Assembly: GCF_031769215.1 (NCBI RefSeq)
Contig: NW_026782173.1
Coordinates: forward strand, 2,294,001-2,358,000
DNA: 64,000 nt
Origin: Ylistrum balloti
Taxonomy: Eukaryota
Reading direction: 5' to 3'
A program made the translations under genes and the position numbers. Of this stretch, positions 1 to 64,000 are shown one piece after another. Every line of letters starts with the position of its first letter. The first letter of the stretch is position 1. Below the pieces are notes generated by a model, which saw only the letters and a list, made by a program, of their open reading frames with translations, was not told the origin of the DNA and ran no database searches.

Positions 1-552
1 ACGCCACCGCCTCGGGATAGCGCGTCGCGTAATCTACGATTGTCAATATGTACCGATTTCCACGGTCGGTCACTGGTTGAAGAGGACCCACAAGATCTAT
101 CGCCACCCGCTGAAACGGAATGTTGATTAAAGGCATGGTACCAAGGGGTACTTTGGATACGCGTCCCTTGGGATAGGTCCTCTGACACACATCGCACGAT
201 CGACAAAATCTGGTAATGTCGCTACTCACTCCAGGCCAGTAAAACTCCATCATGACCCGATCCGCTGTCCGTTTGGCTCCAAGATGCCCCGACATCATGC
301 GGGCACAACAAGCTGTTTGAACGTTCGACCATTCGCCACCGCAGGACTCTGATATTCCCTGTATATCAATCCACCATGTTCGAAAAATTTCGACTTTCCT
401 CCATCCCGCCTCTCTTTGACCTCTTCCCGCTTTGCCATACCTCTGACACTATCCAAGCTAGGGTCATCCTATTGCGCCTGTCTGATGTCACCCGGTTGAA
501 CGTCTGTCAAAGCTGTAGGTACAGTGAGAGGACGATATGGCTTCCCTTCTTG
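1..552 (-). pseudogene. Disrupted retrotransposon integrase N-terminus
   Basis: Manual translation past the TAA at 553-555 gives ...QAQ*DDPSL...KQLVVP, a frameshift near 300, then MMSGHLGAKRT...FYWPGV...CRSCDVCQ...FQRVAIDLVGPL...GNRYILTIVDYATRYPEAVA. A second in-frame stop lies at 469-471. Confidence 0.88.
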
Positions 553-2172
553 TTAAATCTGCACTCTTGTCTTGACTGCCACTACAAGTTCCTCACCATA
601 ATTCCATCCTAAGTAAGGATCATCTGGGGCTCTTGCGCCTTCGATATTTCCCAAAATGAGCTCGTAGATTGAATTCTGCATACACCAGGCGTCTACAGAA
701 CCAACATAATAAGGCGTGTCTACCATTACCTTAGCAATAGGTACTTGAAGAAGACTTCCATCAGCCAATGTACAAGTCTTAGTATCACCAGTTAACTGGT
801 CCTGTGTTGCCAAGCTTTGCTTAAGCACCACCCCACTACACCCCGTGTCTCTTAAAACCGTCACTACTTGCCTGCCAACCAGCCCTTCAACCACCGGCAT
901 CCTACCCTGTGATTGGTCTGTCTTATGTACTTCATCCGACATTTCCCTATCGACGACCACCTCATCGTACTCCAAAGTGTCTGGTTTCTTTTTCCGGTTT
1001 CTAGCTCTATGGCGGTGTTGATCTGTTCCGGTTACCATGGAAACACGATTTGTGCCCGATTTCTTAGGACAGTTGTACGCAATGTGATCGGTACTTCTGC
1101 AGATAAAACATTGTCGAGGCTTCTTCTTTTCCTTGTCCTTGACATTTGCGTTAGCAGAGGACGATGACTCCGGTGTGTCGGACTGCTCCCGCTTAGGACC
1201 ATGAGAAGGATTCTTTCCCGCGTTCTTATGCTTAACAAGACTGCCTTTATTACCCCTCGCTTCGGAATATTGGTCAGCAAATTTAGCTATTTCACCTAGT
1301 AATTTGGTAGAACGTTCCTTTAGCCATAACACAAGCTCTGGTGCAAATGATTGCAGAAATTGATCGCGCACAATTAGGTCTTTAAGACCCTCATAAATCT
1401 TAGCCGTGTTAGACATTTCTCGCCATCGTTCTATGTAACTGTCGAGTCGCACGCCAAACTGAGTAAAACTTTCACCTGACTCCGGCCTACATGTATGGAA
1501 CCTATTCCTATAGCCTTCCTCCGTCATTTCGAAACGTTTTAGCAGTGCCGTCTTCAGTATATCAAAGTCGAACGACTGTTCCACAGGTAACCTTGTATAC
1601 ACATCAAGGGCTCGCCCTTTAAGTAACGCCCCTAAGTTGGTCGCCCAGTTACTTTTTTCCCATTTTTGTGCCGACGCATACTGCTCAAACCGTCTAATGT
1701 AAGAGTCTATATTGTCCTTATCCTGCTCAAACGGTGGGAGCTTGGGACCACGCACCGACGGTTTCGCGTTACCCTCCAAATCGGAAGTACTTGGCTTTTT
1801 CTCAACTGCTAACAGCTCAAGCTTCCGTTGATGATCACGAATTGCACGTTCCTCGCGGTCTTTCTCCAATTCAAGTTGAAATCTCACCTCCTTCTCAACA
1901 CTTTCGCGTTTTTCTTTAATAAGCTCGAGCTCATGCAATCGGGCTGCCTCCTGAAGTTTGTCATCGCGTTCACGTTCACGTTGGCGTTCCTCCTGTTCAC
2001 GTTCACGCTCATCGCGTTCTCGGGCTTGCTCTTCACGTACGAACTTCGCGAGTGCCTCACCCTCAAGTTTCATTTCAGTTCCTATGGCAACTAACTCTTT
2101 TATAGACGACATTGTGAATTTATAAGCTTCAAATTCGCATATAAGACAATTTGGTAAAGAAATTCTATACAA
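553..2172 (-). CDS. Retrotransposon Gag-protease polyprotein (coiled coil, SCAN-like capsid region, CCHC zinc knuckle, aspartic protease)
   Basis: 539-aa ORF containing PKLPPFEQDKDNIDSYIRRFE, LKDLIVRDQFL (SCAN-like), CFICRSTDHIAYNC (CX2CX4HX4C) and VLRDTGCSGV (DTG catalytic motif). Confidence 0.9.
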   Translation of the reverse strand: MYRISLPNCLICEFEAYKFTMSSIKELVAIGTEMKLEGEALAKFVREEQARERDEREREQEERQRERERDDKLQEAARLHELELIKEKRESVEKEVRFQLELEKDREERAIRDHQRKLELLAVEKKPSTSDLEGNAKPSVRGPKLPPFEQDKDNIDSYIRRFEQYASAQKWEKSNWATNLGALLKGRALDVYTRLPVEQSFDFDILKTALLKRFEMTEEGYRNRFHTCRPESGESFTQFGVRLDSYIERWREMSNTAKIYEGLKDLIVRDQFLQSFAPELVLWLKERSTKLLGEIAKFADQYSEARGNKGSLVKHKNAGKNPSHGPKREQSDTPESSSSANANVKDKEKKKPRQCFICRSTDHIAYNCPKKSGTNRVSMVTGTDQHRHRARNRKKKPDTLEYDEVVVDREMSDEVHKTDQSQGRMPVVEGLVGRQVVTVLRDTGCSGVVLKQSLATQDQLTGDTKTCTLADGSLLQVPIAKVMVDTPYYVGSVDAWCMQNSIYELILGNIEGARAPDDPYLGWNYGEELVVAVKTRVQI

Positions 2173-2235
2173 GTAATTGGCCTACCAAAGAACATATGTA
2201 TATATCATCAGTCATCTCCATCAACACAAAACTTC

Positions 2236-2253
2236 ATCCCACCGCTGCCACCA
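2236..2253 (-). other. Primer-binding site complementary to the 3' end of tRNA-Leu
   Basis: The plus strand reads ATCCCACCGCTGCCACCA, matching the 3' end of eukaryotic tRNA-Leu(AAG/UAG) including CCA. It lies 5 nt from the LTR boundary and upstream of gag. Confidence 0.88.
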
Positions 2254-2258
2254 AAAAT

Positions 2259-3473
2259 TGTAACGGGAAGAGCGGTTTTGTGTTGATGCTGACATATATA
2301 ACTGACACTTGTTCCTTAGTATACCTGTACATATATTTATTTACAATGACAGAAAAGGTAAGTTAACACGGATTCTCTCACTCTTTGACTCCATTGCTAC
2401 AACACAACAAAATACACAATAACACTGGTAAAGATGGGCTGTGGTCCACACTTTCTATAAAACAGTCAAACAATGAACACTACTGTCTCAGATCACAATG
2501 CAAGTGGGCAGTAATCCACCATGTTGCACACTGACGGCCAAACGTCCTCACACTTACTAGTGGGCTGAGTTCCACTTTCGGTGTACTGAGTCCCTAGCTA
2601 CCATAGCTACTCCAGGTACTCCACAACCTTAACCCTCCCAAGCCGAAGACGAATCCTACATCAACAGACCCGAGGGTTGGACGATCATCCCAAATAACCA
2701 TTCCCAGTTGGAGGACTGTATGAACCTTGGTCTACCTCACCGGTCAATAGCATCGGCCACCGGTCCGTAACACTCCGGAAACGTCAATGTGAGACCCCAC
2801 CGGCACCAACAATATCGGGTTAAACTACAATATAATTGACATCCACTAATCACAAACTTATTCCCTATCATTCTGAGTAAATTGCAGTAACCGTCTTTAA
2901 GGAACACGCTATTACTAGCAACGCTACAACGTAACCCGTTTTGCGTGTAATATCATAAGCCACAATAGATGTAACCACTCTACGAAACTCTTTATAATTA
3001 TTCAAAATTATTCCAGCTTATAAACAGTAATTACTTAACTACAATTGGGTTTGTTATAATGTTACATATTATGCCGCATCACTCCTTGAATATACAAATG
3101 TAGCGTCACCACCTTACTAGCTTACAATAACAAACGCGCACCTGCTAACACGTGTATACACCTGTACAGTACGGTTGCGACTCTATAAATAGAACAGGTA
3201 ATGACACTGTTTACGGCTGTTTATCTCACAGCAAAATAACTCATGAATTTAACAATACATATATAAACCTTTAACGGGTATGGCACTCACCGAAAGCTGC
3301 GGTTTCCGTTGGTGTTATTCCCGTATTTACGTTTATTAACCGCCCACGGTTACAACGCACCTGCTAGTGTCCCATATTCGAATGTCCTCCCCTCGTTTCC
3401 AAATAAATATCCGATACACGACTTTCTACCGTGCGCGCGTAATTCAAAGTTCTTATGCATGTGATATGTGACA
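2259..3473 (-). repeat. 5' LTR of the Gypsy element (~1.2 kb)
   Basis: TG...CA termini with imperfect inverted ends (TGTAAC at 2259, GTGACA ending at 3473). The left end is fixed by the adjacent PBS; the right end is inferred from the terminal motif and the abrupt switch to minisatellite. The partner LTR is not in the window. Confidence 0.65.
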
Positions 3474-3478
3474 AGCTT

Positions 3479-5718
3479 ACACAACACAGAATAGGTTACA
3501 TAGGTTAGAGTATGTTACACACCAGACGGTAGGATGCTCAAGACAGAATATTTTACACATCACAGAATAGGTTACATAGGTTAGAGTATATTACACACCA
3601 GACGATAGGATGCTCAAGACAGAATATTTTACACATCACAGAATAGGTTACATAGGTTAGAATTGGTTACACACCAGAAGATAAGATGCTCAAAACAGAA
3701 TATTTTACATATCACAGAATATGTTACACATCACAGAATAGGTCACATCACAGAATAGGTTACACAGCACAGAATAGGTTACACAGCACAGAATAGGTTA
3801 CACAACACAGAATAGGTTACACAGCACAGATTAGGTTACACAACAGACGATAGTATGATCAAAACAGAATATTTTACATATCACAGAATAGGTCACATCA
3901 CAGAATATGTTACACAACACAGAATAGGTTACACAACAAAGAATAGGTTACATATCACAGAATATGTTACACAAGAAAGGATAGGTTACACATCACAAAA
4001 TATGTTACACACCAAACGATAGGATGATCAAAACAGAATAGGTTACACAGCACAGAATAGGTTACACAACACAGAATAGGTTACACAACACAAAACAGGT
4101 TACACAACACAGAATAGGTCACATCACAGAATATGTTACACAGCACAGATTAGGTTACACAACACAGAACAGGTTACACAACACAGAATAGGTCACATCA
4201 CAGAATATGTTACACAACACAGATTAGGTCACATCACAGAATATGTTACACAACACAGAATATGTTACACAACACAGAATAGGTTACACAACAAAGAATA
4301 GGTTACACATCACAGAATATGTTACACAACACAGAATAGGTTACACATCACAAAATATGTTACACGCCAAACAATAGGATGATCAAAACAGAATAGGTTA
4401 CACAGCACAGAATAGGTTACACAACACAGAACAGGTTACACAACACAGAACAGGTTACACAACACAGAATAGGTCACATCACAGAATATGTTACACAGCA
4501 CAGAATATGTTACACAACACAGAACAGAATATGTTACACAACACAGAATAGGTCACATCACAGAATATGTTACACAACACAGAATATGTTACACAACACA
4601 GAATAGGTTACACAACAAAGAATAGGTTACACATCACAGAATATGTTACACAACACAGAATAGGTTACACATCACAGAATATGTTACACACCAAACGATA
4701 GGATGATCAAAACAGAATAGGTTACACAGCACAGAATAGGTTACACAACACAGAATAGGTTACACAACACAGAACAGGTTACACAACACAGAATAGGTCA
4801 CATCACAGAATATGTTACACAGCACAGATTAGGTTACACAACACAGAACAGGTTACACAACACAGAATAGGTCACATCACAGAATATGTTACACAACACA
4901 GATTAGGTCACATCACAGAATATGTTACACAACACAGAATAGGTTACACAACACAGAATAGGTTACACATCACAGAATAGGTTACACAACACAGAATAGG
5001 TTACACATCACAGAATATGTTACACGCCAAACGATAGGATGATCAAAACATAATAGGTTACACAGCACAGAATAGGTTACACAACACAGAATAGGTTACA
5101 CAACACAGAACAGGTTACACAACACAGAATAGGTCACATCACAGAATATGTTACACAGCACAGAAGGTTACACAACACAGAACATGTTACACAACACAGA
5201 ATATGTTACACAACACAGATTAGGTCACATCACAGAATATGTTACACAACACAGAATATGTTACACAACACAGAATATGTTACACACCAGACGATAGGAT
5301 GATCAAAATAGGTTACACAGCACAGAATAGGTTACACAACACAGAATAGGTTACACAGCACAGATTAGGTTACACAACACAGAATATTTTACACATCACA
5401 GAATATGTTACACAACAGACGATAGGATTATCAAAACAGAATAGGTTACACAGCACAGAATAGGTTACACAACACAGAACAGGTTACACAACACAGAATA
5501 GGTTACACAACACAGAATAGGTTACACAATACAGAATATGTTACACAACACAGAATATGTTACACACCAGACGATAGGATGCTCAAGACAGAAAAGGTTA
5601 CACAACACAGAATATTTTACACAACACAGAATATTTTACACATCACAGAATATGTTACACACCAGACGATAGGATGCTCAAGACAGAATAGGTTACACAA
5701 CACAGATTAGGTTACACA
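3479..5718. repeat. Minisatellite, ~19-bp unit (CAGAATAGGTTACACAACA) with higher-order structure
   Basis: More than 100 visible tandem variants, interrupted periodically by ACGATAGGATGATCAAAA. Confidence 0.95.
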
Positions 5719-6020
5719 GGTAAAATGCCCATTATCCAGTGTAGGTCAATAATACCATAATTATACAGAATTTCATTTTTTTTATCGCGAAATGTTCTCT
5801 GGTACTAAGTGACAAAACGATTGTATGCAATATTGATTTACAGCCATGTTAATGTAAAATCTGTTCTAATCAAATACAATATAGTGGGAGACAGGTCGAC
5901 AGATCCTTCAGGGACACACTCTACACACTAGATAGTAATAGCTTAATGTACAATTAAGAATTGAACAATGTCCATGTAACACAGCAGTTTTAATACAGTG
6001 TCGAGATTGAGGAGATCAAA

Positions 6021-7337
6021 ATGACAGTTAATCTTTACAGGAGACGTTCCTCTGGATTAGACCTAGTATCACAGGTCACTTCCATCATAATGCTGTGTAT
6101 ACTATTGCCATATTCCTATGCTGGTTCTTACAGAAATATGTCTAACCTTCACAAGGATTTACGATCAAACTACAACCGAGATATACGCCCACTGAGCAAT
6201 CAGAGTAGTTCAATAGCGATCAACATAATGTACACGCTCACATCTTTGAACGAATTTGACGCCGTAAATGGAAGGATGGTGACCACAGGGTCTCTGTACG
6301 TCACCTGGATGGATGAGATGATTACGTGGCTTCCATCAGACTACGATGACATTAAGACGATAAAGATGCGTGAAACGTTTGTATGGGCACCAACATTTGT
6401 AGTTGCCAACGGCGCCGATGATATTTATATCAAGGGAACGAAATCTGAAGATTCTACCGTTCTCTATGACAACACGGGAAAGGCTTCGCTTATTTTGAGT
6501 GGTCTCATATCTACAACATGTGACCCGGATATTACGTATTACCCTTATGACGTACATCAATGTAACCTACAGTTCACAACAAAGGAACCAATGAATGAAG
6601 TCAGTCTAAATTTTGATGCAGTATTTATATTGCCCGGTGCTGACAGTAATTTGTTTTGGAAACTCGAATATTCGGAAATGCGAGCATACAACGTTCAAAA
6701 CACAAACACTTTCATCGAGGTAACCTTTGCATTAGAGCGACGACCGACGTTTTCATTGTACAATATACTTGTTCCTGTTTGTCTATTGAATTTCGTCAAC
6801 CTCTTAGCATTTGTACTGCCGGCAGACTCTGGGGAGAGGGTGTCATTTGCCACTACGATACTACTAACAATATCCGTGTACATGACTATCATGTCGAATA
6901 GTATCCCAAACACCAGTGACCCGGTGTCCATCCTCACGATTTCTCTGATGATCAAACTCATCAACAGCAGTCTTATAGTTTTGACAGTGATCGGGACGTT
7001 AAATATATACCGCCTCAGTGACGTCACGCCAATTCCTAGTTGGCTGTCGCGCATGTTATGTTTACATAAAAACTCGATCCGTAAGATCAAAATTAGGGGC
7101 TCAAGGATTGGTCAGAAGCTTGAAATGTCAGATCTTAAAACAGAGCATTGCAGAACAAATTGTGATATTGAAGTTAAAGGAGCAACAACAATGGAGCAAA
7201 AGAAGATGCCAGATTCTTCCATCACGTGGTCAAAGGTTGGGAGATCGTTGGATTACATGTTGCTATTGGTGTTTAGTTTAGTGATAAGTATAGAAACCAT
7301 CTTCCATATGGTTCGAATAATATGTCGAAGAGGTTGA
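6021..7337 (+). CDS. R1: nicotinic-acetylcholine-receptor-like Cys-loop channel subunit (non-alpha), single coding exon
   Basis: Signal peptide ending ...SYA|GSY, WAP loop A, Cys-loop CDPDITYYPYDVHQC (C-x13-C), RRP pre-M1, PADSGERVS M1-M2 linker, four hydrophobic helices, no vicinal Cys. Start codon uncertain (6021 or 6090). AATAAA at 7557 and 7568. Confidence 0.93.
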   Translation: MTVNLYRRRSSGLDLVSQVTSIIMLCILLPYSYAGSYRNMSNLHKDLRSNYNRDIRPLSNQSSSIAINIMYTLTSLNEFDAVNGRMVTTGSLYVTWMDEMITWLPSDYDDIKTIKMRETFVWAPTFVVANGADDIYIKGTKSEDSTVLYDNTGKASLILSGLISTTCDPDITYYPYDVHQCNLQFTTKEPMNEVSLNFDAVFILPGADSNLFWKLEYSEMRAYNVQNTNTFIEVTFALERRPTFSLYNILVPVCLLNFVNLLAFVLPADSGERVSFATTILLTISVYMTIMSNSIPNTSDPVSILTISLMIKLINSSLIVLTVIGTLNIYRLSDVTPIPSWLSRMLCLHKNSIRKIKIRGSRIGQKLEMSDLKTEHCRTNCDIEVKGATTMEQKKMPDSSITWSKVGRSLDYMLLLVFSLVISIETIFHMVRIICRRG

Positions 7338-8252
7338 CTTTTTGTCTAAATTTGAAGTGAATTTATTGGAGTTACAATGTTAGAATGCTCATTACACAAT
7401 ACTGGTGTACAATTTTATTTAATGGCAAAATCTTTCCGTGCGAAATTGCCTTTTTTCTCAGTTCTGGTAATTCATATGGATGTATTTATAATTTACATGT
7501 ATCTAAAGATAATTAATTGTAATTACGAATGTTTATGATTTGAAACAATGCAGAAAAATAAATGAGGAATAAATATGTATTTATGTCATTCTTAACTTTC
7601 CAACTTTACAACTTAAAACGAAGACCTATAGTATATGCAATTTCTGTAACTTTGATTTTAGCCATGTCTGAAGGATCTGCAAGTCCTTATATATAGGTAC
7701 ATGTATGTAACAAATTGGTGTGGATACGAGGAAACATGCAACGTTGATAATCCGATAGTGTTCAATAGTTGAGTTACAGAGCTGATGGTATAACTGCCAT
7801 GTACTTACATCCTCTTGTTTGACGTCCCGTATCTACTTAATTCTAATTGACCATCCCTTGTAGACGTTTGTGATATCGTTTTGTCGTGTTTTTCCAATAT
7901 CATCATAGCACTATCCCAGTCTACTTGAAATATACCGTGCCTTGACAATGGCAGATACATTTATCCGCGAGGGGCGACAGTGTCCCGTCTTTGTCTGGCA
8001 TTGATTTTAACAAAACACGTGTGAATAAACATGTAGTATTTACAATTCAGAAAATTAAAAAAGAAACGCATGTGAAGGCGTTTTATGCCACTACACCTTT
8101 GATAAACAAAAATTACATCGAAATCAAGATAGGCAATAAGTTATTCTATATGGATTAGCAGTTTTCGATGATTTAGAATACAGCATTGTTTATCAGCACA
8201 ATAAATTAATTATAAAAAAGTCACATGTATTGAAATTCATTATTGTATACAT

Positions 8253-8570
8253 GTAGATGAAAGTATGGTTCCAGGATGAATTTGATTTCATACTTGAAGC
8301 TACTGCATCTAAAACTATTCATCAAGATAAGCTGATCAGTATCAGAATAAACAGTCCTGGGAACAATGTGACGACGGACAATTTACTTCGAGAGTATCAA
8401 ACAATTCATATCACCATGGTAATGTAGAAGTGAAATGCCGCCCCAGATACTTCATTACAATGCTCTTCCAACAAAACTCTTATTGATAGCATAGCCTACC
8501 AAGGAAATACCACTTCTCTACCATAACTTCACAGATACTGGGCAATGATATTCAGAATATTTGAAACCAA
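8253..8570 (+). mobile_element. Possible heavily decayed piggyBac-like transposase fragments
   Basis: Short motifs in different frames (VDESMVP at 8253, GNNVTTDN at ~8359, RYWAMIF at ~8533) resemble piggyBac DDD-domain motifs in the right order, but the spacing is much too short. Confidence 0.3.
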
Positions 8571-9694
8571 TGTTTGACCGGAAGCAGAATATAATTCAGT
8601 ATCAAATTAATCCAAACGTGATATTTTAATGTCTTTAGTTTTGATATGTACTTTATTGTAAAAAGGTTTTACTTAAGCAGTCAAATTTACGTGCTAAATA
8701 TGATGTTTTTTAGAACGTTTATTTGTGGACTATGTTTTGTCGGCGTAGGTGACGTCAAAATTCGTATTTCTGTGCCAACAATTCCCAATTTTTGCTGTTG
8801 TTAGGGTATCTTATAATGCTAAAAGTCATTGGCAGAATGGTGTTATAATTTTTCAAGACTCTCCGTGTAAATCGTTCTTTTGTTCCTATTTTCACTAGAT
8901 TTGAATGAGTTCGGATTATGATTATGTTGACATGTAGGTGCATTCTTCTTGTTTTTCTTTAGCTATTTTCAATACGTAACGACTCGATAAGAGCGTGACG
9001 TGCATGTTCTTATTCTGAACCGTGCTACTATTCTAATGAACATCATATATGAAAATCACATATCTCCAAATCCCACATTAAGCCGACTGGCCACAGAAAA
9101 CACTATCAAATTCTCGAAGTCATTAGTCTCTTCCGGTTACTAATTGATATAACGCGAGGCTTGTGTCTTTGAATCTATATTGTAACAGCATTAATTTTAG
9201 CGACATTGTTATATCGACAAACGATATTATAGATTTGTCTTTACAATGTGAGTTTTGTAAGCGAAGGTCCGGCGATGAGTATATAATGGTCTTCTACCTA
9301 TATACAGGTTTGACTATAAGCTTATATTTTGCTACGTCAACCTAACGATGCATTAGATACAACGTTACAAGCCAGCATAATTATTCCTGATATAGTGGTG
9401 TAAGTTAACTTCTGTAATTCATGATAAGCCATTATTGGCAAAGACGGGAACTATTTACTTTAAGAGAAATTGCTAAAAGAAAATACAATTCTGAAATGAT
9501 TTATCACTTCCACAAGCTACCAAGCCTTTTAAAGAATGTCGACAGGTTAACAGATCTACAAATACTACTTGTAATACATCATAATTTCTTATTGATTTTT
9601 TGTCATTGGAATCGGATAAGTCTACGTAGCAGCTTAACTTTGAGTCATTATCTCACGAACCACACACAGGGTAACCTGGTCAGTAAATAACTTT

Positions 9695-10990
9695 ATGATT
9701 CTTTTGAGGATTACAGTTTCAGTGCAGCAGCAGAAATATTGCATGTACATCATGAAGATTACGACCCATGACGTAAGGACAATGTTATTAATTCTGTCGA
9801 TGTTCCTCTCGAGTACATCAGCAGCGTCCTATGGCAACATGACTGGCCTCCAGTCTGACCTTCTGACGGGTTATTCTAGGAAAGTTCGCCCCTTGGAAAA
9901 CCAGGACAACGCTCTTTTTATTGTTATGATATACACTTTGAAGTCACTCAACGACTTCGACGTAGTTAATGGAAGAATGACCACCATGGGATTATTTCAT
10001 TTAGCATGGACAGATGAGAAAATGACATGGAATCCCGCTGATTATGGAAACATACAGAAGGTAGCGTTTAGGGAGTCAGATGTATGGGCTCCTATTTTCT
10101 TCATTGCTAACGGCGCGGATGACATGAACACGAGAACCTCAAGGTTTGGGGATATTTCAATATCTTTCTCCAGCTCTGGGAAGGCAGTATACTTACTAAA
10201 CGGCGTGATGACAACAACATGTGAACCGGACATCACCTATTATCCTTACGATGTCCATATGTGCTCAGTTACACTGACTACACAAGAGCTGGCCTCAGAG
10301 ATACAAGCCACGATTCTGGACATGAAGATGGAACCAGACACAAAGAATAATCTTCTTTGGAAAATAGTTGATTTTAAATACAAAAACTACGAACAGAAAA
10401 ACATATCGTTTATTGAAATATCTTTAATGATTCAGCGACGTCCAAGCTACCTGATTTTTACTATTATTCTGCCTATTTGTCTGTTAAATTTCGTGAATCT
10501 CCTAGCGTTCATTCTGCCGGCAGACTCTGGGGAGAGGGTGTCGTTCGCCATCACGGTGCTCCTAACCCTGTCCGTGTATATGACTATAATGTCGGATAGT
10601 ATACCCAACACCAGTGATCCGGTGTCCATTCTAACCACTTCTTTAATGATCAAACTTATTTACAGCGCCATGATAGTATTGACCGTTGTTTTCATTTTGA
10701 AAATTTACCACACTGATGAACGCAAGCCTATTCCACTGTGGGTTTTGCGCATAATACGATCCAGAAATAGAGTTGACAACAAAGATGAATTTGAAAAGCA
10801 AGAGGATCGTCCGACTGTCGATAAAATGAAGGACACACAAAGCATAGCACAGATCACATATACTACCTCATTTCCCACGTGGCGTTCCGTTGGCCAGGCA
10901 TTGGACAACGTATTCTTTGTGGTATTTACATGTGTAACTGTTGTCGAGATTACTTACAACCTGGTGCGCATTACGCATCGCATAGGTTGA
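9695..10990 (+). CDS. R2: nAChR-like Cys-loop channel subunit (non-alpha), single coding exon
   Basis: Signal peptide MLLILSMFLSSTSA|ASY (likely start 9752 or 9782), Cys-loop CEPDITYYPYDVHMC, PADSGERVSFAITVLLT M2, four TM helices. Confidence 0.93.
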   Translation: MILLRITVSVQQQKYCMYIMKITTHDVRTMLLILSMFLSSTSAASYGNMTGLQSDLLTGYSRKVRPLENQDNALFIVMIYTLKSLNDFDVVNGRMTTMGLFHLAWTDEKMTWNPADYGNIQKVAFRESDVWAPIFFIANGADDMNTRTSRFGDISISFSSSGKAVYLLNGVMTTTCEPDITYYPYDVHMCSVTLTTQELASEIQATILDMKMEPDTKNNLLWKIVDFKYKNYEQKNISFIEISLMIQRRPSYLIFTIILPICLLNFVNLLAFILPADSGERVSFAITVLLTLSVYMTIMSDSIPNTSDPVSILTTSLMIKLIYSAMIVLTVVFILKIYHTDERKPIPLWVLRIIRSRNRVDNKDEFEKQEDRPTVDKMKDTQSIAQITYTTSFPTWRSVGQALDNVFFVVFTCVTVVEITYNLVRITHRIG

Positions 10991-11265
10991 CCAATGACTG
11001 TGTTATTTGTACTGAAAATCTTAGTTGTACTAGATTATATTGAACGTTATTTCTGGAGGACAGATTCTTGAACAATTGGAAAAACTGTTTTACTTACTAG
11101 TGGAATCTAATATCTGAATTAACATATTAGATTCTCCATTAACAGCTTAATAACATTTCATAGCGAAGAACTGATAATTATTATTCCACGGGAAGTGTTT
11201 ATTGTGTAATCCGTCACTGTTCATCTACACCGGGAAATATGTTTTACAGTCTAAATATTCCAGCA

Positions 11266-11736
11266 TTCCGGAACACCTGGTCGCATTATACTTTTTTTAC
11301 CTTCCAGGACACCAGGTCTTATCGTATCTTTTCCTCCCTTCCAGGACACCTGGTCTTATTGTACTTTTTCCTCCCTTCCGGAACACCTGGTCTTATTGTA
11401 CTTTTTCCTCCCTTCCAGGACACCTGGTCTTATTGTACTATTCTTCCCTTCCGGAACACCTGGTCTTATTGTACTTTTTCCTCCCTTCCAGGACACCTGG
11501 TCTTATTGTACTTTTTCCTCCCTTCCGGAACACCTGGTCTTATTGTACTTTTTCTTACCTTCCAGGACACCTTGTCTTATTGTACTTTTCCCTCCCTTCC
11601 AGGACACCTGGTCTTATTGTACTTTTTCTTCCCTTCCAGGACACCTTGTCTTATTGTACTATTCTTCCCTTCCGGAACACCTGGTCTTATTGTATTTTCT
11701 TCGCTTCCGAAACACCTGGTCTTATTGTACTTTTTT
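11266..11736. repeat. Minisatellite, ~37-bp unit (CCTTCCAGGACACCTGGTCTTATTGTACTTTTTCCTC), ~12.5 copies
   Basis: Direct tandem copies, largely alternating CCAGGA and CCGGAA variants. Explains the overlapping repetitive ORFs at 11202-11808. Confidence 0.95.
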
Positions 11737-14590
11737 AGGAGTCCCCGCATCAATATTTGTTTTGTTCATATTTGCAGTCGTTTGATCGAATTTGAATTTG
11801 AATCTTGATCATGTTGACATGTTACTATTTTCTTTATTCATTTTTTCCAACAGACAGACTTAAATAAGACATGTAAGAGTGTTTAGTGTTTCATAAGAAG
11901 AACTCAGTGTTATGCCTAGTTTTATAGAATATGAGTTTGAATTATGAATATGTTGCCTTGTTGGTATTTTCTTGTTGTGTTTTAAACCATTATGGATATA
12001 TACATTGACTGGTATTCTGAGCATTTTTTTTACCTTCTTTTTGCTAGTTCTTGATCTCACCTTTTAAATGTTTTTGACAGGAAAGTAGCATGGTTCATTT
12101 TGTTGGGTAAGAGATTGTTTCAATTGCCTCTATTTAGGAATCTGAGAAACCCTTACACCAGTAGAATTCAGTCTTTTTTCTGATAATGCCATCAGAATAC
12201 GTGTCACAGGAAATAATTCATTTTCACGTATTATTCTTATAGTTTTCCTGGTTAACGGACGTTCATTGTTATTTCGTGACAAACCTTTTCATCTTTCATT
12301 AAAATGTAATAGTATGATAATTGGATATTGAGAAAAATTATGTGAAAATGTTAAATTTTCATTTGCTTTATTGAAAGTACACCTGTGTAGCAACCGAGAA
12401 ATAGAAAGCTCGAAAAATGGCTCAAATTCTTTTTGACCATCTCAGTATTTAACTTTTTAAAGACATTATGCTTGGATAAAGAATTTTCAGAATTAAACAC
12501 GAGGAGATTTCTATGCTTCAAATTTTGAAATCCAAATAGCCAGTTTTACAAGATCAAGAATCAAGCTGAAATATTAGTTTTTCAGTCCTAAAATTCGAGG
12601 AAAGTGATCAACCAAGTCGAAATTTATGAATTTTGAAACTATGATTCGTTGTGATAATTCATGTAAAATTAAGTTGAAAAATACCCCTAGACTTCCGGTT
12701 TATACTCATGAGAAGTACTTCAGTAACGAATAAAACGTCGAAATTGTTGACGTTATTAACCGAATCACACCGTCTAAAATGTAGTCCACAACTGATTTTT
12801 GTTTTAAAAAAGTCATTTTTGCAGCTAATATGTAGAACGATAGATAACAACGTATGTAAACACACAAAAGTTCAAAACATTACGCTGAAATCCATTTGAT
12901 ATTGAATTCTGGTCACACATCAGAACAGTACATCCTTAAATCTTCTGTTAGCTGCATCCCGTTTGATTAGTGACACAAACCTGATGTCTGTTTGAAATAT
13001 CCTTTTTGTGAAAACGATTAACTTTGTTGATCACGGAATTTTCATTTTTCTCTGTCGCCTTCACGGTTACAATCCTAGACGAACGAACCAGTTTACTAAT
13101 ACTTTGATTCAAATTTACCTTATGTTAATTTTGTATTGGAGGTTGCAATTCTATTTTGTTTAATTATTGTACATTCCTTTTTAAATAGGGAATCAGAAAT
13201 GTTACCTTCGACGAATGGAAAATGTGAAAAATGAAAATACCAATATATTATCATAATCAAAGTCCAAACTCATATTCATTTAAATCTGACAAAATATGGT
13301 TTAAAGAAAGACTTACACGACGTCTCAAGAAAAAGTACAAGAAGGAGAATAAAACCACGTGTTCCAGAGGAGTGCGCGTCTTCTGCTTCATCTACCATGT
13401 AAATCTTAATCAACCCAAGTAAGTTATATCAAGTTCTCTAATGAGATGTAAGTTATTGTTTGGGGGATATGGTCATCTAGAAATGCGTTTCGTGCTTTTT
13501 GAAGGTTAAAAAACCGACACTTTTGATTCTTTTTTTATCAAAAAAATATAATGTTTTTATCGGAGATTGGTTTGGATTTGAAGTATATTTTATATAAATG
13601 AAGAAGACAAGAGACAATTTTGATCAGTTTATTTCACAGCACTTTAACAAATATGTCTTTATATACATGTATAAGTATGTACACATAAGGCAATTAGAAT
13701 CAGAATCAATATCAGATATCACCAACTCCACTATGACCTTTACAAATAGCAGAAATAATGGAAGCCATTCCTGTTTTCTTAAGTCCATTATGGGCATCTA
13801 TTCAAATTAATTGCTTCAAGTTAAAGTTGGGTATTGAGCTATTCTATTGCAAACACCTGTCGGTGAATTTTAAAACGCCATTTAGTATCAGCCTGTGAAC
13901 ATATTTGAATGCAGTTTAGCTAAATTTGTTGATACTGTGTAAACTATCCATTTTGTAAAGTACATATTTAACAGTTTTAAGTTCATATATACATATGTCA
14001 TTGTTAATTTTACATTTCATTAACATAAGAAAACGCCCAACCATCGTCATGCAACTGTTGAATAAAAATTAGAATAGATAGTCTCAGAATACTTAAATCT
14101 ATTACATATTGTAAATCTGATATACATCCACGATTAGTGAGGATTCCAACAGGCGTTTTTTTCTAAAATAAGAGATAAGTTAAAAGACATTCAAAGTAAC
14201 CCCACGCTTAAGGATTTTTTGTCTCTACCTGGAACCCTTTCCATTTATAAAGATAGGTGTTAAAACTTCTGAATAAAATGTTTCTAAGGCGATTTCCTTT
14301 TGAAGAAAACAAGTAGTCATCTGCGCTTTACTATGGCTAAAGATCAATATACCGATGATAGATAACGCTACACACAAAAAAGGGTGATATAAGTAGATAG
14401 GATATTCAAATGTATTCTAAAGGTTCAAGAAACCTGACGTCAAATATTTTATCCGCGATATAACAACGGTCGGTAGCAATGCTGGATGGAAATAATTTAA
14501 TATTGATATCTTTGTAACGTGCTAAAGTACACGGTAAACTTCTCTAGAACACATAACAGACACAAAGAGCTGCTTTGATAATTTCTTTAA

Positions 14591-14655
14591 ATAATGTGAC
14601 GTCATAATTGTGAAATGAAGTCATACTTGCTAATTACACAATGACGTCACATTAT
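14591..14655. repeat. 15-bp perfect inverted repeat (ATAATGTGACGTCAT ... ATGACGTCACATTAT)
   Basis: Arms at 14591-14605 and 14641-14655, each containing TGACGTCA. Lies ~65 bp before the 30-bp array. Confidence 0.75.
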
Positions 14656-14721
14656 GGAGGTATAGAACCCCGATTACTTCAAAAGTTGCAAATCAAATAA
14701 AAACAAATCATTTTACACTAG

Positions 14722-15124
14722 TTTTACCCTGACTGATCTACCTGTTGCTGATTTTATCCGGATTGATCTACCTGTTGCTAATTTTACCCGGACTGATCTA
14801 CACGTTGCTGATGATACCCGGACTGATCTACACGTTCTGATGATACCCGGATTGATCTACCTGTTGCTGATTTTACCTGGACTGATCTACATGTTGCTGA
14901 ATTTACCCGCATTGATTTACCTGTTGCTAATTTTACCTGGATTGATCTACACGTGGCTGATGATACCCGGATTGATTTACCTGTTGCTGATGATACCCGG
15001 ATTGATCTACTTGTTGCTGGTTTTACCCGGATCGATCTACATGTTGCTGATGTTACCCGGACTGATCTACCTGTTGGTGAATTTACCCGGACTGATCTAC
15101 CAGTTGCTGATTTTACCCGGATTA
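14722..15124. repeat. Minisatellite, 30-bp unit (TTTTACCCGGACTGATCTACCTGTTGCTGA), ~13 copies, degenerating to ~15270
   Basis: Direct tandem copies; produces the periodic LPGLIYLLLI ORF. Confidence 0.93.
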
Positions 15125-15623
15125 CGTTGACTTAGCTGGTTTGACCAATATTACCTTGACTTTGTTAAATTTCTACCCGGATTATCAAGACTTAATTTGT
15201 CTTATCCAGACTACCTCGACCTAGCCCGTATTGTCCGGACTACCTTTACTTGGCTGACTTTATCCAGATTAACTGAAAGGCCTTAACACCAGCTGTCTGA
15301 TGGCTCAATTCCAGTGATCAAGACTACCAGGATTTCTACAAGAAAAATAAACAAGTAGAATATCTCTCCTTATATCAAATTAATATGTAACCTCGTGTTC
15401 ATTTCACCTTGTGAACTTATGATACCAATGTCACTAACTATTAATACAGTCTTTGTGTTGTTTGTATTTGGAACCTCATAGATAATAGTAACATCGGTTA
15501 AGTATTGATTCCATCAATTTAAAAAGTGACAAGGTATTTGTCAGAAAGTGATGTGTTAAGATCACTATTAATCACTGTGTTCTGTCACTGTAACAGACTG
15601 ATACAACTTCCAGTGGGATTACT

Positions 15624-15871
15624 NNNNNNNNNNNNNNNNNNNNNNNNNNNNNNNNNNNNNNNNNNNNNNNNNNNNNNNNNNNNNNNNNNNNNNNNNNNNN
15701 NNNNNNNNNNNNNNNNNNNNNNNNNNNNNNNNNNNNNNNNNNNNNNNNNNNNNNNNNNNNNNNNNNNNNNNNNNNNNNNNNNNNNNNNNNNNNNNNNNNN
15801 NNNNNNNNNNNNNNNNNNNNNNNNNNNNNNNNNNNNNNNNNNNNNNNNNNNNNNNNNNNNNNNNNNNNNNN
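15624..15871. other. Assembly gap (run of N)
   Basis: About 248 consecutive N. Confidence 0.99.
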
Positions 15872-15889
15872 AACGCTGGTGATTATAAG

Positions 15890-16845
15890 AATCACAGACA
15901 GCTGTTGGTTACCATCGCATTTTTCTGTATTGTGCTGTCGTGTGCGGAAGCCATGTCGTACAATCGAGATCTGCACCATTACAGAATCAGTTTGATATAC
16001 TAAGACTCAACGTTAAAGTCTCTGAACGACTTTAACGCCATACATGGAAGGATGATGACGTCATGGTCTCTATATATAACTATAAGGATGAAAAGATAAC
16101 GTGACTTCCATCAGACTCTGATGACATGATGACTTTGAGGATGTGCTAAAATGCTGTGTGGCGCCGACAGTTTAAATTCTGAATGGTGCTGATGATATCT
16201 TTATCAAGATAACGAAAAATGAGCGTTCGTCTGTTTTGTATAAAAACACAGATATGGTTTCTTTTGTTGTAAATGGTATGATGACTATATATCATGAGAC
16301 CCGGATGTTACATTTTACCCTTATGACGTACATCAGTGTAACCTACAGTTTACAACACCAGAACACATCGATGAGATCAGTCTTAATTTTTGATATATCA
16401 ATAATATCTGAGGCTGAAATTAATTTGTTGTGGAAATTAATTGGTTATATTCACATGATTAACTGCTTTAGAGACAAGACTACAGTCATCGAAAAAGGTT
16501 TTTACAATAGAACGTCGTCCAACGTACTTGATATACACAAGTCTCCTTCCCGTTTTGCCTGCTAAATTTCATCAACTGGAAACTACAAGCATTTATTCTG
16601 CCGGCAAACTCTGGTGATAAGGCATCATTCGCCACCACTATACTACTAACATATCCTTGTATATGACTGTAATGTCTGATAGTATCCCGAACACCAGTGA
16701 TCCGGTTAATGTCGGATAGTATCCCGAACACCAGTGATCCGGTTAATGTCTGATAGAGTTTATATTGATATCGGTATTTGCATCCATAATCGTTATAGAA
16801 ACAGCATACAATATTGTTAGATTAACCAATCGCATGGGAGGATAA
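15890..16845 (+). pseudogene. psi-R1-like receptor pseudogene (stops, frameshifts, M3 and intracellular loop deleted)
   Basis: Fragments LLVTIAFFCIVLSCAEAMSY, STLKSLNDFNAIHGRMMT, NGADDIFIK, DPDVTFYPYDVHQCNLQFTTPE, ERRPTYLIY and SDSIPNTSDPV, a 37-bp tandem duplication (16678-16750), then directly M4 (FASIIVIETAYNIVRLTNRMGG*, stop 16843-16845). DNA of the extracellular part is closest to R1. Confidence 0.9.
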
Positions 16846-17313
16846 ATATTGATGTTGGTTACCTTAACTTTAACTAATGCACATATCTATAGATTACTAG
16901 CAAATGAATTCCAGTAACATCTGCAAACATAACAGATAATGTACTGAAAGTATGCATGTATTGTTAATCCGTTGGAACGTGTATTTTCACATCACAAGAT
17001 ATATCAGTGGACAAGGGAAAGTGAAATAGGCGAAGTTAATGGTAGGATCACCGGGGATATTCTTTAAAAAGATAGCGCGTTTTCACTAATGGAAGTCAAA
17101 CAATTCTTCATGTTTACATTGTTAAAGTGGTAATGGTACCTATGAATGTGTCTAGCTGATGGTTTCGTCACTCGATATTGATTACCAAAGTCGATATACA
17201 TCATGGCTATCAGCAGTGTGTGATGTCTGTTACAGTGTTGCGTCAGCAACTGTGAATACTTTATGTCCTGGAAAGAAAATTTGAAAGAAATATGATTTAC
17301 TTCATCCAAATGC

Positions 17314-19807
17314 TACCTGAGTGACTCAGGGACTACCAGTGTACTTTCATAGTGTTTCGGAACTGAACTACTGAGTACACGATACCTGAGTGACTCAGTT
17401 ACTAGCTGTGTACTGCCATAGTGTTCCGGAACTGAACCACCGCCGAGAACACGATACCTGAGTGACTCAGGGACTAACTGTGTACTGTCATAGTGTTCTG
17501 GAACTGAACCACTGAGAACGCGATACCTGAGTGACTCAGGGACTAACTGTGTACTGTCATAGTGTTCCGGAACTGAACCACCACTGAGAACGCGATACCT
17601 GAGTGACTCAGGGACTAACTGTGTACTGTCATAGTGTTCTGGAACTGAACCACTGAGAACGCGATACCTGAGTGACTCAGTTACTAGCTGTGTACTGCCA
17701 TAGTGTTCCGGAACTGAACCACCGCCGAGAACACGATACCTGAGTGACTCAGGGACTAACTGTGTACTGTCATAGTGTTCTGGAACTGAACCACTGAGAA
17801 CGCGATACCTGAGTGACTCAGGGACTAACTGTGTACTGTCATAGTGTTCTGGAACTGAACCACTGAGAACGCGATACCTGAGTGACTCAGGGACTAACTG
17901 TGTACTGTCATAGTGTTCCGGAACTGAACCACCACTGAGAACACGATACCTGAGTGACTCAGGGACTAACAGTGTACTGCCATAGTGTTTCGGAACTGAA
18001 CCACCACTGAGAACACGATAACCGAATGACTCAGGGTCTAACAGTGTACTTTCATAGTGTTTCGGAACTGAACTACTGAGTACACGATACCTGAGTGACT
18101 CAGTTACTAGCTGTGTACTGCCATAGTGTTCCGGAACTGAACCACCACTGAGAACACGATACCTGAGTGACTCAGTTACTAGCTGTGTACTGCCGTAGTG
18201 TTCCGGAACTGAACCACCACTGAGAACACGATACCTGAGTGACTCAGGGACTAGCAGTGTACTGCCATAGTGTTCCGGAACTGAACCACCGCCGAGAACA
18301 CGATACCTGAGTGACTCAGGGACTAACTGTGTACTGTCATAGTGTTCTGGAACTGAACCACTGAGAACGCGATACCTGAGTGACTCAGGGACTAACTGTG
18401 TACTGTCATAGTGTTCCGGAACTGAACCACCACTGAGAACACGATACCTGAGTGACTCAGGGACTAACAGTGTACTGCCATAGTGTTTCGGAACTGAACC
18501 ACCACTGAGAACACGATAACCGAATGACTCAGGGTCTAACAGTGTACTTTCATAGTGTTTCGGAACTGAACCACCACTGAGAACACGATAACCGAGTGAC
18601 TCAGGGACTAACTGTGTACTGTCATAGTGTTCCGGAACTGAACCACCACTGAGAACACGATACCTGAGTGACTCAGGGACTAACTGTGTACTGTCATAGT
18701 GTTCTGGAACTGTACTACTGAGAACACGATACCTGAGTGGCTCAGGGACTAACTGTGTACTGTCATAGTGTTCCGGTACTGTACTACTGAGAACACGATA
18801 CCTGAGTGACTCAGGGACTAACTGTGTACTGTCATAGTGTTCTGGAACTGAACCACCACTGAGAACACGATACCTGAGTGACTCAGGGACTAACTGTGTA
18901 CTGTCATAGTGTTCTGGAACTGTACTACTGAGAACACGATACCTGAGTGACTCAGGGACTAACTGTGTACTGTCATAGTGTTCCGGAACTGAACCACCAC
19001 TGAGAACACGATACCTGAGTGACTCAGGGACTAACTGTGTACTGTCATAGTGTTTCGGAACTGAACCACCACTGAGAACACGATACCTGAGTGACTCAGG
19101 GACTAACTGTGTAGTGTCATAGTGTTTCGGAACTGAACCACCACTGAGAACACGATACCTGAGTGACTCAGGGACTAACTGTGTACTGTCATAGTGTTTC
19201 GGAACTGAACCACCACTGAGAACACGATACCTGAGTGACTCAGGGACTAACTGTGTACTGTCATAGTGTTCTGGAACTGAACCACCACTGAGAACACGAT
19301 ACCTGAGTGACTCAGGGACTAACTGTGTACTGTCATAGTGTTTCGGAACTGAACCACCACTGAGAACACGATACCTGAGTGACTCAGGGACTAACTGTGT
19401 ACTGTCATAGTGTTCCGGAACTGAACCACCACTGAGAACACGATACCTGAGTGACTCAGGGACTAACTGTGTAGTGTCATAGTGTTTTGGAACTGAACCA
19501 CCACTGAGAACACGATAACCGAATGACTCAGGGTCTAACAGTGTACTTTCATAGTGTTTCGGAACTGAACCACCACTGAGAACACGATAACCGAGTGACT
19601 CAGGGACTAACTGTGTACTGCCATAGTGTTCCGGAACTGAACCACCACTGAGAACACGATACCTGAGTGACTCAGGGTCTAACAGTGTACTTTCATAGTG
19701 TTTCGGAACTGAACCACCACTGAGAACACGATAACCGAGTGACTCAGGGACTAACTGTGTACTGTCATAGTGTTCTGGAACTGTACTACTGAGAACACGA
19801 TACCTGA
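17314..19807. repeat. Tandem array, 69-72-bp unit, ~35 copies, each with the palindrome CCTGAGTGACTCAGG
   Basis: Unit TACCTGAGTGACTCAGGGACTAACTGTGTACTGTCATAGTGTTCCGGAACTGAACCACCACTGAGAACACGA. The array ends 17 bp before the R3 ATG. Confidence 0.97.
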
Positions 19808-19824
19808 AGTATCCGAATCATATA

Positions 19825-21009
19825 ATGGACTCCTTAAACATGGAGGTTTACACCCGGATAATCATGCTTTCTATCCTCACTGTGAGTACCCATGCTGGAT
19901 CGTATGACGAAATGATAAGACTGCAAACAAATCTACTCGCGAACTATTCTAAATATATACGTCCTATACAAAATCAGGATGACGCGATGAATGTTTCCGT
20001 TATTTACTCGTTGACATATTTCCATGACTTTGACGCAGTGGCAGGTAAAATAACGGTGCTTGCATCTTTATATCTCCAGTGGAAGGATGAAAAGTTGTAC
20101 TGGAATCCAACCAATTATGGCAATATACAAAATGCATATTTTAATAATTCACAAGTGTGGACTCCTGTTGTTGCTTTAGCTAGTGGTATCGACAACTTAT
20201 TCATTCCAGTAACATCATCTATCACTGTTCAGCATTATGGATATGCTTCAGCTGTTGCTGCTGACGTCATAACATCAGTTTGTACACCTGATATCACCTA
20301 CTACCCATACGACACTCACAACTGCACAATAATGTTTGTTTCTATGGAAATTTATACTTTGATTCGTTTTCAGTCTGGAGTTATAGATATTGAATATCCT
20401 GATAATTTATTCTGGAAGATAACCAGAAAGGGATTTCGGGATTATATTAACAACAACTATACCTCTGGTATAGAAATAACTTACACTTTAGAGCGACGGC
20501 CGACATATGTGGTATATACAATCGTGCTTCCAGTGTCCATGCTGAATTTTGCTATTCTTCTTGTTTTTGTTCTGCCAGCAGATTCCGGGGAAAGAGTGTC
20601 GTTCGCTACTACCATGCTTTTAACCTTGACAATGTATATGACCATAATGTCGGACAGTATCCCTAACACCAGTGACCCAGTGTCCATTTTCACGGTTTCA
20701 CTGATGGTAAAACTCATTATCAGCGCCTTAATAGTGTTGTCAGTAATTATAACTCTGTGTGTGTATAAGGCCAATGAGAACAAAGCGATACCGCTGTGGT
20801 TGTTGTACTGCTGTAAACTAAGACGACCACGGGTAGATGTTGCGGATGAACAGACAGAGGAGAAAGACGACGTTAAATCTTACACGAAGGTGACTGTCGC
20901 CAACTGGCATTCTATAGGGAAGCGTTTGGATTTCATCTTCTTTGTATTGTTTGGCTTAACGATGGTTACGGAGACTTTAGTAAATATCCTAAGAATTACA
21001 TATCACTGA
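19825..21009 (+). CDS. R3: nAChR-like Cys-loop channel subunit (non-alpha), single coding exon
   Basis: Signal peptide ...VSTHA|GSY, WTP loop A, Cys-loop CTPDITYYPYDTHNC, PADSGERVSFATTMLLT M2, very short M3-M4 loop. Confidence 0.94.
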   Translation: MDSLNMEVYTRIIMLSILTVSTHAGSYDEMIRLQTNLLANYSKYIRPIQNQDDAMNVSVIYSLTYFHDFDAVAGKITVLASLYLQWKDEKLYWNPTNYGNIQNAYFNNSQVWTPVVALASGIDNLFIPVTSSITVQHYGYASAVAADVITSVCTPDITYYPYDTHNCTIMFVSMEIYTLIRFQSGVIDIEYPDNLFWKITRKGFRDYINNNYTSGIEITYTLERRPTYVVYTIVLPVSMLNFAILLVFVLPADSGERVSFATTMLLTLTMYMTIMSDSIPNTSDPVSIFTVSLMVKLIISALIVLSVIITLCVYKANENKAIPLWLLYCCKLRRPRVDVADEQTEEKDDVKSYTKVTVANWHSIGKRLDFIFFVLFGLTMVTETLVNILRITYH

Positions 21010-22451
21010 TCACTGTATATTTACATTATTATATAATGATAATTCTTTGATTGATTCATACATAAAATAGTACATATGTCAACTATAGTAAGGAATTGTA
21101 ACTTAGTGGTACTTATCTTTATAATTATACAAAATCATGTTTATTTCACATTGTTTAGTTTTTTGTTAGCTGACTTTCGTGAGGGAAAAAGAAAATATGA
21201 GTTCTCGCCATTCAGTACTGTTTGCTTCCATCCGGACGAACAACATACAGAGGGGGGGAAGGGTTCTTCATGTATGTATGGTATGAATTACATTTACATA
21301 TAAACGTGCTAGCGTGTTAGCTATACTTTTCGTTGTTATATATGTCTATAGGTATATAGAATTTCAATATTCAGATATTCACTTATTCAAGGGCAGACAT
21401 TGTTTACGTGTTTTTCGATAAAGCCCAATTAAGTTGTTTTTTTTTACTACTAAACAACTATTGATAACACATTTGCACATTGACTTGCGAAATAAAAAGA
21501 CTGGCGTATTGAGGATTAAATCATTGTTACCCTAAACTTCCTATCTTTTCAATGATTTTATTTTATTCATTTATCTATTTCATTTTTGTTACATTTGTTA
21601 AATTCTTTTTAGATATTATCTATGATAGAACACATACTGAAGCTATTTTTTCAAGTTAATAATGGTGCTATCGAGATATTCACAATCGGTCCAGCTTGAT
21701 AACGTTAAACGATTGTTTTGAAAGCGAGGCCGTTAATATTGTAAACACGAACACCTGACAGTGGGAAGAGATGATAGCGACAGTAGTGACACAGTCAAAA
21801 AAACAGAGTAAATATTTCAGGAATCATTTTCAAGATTATAATTTGAGTTCCTAAGTTTCATGCCCTACTTTGCATCTAGAAGGTTCTTTTTTAATCTGAT
21901 GTTTATTCTTCAAATTAATTCTGTTAATGATCCAATGTGTTAATCTAAAATATGTGATATATGAAATACAGTATGTAAATAGCCTTTAAAGCCAGCGAAG
22001 TAGCCAAGTTACTTCTTACAAAGCAAATTATGTTTTTGTTCATTCATTTTCTGTTTGCAAGTCGAATTTGAAAAACCTATTTTAAAAAAAAACAAATGCA
22101 AACAAAATCGTCATCTAAATTGAAAACCAATGAAAACGAGAGCACAATATGAATGAAGAAAATGATAAAGAAACGAGACTTCTTTAATTGTAAAATATCT
22201 TGTATTGGATATGCATAGTCGTATAAAAATAAGCGGAATATTAGGGCACCTTATCTAATCCCCCAACACCTGTTAAAAATCTGTCATTCGTGACAAAAAA
22301 CTTATAAACATCCGGTGCGCCTAAATCACAAATGTACTGTGACCGTACGAATGCATGCGTTCTTTTCCGTTCAAACTACTGTTGATATTCTGACTATCAC
22401 CTAGACACATGATCGCCAGTATATTTGCAATCAATAATTGTTTAAACAAAT

Positions 22452-22900
22452 ATGCTAGGGCAACCCCTTATTAATAGAGGACGGGCTCTCGCAATCTTCA
22501 TGGGAGATTGAACTAAACAGCAGGTTGCTTCTGACTTTGGAGTTCACAAACCCACTATAAGTCGGTTAGTTTTTCATCTCAACGTCTCTTACGTCCATGT
22601 GTGACGTCGCGACGTCAAGATCGGTTCAAGTTAGGCTTGCCTACTTGCGTGACAGGAGATTAACGACTGCCGAAACTGCACGGAACACCATTATTAATGG
22701 AAACCGTCGAATACAACACAAACATTTAATGAATAGGTTGCGGGAAGTAATTTTACGCCTCAGTACGTCGGTTTGCTACTGATACTTCAACGTCGAGCAT
22801 GTCGTATGCGATGATTGACGGCACGTGTGCCCAGACGTTTTCCTATGAGACGTTGGCGGTCCATGTTCTTCATCGATCAATCTCGATCCACGTAATTTCG
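22452..22900 (+). mobile_element. Decayed Tc1/mariner transposase fragment
   Basis: RGRALAI...QQVASDFGVHKPTISRL (paired-type HTH), RLAYLRDRRLTTAETAR...NRLRE, and RWRSMFFIDQSR (resembling W..VLFSDESRF), broken by stops and frameshifts. Confidence 0.75.
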
Positions 22901-23632
22901 ATCAGATAGCAGTCAACGTGTGTACCGATGTTGAGGAGAGCGTCTTGTAGAGTCTTGCGTTTCGTAATTAAAAACGATATATCTGTTCAAGGAGGATACT
23001 ATATTAGCGATTGGATTGACAACTGTCGTTTATCATCTTTGTGTATTTTAGGGAACGCAGTTCATGGTGCCCTAACGAAGTCCTCATTTGTTAATAAAAT
23101 CTCAGAAAAATTGAAAACTGATAAGCAAATATTCGAAATCAACTTTTGTATTCTCACATTTAGGCCTAATGCTCTTAGATATTATTTTATAAAACCTTAC
23201 AATCGAAGTTTCTTTTCCTTTTACTCTGTATATATCATGTTTTTATTTCCTTATCCAGGGTTAAAAGCAAGTTATAAAAAAATAATGAAACATATATATA
23301 CATCTTACACTTTGTATGTCTCTTACTGTGAATGTTTTAGGTTACAACGTCATGTAACCTATACATCAGATAGGCGTGGTGTTTGACTAAAAATCCAAAA
23401 TGAATATAATGCTATCTTTATGTTTCAATACCGTCTATCTGAATATACATTTCAATAATGATTTTTATGAACTATGATAAGCAACCTGACTAAGCCTACA
23501 AATGTAGTATTTACAACGTAGGACACATCCTTGATCTAGTGTGCAGCAAAAGTAACTATCGATTAAAATCGGTAGTCTAAATGGTTTTCAGACAATAATA
23601 ATGGCACACCGTCTTAATCAAACTTCGGCCCT

Positions 23633-23680
23633 TGACATCACTGACGAGTCCGACAAGGACCGAACAGCTGTATAATGCCA
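23633..23680 (+). ncRNA. Degenerate type I hammerhead ribozyme relic
   Basis: CTGACGA core (23641-23647), stem II GTCC/GGAC, then CGAA in place of GAAA, palindromic stem III CAGCTG, TA cleavage position, and imperfect stem I TGACATCA/TAATGCCA. Confidence 0.6.
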
Positions 23681-23974
23681 TTTAAGTAATTACCCTGTAT
23701 TTGGATCTACAGTATACCCCCACCCCAACTTCCCCTAACTCTGACACGTTCAGGATGCTGAATGGCCCAGCTTGAAAGGATTCCTGAAATCCATACGTCG
23801 ATAGAGCTTGATATTTACATTGTTTACCAATACTAGGTTTCTACCAATGAGATATAGATTATTGATAAGATAGCCATTATACACATATAGAGACCTGCGA
23901 GTTATGAGAAAGAACAGATTTGCTTAAGACATCATACGTACACATTACACAGAGGTTTACAGAACGTGCTAAGT

Positions 23975-25132
23975 ATGCAAGCCCATATCCGGACAATTCT
24001 TTCATGTCTTCTCTTTGTGTGCATACATTCTGGATCCTATGACGAAATGGCATCTCTTCATAACGCCCTTTTGTCAAACTACTCCAAGAATATACGCCCT
24101 ATACAAAACCAGGACAGCGCGATGAGCATTATATTTGTGTTCACTATGCCTTATTTCCGTGAATTCGACGCTATAACGGGAGAGTTCACTATAATGGCGT
24201 CTATATACCTTGGTTGGATGGATGAAAAATTAAACTGGGATCCTACCGATTATGGCAATATCCATACATCCTATTTCTCCGCCTTTCAGGTGTGGACACC
24301 ATATCTTGCGTTAAGTAGTTCTGTAAACAATCAATTAATTACAGCTACGTCTTTAGTCACTGTTGAAAGCACCGGGTATTCGTCTGCTCTTTACTCCAAA
24401 ATAGTCACTTCAGCATGTTCACCAGATATTACTTATTACCCGTATGATGTCCACAACTGCAGTCTTTATTTTACAATGATGGAGCCCTACACGATTATCG
24501 ACTTGAAACTTTACCCGCAGGATAACTACATTGAAAACACTGACAATTTATTTTGGATTTTATCCAGAACAGGTATGAAGAAGTATATTTCTAAAAACTA
24601 CACTTCAACTATAAAAATAACATATTCACTAGAACGGCGACCTACATACTTGTTGTACACTATAATGCTGCCAGTTTGCTTGTTGAATTTCGTTACCCTC
24701 CTGGCGTTTGTTCTGCCAGCAGATTCCGGGGAAAGAGTGTCGTTCGCTACTACCATGCTTTTAACGTTGACAATGTATATGACTATAATGTCGGACAGTA
24801 TCCCTAACACCAGTGACCCAGTGTCAATTTTCACGGTTTCACTGATGGTAAAACTCATTATCAGCGCTCTAATAGTGTTGTCAGTGATCCTTACTCTGTG
24901 TGTCTACAATACCAGTGAGGATAAACACATCCCTAAATGGTTGCTTTTCTGCTGCAAACTGAGGTCAGGACGAGTAGACGTCGATGACAATTTGAAATCT
25001 CCCGCAAAAAGGACAGTTGTCTCCTGGAAATGTATAGGAAAACGGTTTGATGTAGTTTTCATTATTTTGTATTCCATAGTGACTGTTACCGAGACAGTTG
25101 TGAACGTTGTAAGAATTTCATATCGTCTTTGA
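23975..25132 (+). CDS. R4: nAChR-like Cys-loop channel subunit (non-alpha), single coding exon
   Basis: ATG at 23975 (MQAHIRTILSCLLFVCIHS|GSY), Cys-loop CSPDITYYPYDVHNC, PADSGERVS, four TM helices. Confidence 0.94.
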   Translation: MQAHIRTILSCLLFVCIHSGSYDEMASLHNALLSNYSKNIRPIQNQDSAMSIIFVFTMPYFREFDAITGEFTIMASIYLGWMDEKLNWDPTDYGNIHTSYFSAFQVWTPYLALSSSVNNQLITATSLVTVESTGYSSALYSKIVTSACSPDITYYPYDVHNCSLYFTMMEPYTIIDLKLYPQDNYIENTDNLFWILSRTGMKKYISKNYTSTIKITYSLERRPTYLLYTIMLPVCLLNFVTLLAFVLPADSGERVSFATTMLLTLTMYMTIMSDSIPNTSDPVSIFTVSLMVKLIISALIVLSVILTLCVYNTSEDKHIPKWLLFCCKLRSGRVDVDDNLKSPAKRTVVSWKCIGKRFDVVFIILYSIVTVTETVVNVVRISYRL

Positions 25133-26526
25133 TATATCAGGCAATTAATGGACAAGGTGAAAGGTTCCCACATTAATGGGCAGTCACTTTATTACCAAGT
25201 GATTGATTTTCGAACTGAAATTCATTTACTTTTGATTAAAGCATTTGTATTTCTTTTTCAAATATCATTCCTTTCTTATATAGCAATACATTATAATACA
25301 AGTGATTAACACACCCAGATATATGTTCCACATTAAGAATATCTAGCGGTATGTCCACTTTCCCCCGTTTTTCTTTCAGTCAATTTCACATGAAGGTATA
25401 CTATTAACATATTTAAAGATATGGTTATGTAACTAAAACAAATACTAATGCACATGCAAACTCTAACTACTATTGCAGAGTGCACCAACAACTCATTTAA
25501 GAAGTATGAAAAAATACATAACAGGTTTCACCAATTCATTTATGTATATACATTACTGTATGTAAGAGACAAGAAAGCACTTAGAAATGAGAAATTAGAA
25601 AGATTGTATGTGACCTGAGGTCGGTCCGCCGTTTTGACTAGACATGCTTTTTTATCTTATCGATGCATTCTGTATTTTTATAGAAGTCTCCTTGGTCTTG
25701 TTTTAATAGAGTAAGGTCTAGCGAAATATTATTGCACATATGCGTCCTTCCCAAGATGATCACCAGATCTATAATACAAGTTTCCCCAAGACAAACATTT
25801 AAAACATAAAGGTAGAGCACTCTTAGTTTTATTATATTCCCTGGACAAAGTAAGTGACATATTGATACTCTTAAATAAAGTATATAGATTTTATTAGTAT
25901 AATAAGGCAGTGTTTTTGCCTTAGGACTGAGGAGACTTTAACTACTAACGTACTAAGATTTTATTTCTTAAATATTCCAGTAAAAAGTGAGTTACTTCTG
26001 ACATGTTTAAACTAGGTTTGCCTTCAAGAAAAGTGAAGGTTATATTCATTGAATATTATAAAGTAATATTTAATACTAATAATATAAGTTGATAAGACAA
26101 ACAAGTATCCTTAACTCCACAGCTGGCCGGAACAGTTTTTTCTTTTACGGAATCTTTAAGGTACAAGATAATTTTAAGTGCGATATAATATATTTGCCGA
26201 ATCCGATTTTTTTTCATGGCTCTTTTGTTTCTTAATCAACTTTCTACATATTTTATTAGATGTACTGGCATTGTATCTAACGCAAGTATTGAAACCTAAA
26301 AAGCGATGTTATGTTAACAATGAAAATACAATATAAGAGCTAAATCTATCTCTATATAGATTTCACATATATAATCCTTTCAAACCCAGTTTATTCACTT
26401 AATCTCCAAATACCTTTGATATCTATGACTTTGGTCAGTACAGAAAGTTCAGACATGGGAAGTGATTTGACCATGAAATCGAATTCATATCAAGAATAAT
26501 CCGATACCTTGGAAAATCACAATACT

Positions 26527-26691
26527 ACAGAGCCCAAGGCAACATATCTCCTTTTCAAAACAGAGCCCAAGGCAACATGTTTCCTTTTCACAACAGAGCC
26601 CAAGGCAACATATTTCCTTTTCACAACAGAGCCCAAGGCAACATATTTCCTTTTCACAACAGAGCCCAAGGCAACATATTTCCTTTTCACA
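26527..26691. repeat. 33-bp tandem repeat x5 (ACAGAGCCCAAGGCAACATATTTCCTTTTCACA)
   Basis: Five near-identical direct copies. Confidence 0.93.
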
Positions 26692-29580
26692 GTAACAACT
26701 CTTATTTTATTATATCTTTTTAACTTCTTTTTATCTAACTCACGAGTTCAAATAATATTGAACTATTTTTTTTATTTTTGAAAAATTACTCGGTATGTTT
26801 TATAATTTCTAAGACTATATGTTTAAAGGTTGCTGCGAGAATCAATAACTCTTTGGCTATATTTCGTAGATCCTTGTGTAATCAAGAATAAATTCATTCT
26901 CAATACAATAGTAGTGTGCAGTAATGGTATGCATTTTAAACATCGATGAAAACGCCATACAAACATATGGTTGGAATACACTTTATTCTAAACACACATA
27001 ATAGATTGGTCGTTTAATTTATCAGTAATGACAAATATTGATCATAGCATTGCTGAATAGACTAATGTAAATAGCTTCGTTCGATTTCTTATATCGAATC
27101 AGCCCTATGCAATTCGATTACAAATACTGCGCCAGGAACGGAATACACTAATTAGCGCCCAGTCTAAGTGATCATTTGAATGGTTTTAATGTGTGATTAA
27201 AAGAGGCGAGTGCGACCATTATTTAAGTAAAGACATACAGACATACATTTAGAAATCGTTCACGTTCTTCTCAAAAACAGACGTTAGATGTCTCAAATAT
27301 AAACATAAATGTCCAGCAAATACATCATTGTACAAAAGACGCTCTTAAGTATCAATCGAATTTCAATATATATAATGTTTTCAATTGAGAATTTACCCCC
27401 TCAAGACAACATAAATAGAATTAGCTGAAATACCAAATGTTCATATCAATATTCGTGGGATATGAGGTATGTAAAGTCATGATTTTGAGAATAATCACTG
27501 GTTTCTTCGTATTATGCTAGAAACATAGCAACACCTCAAACACACATATATGATAAACGGAGTATGTAATAACTTCTGTTTTAATGTCCCGTCTATGAAA
27601 ATGTCAAAGGTATATAATTGCTCCCTATGCAGTCATATTTTTCCATTCCTTCATTACATCTTGATCTGGACCCAATCATCTTTGGCAGATATAGAAATTG
27701 ACCTGATATTAAGTATATGGTTGTATGATGAAATGATTGGGAAGTTCAGATTTGATTATTTACAAATTGTTTTTTCTGATACTGAATAAAAGACATGACA
27801 CCTCTTCTATACGATTTACAATATCCAAACTTGCCATTAGCTGTAGGCAAACATGTGGCACCGCCACTACTTGTAAACAGCATTTATATGTCATAAGAGG
27901 CGACTGATGTGGCAAGTTAATTATCTAATTTGAAATATGAAACAAAACAAACTGTTATAGGTAATAAAGTAAAATGATAATATAAAATGGCTTTATTTAT
28001 CTATTTATTCATCATCTAGGGATATGTGACTTTGATTCGCATTCGTAGTAAAACTCCAAATGCCTCGGACTTTACTTTTCTCTAAAACTGAAAGCATTTG
28101 TAAATACGTTTAGTTGTCACAGAAAGAGCCCATGAAAGTAAGAACATTAGAGTAAAAAATTCTACTTCAGTACATCAATTCAAATGCTGGCTTTGTTTTT
28201 GTTTTCATCATTTCTATTAATGTATATTTTTTCATTAATTTGAATCTATAATGGGTTCTTGTACAAAAAGTCTTTGTAGACCTATGTTGACAAGAAATGT
28301 CTTCAATTATACTGTATTTTGGCCTGCAACCTGTGAACACTTTCTTTAATAACTAGACGAACAATTTACTAGATTGTATTCAATGTTTGGCCATATATAT
28401 ATGTGTGTTTGTGTTGTATACCTAGTTTGTGCTGGCATTAACATTGTATTTAACATATTTCTTCTTTTAAAAATAAATATGTAAACGACAGAGCTTTTAA
28501 TGAGCAAAGCGTTTACTTACTTGTACGCATACACATAATAATTGAAACAGGCAGTGTCTGAAACAAAGTCATACAGAAAACAGACAAAAATAGTCATTTC
28601 GCGTTGATGTAAATCTAAAATTGTACTTAAACATTGATTGTTTAATTGGGTTTATGGGATTTTCGCCTACATTAATGTGTTGTGTCACAGACGAAAGACA
28701 AATATGCACTCACTGTATACGTATCTTACATAAACTATTACAAACGTTTGTTGATGGGATCCTTTGTCTAGTTTGGTCATGTCGAGTTACAACTACATTA
28801 AAGGATGCCATAATGTATTTGTATTTTCTTTTTTAATCTTAAGATTACTTTATGTTGCAGCTGCGAATACTTTAAAATATATACGTTGATTTAGATCGTT
28901 AAATGTTTTAGCTGCACATATATCTTAGTATTGGATGATAACTTACTCTCGCGAGAATAGGACCAGGTAATCAATTTTTGCATCTTGATGTGTAATTCAT
29001 TGCTGTTACTTATTTTTAAAATGTAACTGAAAGTGAGCGACTCCCAAGTTGTGTTTTTATATAGTTAAACAATAAGTTATCATGATTTCTTCACAATTCT
29101 TATAACTCTAGCTGTTTATCACTTCGGCATTTTTTCATTGGAGTACTGCTCTGGTTTTCAGATAAAAAAATGGCAACACAAATAGAAAGGAGGTAACTCT
29201 GTCCAGTCTCTGATTTTAATTCCCGAACACTTTAAAGAGCTTCGCTCAGGCGCCCATGCAAGCTTCGCAGTGAAAAGTTATTAATGCCGTTATGTATAAA
29301 TAGAAAGCACTTTAGCCATTCCATATAAACTAATAGATTACAAACAAGGAGCATCGGAATTCATTGATTTTGGATGGCGAATTTGCAAGATTTCGATTGA
29401 GTAGCGTCGTGTCCGCCAGACAGTAATATATGATGCGTTGTTATCACAGGTATTTGAGCAAATCGATATAGTGAAAGCCATTGAAATTATTCTTTTGTCC
29501 ACATTGTTGAGTGTTATCTTGACGACAGGCTGCAGGCTTATCTGCATTGGAATATTGTGTCCATAATTTTGCCGTTTAAT

Positions 29581-30756
29581 ATGAAGTTTCACATCTTGAC
29601 GATTGTAGCACATCTCTGCTTTTTATGCACACATGCTGGATCCTATGACGAAATGGTATCACTGCATAATGATCTTTTGGCAAGCTACTCCAGTACCATA
29701 CGCCCTATACAGAATCAGGATGATGTTTTGAGTATAACTTTCGTATACACTCTGCCGTATTTTCGTGAATTCGACGCGGTCAGTGGGAAATTTACGGCAT
29801 TAGTGTCAATAAGCCTCAGTTGGAATGACCAAAAATTAAACTGGAATCCTGCAAGTTATGGAAATATTCATTCATCTTATTTCTCTTCCTCTCAGGTGTG
29901 GACACCATATCTTTTCTTATCAAACGCAGTAGACATTGGATTAATCCCAGTTTCATCGTCTGTCACTGTTTACAGTTCTGGATTTTCATTTGCGCTTTTC
30001 TCTAAAGTGGTGACCTCAACATGTTCACCTGATATCACTTACTATCCGTATGATATTCACAAATGTACTCTTGTGTTTACAATGTCTGAACCTTACACTG
30101 TTGTCGATCTAAATCTGAATCCACAGGGTGACATCTTTGAAAATACAGATAATCTGTTCTGGATAGTATCACGAAAAGGACTCCAGAAATTTATTTCTAA
30201 TAACTATACATCATTCATAGAAATAGCATACTCACTAGAGCGGCGACCAACATACTTGTTGTACACTATAATGCTGCCAGTTTGCTTGTTGAATTTCGTT
30301 ACCCTCCTGGCGTTTGTTCTGCCAGCAGATTCCGGGGAAAGAGTGTCGTTCGCTACTACCATGCTTTTAACCTTGACAATGTATATGACCATAATGTCGG
30401 ACAGTATCCCTAATACCAGTGACCCAGTGTCCATTTTCACGGTTTCACTGATGGTAAAACTCATTATCAGCGCTCTAATAGTGTTGTCGGTAATCATAAC
30501 TCTGTGTGTGTATCATACTAATGAGGACAAGCCAATCTCTAAATGGTTACTATTTTGCTGTAAACTGAAGTCAGGACAAAAAGAGACGGGAAAGAACGAT
30601 GCTGTTGATGATACGTTTAACATCTCTGATGAAGTAACAGCGGCTTCCTGGAAATCTGTAGGACAACGTTTGGATGTACTTTTCTTTATTTTGTATTTCG
30701 TCTTGATTGTTACTGAGACTTTGGTAAATGTGGTGAGAATTTCTTACCGACTTTAG
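29581..30756 (+). CDS. R5: nAChR-like Cys-loop channel subunit (non-alpha), single coding exon
   Basis: ATG at 29581 (MKFHILTIVAHLCFLCTHA|GSY), Cys-loop CSPDITYYPYDIHKC, PADSGERVS, four TM helices. Confidence 0.94.
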   Translation: MKFHILTIVAHLCFLCTHAGSYDEMVSLHNDLLASYSSTIRPIQNQDDVLSITFVYTLPYFREFDAVSGKFTALVSISLSWNDQKLNWNPASYGNIHSSYFSSSQVWTPYLFLSNAVDIGLIPVSSSVTVYSSGFSFALFSKVVTSTCSPDITYYPYDIHKCTLVFTMSEPYTVVDLNLNPQGDIFENTDNLFWIVSRKGLQKFISNNYTSFIEIAYSLERRPTYLLYTIMLPVCLLNFVTLLAFVLPADSGERVSFATTMLLTLTMYMTIMSDSIPNTSDPVSIFTVSLMVKLIISALIVLSVIITLCVYHTNEDKPISKWLLFCCKLKSGQKETGKNDAVDDTFNISDEVTAASWKSVGQRLDVLFFILYFVLIVTETLVNVVRISYRL

Positions 30757-33700
30757 TATGTGATTTCAGCTATGATATATGACTTTTTGACATTGCGTGT
30801 AATGTTTTTGTACAAAATTAAAAAATGAAATATATATTCCGATCACACACTTTTCTAGCAGTTTCTTTAAAACAAGAAGAAAATCTTTACAACTGAAGCC
30901 AATACACAACAAATTCACAAAGATTTAATGAGTACATTGCTGCGGATGCTTTCCGAAAAGTGCTGAAGCGTGTGTCGGCCGTACCATCGGTTAAGATAAC
31001 TAGATGGTTAGCGTTGTTTGTTTTTTGACATGGTAACCTTGCATGCCACAAAATGAAATTATCCCAAGATTAATGCATTCTCGTGCGGAAACGAAATATT
31101 GACAGTCATTCAACACTAATCAAACAATGCTCAAAAAAGAGTGGTTAAACTTCTCATCATTACACCGGAGGCACTAAAACCAGCATAACTTTTATACTGA
31201 GGCATGGAATCTACACTGCTAGGTTTTCCATTAACATCCTTCTGATTAACAGAATTAAAGGAACGGAGACTGTATATGGTACAAAGTATGCACTTTTTAT
31301 GTACGCTTTATATTGGGATGCATTTAACAAAGTCGATATATTTAGGAAATAAAAGGATAATAGTTAAATAATAGAAATATTAGATAGGGAAAAGTAAAAA
31401 ATAGATTAAAGACAACCTAACAACTATCAACCCTCTCTTACATAGATTGACAATGACCGAAGCACCCTTCTAAGACAATAATTGTAGGACAAAGCTCTAA
31501 AAATCAACCCAAATATGAGTATGAACTAAACAAAGCAAAATTGAGCCGACATTGCTATTTTGTGTTTATTATTTACATAATAATCCACATCAAGCTATAC
31601 ATGTATGTAATAACAACACAACAAGAAAATACCAGCAAGGCAATATAATCAGAATCCAAATAATTCAAATTCAAGAAAACGAGGGCAGAGTTTGAACTTA
31701 AGAAAGATTTACACGGAAGCTCCTAAAATAGAACAAAGGTATTAAGACCAGGTGTTCAGGACAAATAGGCGTCTTCTGTTTCATCGATCAATAACAACCA
31801 CCTTGTAAATCTTAGTCAATCTATGTTAGTAATGTCACGTTCTAAAATGAGTAGAAGGTTTACAACAACTGAATATACAGACAAATTAAAGAGCAGAAAA
31901 CATGTCTTGTTTCTCAAAGAAACAGAATATTTCTCAATAGGACCACTATGGCGACCGTAAAACTACATCATAATATTCATCAACTTGCATCTTTTGAAAC
32001 CTTGTGTTACGAGTCTTCAAAGATTTTTTTAAATTCGTTTGTTTGTTTGTTTAAAGAGCCATGGCGACTCAGAAACGTATGGAGAGTAACATCTCGAATG
32101 AGGGCAGTCATTTTGTTGAGTCATTCTCAATTTATGACATGACGTCATTGTCAATATTTTATTTGAATTCTATGTAACATTTGCCGATATATTTTTATAT
32201 AACCAATTGTTGTTAATGGGATTATGAACTGCACTTAATGATTATTCGTTCTGCATAGGAATTCAGCTGGCGGCGGATACTTTCGGTATAAATATACCAT
32301 GGCATATCCGAAAGTAGTGTTATATTTTAGTGAAGAGGACTTAATAAAAAGCAAATTGAAGTAATTCACGAAGCTACCAGCAGAAGTTATTTGCTACAAA
32401 GTCCTTATCAGAGCCATAACAATCAAGACTACTAGACGTCGATTCGACAGTGCACACATAGAATATATTACAAAGAAAATAACCTTGGGATTGTTGTCAC
32501 TTATTGACAGGAACTACTTCCACCTAGAATTCCCATGTTTATTCTGTTCTTAAAATCAGATTTTTTCCGAAAATTAAAAAAGTCACTCCGTGCGATGTGA
32601 TCGGGAGCCGCATCACATCCCCATTATATATCAATGCGCAATAAACAGTTCGTATTCCAAACAAAACAAAAACGCGAAGATACTGTAGATGTTAAAACTT
32701 TTGCGATACGTTTATAATTTTCTTTCCAAACCAAATCAATTTATCAATATATATATATTGTGTATTTTGTACAATCTTTGACTTTGCCGTCAGTTGGAAA
32801 TTTACACACAAGTGGGACTATTACATGATGACAGTAAAGAATCGGTTTGAAGCAGTTTTAGCAAAAGATAAATACGGCAACAGGCAACATTCTATTTTTC
32901 TGTCATCCAAATTTCATTCGATTCCCCTGTATAGTGCAATCTGTTAACATTTTATCGCTTAAATGACCTCAGAATCCATTGCTGAGAGGGGCATAGCCAA
33001 TGAACTATAGGATATACTATACTAGTGATATTTTACAAAATTATTATATGGATGAATTCACTAGATAACAATACTTCAGTATTACTGTCATTGAATGATT
33101 AAGTTTTAGTATTTTAACAGTTGTTTCGTCCCCAAGTGATATTAACGCACATTACCATGAAACAACCAGACATGCTAAAGAGCATTGCATTATATATATA
33201 TTAAACATATTGTGAAGGCATTGTTAATGACTGACAAGTTTTACAACAATACATTAATCACCACCAATATTCACAGGAAACAATACAAGCCAGTGAGTAG
33301 TTATTGATTTATCATAATTGCTTTGCAATTAACATTTGATCATCAAAGTCAGCATACGTTTTATACCATTAGATGTCAAAGGCTTGTTTATGTAATATAC
33401 CCGTATACATACTTACTATCCTGACGTTCGCATTGGGTAATGAAGGATCATTTCAATGACGTCATAGTGTAAAGGGTAATTTCTGTGTCTTATAATTATA
33501 TAAGTTTTTGTGTGTGGTCTCGTTTCTTTGTCGTTTTAGATAATGATAAGGACAGACTACGAGAGACCTACATTCAGCAGCAATATTTAATTCTTCGCAA
33601 TTTGTAAGATCAAAGGGAATCTGTCCCAAGATATAGAACGGAAAATTCTCTACAGAAGATTCGTGAAACTGCGGCCTGGGGACAGAACCCCATTGATCTT

Positions 33701-33935
33701 ACACATTGCGACAAATTAAATATTGCTGCTGAATGCAGGTTTCTCATAGTCTGTCCTTATTGATATCCAAAATAAACTTGAGACACAATCCCTTATTAGC
33801 TGGACTCGAAGTCATTATTATTGATGACAGATTTGCCATTATATTCGCTTTGTAAATGTTTGTAGCAATAACTGGAATTTGTGTTAGATTCGACATGTCA
33901 ACAACATAGCAAACTGTTGTCCTTCAATTACAAAG

Positions 33936-34010
33936 TATCTAAACAGGTATAATAGATGATTATCTAAACAGGTATAATAGATGATTATCTAAACAGGTAT
34001 AATAGATGAT
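33936..34010. repeat. 25-bp tandem repeat x3 (TATCTAAACAGGTATAATAGATGAT)
   Basis: Three exact copies. Confidence 0.92.
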
Positions 34011-34239
34011 TTATCAAGGTTAGTACAAAATGCTGTTTCATTTCTTACAGTGATTCGTTGTTAGTAGCACAGACATTGTCGATATTCAGTTCGGGTATCT
34101 ACTTTTAGTACCAATATTTTGTTATTTAATATCGCATTGATGACACAGTAACGATCTGTGGGAATAATACCAATGCGTTATTGAGAATAACTTAATTACT
34201 CCAGACGTGATACATCTTATTGCAAAGCCTATATCAAGG

Positions 34240-34647
34240 ATGCTTATCATGGCAGGTCAAATTGGGACAATCATAAGGCTCCTCTTCTTCATAAACGTAC
34301 ATGCCGGATGACAACATTGCATCACTGCATACAAACCTCCTGTCAAATTACTCACGGTAAATGCTTCCTCTGCAAAATCAGGACGCGGCGATCAGTATAG
34401 GTTTTACGTACTACTCCATGCCATATTTTCATGAATTCGACGCTGTAAGTGGAATGTTTACAGTATTAATGTCAGTTTACCTGGGTTGGGAGGACGAAAA
34501 ATTAAACTGGATTTTATATTTTTAACGCGTGTTGCTTACTGGCAATATATCTGGAAACAATTAGATTTATCTTTCGTTATTTTGTATTATGTCGTAACAT
34601 TTATTGAAACTGTTGCTAGCTTTGTTAGAATTATGTACCGTCTATAA
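34240..34647 (+). pseudogene. psi-R4/R6-like receptor remnant with a large internal deletion
   Basis: MLIMAGQIGTIIRLLFFINVHAG*, a frameshift, NIASLHTNLLSNYSR*MLPLQNQDAAISI...MPYFHEFDAVSGMF...YLGWEDEKLNW, joined at ~34511-34525 directly to M4 (WQYIWKQLDLSFVILYYVVTFIETVASFVRIMYRL*). Confidence 0.88.
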
Positions 34648-37600
34648 TATACAGAGTATTTTGTTTTGAGTTCGCCTTATACAATACTAATACAATGTTT
34701 ATAGAAAAGTCTCGATACGTACACCAAATGGGGTTTCATCACATATTTATATCACTAATTTTACTACATTACATTTCAGTCGATGTTATTTGTATTATTT
34801 AACTGACACATTACATTTTCTTCACTTGTGTTTGCAGATAACACATGTAGCTCACTGCTTAATGTATTGTGTCTATATGTTTCTGAACAAAATGAAAAAG
34901 TGTTTTAACTTCACAGAAGTTGATCAAGTTTTGTAAATAAACAACATCTTCAACGAATCGTTCATTTTGAATGATTTGGTCAAACTGTATTGTATATAAC
35001 TAACTTCCCATCTGGATTTGTATTACACAACTTATTTCGCTGTTGATTCACATCCACTGGTAAGTCGTTTGTAAAGTATTTTAAATGGCATGTTGGTGGC
35101 CAGCTCCGCTAGTGAAAGCTCCGAGTGCCGATTCTGAAGTCTTGTATATTGACTCTTTTATCAGCATGGTATTGATATTATTATTGATATCATTTTTAAA
35201 TGGTCTGATATTATTGATTACCAAATTAAACTGATGTAAAATTAATCATCGTTTTTCTTTTCTTATATTCAAAATTGCTTCGGTGAATTGTAGTTTTGTC
35301 AATTTGCTTTATTTCAAAATCAGTCGCTTGTCTTTATTGGAGAGAGTGTGAGGTAATTACATCCTAAGTTTGTTCATATCAGTATATATCCTTATGTCTT
35401 CGGTACAGGAACAAATAGGTAAACTGTCATTTAAATTAATCTAGATAGAACTGCATATTGAAGAAGGTAGACGTCAATATATTATTTTATCGATCACACA
35501 TGTCACGAAAATCTCAAGCATTGTAAAGAACCGAGATACTGATAACAAAACGTGAATCATATGTTCCTCATGATATTGACTTTAAATTCTTTAAATTCAG
35601 TTTACAGACATCAAGTAGTTTTCTTTTTACAAATCCGTGTGACATGGATACTTTGGGATCATCAAAGTAAAGCAGATTATTGTTTATGTCTAAAAATTGA
35701 TCAACAAAATCCCAGTTTTAAATATATTAATATATTTTTTCTGCAGGTGTGAAGAAGAACGAAATCAATAACCTTGATATGTTTTAAAGGTGTACTTTTT
35801 CAACCTTTAGGTGTTAATCAATGAACTATTAAACCTTAAAAATATGTGACATTGATAAATATTCTAAACCTTAGCAGAAACAAATAATTTGTGCTAGTTT
35901 AAGAATCCATTGAACGTCAGGTACACGAACTTAATTAACAGTAATGTACTGGATCAGCAAATCAATCCTAACGTTAACGAGTAGTCTAATGTAAACATCA
36001 TCATCATCATTCAATGTATCCCTTCGTTTGACACAAAATCAGTATTAATATGGCTTTTTAAATGGACTTTAAGAGTGCCTACATCACGAATCGTCAATTA
36101 TTATAGGTCTGTGTTAGAGAATAAGTCCTGTTATGATCTGATTGGGAATTACATAGGACAGGTGAAATAAAAAAAAAAAAAAAAAAAAGATAATGTATTT
36201 GTTACAACAACAACCCAGAAAATACTTACAAGTCAACAGAATCTTAATTTGAACTAACTAGAGCAATAGGAAAGTAATATCAGACGTTCAGGAATATTAA
36301 GCGTATTCTTATTCTTCGACAACACCAGCCATTTAGATATTTGCCAATCAAAGAAAACAATGCAACGCCTCCATATGAGAACAATGCTGGTAACAACAGA
36401 ACCACATGGAATACATTCATATACAAATCAAATACATTCAGCTGCATATTACATACGGAAATAGAATATTTCCCAATTATATCATTATACGAGAAACTAT
36501 ATCCATCAGCCTATACTTTTCGAGACTCAGTGTTGTGAGTTAATATGTTAGTTGTTAGCATCCTGCACGAAAATCGTAATATTATGAACAAATCCTTGAA
36601 TATCGAATCTAACGCCGAGACCACCCCACTCATCAACCACCTGAGGAACGGTCATATGTTATCATTGTTTTTTTTTTTTTTTTTTTGAGTGGAAAGCTAG
36701 ATTGTGAATGGTCAATGCAAACAAGTAGCATAATATACCATATGTGATATAACATGAAAAATAAACTTACTCCAGAAAAAAACATTCAATTATCGAATAA
36801 GTAATAAAATGCGAGCATGAGTTAATGTACTGACACTCCATTGAACAAATGTCATGAATGTGTTAGGTAAATACGTTGGACATTTATAAAGTCTTGTCGA
36901 ATTCTAAAAGTTCACATTGAAAAATAGGTCTTGAAATTTTATTGAGGGTAAGTAGTAAATTGATGTAGTTTAAAAACAATTTATTAATACTCTCTGCCAA
37001 TATTTTTTTAAATAATAGGATGGTGTTGTTTTAGGAAACAATGGCAAAGCAATCATGTATTGTTTCATATAAGCTGCCATTTTCTTACCTGGATTTTTAT
37101 CTGCGATAAACCTGTGTTTCACTCAACCTATCTTCATTTGAATGAGATTAAATTAGATATACAAATTTTATTTGATGAAAAAGTACTGAATAATTGAGTT
37201 TGACTTCATTTAGCACTCAAACATATCTGAACAAATTAAATTTAAATGTGGGATGATTTTGTACTACACCCTGACATATTTCTAAAATCTATCATAGATG
37301 ATAAACAATATTTAACTTAATTACCATACATTACATAAATAATAATCATTTTAGTGTTATACAATAAAGTGCCCGAAAGAAAGTGTAAAGATAAAGAGAA
37401 AGGTATCTGAAATAAAACTAGAGTATTTGAAATAAAGAGAAAAAGTATATCATTATTGGTTAAGAAAATGTCCCATTTGTGGTAATTGGTATCAAATCAA
37501 CTAATTTATCGATGAGAAATGATAAATAATTTAATTTTTTTATTAATTCGTTAACTTTTGGGCTAAGGGTGTACAAACACAAGGTACAATGTATACTTTA

Positions 37601-38355
37601 ATATATAATGTAGTCAATAAACTAAAACGTGATAAATTAAATATTTGTATTGTAAGTTTACAAAATTATCATAAATATAGCATTCAAAATGAAATTAAGA
37701 CATTCAAACATTTCACAATATATATGAAATAGGTTTCTTCACACTTTATAAGGTTATAGAGACTTAAAAGTAATTAAAACGTGAAAATTGTTTAGATATA
37801 TCCTTTAATATTTATATTTAAAAAATAAATATCATGAACATCAACTTTTTTAAAAAATGCAACTATTACCAGTTGCTGAGTGCCAACAAGTGAAGTTTTA
37901 TAGGTAAATTTAACTGGTATTACTTTAAGGGAAAAGACTATATTCACTATAAAATTAAACTGCCTTATAAGAGATTGAAAAATGTTGGCATTCAGACATA
38001 CACTCCTGATGGAAAGGAAAAGCTGTTGTGTATACCGTGTGCAATGAAGTGTGGTAAACGACCCCATGCCTAACAGAACAGCTTAGCCCGTTCCAGTTAA
38101 TCCTCAACAAATAAGCAGTACATTCAGTGGTTAGTTGATTTTTGAAAGAGCAATATTTGTCGGAGAAGCTTAGTGTATAAATAGTTTCACAATACCCGAT
38201 TCTTCACTGCCCTAACTCATATAGAGTATTTGATATAGTGGCTTCCATTCATATAACGATTGGAACAACACAACAGTTATCATTAGTGCCGGGACACATA
38301 GACGGCCCATGTTGTAGGTACATCGTCACTTTGATTGTGTGCTAAGTAAGTGTTA

Positions 38356-39534
38356 ATGATGAAGAAACTTACCATAGCAATATTGGTGTGTCTCTTTGCG
38401 AGCTCATATGCTGGATCCTACGATAACATGGCGACACTGCACACGGACCTTCTGTCGAACAACTACTCACGATACATACGTCCTGTACAAAACCAAGATG
38501 ACGCAATAAGTGTAACATCAATTTTTTCAATGCCGTATTTTCGTGACTTCAACGCTGTCACCGGAACTTTCACTTTAATGGCATCTGTATACGTCGGTTG
38601 GTTGGATGCAAAATTAAACTGGAATCCTGCCAATTATGGGAATATTCAACTATCTTATTTTTCTGCGTCTCAGGTATGGACTCCAAATATTGTCATAGCA
38701 AGTAGCGTAGAAAGTGATGCTCTCTCACCCACATCTTCAGTAACCGTTACAAGTTCTGGGTATTCTTTTGCTCTCTATACTAAAATAGTGACATCAGCGT
38801 GTTCACCGGATATTACTTATTACCCATATGATGTTCACAGCTGCAATGTTTCTTTGGCATTGTGGGAACCATTTACAGTTATGGACTTGAATCTCAGTCC
38901 CCAGGGGGAATACTTTGACTTTACCGACAACTTATTTTGGATTGTATCCAGAAAAGGGGAACGGAAGTATATTTCTAGCAACTACACTTCAGTTATAGAT
39001 ATAACGTACTCAATAGAACGGCGACCTACCTATTTGATATATACTATCATGCTTCCTGTTTGCCTGTTGAATTTCGTTACCCTCCTGGCGTTTGTTCTGC
39101 CTGCAGATTCCGGGGAAAGAGTGTCGTTCGCTACTACCATGCTTTTAACCTTGACAATGTACATGACTATAATGTCGGACAGTATCCCTAACACCAGTGA
39201 CCCAGTGTCCATTTTCACGGTTTCACTGATGGTAAAACTCATTATCAGCGCCTTAATAGTGTTGTCAGTAATTATAACTCTGTGTATCTACCATACCAGT
39301 GAGGATAAACCCATTCCTAAATGGTTGCTTTTCTGCTGCAAACTGAAGCCAGGACAAGTGGAGGCAGAAAAGAATGAGGTTGTTGAAAATGTGTACAAAT
39401 CGCAGAACATTGGGACGGTTGCTACCTGGCAAGCTATAGGGAAACGTTTGGATGTAGCTTTCTTTATATTGTTCTTTGTTTGTACTCTTACGGAGACTCT
39501 TGTAAATGTAGTAAGAATTACCTACCGTCTATAA
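38356..39534 (+). CDS. R6: nAChR-like Cys-loop channel subunit (non-alpha), single coding exon
   Basis: ATG at 38356 (MMKKLTIAILVCLFASSYA|GSY), Cys-loop CSPDITYYPYDVHSC, PADSGERVS, four TM helices, AATAAA at 39569. Confidence 0.94.
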   Translation: MMKKLTIAILVCLFASSYAGSYDNMATLHTDLLSNNYSRYIRPVQNQDDAISVTSIFSMPYFRDFNAVTGTFTLMASVYVGWLDAKLNWNPANYGNIQLSYFSASQVWTPNIVIASSVESDALSPTSSVTVTSSGYSFALYTKIVTSACSPDITYYPYDVHSCNVSLALWEPFTVMDLNLSPQGEYFDFTDNLFWIVSRKGERKYISSNYTSVIDITYSIERRPTYLIYTIMLPVCLLNFVTLLAFVLPADSGERVSFATTMLLTLTMYMTIMSDSIPNTSDPVSIFTVSLMVKLIISALIVLSVIITLCIYHTSEDKPIPKWLLFCCKLKPGQVEAEKNEVVENVYKSQNIGTVATWQAIGKRLDVAFFILFFVCTLTETLVNVVRITYRL

Positions 39535-42500
39535 TGTACTTTGATATCCCTAAATGGTTCCTCCTGACAATAAACATGAAATTGAAATGTTTGCTATGAA
39601 ATCGTGATTATTATTACGCGTGTTTGCCTTCCTATGGTTTAATGAAATGGAATGTATCAATGAGTATCAGAAATTCATGTTTAGTGTGAGCAATTGAAAT
39701 TAAAATATTATATACTAACTTGAATATTAATATGCTTGTAGCCGCCTTATTGTGTTAGATTAACCGTGGTGTAATTGAATATTTCGTTTCATCTTCCTGT
39801 CGTCACGGATTTAACATAATATACTCTTCCCTTTTATCAAATCAATATGTATTATGATGTATTAACCATTATTATGGGTACTATAACATGAACAGTTGTA
39901 TATTATTACGAGATCAACGACGTCTGACAATTACAGTGGTAATGTCAGTTGCTGGTTAAGGATTAAAGCAAATATTTATATATTTTTTCAAATGTTATTT
40001 ACCTTACAAATACCTTTTATCAAAACAAAACAATGAAATCCAGTTTTCACTTAGTATTGTGCTCTTGCATATTTGACATTCATCTATACTTAGCTATTTA
40101 AAGTTTGTTATCTTTTCGACATTATCCGTGATATGATGTGTCCATTATGTTACCTTATCATTATTATAAGTTTTATTCAATTGTATATGTTTGTTTGTAT
40201 TACGAGGGTGATGGAAGATTTTATAGACCAATAATTGCAGTATCTCAGACACTACTCAATAGTATTATGCTGCGTGTTAAGTTAAAGTATTGTACAATTA
40301 ACAATCGATACTTAATTCTTTCTGCTTACTTAACTATCGAAAAGGAAAAGGGAAATTGTCTTTCTCATTCATCGACAGTCTATTAACATAATGAAAGCAA
40401 GTTATAATGGTAACGAGAACTGTTACCTAAGTTTCCTAAACGCAACCGCAGTCGTAAAGAAAATCTAAAAGAAATTTGACTCTATCAAATTTTCACTACA
40501 AAAGCCGTTACTTTGTCTAATCAGGTAACGGAAGTGTGGGCTTTGTTATAACTAATCTCCATTCCAAATTTGATTAAACTTTAAGAATATTATAACTTCC
40601 CCACATTAGTCGCATCTCTATGGCAGCCATTTCGTCGCTGTTTGTCAAGTCAGATAACACCTATATACCGACTTGAAAATCGGATAATATTTTTTTACCA
40701 ATCGAAAGTCACCTCTCAGCGGTCATTTTGCAAAATCAAAAACCGACCTCGCCATCATGTTCTTGTTGCCAAGCAACCTCTCTATACCAATTCAGTCTGT
40801 GTAGGAATACAGATGTTGTAGATGTCTTCCCAGTGAGCAAAAATGGCTGCCAGTCACTTTCGGTTAATATAAAATTCTGACGATCCGTAGTTGTCGGACT
40901 TAGTAAGAGGCCTTTAAGAAACATAAAGCAACTCAAGAAGTTCTACAATTTTAGTATAAGTTTATTGTCAAACACGTAATTATCACCAAAACAAATCTTA
41001 TTTTAGCTGTAACTTTCAAGTTTGCCAACGTCCTCTGCTAGACGTCAATCTGACGTTTCACACATGGAATCCGTTACTGAATTATATGTAAATGTAAAGG
41101 TAATCACTGAACAGCAACCATCTATCAAACAAATGGCATCTGTATCGAATGCATGTTACCATCTGGTAACAGATCAGTACTTACATGTAAATTAAAGATC
41201 TCAAATGTAGCCGAGTGATGTAAGATCATTTGATGCCAATGTACTGAGGTAATGTAATGGGTTAAACATAGCACAGCCATTAACATGTTCATTTCTAATG
41301 TCTTATTATAGGGATACGTCGGTTTGAAAATATGATAAAACAGACAAGTAATGCAAGGTTTCCTGAAGCTCAGAAGTGAACGCTATTGTTGTCGTGTTAT
41401 GACTTTTCTAAAACGAGAACGAATGGAACCGTATAGCAATACCATTTTCATGGAGAGAAAAGTCAAGAGTAAAATCTATGATATTTACCAGTAAATAATT
41501 GCCGTGGTCCTACCACTGGGTATGATTTCCCCAGCGAGACTTCTGTGTGGATTGCATAACAGTTTTTATGCAAATGCACTATTCGCAAAATGCAACCAAA
41601 TCGATTTAATTGCCATTCCACAGAAATATTTCGCTTATTATTGTAAAATCTTCATTGATTGTGAAATATGTTCATTATTAAGATACACAAGATTAATTTG
41701 GCATTAACAAACCAAACCACGAAGAAAATGTTTTGACATGAATCACATGCGCAGTTCTAGGTAGAACATTACGGTTGTTCGATTAAGAATTTTTCAATAG
41801 CTTCATTAAGACGTGTACATGCCTTCCTTTCAATTTTGTTCTTTTGTATTTATAATTGTGTCATAAAATAAAGATTGGTCTGTCTTCAAATTACTTGCTA
41901 ACAAAATAATAAATGATAACAGATTATGTTTTATATCTTATTATTAAACTGTATTCAAATGTCAATGTGCAAATTGCCGCAACTTGGGTTCGAAAATAAG
42001 GAACCTCAATTAAGAGGCCCTTTCTATAAAGGCCACTTTCATAATTTCCAAACAGTGGCCGTTTAATACAGGTTAGACTGTATACACTGTTTGCCTGAAG
42101 CACATGCTTCCAGGGAAATCCTTTGAATTCAATACATATTGAAATTCCTATATGAGTGAGGTGATAGAAATGCTGGTGGATTTGAAAAGTCGACCATGAC
42201 AGTGCACATTTATTTCCAGACAAGAATCACCACTAAACCAAAAGTCTACTCAGTTAGTAAACATGTTTGTCTACAAACGCAAAATGTATTATAACTTTTG
42301 AACAGAATACGTTTGGAATGTTTAATTACACAATTATGCAATTTATTCCTTCAGTCTTACTTTTGATCGAGAAGCCTCTTCAGAAAACATGCCATTACAC
42401 CATGAAATGTTACATGTCACCGATGGGTAATAAATGGAATTGGTTATATTGTCTTAAAATATAAGTTCCACTTCTGACTGGCCAGAATAGTAATCACCAA

Positions 42501-43979
42501 CACTGGTTACATACTTTCTACCAAAAGCTTATATTTGGGTTGCTTTCTGTGCTTTCCATTTCTACTCAAGATTGACTTAATGAAACTACGAAACCTTGTT
42601 TCATTTGTCAAGTTATTTGACTAGATTAACATTGATCTAGACGTATCGATACCTCCTTTACATATTCTGTAAGGGGAGATTAAAAATGTTCGATGTTAGG
42701 CTTTCAATAAGATCAACCATTTGCTCCAGATTAGCATAATACATATTGATAAAGATAAGTAATGTTTGTGATAATTATCAAATAAATCAAAATGTGACAT
42801 TATGGTAATTTTTAGCAGAACAGATTTGTTTTCCATGTTTTGATATCTGCTTGAGATCTTACAAATGTTGTCGTCTGCTTCAACTTACTTTTACATTTAA
42901 AAAATTGAAGAGTTTGTCAGTCTAATTTCTCCCAAAACTCGCTTATCCAACAAATATCAGTTCTCTGACACTGCATGTAACAATATTCTTGATCGTGCCT
43001 TTTATTGTTGCTGCTACACTCGTTCATCTTGTGACATCACATCCTATAAGATCCAATTCAGCGTGAGCTACGCTTATGCTAATTGGTAGGACAGGTGAAA
43101 ATCGGACATTACATACGTCAATATCTCAGTATTGTGCTGGCGGAGTATAATGCGGTTTTCAATCTTTTTTAGTTTGGATCAAACATTATAATTTCCTTAT
43201 TTCGTTCAGAGTACATTTAAAATCCTAACCAACGATATTCGGACGAATGGACGGAGACAAAAGCTATGTGATTTAAAAAGCAATCAAATTAAAACACCTG
43301 AGTTAACAATATTTGCTTTCTGATATGTAGACGACAGTGTTTAAGGATGGCAAAGCAAAGACAATATGAACACATTATCGATTGGCTCTGAAGCAATCCT
43401 CTACGGACAACAATGCACTGGATATTGGTGGATTTAGTCTGTTTGTTTTGCTAATGACTTTTGGTTATCAAACGAGGTATACATTTCACAAACAGTCGAA
43501 GTGCGTCATCACTTAGGTAAGATGATGAATTGTATTTCGAAATTTGCAAATATCCATTTCGTCTTATTTTCAAGATATATATGCTGTGTTTCATGTCGGT
43601 TATCAATTGCATAACGTTATGAGGGTTTATGTTTTCATGGTGTCACATCGGATATTTCTCGCACCACAGACGGGAATATCCCTGGTAATACCCACCCTAA
43701 AATTTTCTATCTCGCTCGATCTGTCCAGTACCCTTACGTGCGTTTTTGCGGATATTTTACGCATCGGTGTATTCATCCGCGTGAAGGCGCAAGTGGCACC
43801 TACACCCGTGCATTTCAACAAAGAAAAATATAGGTTATGTCGTTGTTAAGGTGTTGTTAAGATTAATGATGTTGTAGATAAAATAACATCTTCACTGTAA
43901 AATGCTGTTAAAAGTGAAGAGGCTGTGTGGGTAGTTTGAGGCTCCCACGGGATACGCCGAACTCTGATAAGAGTGCGAG

Positions 43980-44144
43980 AAAATTACTATTACCTATAAC
44001 TGAGCGAGATCTTGGTATCTCAGTATCTAGCTAAGACCCTGAAACACCCTAACCTCGGCTAAGACCTCGGTTGGGATGAGGTTACAGGATCTTAGCCCTT
44101 GGCAGATATACCCCGATCTCGTTCAGTTACAGGTGACAGATTTT
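43980..44144. mobile_element. Small foldback/MITE-like element with nested imperfect inverted repeats
   Basis: TATAACTGAGCGAGATC (43995-44011) pairs with GATCTCGTTCAGTTACA (44115-44131) at 15/17. An inner pair GCTAAGA / TCTTAGC is also present. Confidence 0.55.
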
Positions 44145-44177
44145 AATAGTCTGTAGCGGATCATAAAGGACGGTAAT

Positions 44178-44407
44178 CAGGGGCGTAGCAAGCCCAGCAG
44201 AAATGTGTAAGCCCATTCGAGGGGTCTGAATTTCATGATTTCAAAGATGTTTGGAATCGTTTTCTGAGACAGTTTCTTTTTTATTTAACTTCAACCCTTG
44301 GTATCTATTTTCAACCTTAATTTTGTAATTTTGTCCCACATACTCTATGCACGGATTTTTTTATGTGTAAGCCCGGGCTTTTTCTTTCTATGGAAGCTAC
44401 GCCCCTG
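44178..44407. mobile_element. MITE with 12-bp perfect TIRs (CAGGGGCGTAGC) and 5-bp flanking direct repeat GTAAT
   Basis: TIRs at 44178-44189 and 44396-44407; GTAAT at 44173-44177 and 44408-44412; no coding capacity. Confidence 0.8.
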
Positions 44408-44419
44408 GTAATTGTCTGT

Positions 44420-44600
44420 AATATTGAGACGGATCTCACAAGTGAATGTAGATATCACTGGGTTATCAATCGCATTGGTTATGGGCGGGTTATTGTCACT
44501 CATTGGTCATATTGAGACGGATCTCACAAGTGACCAACAAAATCACAGTGTTATCAATCTTGCTGGTTATGGGCGTCTTGTCGTCTGTCATTGGTCATAT
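44420..44600. repeat. ~88-bp tandem duplication (2 diverged copies)
   Basis: ATATTGAGACGGATCTCACAAGTGA and GGTTATGGGCG...CATTGGTCATAT each occur twice about 88 bp apart. Confidence 0.75.
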
Positions 44601-45889
44601 TTGGATGGTTTTAATGAACTATTGCCTGTAATGTAATAATCAGCATTTGTGTTGGCAATAGGAAAGTTTTAAGTATTGACATGTCGTGAATGTGAAAGAA
44701 ACAATTTGTAACTATTCACATTCATAGGTAGGTCATTTTCCTGAATGTTTTTTTTCACATCCTGATGATGACGCACGGCTAATCTATGATGTATATAACA
44801 ATATCTGAATTCAAATTCCAAGAGAACACATCATGATAAGTGGATTGCCTTTCAAATTCACACACCTTGGGAATGATATGTGACTGAAAGATGGGTACAT
44901 TGTTAGCAAACCTGTATGGCGATGATATCAAAGTTGACATGCCCAATTTAATGATTAGAAAATGCGTCGTGGTGTTATAATGATTGTAGTGAACTTGAAT
45001 TGACTAAAGAGAGGTAAATCAAACATCTGGGAAGCATATGGGTTGTTATCGACAGAATCAACTTCTACTTGAGAGTATCATAATGCTGCAATCATGAACT
45101 TGAATGACAGGCCTTATTGAACACATACTTTGGTCAACCACAACGATCACTTTGATTTCTACAGAAAGGCAATTAACTTCGTATTAATTACTGATCATCT
45201 CTAAATTAAACTTCTCATGTACTCTGTCTTATGTAACCTGCATGCCATGTTTTGATTCTCTCAAACTGTAGCATGGATCATAATATACACATGTACTTTA
45301 CGTTCGTTTAGTATCATTCAATATTGAAATTTATGGAATGTATTGAATATTGTGGCTAATGACCTCCTGAATAACTTTTGCCCTTATCATCACTGACGAG
45401 AAGCACCACATTGAATATAACATTACGTTAGTCTACGTTATCTCAGGTGAACTCTCTGTGTGACGATTTTCGTTTCTCATGAAACTGAGAAGCGAATCGG
45501 TCTCTGCTTTTTTGGTTGTGTAATTGGCAACTACATTGATATTCCATCTCTTGAAAAATGAGTATGTTCACGGGTTGGCGATAAACCATTCACTTCACTG
45601 TAAATAAAATGAAACTTCTCTATTCATTGTCAACATTCTGTGTTGAAGCTCGTGGAAATTAATCTAAATCTCCACTTTATAAGTGTTTACCCGTGACAAA
45701 AGGACTATGTTTTCCACTTGTAAATCTATTGATATCTACTTTACTGCAACGCACACAACAAAACAGTGACATCAGGCGGGGACACATAAAGTTATTCTGT
45801 AGGTGTGTCAAACCGTTTTATTGATGTGTTTTTACATCAGCTTACGTATATCAATCAAGATTGTGTAAGGCAGATGAGGTACGTTTTGT

Positions 45890-45910
45890 TTTCCATACTG
45901 TTCTTTCTAG
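45890..45910 (+). other. Probable splice acceptor of a 5'-UTR intron of R7
   Basis: Polypyrimidine tract ending ...TTCTTTCTAG| 18 nt upstream of the ATG at 45929. Confidence 0.55.
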
Positions 45911-45928
45911 GTAACAACATAGTAACTA

Positions 45929-47185
45929 ATGGCAATGATTAACAGGGTGGTAACACTGTGTTGCATCGCATCCTTTACATCTGCGGCTTCATACAGCCAG
46001 GTACGGGATCTGTACAACAGTCTCCTTATCAACTACACCAGCAATATCAGGCCAGTGTTAGATCAGACCAAAGCTATCAATGTTGACATCGACGTTATGC
46101 TCCACAGCATTAACTTGTTTGATGAAGTTTCTGGTAAACTTTCTATGTCAGGCATCTTCAGATTTTCCTGGACGGACGAATTGCTGCAATGGAACCCGAT
46201 GTCGGCTAACGGTATATCCTCTATGATGTTTACTACGTCACAGGTATGGGTACCAAATGTTTTTATCGGCAACGGCGTGGATCAAACAAATATCTTCAAA
46301 CCAAGCGACTCCATCGAAATATCCTACACTCGAGAAGGCAGCGCCTCTTTACGATTTTTCCAAATTTTCGATGTTGTTTGTCAGGCTGGTATGACGTATT
46401 ACCCAAACGACATTCACACATGTAAAATCGAAATGGCACAAATGACAAATCTGGATCTAGTGAATCTCACTTCTTCGAAGGGGATCATACTGACCGCATA
46501 CTATTCCAACCTCATTTGGAATGTCGAGTCCACTACAATGGAAAATGTAATCGTTGGAAGGCAGTCTAAGGCGATGTTCTATATTACAATAGGTCGGCGA
46601 CCGACCTTTATTTTTCTTACTCTTGTATTACCGATTATTGCCTTAAATTATGTGAATCTCCTTGTGTTCTTCATACCGACCGACTCGGGGGAGAGGATAT
46701 CCTACTCCATCACAGTACTGCTGACCTTCACTGTTTATCTGTCAGTGTACTCAGACAAGGTACCACCACTAAGTCTACCAATAGGTATCTTCAGCGTGTC
46801 CATGCTCATCAAGCTGTTCACTAGCTGTCTCATATCGCTTTCCTGTATCGTCATCTCGAGGATAAGCTACTATCAAGAAGATTATCCAGTTCCTTCTACA
46901 TTGCAGAAACTAACTGCAAGCTTTCGTCGGAACAGAAAGATACGAAGCTCCCTGAAAACACCAGCACGCCAAAACTCGACTGTTGATGTTGTGGAAACTA
47001 TGTGCAACACTCGTGAGGCTGAAACTCTCTCTCGGGATGAAAATCGTTCTCAGCCCTCTACTCCTGTGACGGTAGTCTGGAAGGAAGTTGTTGACTTCTT
47101 GGACAAACTGTGTCTTGTGTTATTCACACTGACGTCTACAGTTGAAACAGTTGTGTGTTTAATCCTCATAATAACTCGTCATTGA
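45929..47185 (+). CDS. R7: most divergent nAChR-like Cys-loop channel subunit (non-alpha), single coding exon
   Basis: Signal peptide MAMINRVVTLCCIASFTSA|ASY, WVPNVFIGNG, Cys-loop CQAGMTYYPNDIHTC, PTDSGERISYSITVLLT M2, four TM helices. Confidence 0.93.
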   Translation: MAMINRVVTLCCIASFTSAASYSQVRDLYNSLLINYTSNIRPVLDQTKAINVDIDVMLHSINLFDEVSGKLSMSGIFRFSWTDELLQWNPMSANGISSMMFTTSQVWVPNVFIGNGVDQTNIFKPSDSIEISYTREGSASLRFFQIFDVVCQAGMTYYPNDIHTCKIEMAQMTNLDLVNLTSSKGIILTAYYSNLIWNVESTTMENVIVGRQSKAMFYITIGRRPTFIFLTLVLPIIALNYVNLLVFFIPTDSGERISYSITVLLTFTVYLSVYSDKVPPLSLPIGIFSVSMLIKLFTSCLISLSCIVISRISYYQEDYPVPSTLQKLTASFRRNRKIRSSLKTPARQNSTVDVVETMCNTREAETLSRDENRSQPSTPVTVVWKEVVDFLDKLCLVLFTLTSTVETVVCLILIITRH

Positions 47186-47660
47186 TATAACACTGTTTCA
47201 CGTGCTATGCTGAGAGTTTATTTCAATATAAATTTCGTGTTTAGCGCTTTTAACAGATAAGTATTACTTAAAAGATTGTTTCTTCTTCAGAATGAAATAT
47301 TATTTAGTAGTTTTATAGATTTCTGTACATGGATAAAAAGGTCTACAAATATTTTGGTCTATCAAAATATCAGTGTTTCTAGATTAACTAGCACATTAAC
47401 AATGATTTTTTTTCCAAAATTAACAATTTTTTTCAATGAAATTTTAGCACGATCGTAAAAAATGAGAAGCATGCAAGTGACCACTTTCGAGTGAGCTATC
47501 ATAGAAGCTGTCCTATTTGGTAACTTTGTGACTCAGGTAAGTGGCTAGTGAACAGGTGGGTAAGAGATAATACTGCATAGTATCGAGCGATTTCTTTTAT
47601 GCACCAATTCAGATTCCTAAGATTTTGACGACTTTTGGAAGTTTTTTTACGACAAGTAGG

Positions 47661-47870
47661 TACTGTATACGAGGAATTTTGGCCCCCGTTTAATTTTCGC
47701 CCTTTTCATCCATGAACAGGGAGGGCAAATTTAAGATGTGGCGAAAATGTGTAATACTTACATTACCGTTTCATATAATCTTCAGAGGGCAAAATTACTA
47801 GGAGGCGAATACGTGTATAATGATGCAAGCACTAAAATAACACGGGGAGAAAATGTCCAGGTAAACAGTA
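47661..47870. mobile_element. MITE with imperfect ~40-bp TIRs and TA ends (Tc1/mariner-like non-autonomous)
   Basis: TACTGTATAC... at 47661 versus ...GTAAACAGTA at 47870, with further partial inverted similarity inside. Confidence 0.55.
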
Positions 47871-50800
47871 TGTGTTCAGCTGTGGTATAGCGGCATGGAG
47901 GTGTGGAGCACCGGGAATATCAAAAAAAATTATTCGACATCTAGATTAACCTGTTGCAGAGTTTAATTAAGCAGAAAGCTACGTGACAATAGCGTTTGAA
48001 TTTTTTTTCAGAAATACAACGGTATGATTGATCCACTTAATGTTTTTGAAAATACAGCAAAAATTAAAACAACAGTATTGCTTGAAAGCCGAACGAGTGA
48101 GGAAAATTAAAACCGTGGCTTTCTTTTTCAAAGACGTATTGTCGTAATGAAATGCAAACAAAACTTTCTGTGCAACAATTAGTTTGACTTTTAGGCTATT
48201 TTTCTATCAGACTGACAGGACTTAATGGCTAAGTGCTCTATTGTACATTCCTGAATGGTGTGCGTTGGGAACTGTTATCTGACGAGGTAAGAATTTAATC
48301 AATACACGTCATATTTATGTATGTATATATCAATGTATCGCTTTCAAAATTAGATTTTTAATGTATAGCCGCGACTGATGGTTTTATCAGATAGGAGACG
48401 TTGAATACGAGTACATATGCAAGTCAACAAAAGAGAAAAGTTAACGGCAACGACAATAATGTCATAACACTTATTAGCTGTCGGTCCATCATTCAAACTA
48501 AGAACAATAACAGTATGACGTCATTATAAAACCAATAAATCCTACTCGTCATGGCATCATTAACCTGGACAAGATCGATCCTTAAGACGGGATATTGGAA
48601 ATAAACAAAAGTACACAGCGCATTCTATCTTATGGTTCAAGACTCTTCAAAATCTAAAGGTCTTGCTCACAATTAACCGATATTCTTTTCCGCCTCTCGA
48701 AAATGCCACACAAATTGAAGGATATCAAATACCACCGAGAAACCTTTTCTAAATCAAGCATATAAATTGTAGGTTACTTCTCTGTTAAAACACTTCCCTT
48801 ATCTGTTACTATAAATCAACTCTATTGAACATACACAGAACCATTAACAAACACTGTTGTACATATGCAGTGTCAAGCTCCATCTGTCTAGACAATACAT
48901 GATTTTTGTACATAAGTACGTTCCTACCGTTCCTCACCAAGCGATGAAGCGAGGATGATTTTTTTTCAGTCAGAGAAAATTAACTACAGAAAGATGATAT
49001 TGTTGAAGCTTTCCGTGAAATGGAAGATGGCGGTTGGAATAATATTGACATATTATTTTAATGAAACAACAATTTATGATGGGGAGAACATTTTTTAACC
49101 AAAAGGGATTTCCCATTAAAGGAATGTGATTGTAGATGTAAACAAATCCAAATGTGTATCAATCTGGCTAGTAATGGTAATTAAAACAAAACAACAATAT
49201 TTCAAGAATACTGGGATTTACCAATATAACAGGACATCGTAGCGAAGGAAATTAAACATTTTGCTACGGAACTTAAAGGCTGAAATATATATTTCACTAC
49301 CCACATACAGTAACTCATACTTTCTTCTGAAGCAAAATCCTTTATCATTGAAAGTTAACGTAAAATATAAACATTGGAGAGTCAATGATGTAGACAGACG
49401 GAAACTTTTCTGTCATACTGTTAATGATATGGACAAAATTATGACACTACAAGTTTACAATGTTGATGTAATTAATCTTTATATGGTAATAACATAAATA
49501 CCATTACGAAGTGCAAAGGCTTCTACAGATACCGATGGTGAGATACAAAAGCTATAGGAACCGATGACGGACAAAAGATAGAACAAAACCGTCACGGTAT
49601 TGATTGGAATCATCCCATCCGAAATCTCTTACAAAATGATAAAAGAAATGATAACCTTTGCGCGAGCAAATGAATGAATAATGAGTCACAACTGAACACA
49701 AAAAATATAAACTTAAAAAATACATTGGCAGGTAAACGTCATCCATTACTGATGGTACAGTTTACTTGCCTGTGAACTCATCCGAGTGTTTGACAAATTT
49801 GGTTCCTGTGATCTGTGATTAAGGCAACTATCCATAACAAAGTTTGTCGTTGTTTTCCCTTCGGGCTTATCAGCAAACTATTACATTTCTATGCCTTTCT
49901 GTTAATAAAAGGTCGTTTGATGAGCATATTTACAACTGTTGCCACTGCGACCTTGAATATGGGCCAAGGTTATACATTTTTGCAATATTTGCTATGCTTC
50001 ATGACAGAACCTACAGTCCAAATATTTGGAATTGAGGTATTTGATTGTTTTAACAAAAGAATCCCCGTGACACTGAATATGTGTACTTACTTTCCTCAAA
50101 TTTTGTTGGACTTCAGCCAAAAAATATATACCAAATGTTATGATATCAGGCAATATGTCGTTTAAAAATGCTCCTTGTGACCTTGACTAAGTAAAGGTAA
50201 TTTCTTAATATAAATTAGTTATACTTAATCTTATTTCAGGAACCATTCCTTTGAGCGTTTTAACAAGTTTATCACGTAACTTGAACATACGTCGAAGTAT
50301 TTTTTTCTCAAACTTCTTTGGGCTTCATTTCATAAATTTACCAGCCAACTATTATGAATGTGGTGTCATAATCATTGAGAGGTTGTGATCGCCAGACGAT
50401 GGACGTGTCCTTTAGCAAAAGAGACCGTTGGTTTTACTGTTACTGTGAGCCTGGTTTAACCTCTTACGTTGTTGGAGTAATGCTCACTCCGGAGCCTCAA
50501 GTGAGCTGAAAATCAAAAAGACATGTTATAGTTAGCCAGCAGGACTGATTGAAAGTCTCTTCATGAACGATATAATACCAACGCATTAAATAGTTTTTAA
50601 TGTTCGAATTACTCGCTACAATTTAGTCAGAATCGTACAACTGCATCGATTATACACTTCCAGGGGGAAATTGAAACGTTCACCAGATCAGCTGCATTAG
50701 TCGTGTGGTGTTAAATTTATTTTCAAGTAAAATAGTATGGTGATATTTTATTATAAATTACGTAATATGTCCCTATTGGCATGCTTATTGTTTTACCGAC

Positions 50801-53800
50801 TTAGTTCATATTTCTCTTTGGGCAAATTCCTGACGCGGTGTCTTTTGTTTTCATTACGTATAGATACTCTTCAACTCTCTTTTATAGAAAGTACAGTAAG
50901 CTAGTTCACACAGCAACGAATGTGATGCTTACTGTAACACATCTGGAAGGTTCTGATTTCCAAAAAATCTACAGAAAATTGAGTTTCTGATTCACGTACA
51001 CAATTTCTTTCGATATTCAAGAAATCTTTACGAGGTAGATTTCTGGAGCAGGAAATGAATAACGCCTCTATGTGCTTGTCATCCCTTCGCAATGAATGCC
51101 GGGGGAATGTATTAGAATGTGAACCTGTACGTTGTGTACGGTCCTTGTCATCAATCCAGAGGCTACATTCCTTGAGAGAGTTTCATCACACATCACGCAC
51201 TTTTAAAGTTGACTTTTAGGGTTCTATGGTGAAGGTCTTGGTAACCGTTATACTCTAGTTGCTTATGTTCTTTCGGAATTTTGATCAGAACTCACATCTT
51301 TATTAAGGACCATTACAAGTCGAGAGTTCGAGTATAAGAAATTAGGGAGAGTATTAATGTCATTGTTACTGTTTTAAAACAGGGGGATTCTAATCAAACT
51401 TCAAACACTCATGAATGAATATTTTATCTAAGACATGGATTAGTTTCAGGGTTGTGGGATTAAGGTCAAGGTCATTGACTCTTATATAATTCTTTGTCAG
51501 TACTTTAGCGTCTTGATTTCTTGTGGGATTTTCGATCAAACGCCACACATTTATAAAGGACCATAAAATGAGACAAGAAAAACTTTCCAAATTGAAAGGT
51601 CAAAGTCAAGCCCGCCGTTACTGTTTTTAATAAAATCTTTGTTAGCACCAACTGCTTCATTTTTGAGGAATTTCAATCAAACTTCACGCACATATAGAGC
51701 AATTGCGTGTCGGAGGAGTTCGAAAATCGAGATTCCAGTGTCAAAGTCATTGTTTCTGTGTCAGCGCTTTAGTAACTTAATTACTTTCCGAATTTTGGTC
51801 AAACTTGAAGACAACTGGCCATGTTCTTTATTACCATAAGTCAAGATGGAACCATGAGGGGGCTTGTATCATTTGTGATGCCTTGGAACACAATTACACG
51901 TCCTCAGTGACACTACATAAAATGTTTGATACAAAGTAGGGAATTCTCTACAAAGTAGTCTTTTACACGATATGCCATGATATGAAATCGACATTCTCCT
52001 TAGGTATGTTTTTTATATGCGAAGAATTTCTCTTCTATATCAACCATATTACATACTCTCAATACCGAATATAATACCTTGTGTATGGGATGAAATAAGA
52101 CTTCAAATACAAAATTTACACAATGAGATCAGTTTTATTTACAACAAATCATTCCTAATTATGGACCCCTCAATATACATATAAAACATACACACCTCAT
52201 AGTTAAAAACATGTCTTATTCAACTATTTAGATTGAAATGATAAAATTTACTTGTTAATTGCAATGAAATTTTGGTAACGATATACTGATTGGAGTTCTC
52301 AAAGTGGTAACATTTCCAAGATATTGGATATGCACACTTTCCTTCAACATGCACATGATGATAAATATCAGTTTTTTATTCTACCAGTAGTGAGAAGCAT
52401 ACAGATTTACTAATACCTTGATGTACTTGGAGCTACCTTCTTTAATTCCTAAGTCAGCTATAACATGTCCTTGATGTTTCCACTGTGCAATTTACACATT
52501 GTAATGGCTCAATGGGTGACAGGAATTAAGATGATGTATTGAAATGATGCAGTCAAGACCTGTCAACCCCTAAAAATGTCTGAGGAGACTTCCTCTATAG
52601 AAAGTTTAAGCAGATGAGATTGTTCCAGGAATCATTGTCACAAAATTTCATCTCAAATTTACAAGGGTGACAAATCAACAAAACTGTAGTACATAAATAT
52701 GTTTTTATTTATATATCTTCCTGATGCACACGCTTTCATTCTCACTTACAACAAAAAAGTCTTTGTTTTGAATTGGATAAAATATCCTCTGAAGAGGAAT
52801 GTTCTGGATGAGGACGGACACCTTTGTTTGAATCCTACAGTTAAAGGGAGGGTTGGCAGGTATTCAAAATGAAGATGTCACTCTGGTGCAACATCATCAG
52901 CCATGGTTGCTGGCAGACTGTGAGATACAATGTCACCCTATAACAGTAGTGTGGTTATAGATTCCTGGTAGACATGTCAAGAAGAAAATCACTTACATGT
53001 TAGGCAAGTACGCCATTATTGTATAAACATCAGACTTAATTGAACAATGATGTAAAATAATAATCTAAAATCAAGTGAACTTACTGAAGACAATTACAGA
53101 GTAATGAATGTAAAACCAAATCATACCACAATGTAGGAGCTAAGACAATTGTAAGGTCATTCTACTGTGTGGTCACTTTAAGGTTAAACTGGACAGGTTC
53201 TTGAAATATCAAACATCATAAAGAAGCTAATTTAAGGTGACAAGAGTGTTTCAGATAAGTGTGGACACTAGACACTCTATAAAGACAGGTAGTAATCTAT
53301 CATTGTACACAACACTATATACACTGTTATTTAGGAATGATATCCTAAAATTCTCATCAGGAACTTTACAATATCTTAAACCATGTGTTAACATCGTATC
53401 AGTAGTATGTTATACAAACCAGAGAAATGTGTCAAGTCCTAGTGATCTTGATACTAGGTTTATTTCAGGAATCCAGTACATTGTAAAGCATTAAAACAAA
53501 ATGTCTTCACTATTCCTCCACAATGAAACTTTATACAGAGCAAAAATACATTGCAATGATACTTAACCAATATCAAATTGGTAAAGTCCAGCAAGTATAC
53601 CTAGTATCCAGCAGTCAGGCAGCTTGCAATCCTTGTTAAACTCTGCATTATAATGATATCATAAATATTGGAGACTGATATTTTGTTTTTATTCTTCAAA
53701 AACAATTGTTAATCAGAGAAACTAGTGTTTTTAAACTGAATGAAGAACTTTGATATCGCCTTCAGTAGAAATAAAAAACGAAGCTGTTTATTTGTTGTCT

Positions 53801-53964
53801 GCTGAAAAATATTGAATTAAAACACTTCTCAGTCACCATAATTCTGCTTCATTGTAAAGTGAATGCACTAATAGTAGTGACTTTGATCCTCAGTCAGTTG
53901 AAACATTTTGGGGCTTTTTGCCCAAAATGTCTATAAAAGTCACAATCAGATCCATGGTCCTTCC

Positions 53965-54015
53965 TCACCCTGAACAGCCCCGACATCCACAATTCACACA
54001 CTCCACAATTTTACC
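53965..54015 (-). CDS. BUD31: BUD31 coding exon 4
   Basis: [16 protein letters not shown] after a polypyrimidine tract and AG. Confidence 0.97.
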   Translation of the reverse strand, partial: GKIVECVNCGCRGCSG

Positions 54016-57000
54016 CTAAAAATAAAGAAAATATCAATTACTTGTATGTTGTGACTCTGAAAAATAACAGCATCTGGTTAAAGAGCCAGACCCACTACGT
54101 TATAGATATTTTTTCATATTTTATTGACTGGAAATGTTGTTGTATACTAATAGATAATATATAAATAAAGACTTGTATTGAGTTTCGAACTTGAAATTGA
54201 AAGGGTACCGGAGATATCGGTCATTAATCAATACCAGGATGACCAACATGAGGAAAAGTCATGTAATACGTATAGATGCGATCAGAACCAAAACAAAAAT
54301 GGAGGAAGACGTGAGTAGTATGTCCATGTGACATCGCTTATAAAAACATTTTACCGATGAATGCAATCAATACTCTATATATCCTGTATGGAAATCATCT
54401 AACGTATGTATTGATCACATTTTTCAATGCTTAGATATGACACGTGCAGATTATGAGAAAAACTACGATTAATTGCAAAGAGGCCCTCAAATGGGGGCTA
54501 CGATAAGGTAACGAACATAAAGAACATGGCAAAATGGATCTATCTAAAGCGAATGTTCGATGATAAGAGTATTTATGAATATGATTTTAGAGTGATACTA
54601 CATGAGAGAGCCAAACAGAGTATGAACCAGTCACCATCTTCCTTCTTTTCCCCTCAGAGTCCGTCATTACATGTTTTCTTCCCTCGCATGCTTTCTGCCA
54701 TGTTGGAAGACGGCAGATTTATTTACAGTTCTTTGCGTTTGCATCAGAGGGCAGGACTTCACGCATAATTATGAATTAGCACTGAGTCATTTCAAATTCT
54801 TTTTTAAAATTATTTATTACGTTAGATTGGTATCGATTTACTTTAAAATTGCAGTATTACAGGGTTAGTCAGAACTTTTGCTATCCAAGAAAAATAGAAA
54901 ATCATGAATTTTTTTTTATATAAAATAATATCGTTCGAGGAGTGGGTCTGGCTCTTTAATACTATACAATTATCTACTTTATACTAAGTCAATACATGGA
55001 TTTATACACATCGTAAAAGTGAAATTTACCAATAAACCTTATAATAACCTCATATTAGGTTAATAATTGTTTTATTATCAGATAATCATAAAACAATATC
55101 TGCAGCATTAGTGTTGGATGTCATCAAATTGTATCTTAACAGAAAACAAGAAACAATTTTACATGGAACATCAATATGTACAGTATGTAAATTTGTATTT
55201 TACTACACAATTCTGTCTTGATAATTCTGACTGATCACATTTAAAATGAAACTTAAATAAATGAGATATTTGTGTATTTATTGGAAAATTCATCATACAG
55301 TTGAGGTTTTCAAGGTTTAAAACTGCATCAAATGTTTTTTCCTCTTTACAACTAGTGGTACTTCACTGGACACATCTTTGATTTCTTGAATCATTTTGAT
55401 ATCAGTATCTGTGGATATGTTAATTTGAACTCGGTGAACAGACTCTTGACAGGTAAACAGATTTGTAATACTAACCGTACATGCAAGTGATTGCCTATTT
55501 CAGGGTCAATATTGCATTAGTTCAGAATTTTACAAATACTTCATGGACAATCAGAGAAGGGAAAAACAATCAGTCATAAGATAAAATATTTCAAAATGTA
55601 ACTTCCAACTGTTTCAGCTAGCAGTTTAAAATCACAATTAACATGAGTATCAGTAAACTGATGAATGTTCCCGGAGGCAAATCAATAGGACACAAAATTT
55701 TAACAAAAGGTAATAACTCTTTATTTCGGACACTTCATTTTGGTATGACCAAATTGTTCACCAAAATTCTTTATCCTAATTTAAAGGAAAGCAAAGTTAA
55801 GCAAAGATCATAAAATTTTAACAAAGGGAACTAACTCTGTTATTAAAGTGTTGCAGACTTTAAATTTGGTACACTACACATCCTCTTTGTATAACTAATG
55901 TAACACCATCTTTCATTGTCCTAGCTTAAATAATTGCAAAGTTATGTTATGGAAAAAAAAGGTTCAACAAAGAGAAATAATTCTGTAATTGAGGAGCCGC
56001 AGGGTCTGAATTTGGTATACTGCCCATCGCCTTAGTGTCACTAACGTATACAAAATTCAAAATCCTTTTTGTAATTGTGGGAAAAGTTATGCTTTGGACA
56101 TGAAAATTTTGACAAAGGGCCATAATTCTATAATTTAGGGGTTGAGGGCCTTAACATTGATACACTGCACATTGCCTTTGTATGATCAATATATACACTT
56201 AAGTTTTATTTTCCTAGTTTAAATATAAGCTATAAGGTTAATTAAAGTTTAAAGTCATTGGCCCGCTATTTGGTACACTGCACATTGCCTTAGCATGATC
56301 AATGTTTACGGATGATCAACGGATATGAAAGGATAGATGGATTGCTCGACAGACAGCTAAGGCTGCAACTAAATGCTCTCCTTAAAAAAACACACAATGG
56401 ACAATACTTACAGCTTCCAGCTTTCCCTTTGGTACACGACACACACAATTGCTGTTAAAGTTGGTATCCCTAGTCTGAATACACCGCAAACAACACAGAT
56501 TCTCATAGCCTTGCTTTTTCCACTTTGCGATGAGATTTTTGTCAGCAATATTTTCCTTAAGACAGTACTCATACAGTTCTGAAATATTAGATAAATATTT
56601 ATTAGTTCATAAGTAACATTATATAATACAGCATCAAACAGTAAATCAATGATGAAACTGTCCTGTAATATAGCTATTATTCCCTTGTCCTGGAAGTTGT
56701 ATCCATGCTTTTACTGGAGTGAGATTTGCTTGTCATTTTCCTTAGAGAAACAAAGGAGTTCTGTCAGGACAATGGTATGACATCACAGCAATAATTCAAT
56801 CACTTCATGTTAACAAATGAACTTTACCTATAAAAAACAAGGTAGTAAGAGGGAATAATCATTGAACCCTTTGAGGTTAGGATATGTGGGATCTCCACTC
56901 TCATGGGAGGAATTATTAAGATGAAAATCACACATGTACAGAAGTCTGCCTAAAGAGAAATCTTTCCTATCAAGTTGAAATACCTTATATCTCAACCACA

Positions 57001-58395
57001 AGAGAATGAAAGATTCTGGTTGTGTTAATATAAAAATCTAAAACTTACATTGTACATGCCAGTCAAATACAGCTGGCAGAATAAAAATTTATGTACTTTA
57101 TCATCATTAGAATGAGTAAACCTAGAGGGAAACCCTTAGACTTTTATTTCAAATTCTAATTATTTTAGTTTTTAATTGTTTTTGAAGCACAATACTCACA
57201 TCAACACTTACTTATATACAATATCAAGTTTAAATAAAATGTTCAAGTGTAAATGCATTAAGTTCTGATCAGAAATGATTGAGAACAACTGTGTCAGAAT
57301 CTAAAATAAATTAGGTTGGATGATGTGTCAGGCACATGGAAACTACCTCTGCTTATGGCCTTCCTTCTGTAGAACAGGTCAAAGATATAACGTGACTTCT
57401 GATGGTGGATGCGGAATATTGGCCACAGTCCTTCTACCTTTCTTTTACCCTCATGTGGATCAGTTTCAGCTGTAATTAGAAAATGGGAAAAAGTAAATAA
57501 AATTGTTGACAACATGAGACTTTATAATATGTTACTTTGTGACATAACAACATTCATTTGAAATACCAATGCTGTTTCCAGAAAATTGTCATATATAATA
57601 GAGGTCTTTTCCTTCCTTCAAAGACTCTGTTGAGTTGTGGTTGTGTATGCATATTTTCACATCAAAAATTGTACTGGCATACATTTTTTTATACAGGTGC
57701 TCAAAACATGGGATAGGTACATGTTTTTAACTATGTTAACTACTTGACACTAATAGTAACATTTTTACCCATACCCTGTTGAGATTTAATGCCATCAAAA
57801 CTTTTGTTACAGGCATTAAATAATAAGTATGATAAAGAATAAATAAAAAAAATATTTTTTGATAAAAAGCTTTTGATATCAAAAACAAATTTTCATGATA
57901 TTATGCCCTAGCTGCATATGTCACCAAATTAAAGGAAAAAACATGTGCTGCTATTGACGATATTTGAAATAGTGACCTTTCAATCTCTAACTGGATATTC
58001 TAATGCTTGACAAAAGGGAAATTAATTTGCCCCTTCACGAAGTCTTTGACTCGAAGATGACTACAACTCATACCTAGTTCATAATCACCAATGAAGAATC
58101 TCATCCTATGGTTTCTACACATCGCGTCCGAATAAGTTGGATTATAGCCGTGGCCATTAAGACAATCTGGCCTCTCAACTTCTGCAGATTTTCACCGAGA
58201 ATGGGTTATACGGGGCGGTTATACGAGCTATAGGTTTTTGTTTCATTGGCATGTACAATGTACTACCATGTGTACAGATGTATGCTAAATCGACATTTTA
58301 CCTTCCCGCATCTTCTGGTCGAGCTCGTCTATTGTTGGTTCGATCAGCTCCCATCCCTCTGGAGGAGGTTTCCTACTTCTTTTGACTTTTGGCAT
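53965..58395 (-). CDS. BUD31: Protein BUD31 homolog (G10; spliceosome Prp19-associated), 4 coding exons, 144 aa
   Basis: Exons 58395-58302, 57469-57347, 56578-56412 and 54015-53965 (94+123+167+51 = 435 nt, all GT-AG). Translation: [144 protein letters not shown]. Poly(A) signal candidate at 53787-53792. Confidence 0.98.
54082..54955. mobile_element. Non-autonomous Kolobok-type DNA transposon in BUD31 intron 3
   Basis: 15-bp perfect TIRs AGAGCCAGACCCACT (54082-54096) / AGTGGGTCTGGCTCT (54941-54955), with TTAA on both sides (54078-54081, 54956-54959). AG termini with a TTAA target match Kolobok rather than piggyBac (CC termini). Confidence 0.8.
55690..56310. repeat. Degenerate ~115-150-bp tandem modules in BUD31 intron 3
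   Basis: Recurring AAAATTTTAACAAAGGG...AACTCT and TTTGGTACACTGCACATTGCC-like motifs. Confidence 0.55.
56412..56578 (-). CDS. BUD31: BUD31 coding exon 3
   Basis: [10 protein letters not shown]...[18 protein letters not shown]...KLEA with AG/GT boundaries. Confidence 0.97.
57347..57469 (-). CDS. BUD31: BUD31 coding exon 2
   Basis: [41 protein letters not shown] with AG/GT boundaries. Confidence 0.97.
58302..58395 (-). CDS. BUD31: BUD31 coding exon 1
   Basis: [31 protein letters not shown] followed by a GT donor. Confidence 0.97.
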
Positions 58396-58675
58396 GACGA
58401 TATTTTAACCGCAGAACGAGATCAATTGTTTATCTTGTTGCGTGTTATTTTCGTACGTAGAACGACGAGGTCTCGAGTGTAACACAAGAAACTCATTGGG
58501 TTTCCACATCTACTACATAAAGAGTGTCTGCGTGCTGAGTGAGATTGCGACTGCCTTCTTTGGGAAGAGTCGCTTGCACTTCCGGTTTGTGACGAACCCA
58601 GCTCGAGGTTTGAAAGAAGCTAAAACCCCGAAAAAGTTTCTATTTCGTCAAGTTGAAAGGTTCCTGTAGACGATA
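58396..58675. promoter_or_regulatory. Bidirectional promoter / 5' UTR region of BUD31 and PDAP1
   Basis: Only 280 bp separate the two divergent ATGs. The region is locally CpG-richer and carries an ETS/GABP-type motif, CACTTCCGGT, at 58577-58586. Confidence 0.8.
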
Positions 58676-61600
58676 ATGCCAAGAGGTAATGAATATGTAT
58701 TGTCTGTGACTGTTAAAAGGAGGTAATAACTACTTCAAACGTCAAATGTGATACAGCAGTCTAACCACATGTGACTAGTCCAGTTCACACGCGAATATAC
58801 AAAAAACTAATTACAAGATGTAGCAGATGTGATATAAAACTAAGGCTTTGTGTATATATATAACGTAATGTGTGTGTCATTTTATTCTTACAATAAAGAA
58901 CAACACTAGGTAAACACCTAATACAACCCTGTTTATAAATATAGATACAGCTTATGTTATAGTCTTTTATGAGGTATTTGACTATTTTTAGATCAGCTGT
59001 AATTACATAATGTGTGGAAATGAAAGTGATTAAAAAACAGACAAAACTAACAAACTGCATATATGCTATCGTGTTTATCGCAAAATGGATTAAGAAATTC
59101 TTACATTGATTTGGTAGAGTGGCAATTTTCAAAATACCACAGAAAAATGTAATTTACTCATTCCGTGGTCAAAGTTTTCATTTGAAAATTAAAAATTAAC
59201 CTGGTACTGAAATCTTTAGGTTATTCAGATAAATTTCACAAATATATGCATTAATATGGCTTGAGATGCATGTTGCCAAAAGCTTAAGGATAAAGAACAA
59301 TTTTAATCAAGATAATGGCAATCCTGTTACCTGATTTCTGATTTCTACATCGCTTTCTTTAAATGATAAATGGATCGTCTCTTACACAGAGGGTGCCAAA
59401 GGGTTTGGATTTGGCTGGAAACTTGCTTTATTTGATGTCTGTTTAATAATGATAAACTCATGTTTGGACGTACTGGCAAGTTTTGATTTTTGTTTGAGTT
59501 TAGTTATATTTTAAAATCTGTGAAATTCCCTAAAGATTTTATGATATATGATTGAAGCCTTGAAACAGACATAATTCTACAAAGGATTTTCTGCTGATAA
59601 ATATTATGATCTGCCATTATGAAAATATGACAAATAATCAGATGACTATTGAGTTGACTATAAGTCTGGAAAAGTTCTTTCTGAAATGCAGTGGTTAATA
59701 TTTTGGAAAAAGAGAATTGCCAGCTTTCAACAGTTTAGCAGATATACCAGAAATTCCAGAAATCTCTTTACAATCTAGTTTGAAAATTCGATTGGGTATA
59801 ATAGGTTAATTGGTATTTGATCAAGTAAAAGATCGCAAACCGAAACATTCACTCAATAGATGTTTAATTGTAGAAATTCAAAATAAGATGGCTACAAAGG
59901 TCATTATAACATTCAAGGTCCTTACTAATATCACCAGCAACATTTGTCAATTACGAGTTAAAAGTATACCAACTTAATAATCCTTGTTTTGGTGGGGTTT
60001 TGCAGCAAATTGATTGTTACATGCTCACGTGATATTACCAGACACAAAACGAGTCATTATGCATTAGCATTGACATTACACCTGAATATATTATTGATTT
60101 CTTTAGGGGGTGCAAGAGGAGGTGGCAGAGGAGCCAAGCGTATATTCAAGGGTCAGAGACGACATTTCACAAATGAAGACCAAATCAATTCAGACTTGGA
60201 GAAAGCTGAGCGTGAACAGCAATGGCGGGTATGACATATCAGTAATGTGATATCCCATTCTTGTTGTAGTGGATCACAGAATCATGCATTCCTTAGAGGA
60301 CTGTTCAGTTATACATATATAGTAAACCTCCAGTCTGTTCAAATTGATGGATAGTTCAAATACATGATTTTATCAATAAAAACATTACTTTTCTGTCTAG
60401 TAATAGTTTGAACCCTTTCTAGTCTTGTTTCACCTACAATGTGAAACAAGACTAGAAAGTGCTCACAAAACCTTGTTGATTGCAAAATTGGTGTCTTGTT
60501 ATATCCACTTACTATTTTTGTGAATAAGACTAATTAGATTAACTAAAATTGAAGTTATCTATATTCATGGCAATACCTTATTTTGATATTGAGCAATGTC
60601 AACCCAGATAGTTCAAACTATTATTTATTTTGACCAGCATAATTTCATATAATTTGGACGGATTCAGCAATATGTGTTCAATTTCGTTCAAACTGACCGA
60701 AGGTTTACCATATTCACAATATGTACATTGGATAAGTTGTTAATAGTTGGAACAAGTAGGAATGAAGACTAGCAGTGCAACTTGTATTATATTGGCATTG
60801 GTACTACCATGATTTAAATTTTGTCAGCAGCCAATTTTCTGTCCTGTGTCTTGTATTTTTGAAAACTTATTATAGGTAATAGAACAAACGCAACAAATTT
60901 GATTAGCAATGTAAAAACAGTTGTGTTCATCCTTGAAAACAGATTAAACATGAATGTATCTTGCTTTGTTACATAAATCCAGGGGTAGAGACAACACCGT
61001 AAATTCTTATTGAGGTTCCGTTGGTTCTTTATATCCCTTGCCTGGATACCACCCGGTATACAGGGCGATTGAAGAATAGGGGAAACTAAGTATATAAGTC
61101 AATCGCAACAGGTTCGGGATAAGTTGATGTTTTATTAGTGTGAAACAGCTACCGGTTTCGCCTGAACAGTGGTAGACGTTTCACACTAATAAAAAATCAA
61201 CTTATCCCGAACCTGTTGCAATTGACTTATATACTTTGCTTTGTTACAGATATTTTTGTATTTTATTTTGTAGCATCCTACATTATATTTTGTACTGTGC
61301 CACATTTTCACACCTACTAAAACATTAGCAATAATTCTTTATATAATATATATCACATTGTTGTAGTCATCACAAAAATAACTTAAAATAATATATATAT
61401 GGACTCAAAGATTGTTAACAAACATCTCAAGAAAATAAAAATATCACTAGTTTCAGTGAAAAACAAAAAAAAAAGAAATTTTTAGTATGTCACCTGATGT
61501 AAAGTGGCATTGGGCTTATACATTTTATGGTATGATGTTATACCTTTCTGCCAATGTTTTCTTTTAACGGCTTCTTAGGATATGAATGAATACTAACTCT

Positions 61601-62639
61601 TTTGCAAGGAGGTTAATTTTTAACTGTACTTGAAACTTTAGATTAGACTTGAATTATGACTTTAGAAACAAAAGTTATTACTTATTCCTGTCACATTTTG
61701 TTGATTTTATTTTTTATCTCAATTACCATTATATGAAAGAAATTATGTATTTTCTGTGAGACTTTGCTCAGTATCTATCAAAGTAAAGACAAAGGCAAAG
61801 GGCATTCACTTACATGTTTTATATTCAATGACACTACAAGGTTAGCACTGAGTTCATTTCAGGTGTTGATTTGATGATAAAATTAAGATACTTCATGCAC
61901 TGTTTAGCCTATATGAGTGATGGTTAATATTCTTTAGTGTTAAGTAAAAACCCTGTACTTCTTTGGTATATTGTAGAAAGCAAGAGGAGAGGTTGGTGTT
62001 GGTGATGATGGAGTACAGCCCGGAGACCTCCCACCCTCTGACTCGGAATCAGAGGAGACAGACTCGGAAGATGAAGTGGTGATTTATTAAAGATATTTAA
62101 AATGTTTATCAGAAATATCATATTCATTAGGTGATGTGGTAATTACAATTAGGTTATTTTTAGAGACTTACTTCTTTTTTGTCGTGTATTGTTTTATTGA
62201 TCATTTATGTGCATATTTGTAAACTCATTCCTGTTATAAGTACTATTATTTGATATCTAGATAAAGATAAGTTTTTCCAAGGTAGATAAAAAAATCAGCT
62301 GAATAAATGAAAGAACAATTCCCTTTTTAGTATCCCTTTTTAGTATACATATAACTGAACCCAATCTTGAATGTGTTGAACTATGCATTTGCTGGTAAAA
62401 GTAAACAGAACATCTTGCAGTTGTTTTTGTTCTTTTTGTGCTTTTCAGTAGAGATTAATTATCAAGCATCCTTGAATAATAACGTAATTTTATTTTGAAT
62501 GTCTAAATATACAGGCAAAACCAAAAGGAGTGGCACATTTGATTGAAATAGAGAACCCTAACAGAAAGAATCGTTCTCAACTAAGGAAGGTTACAGATGA
62601 TGCTGCTAATACAAAGACAGAGTTATCCAGGAGAGAAAG
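58676..62639 (+). CDS. PDAP1: PDGFA-associated protein 1 / 28-kDa heat- and acid-stable phosphoprotein homolog, first 4 coding exons (3' end outside the window)
   Basis: Exons 58676-58685, 60107-60228, 61977-62078 and 62515-62639 (GT-AG, frame-consistent): MPRGGARGGGRGAKRIFKGQRRHFTNEDQI...SDSESEETDSEDEV AKPKGVAHLIEIENPNRK...ELSRRER. This matches the PDAP1 motifs KG..R..T, acidic SDES tract, GV..LI.IENPNR and ELSRRER. Confidence 0.93.
60107..60228 (+). CDS. PDAP1: PDAP1 coding exon 2
   Basis: GARGGGRGAKRIFKGQRRHFTNEDQINSDLEKAEREQQWR with AG/GT boundaries. Confidence 0.9.
60974..61236. mobile_element. Insertion with a 59-bp near-perfect hairpin, flanked by 13-bp direct repeats, in PDAP1 intron 2
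   Basis: Arms 61088-61146 and 61178-61236 (57/59 complementary); TTGCTTTGTTACA at 60961-60973 and 61236-61248. Confidence 0.75.
61977..62078 (+). CDS. PDAP1: PDAP1 coding exon 3
   Basis: KARGEVGVGDDGVQPGDLPPSDSESEETDSEDEV; the donor could alternatively be 3 nt upstream (exon end 62075). Confidence 0.85.
62515..62639 (+). CDS. PDAP1: PDAP1 coding exon 4
   Basis: AKPKGVAHLIEIENPNRKNRSQLRKVTDDAANTKTELSRRER followed by GTAAGA. Confidence 0.93.
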
Positions 62640-62699
62640 GTAAGACAAATCACTACAAGTAGATATTATGTTTTATAACAGAATTAAAAAGTCAATTTT

Positions 62700-63620
62700 T
62701 GGCAAAGCATCAGATGGATTTTTCAAATCACCCTGCATCCATGTTTCTTTGTCCGGGCCCTGTCTGTCCTCAAACAATTCTTGTGATTGCTATATTTCTT
62801 AAGAAGTATTCGATGGATCTTTTTCAAATTTCATATGTAGGTCGCCTTTGGCTCCTTCTCTTGCATTGGCCCATTTTTCTGATTGATCTGAAAACATGAC
62901 TGACCTGTGGCTATCTTGCATTTTGACAGTAATAGTTTGTTATTGCTATTTCTGGAGAAGTACTGGATGTAGGAACCCCTTTGTCCTTAGTTATGCATTG
63001 TCCCATTTCTGGACTGATTTGAAAAAACCTATGGCCAGAAAGGTGGACATCATGTTTTTTGACAGTCATAATTTATCCTTTCATCCATTTCATGTTTACA
63101 TTCCCTTAGAGCCGCAGTTATGCACTTGTGATTTTGGAACTGATTAAAAATACAAAATGGCTGAATGGCGGCCCTCTTGGATTTTGACTAAGAGAATTTG
63201 TTACCACTCTTTCTTGGGAAGTACTCAATGGATCTTTCATATGTAGATTCCTCTTGGTCCCTTGATACTTGGTATGCCCTTTTCATTTTGGGACTGATTT
63301 GAAAATCAAAGATTGTCGGCAAGGCTACAATCTTGGATTTGGGAGTCGCAGATTGTTATCGCTATTTCGTAAGAGGAATTTTCAAATTTCATTTAGTTAA
63401 GAGCAAAGACAGAGAATCGGAGAAAACAAAATGGCTGGCAGGTGGCTATATTGGATTTTGAAAATGAGAATTCTATTTCTTGAGAAATACTGGATGAATG
63501 AAATTATATAGGTTTTTCTTCGTTTCTAATTGTGCCCATGCAATTTTTGTAATGATCAGAAAAAACAAAATAGTCAAGAAGGATCAGATCCAACTCTTGA
63601 TGAACAAATAGTGGTGGTTG
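62700..63620. repeat. Degenerate modular interspersed repeat in PDAP1 intron 4
   Basis: Recurring motifs ATGGATCTTT...CATATGTAG, CTGATTTGAAAA, AAAATGGCT and CTTGGATTT at ~140-300-bp spacing. Confidence 0.45.
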
Positions 63621-64000
63621 CCAAGATTCCTCTTGGATCTCCTTGTTAAGATTCATCGGAACTAGATGGCATATCTAAAACCAAAGAATACAGATCACCA
63701 TAAAGAAGATGTAAAAAATGAGTATTTGCCACTTTCATTATATTGATTGTGAAAATGAAACCATTAAATATCATAGGAATATTTGATATCTCATTCCTTT
63801 TATCTATTATACTGCTCACATTTTTACTGGATTTGTGAGTGTGGTCATGTCAGGGTGTTAGTTGCTTTCTAGTGTATCTGTGAATCTGATGTCACTCTAT
63901 ATTTTTCTGATATCTGGTTGGCAGTTATTGTTTTCTTTCATTTGTGAATCCGAGGTCAGGGGATCAACTGCTTTTTGCTGTGTTTACAAGTCTGAAGTCT

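What the first reader, a model, noticed from the sequence alone, without database searches (positions are those of the whole stretch)
6021..47185. Array of 7 intact + 2 dead intronless, acetylcholine-site-deficient Cys-loop channels: candidate ionotropic chemoreceptor repertoire
Seen: nine same-strand copies in 41 kb, each with an uninterrupted CDS, signal peptide, C-x13-C Cys-loop and four TM helices. By manual alignment to the alpha7 nAChR pattern, all seven lack the loop C vicinal Cys-Cys, the loop A Tyr (WxPD..LY becomes WAPTFVVA, WTPYLALS etc.) and the loop D Trp (S, L or I instead), and six of seven lack the loop B Trp. Established: these residues form the ACh aromatic box. Cephalopod chemotactile receptors are tandem, intronless nAChR derivatives that lost this site and sense other ligands, and large nAChR expansions including intronless genes are known in bivalves, mostly without ligands. 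Inference: this locus encodes a diversifying family of non-cholinergic sensors, possibly for environmental chemicals, that may co-assemble combinatorially.
Basis: partly seen in the sequence, partly recalled or inferred. Interest (0 to 1): 0.85.

Follow-up and report, generated by a model that had tools for sequence, protein, structure and literature searches.

The report
Scallop orphan nicotinic-type channel gene array
Seven intact and two dead single-exon genes for nicotinic-receptor-like ion channel subunits that lack the usual acetylcholine pocket lie in a row in a scallop genome. They belong to a bivalve-wide gene expansion already described, and a chemosensory role is still untested.

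Summary
The + strand carries seven complete single-ORF Cys-loop subunit genes. Two decayed copies lie at about 15914-16845 and 34310-34644. The N gap (15624-15871) touches only the 5' end of the first dead copy.

All seven lack the loop A Tyr, the loop D Trp and the loop C Cys-Cys. Six of seven lack the loop B Trp. All keep the Cys-loop and a cation-type pore (-1' Glu, 9' Leu).

None of this is special to the locus. Among 144 sequences (the copies plus their nearest relatives) none has those three features, while the pore is conserved. The relatives with a source name are all bivalve.

The array is old. Argopecten irradians has a syntenic intronless array, and c1 and c2 have orthologues in other scallops. 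The ligand-binding domains are under purifying selection (pN/pS about 0.3).

One extra detail: the TM1-TM3 pore block of c3-c6 is homogenised by gene conversion. Synonymous divergence there is 0.18-0.57 within the species but 1.3-1.5 between species.

The kind is already published (Jiao 2019). This scan noted at least eight similar arrays elsewhere in the same genome. The copies are not specially close to octopus chemotactile receptors. The chemoreceptor reading stays a hypothesis, because no expression or ligand data could be obtained.

The parts
6021..7337 (+). c1: intact single-ORF nAChR-like subunit, 438 aa
   Evidence: ORF. Pfam LBD 7e-29 and TM region 2e-13. Groups with Argopecten and Mizuhopecten orthologues with 98-100% support. 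An identical gene model is on record (P0007).
9695..10990 (+). c2: intact single-ORF subunit, 431 aa from the first ATG; the likely start is the ATG at 9752 or 9782
   Evidence: ORF. Pfam. Sister to a Pecten maximus protein with 100% support. The public gene model P0008 starts at an internal Met and lacks the signal peptide.
15624..15871 (.). Assembly gap (N run, 248 letters, length only estimated)
   Evidence: No receptor homology to its left. It borders only remnant A.
15914..16845 (+). Remnant A: dead c1/c2-like copy
   Evidence: tblastn matches in three frames, with 20 in-frame stops in the longest match. The stretch between the TM2-TM3 linker motif and TM4 is deleted, and the SDSIPNTSDP motif is duplicated.
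19825..21009 (+). c3: intact single-ORF subunit, 394 aa
   Evidence: Its LBD is sister to Argopecten AiE, but its pore block groups with c4-c6. A 72-bp satellite ends 18 bases before its ATG.
20566..20760 (+). Gene-conversion tract in c3 (TM2 to TM3)
   Evidence: Identical runs of 101 nt with c5 and 117 nt with c6; 0 of 2000 permutations reach these lengths.
23975..25132 (+). c4: intact single-ORF subunit, 385 aa
   Evidence: Aligns to alpha7 at E 3e-36.
24644..24901 (+). Homogenised pore block in c4 (end of TM1 to TM3)
   Evidence: A 122-nt run identical with c5. Nucleotide identity is 96-100% in the windows over alignment columns 256-330 (c4-c5), against 62-82% in the LBD. dS for c4-c5 is 0.175 here against 1.33 in the LBD.
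29581..30756 (+). c5: intact single-ORF subunit, 391 aa
30250..30507 (+). Homogenised pore block in c5
34310..34644 (+). Remnant B: deletion derivative of a c4/c6-like copy
   Evidence: 67 LBD codons (63% identical to c4) with an in-frame stop, then a frame change, then 38 TM4 codons.
38356..39534 (+). c6: intact single-ORF subunit, 392 aa; the only copy that keeps the loop B Trp
   Evidence: AlphaFold model pLDDT 91.2. Foldseek best matches are nAChR subunits with TM-score about 0.8. The public model P0001 lacks the signal peptide.
39028..39285 (+). Homogenised pore block in c6
45929..47185 (+). c7: intact single-ORF subunit, 418 aa; the most divergent copy (30% identity to c4) and a separate deep lineage

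Best explanation
This is an old pectinid tandem array within the published bivalve-wide expansion of intronless nicotinic-receptor-like genes. The seven intact genes encode full-length Cys-loop subunits with a working-looking gating and cation-pore apparatus. Neither face of the subunit carries the canonical acetylcholine-binding residues, so pentamers built only from these subunits cannot hold a classical ACh site. Most likely they form cation channels gated by some other, unknown ligand; this step is inferred. Whether that ligand is environmental or internal is open.

The array grew by tandem duplication. Five lineages are present: c1, c2, c3, c4-c6 and c7. At least the c1, c2 and c3-c6 lineages have counterparts in other scallops, and only c4-c6 are possibly recent duplicates. 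Two copies have decayed.

In c3-c6, interlocus gene conversion keeps the TM1-TM3 pore block nearly identical while the ligand-binding domains stay distinct.
For: Domains, fold and pore: Pfam LBD plus TM region in all seven. The best solved relatives are alpha7 and other nAChR subunits. The AlphaFold model has pLDDT 91 and matches nAChR subunits at TM-score about 0.8. The Cys-loop C-x13-C with a YPYD motif, the -1' Glu, the 9' Leu and the 20' Asp are kept.

Site loss: loop A Tyr, loop D Trp and loop C Cys-Cys are absent in 7 of 7 copies, and loop B Trp in 6 of 7. Clade-wide, among 144 sequences, 0 keep the loop D Trp, 0 the loop A Tyr, 0 the Cys-Cys and 64 the loop B Trp. By contrast 141 keep the -1' Glu and 144 the 9' Leu.

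Constraint and age: LBD pN/pS is 0.28-0.47 and pore-block pN/pS is 0.05-0.23. A syntenic array of five intact intronless genes lies in Argopecten irradians. Orthologue groupings have 100% support. The nearest relatives that carry a source name are all bivalves: Mizuhopecten, Tegillarca, Mactra, Argopecten and Pecten.

Gene conversion: within the species, pore-block dS is 0.18-0.57 against 1.0 to saturated in the LBD. Identical runs reach 101-122 nt, with 0 of 2000 permutations matching. Between species, pore-block dS is 1.3-1.5, so the low value is not a low local mutation rate. Pore-block identity is 87-97% within a species and 76-83% between species, whereas LBD identity is about the same within and between. 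c3's LBD pairs with AiE but its pore block pairs with c4-c6.

Literature: Jiao et al. 2019 (PMC6896357) report 99-217 nAChR genes in bivalves, many intronless and in tandem arrays of up to 12, with binding sites often not conserved.
Against: No expression, ligand or assembly data exist for these genes. Exact-sequence look-ups returned only the genome assembly. The loop B, C and F alignments to alpha7 are less certain than those of loops A and D. An aromatic residue aligned to Tyr188 is kept in six copies and c6 keeps the loop B Trp, so weak or atypical binding of a cationic ligand is not excluded. dS in the LBD is near saturation, so the ratios are rough. Bootstrap support for the discordant placement of c3 is moderate (54-79%).
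Confidence: 0.8

Rival explanations
1. The array is an ionotropic chemoreceptor repertoire for environmental chemicals, working like cephalopod chemotactile receptors: variable ligand-binding domains on a common pore, possibly co-assembling in combinations.
For: The genes share with CRs a single ORF, a tandem layout, the loss of the ACh aromatic box and a short cytoplasmic loop. Binding loops are somewhat more variable than the rest of the LBD. The pore block is kept uniform by gene conversion while the LBDs differ, which suits subunit mixing. The idea that divergent molluscan nAChR clades serve ionotropic chemosensation is raised in PMC13174522.
Against: There are no tissue or ligand data. 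Whole-LBD selection is purifying and the array is old, with stable orthologues. The profile scores alpha7 above CRT1. The same site loss holds for all 144 sequences examined (copies plus nearest relatives), and that family's published expression is broad, covering gill, gonad, embryo and stress or immune responses (PMC6896357). The orphan annelid relative Alpo4 resisted ligand screens (PMC10338036).
Confidence: 0.2
2. The genes encode accessory or structural subunits that join canonical alpha subunits in ACh-gated heteromers, as vertebrate beta1 or beta3-type subunits do. They would tune conductance, trafficking or pharmacology without contributing a binding site.
For: The pore and gating elements are strongly conserved while both binding faces are degenerate. 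Non-alpha subunits without site residues are normal parts of nAChRs (established knowledge of muscle and neuronal receptors). Purifying selection fits this role.
Against: Very many such subunits exist. There are 14394 cluster representatives in the wider family at E up to 0.001, and at least eight other such arrays were noted in this genome (unchecked notes). That is hard to reconcile with a purely structural role. The LBDs are distinct yet conserved across species, which suggests that the LBD itself matters.
Confidence: 0.15
3. The genes are silent or decaying retrogene copies with no function.
For: Two of the nine copies are dead. Jiao 2019 reports that more intron-poor than intron-rich nAChR genes have little or no expression. 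A satellite abuts the start of c3.
Against: Seven ORFs of 385-438 codons are intact. pN/pS is well below 1. Orthologues are intact in other scallops. The dead copies show what neutral decay looks like here.
Confidence: 0.04

Closest known systems
Bivalve intronless tandem nAChR expansion (Jiao et al. 2019, BMC Genomics, PMC6896357)
   Same: A bivalve host, LBD plus TM-region architecture, single-exon genes, same-strand tandem arrays of up to 12 genes, decayed members, and frequent non-conservation of the ACh-binding residues.
   Different: This particular pectinid array and its residue pattern are not described in that paper. That paper also does not report domain-restricted gene conversion of the pore block.
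Cephalopod chemotactile receptors (CRT1, CRB1; PDB 8eis, 9e6b)
   Same: Derived from nAChRs, intronless, tandemly arrayed, ACh site lost, short cytoplasmic loop, about 380-420 aa.
   Different: The profile of the array scores CRT1 at 148 bits, below alpha7 (184), muscle alpha (173) and 5-HT3A (163). All nearest relatives that carry a source name are bivalve. Sensory expression and gating by hydrophobic ligands are shown for CRs and unknown here. A formal tree with CR sequences could not be built here.
Human alpha7 nAChR
   Same: The best solved sequence relative (E 3e-36 for c4, 2.5e-53 for the profile). Same fold. The Cys-loop, -1' Glu and 9' Leu are shared.
   Different: The scallop copies lack Tyr93, Trp55 and Cys190-Cys191, and six of seven lack Trp149. 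The Asp of the WxPD motif is replaced. The M3-M4 loop is far shorter.
Alpo4, orphan nAChR-like receptor of Alvinella pompejana (PMC10338036)
   Same: A lophotrochozoan orphan Cys-loop subunit without the loop C Cys-Cys. It is not gated by ACh or serotonin, and its ligand is unknown despite screening.
   Different: Alpo4 keeps the key aromatic binding residues, according to that paper. The scallop copies have lost most of them.
Region-restricted gene conversion in clustered receptor families (for example protocadherin clusters; recalled from memory, not checked here)
   Same: A constant module is homogenised among tandem paralogues while the recognition module stays diverse.
   Different: A different protein family. 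No adaptive role is shown here. Conversion may simply persist where purifying selection keeps the identity high enough.

Membership tests
Cys-loop pentameric ligand-gated ion channels, cationic nAChR/5-HT3 branch | Neur_chan_LBD followed by Neur_chan_memb, above the Pfam cut-offs | tested here: met
   All seven copies: LBD 95-106 bits (cut-off 26), TM region 46-68 bits (cut-off 28.1).
Cys-loop pentameric ligand-gated ion channels, cationic nAChR/5-HT3 branch | Cys-loop of two Cys separated by 13 residues | tested here: met
   C148 and C162 of c4 are invariant in all seven copies and in all 146 rows of the wider alignment.
Cys-loop pentameric ligand-gated ion channels, cationic nAChR/5-HT3 branch | Four transmembrane helices and the subunit fold | tested here: met
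   The AlphaFold model of c6 has pLDDT 91.2 with helices at 224-246, 254-276, 286-312 and 358-389. Foldseek TM-score is about 0.8 to nAChR subunits.
Cys-loop pentameric ligand-gated ion channels, cationic nAChR/5-HT3 branch | Cation-type M2 (-1' Glu, 9' Leu gate) | tested here: met
   The SGER...LLTL motif is present in all seven copies. Among 144 sequences, 141 have the -1' Glu and 144 the 9' Leu.
Acetylcholine-gated nicotinic receptor (functional ACh site) | Principal face: loop A Tyr, loop B Trp, and loop C Tyr-x-Cys-Cys with a second Tyr | tested here: not met
   Loop A Tyr is absent in 7 of 7, loop B Trp in 6 of 7, and the Cys-Cys in 7 of 7. An aromatic residue aligned to Tyr188 is kept in 6 of 7.
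Acetylcholine-gated nicotinic receptor (functional ACh site) | Complementary face: loop D Trp | tested here: not met
   Replaced by S, L or I in all seven copies. The column lies 5 residues from an invariant Trp, so the alignment is firm there.
Acetylcholine-gated nicotinic receptor (functional ACh site) | Current evoked by ACh | not testable with these tools
   Needs electrophysiology.
Bivalve intronless tandem nAChR expansion (Jiao 2019) | Bivalve genome; coding sequence in one exon; same-strand tandem array | tested here: met
   Scallop relatives. The ORFs run from signal peptide to TM4. Nine copies lie on the + strand within 41 kb. Introns in the 5' UTR cannot be excluded.
Cephalopod chemotactile receptor clade | Phylogenetic placement inside the CR clade | tested here: inconclusive
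   No tree with CR sequences could be built. As a proxy, the array profile scores CRT1 at 148 bits, below alpha7 at 184 bits, and the nearest named relatives are all bivalve. PMC13174522 places a separate 'CR-like' clade partly in bivalves; whether this array belongs to it is unknown.
Cephalopod chemotactile receptor clade | Expression in sensory epithelium and gating by poorly soluble natural products | not testable with these tools
   No transcript or tissue data were retrievable.

The most novel reading that the evidence does not exclude
The array, and the large bivalve clade it belongs to, is a convergent counterpart of cephalopod chemotactile receptors. It would be a modular ionotropic sensor family. 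Gene conversion would hold one pore module constant, so that subunits with different ligand-binding domains can co-assemble and read out non-cholinergic, possibly environmental, ligands.
Probability: 0.15. Interest if true: 0.75.

Novelty: new member of a known kind. Interest (0 to 1): 0.3.

Why it matters
Bivalves carry 100-200 nicotinic-type genes, and almost none has a known ligand. This locus is a clean, compact example for testing what such orphans do. It offers seven intact paralogues with orthologues in other scallops. All lack the ACh pocket and all keep an intact cation pore. Four of them share one pore block.

If some of these respond to environmental chemicals, chemotactile-type sensing would not be a cephalopod invention. 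It would be a wider molluscan use of this fold.

The pore-restricted gene conversion is a small but concrete addition. I found no report of it for molluscan nAChR-like arrays in the held library. It also warns that whole-gene trees of these arrays mix two histories.

Otherwise the finding is ordinary for a bivalve genome.

Tried and rejected
1. Transcript evidence. Exact-protein look-ups for c4 and c1 returned nothing, or only the genome assembly. Transcription and tissue therefore remain unknown.

2. A formal phylogeny with octopus CRs and canonical subunits. The word-indexed protein search reached only scallop and a few unnamed relatives (24 hits). The exhaustive search returns unnamed nearest relatives only. 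PDB chains cannot be passed to the tree tools by reference. I used profile scores against solved structures as a proxy instead.

3. Positive selection. Whole-domain Nei-Gojobori ratios are well below 1. Site models were not run, because no codeml or HyPhy was available and dS is near saturation. The loop-versus-scaffold variability test is weak evidence only.

4. Low synonymous rate as the cause of the uniform pore block. Rejected, because between-species dS there is 1.3-1.5.

5. Duplication units that include flanking DNA. Self-BLAST shows that similarity among copies is confined to the coding sequence. No shared promoters or retroposition scars can be read.

6. Rfam and tRNA scans of the window found nothing.

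7. The expression table of Jiao 2019 covers oyster and pearl oyster only, so it cannot be mapped onto this array.

Full report
**What is in the sequence**

A stop-to-stop ORF scan finds seven long + strand ORFs between 6021 and 47185. Their translations are mutually alignable over their whole length.
- c1: 6021-7337
- c2: 9695-10990
- c3: 19825-21009
- c4: 23975-25132
- c5: 29581-30756
- c6: 38356-39534
- c7: 45929-47185

Each hits Pfam Neur_chan_LBD and Neur_chan_memb above the curated cut-offs. Each begins with a hydrophobic stretch that ends in A/S-G/A-S just before a conserved Ser-Tyr, and each ends with a hydrophobic TM4. The two Cys of the Cys-loop are 13 residues apart and invariant.

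An AlphaFold model of c6, built on a 100-sequence alignment, has mean pLDDT 91.2. It shows the expected beta-sandwich followed by four long helices. Only the short M3-M4 loop has low confidence. Its best Foldseek matches are muscle, alpha7 and alpha4beta2 nAChR subunits at TM-score about 0.8. So each coding sequence is complete in a single ORF. Introns in untranslated regions cannot be excluded.

**The dead copies and the gap**

tblastn with the seven proteins finds two more places.

Remnant A runs from about 15914 to 16845. It is most like c1 and c2 and needs all three frames. The longest match carries 20 in-frame stops. The stretch between the TM2-TM3 linker motif and TM4 is lost, and a short motif is duplicated.

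Remnant B (34310-34644) keeps 67 N-terminal LBD codons, 63% identical to c4 and with a stop. After a frame change they are joined to 38 TM4 codons.

The N run 15624-15871 ends 42 bases before the signal-peptide-like start of remnant A. Nothing left of the gap resembles a receptor. The gap therefore affects none of the intact genes. At most it hides the first codons of a copy that is dead in any case. I did not try to fill it.

**The acetylcholine site**

HMMER aligns c4 to human alpha7 over residues 21-323 at E 3e-36. I read that alignment together with the MAFFT alignment of the copies. In the order c1 to c7:
- loop D Trp55 is S, L, S, S, S, S, I
- loop A Tyr93 is A, A, A, S, S, A, G
- the Asp of the WxPD motif is T, I, V, Y, Y, N, N
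- loop B Trp149 is K, Q, M, M, S, W, M
- no copy has adjacent Cys residues in loop C.

Two nuances apply. An aromatic residue aligned with loop C Tyr188 is kept in six copies, and c6 keeps the loop B Trp. The loop B, C and F alignments are also less secure than those of loops A and D, which sit a few residues from invariant Trp residues.

The pore, by contrast, is canonical for a cation channel. The -1' Glu, 0' Arg, 9' Leu and 20' Asp are all present, and the Cys-loop carries a YPYD version of the FPFD motif.

**How special is this?**

It is not special. An exhaustive HMMER scan with a profile of the seven copies finds 14394 cluster representatives at E up to 0.001. Behind a few close relatives there is a long plateau of 400-450-residue proteins.

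I aligned the seven copies with the nearest single-domain representatives, 144 sequences in all.
- None has the loop D Trp, the loop A Tyr or a loop C Cys-Cys.
- 64 keep the loop B Trp.
- 141 keep the -1' Glu and all 144 keep the 9' Leu.

The relatives that carry a source name are all bivalves: Mizuhopecten, Argopecten, Pecten, Tegillarca and Mactra. The loss of the ACh site is therefore an old, clade-wide property of a large bivalve family, not a feature of this locus.

This family has been published. Jiao et al. 2019 (PMC6896357) report 99-217 nAChR genes in five bivalves, 138 of them in the scallop M. yessoensis. Many are intronless and lie in tandem arrays of up to 12. The binding residues are often not conserved, and expression is broad. 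A 2026 preprint (PMC13174522) resolves molluscan clades with altered binding residues, and a 'CR-like' clade that includes bivalves. It raises the chemosensory idea without testing it. Notes of this scan list at least eight similar arrays elsewhere in the same genome, two of them already followed up with the same verdict. These are unchecked leads, consistent with the published gene counts.

**Age and selection**

Argopecten irradians has a syntenic array on CM084268.1 (26.58-26.63 Mb). It holds five intact single-ORF genes in the stretches I fetched, plus a remnant.

In a maximum-likelihood tree:
- c1 groups with Argopecten and Mizuhopecten proteins
- c2 groups with a Pecten maximus protein
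- c3-c6 group with the Argopecten genes AiA-AiE, each grouping with 100% support
- c7 is a separate deep lineage.

So the array is an old pectinid cluster of several lineages, and only c4-c6 are possibly younger duplicates.

By the Nei-Gojobori method, LBD pN/pS is 0.28-0.47 and pore-block pN/pS is 0.05-0.23. LBD synonymous sites are near saturation, so the ratios are rough. They are clearly below 1, and the two dead copies show what unconstrained decay looks like here. The six binding loops are somewhat more variable than the rest of the LBD (mean pairwise difference 0.525 against 0.398, one-sided Mann-Whitney p 0.006). That is expected for surface loops and does not show positive selection.

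**A mosaic history**

Among c3-c6, nucleotide identity is 92-100% in the windows spanning alignment columns 271-330 (TM2 to TM3). The tract extends back to the end of TM1 (about column 256) for c4-c5. In the LBD the same pairs are 48-82% identical. Identical runs reach 101-122 nt, and none of 2000 permutations reaches these lengths.

Synonymous divergence in the block is 0.18-0.57, against 1.0 to saturated in the LBD of the same pairs. The same block has dS 1.3-1.5 between c4-c6 and Argopecten AiA, so the low within-species value is not a slow local mutation rate.

Pore identity is 87-97% within each species and 76-83% between them, while LBD identity is about equal within and between. The LBD of c3 pairs with AiE, but its pore block pairs with c4-c6, with moderate support. 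In Argopecten, the recent duplicates AiC and AiD differ more in the pore block (dS 0.21) than in the LBD (dS 0.05).

Together these results show interlocus gene conversion limited to the pore block, in both lineages. Whether it is selected, for instance to keep subunits able to co-assemble, is open. It may simply persist where purifying selection keeps the identity high. A search of the held library found no report of this for molluscan nAChR-like arrays.

**Relation to cephalopod chemotactile receptors**

The array shares with CRs a single ORF, a tandem layout, the lost ACh site and a short cytoplasmic loop.

The array profile scores alpha7 at 184 bits, muscle alpha at 173, 5-HT3A at 163 and octopus CRT1 at 148. 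All named near relatives are bivalve. Any functional likeness would therefore be convergent. I could not build a tree that includes CR sequences.

**Verdict**

On the interpretation:
- The statement that these subunits cannot form a classical ACh site is right.
- The description as a diversifying family is overstated.
- The assignment of a chemosensory role is untested.

The best reading is orphan cation-channel subunits of a known bivalve expansion, gated by an unknown non-classical ligand. The accessory-subunit and chemoreceptor readings remain live alternatives. The pore-restricted gene conversion is the only element that goes beyond what is published.

Noticed in passing
window 17314-19807: A 72-bp satellite of 35 copies (91% matches) ends 18 bases before the ATG of c3. 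Because 72 is a multiple of 3, it gives a spurious 834-codon open frame on the minus strand. Any promoter or 5' UTR of c3 would lie inside the satellite.
   Followed up: partly
window 3477-5718: A 19-bp tandem repeat of about 119 copies (78% matches) ends about 300 bases upstream of c1.
   Followed up: no
window 11266-11736 and 14722-15123: Two more tandem arrays between c2 and the gap, with periods of 37/74 bp and 30 bp. The first produces several overlapping spurious ORFs of 176-214 codons.
   Followed up: no
window 1-2172, minus strand: A retrotransposon remnant. A 539-aa ORF (553-2172) has weak SCAN and Retrotrans_gag matches. An ORF that looks integrase-like by eye (not searched) runs off the left edge of the window (1-448).
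   Followed up: partly
L001 16363-17532 and 19182-20357 (Argopecten irradians): The recent duplicates AiC and AiD are 98% identical in LBD DNA but only 96% in the pore block (dS 0.05 against 0.21). This is the reverse of the usual pattern and suggests that one copy received a conversion tract from another paralogue.
   Followed up: partly
L002 12676-13074 (Argopecten irradians): A receptor remnant (TM3 to TM4 part only) lies just downstream of the intact gene AiE, so the Argopecten array also carries dead copies.
   Followed up: no
window 9695-10990 and 38356-39534: The public gene models for c2 (P0008, 383 aa) and c6 (P0001, 368 aa) start at internal Met codons and lack the signal peptide. 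No gene with exactly the 385-aa product read here for c4 is on record. The array is incompletely annotated in the source assembly.
   Followed up: partly
window 6816-6844 and 10514-10542: c1 and c2 share a 29-nt identical run in TM2 (0 of 2000 permutations reach it), although their pore-block dS is about 1.3. This may be an old or very short conversion, or strong codon-level constraint.
   Followed up: no

What the first reader, a model, noticed from the sequence alone, without database searches (positions are those of the whole stretch)
20570..39285. Pore-coding block almost identical in DNA across R3-R6 while ligand-binding domains are only about half identical
Seen: a 191-nt block from the end of M1 through M2 to M3 (R3 20570-20760, R4 24711-24901, R5 30317-30507, R6 39095-39285). 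By manual count R3 differs from R6 at 3 positions, from R5 at 5 and from R4 at 9, so most synonymous sites are shared. The R3 and R6 extracellular domains are only roughly 50% identical in protein. Established: purifying selection conserves amino acids but not synonymous sites over long periods; localized silent-site identity between old paralogs is the signature of interlocus gene conversion. Inference: concerted evolution maintains a common pore and subunit-interface module under free-diverging sensor domains, a 'constant pore, variable sensor' design that would keep subunits able to co-assemble.
Basis: partly seen in the sequence, partly recalled or inferred. Interest (0 to 1): 0.88.

Follow-up and report, generated by a model that had tools for sequence, protein, structure and literature searches.

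The report
Pore-limited gene conversion among scallop receptor genes
Four neighbouring, intronless nicotinic-receptor-like channel genes of a scallop have recently copied the roughly 200-base stretch that encodes the channel pore from one another, while the rest of each gene stayed old and divergent; this is a clear but ordinary case of regional gene conversion in a gene family where it seems not to have been described.

Summary
The four 191-nt blocks differ from R3 at 3 (R6), 5 (R5) and 9 (R4) positions.

The window is a scallop tandem array of seven single-exon Cys-loop (nAChR-like) genes, R1 to R7.

- **Silent sites:** the silent-site difference (pS) among R3-R6 is 0.07-0.22 in the block but 0.54-0.76 in the extracellular domain.
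- **Controls:** R1 and R2 encode almost the same pore protein, yet keep pS of 0.54-0.77 in the block.
- **Other species:** between-species orthologues keep block pS of 0.36-0.62, so neither protein-level nor nucleotide-level constraint explains the identity.
- **Trees:** the extracellular domain places R3 outside a strongly supported clade of R4-R6 plus Argopecten irradians genes and rejects R3-R6 monophyly (AU 1e-5). The block groups R3-R6 together.
- **Tract ends:** they differ between pairs (179-263 nt), and runs tests give P ≤ 0.0004 for four of the six R3-R6 pairs.
- **Assembly:** contigs from four other individuals break at the tract edges, with about 4x summed depth inside R3's block in three of them, so this is not an assembly artefact.

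Verdict: recent, repeated interlocus gene conversion. The adaptive "design for co-assembly" reading is untested and is not needed. This is a new instance of a known process, like TLR1/TLR6 and clustered protocadherins.

The parts
19825..21009 (+). R3, a single-exon Cys-loop (nAChR-like) receptor gene of 394 aa
   Evidence: Intact ORF. Pfam PF02931 and PF02932. Its extracellular domain groups with A. irradians A1, near the Mizuhopecten R3-like gene M3, and lies outside the R4-R6 clade.
20566..20766 (+). Converted tract in R3 (end of M1, M2, M2-M3 loop, M3).
   Evidence: Best near-identical segments are 20566-20760 vs R6 (3 differences), 20566-20766 vs R5 (5) and 20566-20744 vs R4 (5). Block pS is 0.07-0.17 against 0.69-0.76 in the extracellular domain. 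Contigs from independent individuals end at 20595 and restart at 20731.
23975..25132 (+). R4, a single-exon receptor gene (first ATG at 23975; the ORF is open from 23966)
24626..24943 (+). Converted tracts in R4 (M1 to just past M3).
   Evidence: 24626-24882 vs R5 (257 nt, 6 differences) and 24681-24943 vs R6 (263 nt, 14 differences). M1 pS for R4-R5 is 0.04-0.10. Contigs from other individuals end at 24673.
29581..30756 (+). R5, a single-exon receptor gene (first ATG at 29581; the ORF is open from 29557)
30232..30513 (+). Converted tracts in R5.
   Evidence: vs R4 30232-30488; vs R3 30313-30513; vs R6 30287-30507.
38356..39534 (+). R6, a single-exon receptor gene (first ATG at 38356)
   Evidence: The public gene model P0001 starts at an internal Met.
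39065..39327 (+). Converted tracts in R6.
   Evidence: vs R3 39091-39285; vs R4 39065-39327; vs R5 39065-39285.
6021..7337 (+). R1, an older paralogue in the same array. It serves as an unconverted control.
   Evidence: The block protein is 81% identical to R3-R6, but block pS is 0.65-0.74. Orthologues exist in Pecten maximus and Mizuhopecten.
9695..10990 (+). R2, an older paralogue in the same array. It serves as an unconverted control.
   Evidence: Block pS vs R3-R6 is 0.69-0.77. A Pecten orthologue is 63% identical.
45929..47185 (+). R7, the most divergent array member, used as outgroup
34310..34644 (+). Remnant of an R4/R6-like gene. It keeps about 66 aa of the N-terminal extracellular domain and about 38 aa of M4. 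The middle, including the pore block, is deleted.
15959..16750 (+). Degenerate receptor pseudogene fragment next to the assembly gap at 15624-15871

Best explanation
R3-R6 are old tandem paralogues of an intronless nAChR-like (Cys-loop) channel family in a scallop.

Within the recent history of this species, short patches of 180-260 nt covering (M1)-M2-M3 have repeatedly been copied between them by non-allelic (interlocus) gene conversion. This erased silent-site divergence there. The extracellular domain, the M3-M4 loop, M4 and all flanking DNA kept their old divergence.

Most likely reason for the location (inferred, not shown): purifying selection on the pore makes this the only stretch where diverged copies still share runs of identical bases long enough to seed heteroduplex. 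Each conversion then raises the similarity further, a positive feedback. Divergent flanks stop the tract, or selection removes conversions that scramble the ligand-binding domain.

Shown: the local dS collapse, two-sided tract ends that differ between pairs, tree conflict, species-specific homogenisation, and independence from the reference assembly.

Inferred: the homology-seeding feedback, the role of selection against extracellular-domain conversions, and the direction and donors of the events.
For: - **Identity counts:** 3-10 differences per 191 nt among R3-R6.
- **Silent sites:** sliding-window and regional Nei-Gojobori pS falls to 0.00-0.22 in the block, against 0.54-0.76 in the extracellular domain and 0.39-0.89 after M3.
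- **Protein-constraint controls:** R1 and R2 have pN of 0.13-0.16 to R3-R6 in the block but pS of 0.65-0.77.
- **Nucleotide-constraint controls:** orthologue pairs across genera (R1/Pecten, R1/Mizuhopecten, R2/Pecten, R3/Mizuhopecten M3, R3/A1, R6/A3, R4/A2) have block pS of 0.36-0.61.
- **Runs test:** a Sawyer-type permutation gives P <= 0.0002 for R3-R4, R3-R5, R3-R6, R4-R5 and A2-A3. On third codon positions alone, P <= 0.0004 for the same five pairs.
- **Trees:** in the extracellular-domain tree, R4-R6 plus A2-A5 form a clade with 97-100% support that excludes R3. Extracellular-domain data reject R3-R6 monophyly (AU 1e-5 for nucleotides, 4e-4 for protein). In the block tree, R3-R6 form a clade with 94.6/88 and 95.4/84 support.
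- **Relative distance:** R3-R6 differ at 3 block sites, while R6 and its closer extracellular-domain relative A3 differ at 33 (binomial 1e-7).
- **Tract ends:** they differ between pairs, and the tract is internal, with divergent sequence on both sides. This excludes a single unequal crossover.
- **Flanks:** self-BLAST similarity stops at the coding ends, so the duplications are old.
- **Second species:** the A. irradians array shows a weaker version, with M1 and block pS of 0.20-0.44 against 0.58-0.79 in the extracellular domain for A2-A5, leaving aside the recent duplicates A4/A5.
- **Independent individuals:** in four other individuals' assemblies, unique contigs run from R3's flank to 20595 and resume at 20731. 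Summed depth is about 3.6-4.4x in R3's block in three of the four runs; in X3 it does not rise there (13.5 vs 17.8). Over R4's block the rise is about 1.7-2.8x in all four.
- **Seeding sites:** in unconverted pairs that involve R1 or R2 but not R7, the longest near-identical stretches of the whole gene (17-55 nt) all lie inside this block.
Against: - The block alignment alone prefers R3-R6 monophyly (delta lnL 8.3) but cannot reject the extracellular-domain-like topology (AU p = 0.115). At 186-192 nt it has little power.
- Block pS is somewhat low (0.36-0.62 vs 0.61-0.92) and GC3 somewhat high (0.52-0.63) in all family members. Some general synonymous constraint, compositional effect or ancient conversion therefore adds to the signal.
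- Orthology of R4-R6 to particular A. irradians genes is unresolved.
- No read spanning a whole copy was examined. Logan contigs show presence only, and their summed depth is not a formal copy number.
- No conversion event was seen segregating in a population.
Confidence: 0.86

Rival explanations
1. Adaptive concerted evolution. Conversion of the pore and interface module is favoured by selection because it keeps R3-R6 subunits able to co-assemble into heteropentamers with a uniform pore, while the sensors diversify. This is a rival only for why the tract sits where it does, not for the mechanism.
For: The converted stretch coincides with M2, which lines the pore, and M1/M3, which pack against neighbouring subunits (alignment plus established pLGIC structure). 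The block protein is 98-100% identical among R3-R6. Similar arguments were made for TLR1/TLR6 (PMC2077338). Unchecked first-reader notes report the same pore-limited pattern in other arrays of this genome.
Against: - R1, R2 and orthologues in three other genera keep about 80% or higher block protein identity without homogenised silent sites, so purifying selection alone holds the pore.
- The differences that conversion erased were almost all synonymous, so they give selection little to act on.
- Tract ends vary and overrun the module.
- Neither co-expression nor co-assembly is known.
Confidence: 0.15
2. Nucleotide-level constraint on the block (codon usage, an mRNA structure, an editing or regulatory element, or an antisense gene) preserves silent sites, without any conversion.
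For: Block pS is moderately reduced and GC3 raised in every family member, including between-species orthologues. Antisense ORFs of 97-131 aa overlap the block in R1, R3 and R5.
Against: - Orthologues and older paralogues still differ at 36-77% of silent sites in the block, while R3-R6 differ at 7-22%.
- The shared silent states are species-specific.
- The RNA fold of the block is no more stable than shuffles (z = +0.28), and there is no Rfam match.
- No antisense ORF of 90 aa or more overlaps the block in R4 or R6.
Confidence: 0.04
3. Assembly or polishing artefact. Reads from paralogues were cross-mapped, and the reference consensus in the block was homogenised or collapsed.
For: Conserved repeats of about 200 nt in tandem families are a known weak spot of short-read polishing (general knowledge).
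Against: - De Bruijn contigs from four other individuals, under two organism labels and two studies, reproduce the unique-to-shared transitions at 20595/20731 and 24673. Summed depth is about 4x in R3's block in three of the four.
- The four copies keep private and pairwise-shared differences in the reference.
- An independent chromosome-level assembly of A. irradians shows the same kind of pattern.
Confidence: 0.03
4. The four genes are very recent duplicates. The block shows their true young age, and the rest of each gene has diverged unusually fast.
For: Block divergence (1.6-5%) is close to allelic diversity (about 1%).
Against: - Silent sites outside the block are saturated (pS 0.54-0.89), not only replacement sites.
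- Flanking and intergenic DNA shows no detectable similarity.
- In the extracellular-domain tree, R3 lies outside a clade of R4-R6 plus A. irradians A2-A5. Its split from R4-R6 therefore predates the split of the two genera.
Confidence: 0.02

Closest known systems
TLR1/TLR6 regional gene conversion in mammals (Kruithof et al. 2007, PMC2077338)
   Same: Tandem receptor paralogues. The paralogues are more alike than orthologues in one contiguous region that includes the transmembrane and signalling part, through independent species-specific conversions. The ligand-binding N-terminal part follows orthology.
   Different: That case involves two genes rather than four and a much longer tract (about 300 aa). 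It is a different protein fold and was documented in nine species. Here only two species give usable arrays, and the tract is about 200-260 nt.
Clustered protocadherin variable exons (fugu, PMC1852091; Noonan et al. 2004, cited there)
   Same: Arrays of single-exon receptor units. Lineage-specific 'regional gene conversion' homogenises the membrane-proximal and transmembrane 3' part to more than 99% DNA identity, while the 5' ectodomains stay divergent. Raised GC3 in converted regions was used as supporting evidence.
   Different: Protocadherin tracts are one-sided (the 3' end of the exon) and long. Here the tract is internal, with divergent sequence on both sides. Here GC3 is raised in the block of all family members, so it does not discriminate.
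Expanded intronless tandem nAChR genes of bivalves (Jiao et al. 2019, PMC6896357)
   Same: [quoted passage not shown] Scallops are bivalves.
   Different: That paper interprets the trees as stepwise, lineage-specific duplication. It contains no occurrence of 'gene conversion' or 'concerted'. The present array shows that part of each gene does not follow the duplication history.
Cephalopod chemotactile receptors (CRT1; PDB 8eis and 9e6b; review PMC11526382)
   Same: Mollusc nAChR-derived pentameric channels that have lost the acetylcholine site. They have a conserved cation pore and a diversifying ligand pocket, and they form homo- and heteropentamers.
   Different: R6 matches human alpha7 (2.5e-37) better than CRT1 (8e-30 to 2e-29). 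Orthology, ligands and expression are unknown. In the papers read here, diversifying selection on the CR ligand pocket is described but gene conversion is not.

Membership tests
Cys-loop / pentameric ligand-gated ion channel, nAChR-like branch | Neurotransmitter-gated channel ligand-binding domain followed by the transmembrane domain | tested here: met
   Pfam PF02931 (E 1e-27 to 3e-30) and PF02932 (E 7e-12 to 2e-14), above gathering scores, in R1, R3 and R7. Precomputed for R6 and R2.
Cys-loop / pentameric ligand-gated ion channel, nAChR-like branch | Signature disulphide loop, Cys-x13-Cys, in the extracellular domain | tested here: met
   All of R1-R6 carry C-x13-C with the PDITYYPYD core. 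R7 has a variant core (translations, alignment).
Cys-loop / pentameric ligand-gated ion channel, nAChR-like branch | Four transmembrane helices with a cation-type M2 (Glu at -1', Leu at 9') | tested here: met
   The alignment of R6 to human alpha7 covers M1-M3, and M4 is at the C-terminus. The motif SGER followed by VSFATTMLL places Glu at -1' and Leu at 9', by the standard numbering (established knowledge).
Classical acetylcholine-binding (alpha-type) nAChR subunit | Vicinal Cys pair in loop C and the aromatic box (loop A Tyr, loop B Trp) | tested here: not met
   In the alpha7 alignment with the family alignment: no Cys-Cys in loop C in any of R1-R7; the loop A Tyr is replaced; the loop B Trp is kept only in R6 (Met, Met and Ser in R3, R4 and R5). 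These are therefore orphan nAChR-like subunits, not demonstrated acetylcholine receptors.
Interlocus (non-allelic) gene conversion / regional concerted evolution | Local collapse of silent-site divergence between paralogues whose remaining sequence is anciently diverged | tested here: met
   Block pS is 0.07-0.22, against 0.54-0.76 in the extracellular domain and 0.39-0.89 after M3. Fisher P is 1e-12 to 1e-28 for block vs rest.
Interlocus (non-allelic) gene conversion / regional concerted evolution | Not explained by protein-level or nucleotide-level constraint (same region diverged in unconverted paralogues and in orthologues) | tested here: met
   For R1 and R2 against R3-R6, block pS is 0.65-0.77 with pN 0.13-0.16. 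For orthologue pairs across four genera, block pS is 0.36-0.61.
Interlocus (non-allelic) gene conversion / regional concerted evolution | Significant runs of shared polymorphic sites (GENECONV-type test) | tested here: met
   My own permutation version of Sawyer's test gives P <= 0.0002 for four of the R3-R6 pairs (R3-R4, R3-R5, R3-R6, R4-R5) and for A2-A3. On third positions alone, P <= 0.0004 for the same pairs. The published GENECONV and RDP programs were not available.
Interlocus (non-allelic) gene conversion / regional concerted evolution | Phylogenetic conflict between tract and flanks, with paralogues grouping by species in the tract | tested here: inconclusive
   The extracellular domain rejects R3-R6 monophyly (AU 1e-5 and 4e-4) and supports R4-R6 plus A2-A5 at 97-100%. 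The block tree groups R3-R6 (95/84-88) but cannot by itself reject the extracellular-domain topology (AU 0.115).
Interlocus (non-allelic) gene conversion / regional concerted evolution | GC3 enrichment of converted tracts (GC-biased conversion) | tested here: inconclusive
   Block GC3 is 0.52-0.63 in all genes, converted or not. M1 GC3 is 0.48-0.67 only in the genes that share the M1 tract, against 0.33-0.41 in the others, but those genes form one clade.
Interlocus (non-allelic) gene conversion / regional concerted evolution | Direct observation of events (segregating converted alleles; long reads phasing each copy) | not tested
   Only Logan contigs of four runs could be laid.
Cephalopod chemotactile receptors | Orthology to CR genes and activation by hydrophobic environmental ligands | not testable with these tools
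   There is only a sequence match to CRT1 that is weaker than the match to alpha7. No functional or expression data exist.

The most novel reading that the evidence does not exclude
Pore-limited conversion is not a one-off. It may be a recurrent, possibly selected feature of the hugely expanded intronless nAChR-like arrays of bivalves. Each array would then behave as a set of interchangeable sensor domains on one shared, continually re-synchronised channel core, which would allow free heteromeric mixing of subunits within an array. Three unchecked first-reader notes from other pieces of this genome describe the same M1-M3 pattern, and the A. irradians array shows a weaker version.
Probability: 0.15. 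Interest if true: 0.7.

Novelty: new member of a known kind. Interest (0 to 1): 0.42.

Why it matters
**Tree inference.** Bivalve nAChR-like genes number in the hundreds, and their history has been read from full-length trees as lineage-specific tandem expansion (PMC6896357). Here, adding the converted segment raises support for species-specific clades. Support for A2-A5 rises from 65.5/69 with the extracellular domain alone to 99.9/100 with the full length. Support for R4-R6 rises from 89.7/85 to 95.7/94. Conversion can therefore make old duplicates look young, and it should be masked before dating or orthology calls.

**Family-specific interest.** This appears to be the first documented case of regional concerted evolution in a pentameric ligand-gated channel family. 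Full-text searches found none, within the limits of that library.

**A testable system.** The array offers a natural test of whether identity of the pore module matters for subunit co-assembly.

**Gene models.** The array seems under-annotated. R3, R4 and R5 were not returned by the protein search, and the public R6 model lacks its signal peptide.

Tried and rejected
- **'Reverse' signature in A. irradians.** The recent duplicates A4/A5 differ more in M1 plus block (12/267) than elsewhere (23/843). This is not significant (Fisher p = 0.16), so I dropped it.
- **Pecten maximus R1-like gene vs its neighbouring pseudogene.** Block identity of 0.93-0.97 against 0.75-0.93 elsewhere is no more than constraint would give.
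- **RNA structure or a known RNA family in the block.** Fold z = +0.28 and no Rfam hit.
- **AU test on the block alone.** Not significant (p = 0.115). I report it as a limitation.
- **Donor lineage of the shared block.** R3-R6 are about equally far from Mizuhopecten M3 (28 differences from R3) and from A2-A5 (27-38 differences). The donor cannot be resolved.
- **Other arrays of the same genome.** A second protein search with R7 returned no further proteins from this genome, so generality could not be tested.
- **Earlier findings near this place.** None. Word and genome look-ups gave only unchecked notes.
- **Single unequal crossover producing chimeric genes.** Rejected, because every tract has divergent sequence on both sides.

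Full report
**What is there.** The window comes from a scallop genome: assembly GCA_031769215.1, contig JAUZWB010000498.1, about 2.294-2.358 Mb. It carries a head-to-tail array of seven intact single-exon genes on the + strand:
- R1 6021-7337
- R2 9695-10990
- R3 19825-21009
- R4 23975-25132
- R5 29581-30756
- R6 38356-39534
- R7 45929-47185

There are also two remnants, at 15959-16750 and 34310-34644. All seven are Cys-loop receptors. R1, R3 and R7 carry Pfam ligand-binding and transmembrane domains above threshold. R1-R6 share the C-x13-C loop, and R7 has a variant core. M2 is of the cation type. The best solved relative is human alpha7 nAChR (2.5e-37), and octopus chemotactile receptors score 8e-30. 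None has the loop-C Cys pair, and the loop-B Trp survives only in R6. They are therefore orphan nAChR-like subunits of the kind known to be massively expanded, intronless and tandem in bivalves (PMC6896357).

**The observation.** The other pairs differ at 8-10 positions. By the alpha7 alignment, the block spans the end of M1, M2, the M2-M3 loop and M3. The R3 and R6 extracellular domains are 51.5% identical in protein.

**Is it more than constraint?** Sliding and regional Nei-Gojobori estimates show the proportion of silent differences (pS) falling to 0.00-0.22 among R3-R6 in the block. It is 0.54-0.76 in the extracellular domain and 0.39-0.89 downstream of M3.

The controls are decisive. R1 and R2 encode nearly the same pore (pN 0.13-0.16 to R3-R6; 79-82% protein identity) yet have block pS of 0.65-0.77. 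Orthologue pairs across genera have block pS of 0.36-0.61; these pairs are R1/Pecten, R1/Mizuhopecten, R2/Pecten, R3/Mizuhopecten, R3/A1, R6/A3 and R4/A2.

In control pairs, block nucleotide divergence is 0.43-0.58 of the divergence in the rest of the gene. In the R3-R6 pairs it is 0.04-0.20. On the most favourable control ratio, about 30 differences are expected between R3 and R6, and 3 are seen (P = 6e-10).

A mild family-wide reduction of block pS and a raised block GC3 (0.52-0.63) do exist. They contribute a baseline, not the effect.

**Tests for conversion.**
- A permutation runs test in the manner of Sawyer, on polymorphic sites of an 11-gene alignment, gives P <= 0.0002 for R3-R4, R3-R5, R3-R6, R4-R5 and A. 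irradians A2-A3. With third codon positions alone, P <= 0.0004 for the same five pairs.
- The best near-identical segments have different ends in different pairs: R3-R6 20566-20760; R3-R5 20566-20766; R3-R4 20566-20744; R4-R5 24626-24882 (including M1); R4-R6 24681-24943 (running 42 nt past the block). In pairs that involve R1 or R2 but not R7, the longest such stretch is 17-55 nt and always lies inside the block.
- Every tract is internal, with divergent sequence on both sides. Similarity between copies stops at the coding ends. The duplications are therefore old, and a single unequal crossover cannot explain the pattern.
- Within the block, sites split the copies as (R3,R6)/(R4,R5) and also as (R4,R6)/(R3,R5). 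These partitions are incompatible and indicate several events.

**Comparison with other species.** The closest public relatives form a six-gene array in Argopecten irradians (A1, A6-psi, A2-A5; CM084268.1, 26.58-26.63 Mb). There is also a partly assembled array in Mizuhopecten yessoensis, with a frameshifted R3 orthologue (M3) and a gap-truncated R6-like gene.

Extracellular-domain trees place R3 with A1 and near M3. They unite R4-R6 with A2-A5 at 97-100% support. The extracellular-domain data reject a clade of R3-R6 (AU 1e-5 for nucleotides, 4e-4 for protein). Block trees instead unite R3-R6 (94.6/88 and 95.4/84).

R3's block differs from R6's at 3 sites. R6 differs from A3, its closer relative by extracellular domain, at 33 sites (binomial 1e-7). 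The block alone is too short to reject the extracellular-domain topology (AU 0.115). That is the main statistical limitation.

A. irradians shows the same phenomenon more weakly. Setting aside the recent duplicates A4/A5, M1 and block pS is 0.21-0.44 among A2-A5, against 0.58-0.79 in the extracellular domain. Between the two species, block pS for R3-R6 against A2-A5 is 0.51-0.70. Homogenisation is therefore species-specific, as conversion predicts and nucleotide constraint does not.

**Artefact check.** Logan contigs of four other individuals, under two organism labels and two studies, were laid on 19800-25200. In all four, a unique contig runs from R3's extracellular domain to 20595, about one k-mer into the tract, and the next long contig starts at 20731. 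For R4 the unique contig ends at 24673, inside the longer R4/R5 tract.

Summed word depth over R3's block is 3.6-4.4 times that of the flanks in three of the four runs. In X3 it does not rise there (13.5 vs 17.8). Over R4's block it rises about 1.7-2.8 times in all four. The tool warns that this is not a formal copy number, but it fits four near-identical copies. The independent A. irradians assembly shows the same kind of pattern. Reference polishing or collapse is therefore unlikely.

**Rival nucleotide-level functions.** The block RNA folds no better than shuffles (z = +0.28), and there is no Rfam match in 19-40 kb. Antisense ORFs of 90 aa or more overlap the block only in R1, R3 and R5.

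**Mechanism and interpretation.** The best explanation is recent, repeated interlocus gene conversion among R3-R6, with tracts of about 180-260 nt. Block divergence (1.6-5%) is only a little above the roughly 1% difference between individuals, so the process is recent and probably ongoing.

Why there? In unconverted paralogue pairs, the longest identical runs of the whole gene lie in this block. This fits a passive model, which is inferred rather than shown. Purifying selection on the pore preserves enough nucleotide similarity to seed heteroduplex, conversion then reinforces that similarity, and divergent flanks or selection on the ligand-binding domain end the tract.

R1, R2 and orthologues keep the same pore protein without conversion. 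The erased differences were almost all synonymous. The tracts overrun the module.

**Comparison with the known.** The pattern matches regional conversion in TLR1/TLR6 (PMC2077338) and in clustered protocadherin variable exons (PMC1852091). The gene family context matches Jiao et al. 2019, whose text never mentions conversion. Full-text searches combining gene conversion with Cys-loop, ligand-gated channel or bivalve nAChR found no report of this.

It is thus a new member of a known kind, with moderate interest. A practical consequence is that including the converted segment inflates support for species-specific clades. Support for A2-A5 goes from 65.5/69 to 99.9/100, and for R4-R6 from 89.7/85 to 95.7/94.

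Three unchecked notes from other pieces of this genome describe the same pore-limited pattern. If confirmed, the phenomenon would be general in this genome, which is the more interesting reading.

Noticed in passing
window 17314-19807: A 2.5-kb minisatellite (72-bp unit, 35 copies, 91% matches) ends 18 bp before the R3 start codon, so R3's proximal upstream region is entirely tandem repeat.
   Followed up: partly
window 3477-5718; 11266-11736; 14722-15123: Further satellites lie between array members: a 19-bp unit x 119 copies between the retroelement ORF and R1; a 37/74-bp unit just downstream of R2; and a 30-bp unit x 13 before the assembly gap.
   Followed up: no
window 553-2172 (-): A 539-aa ORF with retrotransposon Gag and SCAN-like domains (Pfam) lies at the upstream edge of the receptor array. 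It is annotated as a 519-aa gene in the public record.
   Followed up: partly
window 34310-34644: A receptor remnant keeps only about 66 aa of the N-terminal extracellular domain and about 38 aa of M4, 55-63% identical to R3-R6. About 780 bp, including the pore block, has been deleted internally.
   Followed up: partly
window 15959-16750 (gap 15624-15871): A degenerate receptor pseudogene fragment sits directly beside the only run of N in the window.
   Followed up: partly
window 19825-30756 and 38356-39534: R3, R4 and R5 were not among the proteins of this genome returned by the protein search, although they are about 60-70% identical to the query. The public R6 model (368 aa) starts at an internal Met and lacks the signal peptide. 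The array appears under-annotated.
   Followed up: no
window R3-R6 extracellular domains: The loop-B tryptophan, the key cation-pi residue for acetylcholine, is kept only in R6 and is Met, Met and Ser in R3, R4 and R5. No gene has the loop-C Cys-Cys. The subunits are unlikely to form a classical acetylcholine site.
   Followed up: partly
window 20481-20783 (-), 30204-30497 (-), 6695-7090 (-): Antisense ORFs of 97-131 aa overlap the pore block in R3, R5 and R1, but no antisense ORF of 90 aa or more overlaps it in R4 or R6. This is probably a by-product of codon composition.
   Followed up: no
L004 13869-15075 and 20978-21187 (Mizuhopecten yessoensis NEDP02003449.1): The R3 orthologue is split by one frameshift and annotated as two proteins of 181 and 204 aa. 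An R6-like gene is cut off by an assembly gap, so only its C-terminus is visible.
   Followed up: partly
L005 9485-10660 (A. irradians CM084268.1): A sixth array member has an in-frame stop in the extracellular domain and is annotated only as a 220-aa transmembrane fragment. Its block differs from those of A2-A5 at 19-22 of 191 sites, so a pseudogene may take part in the exchange.
   Followed up: partly
M1 segment of R4, R5, R6 and A2-A5: GC3 of the M1 segment is 0.48-0.67 in exactly the genes that share the M1 tract and 0.33-0.41 in all the others. This could be a trace of GC-biased conversion, but it is confounded by shared ancestry.
   Followed up: partly
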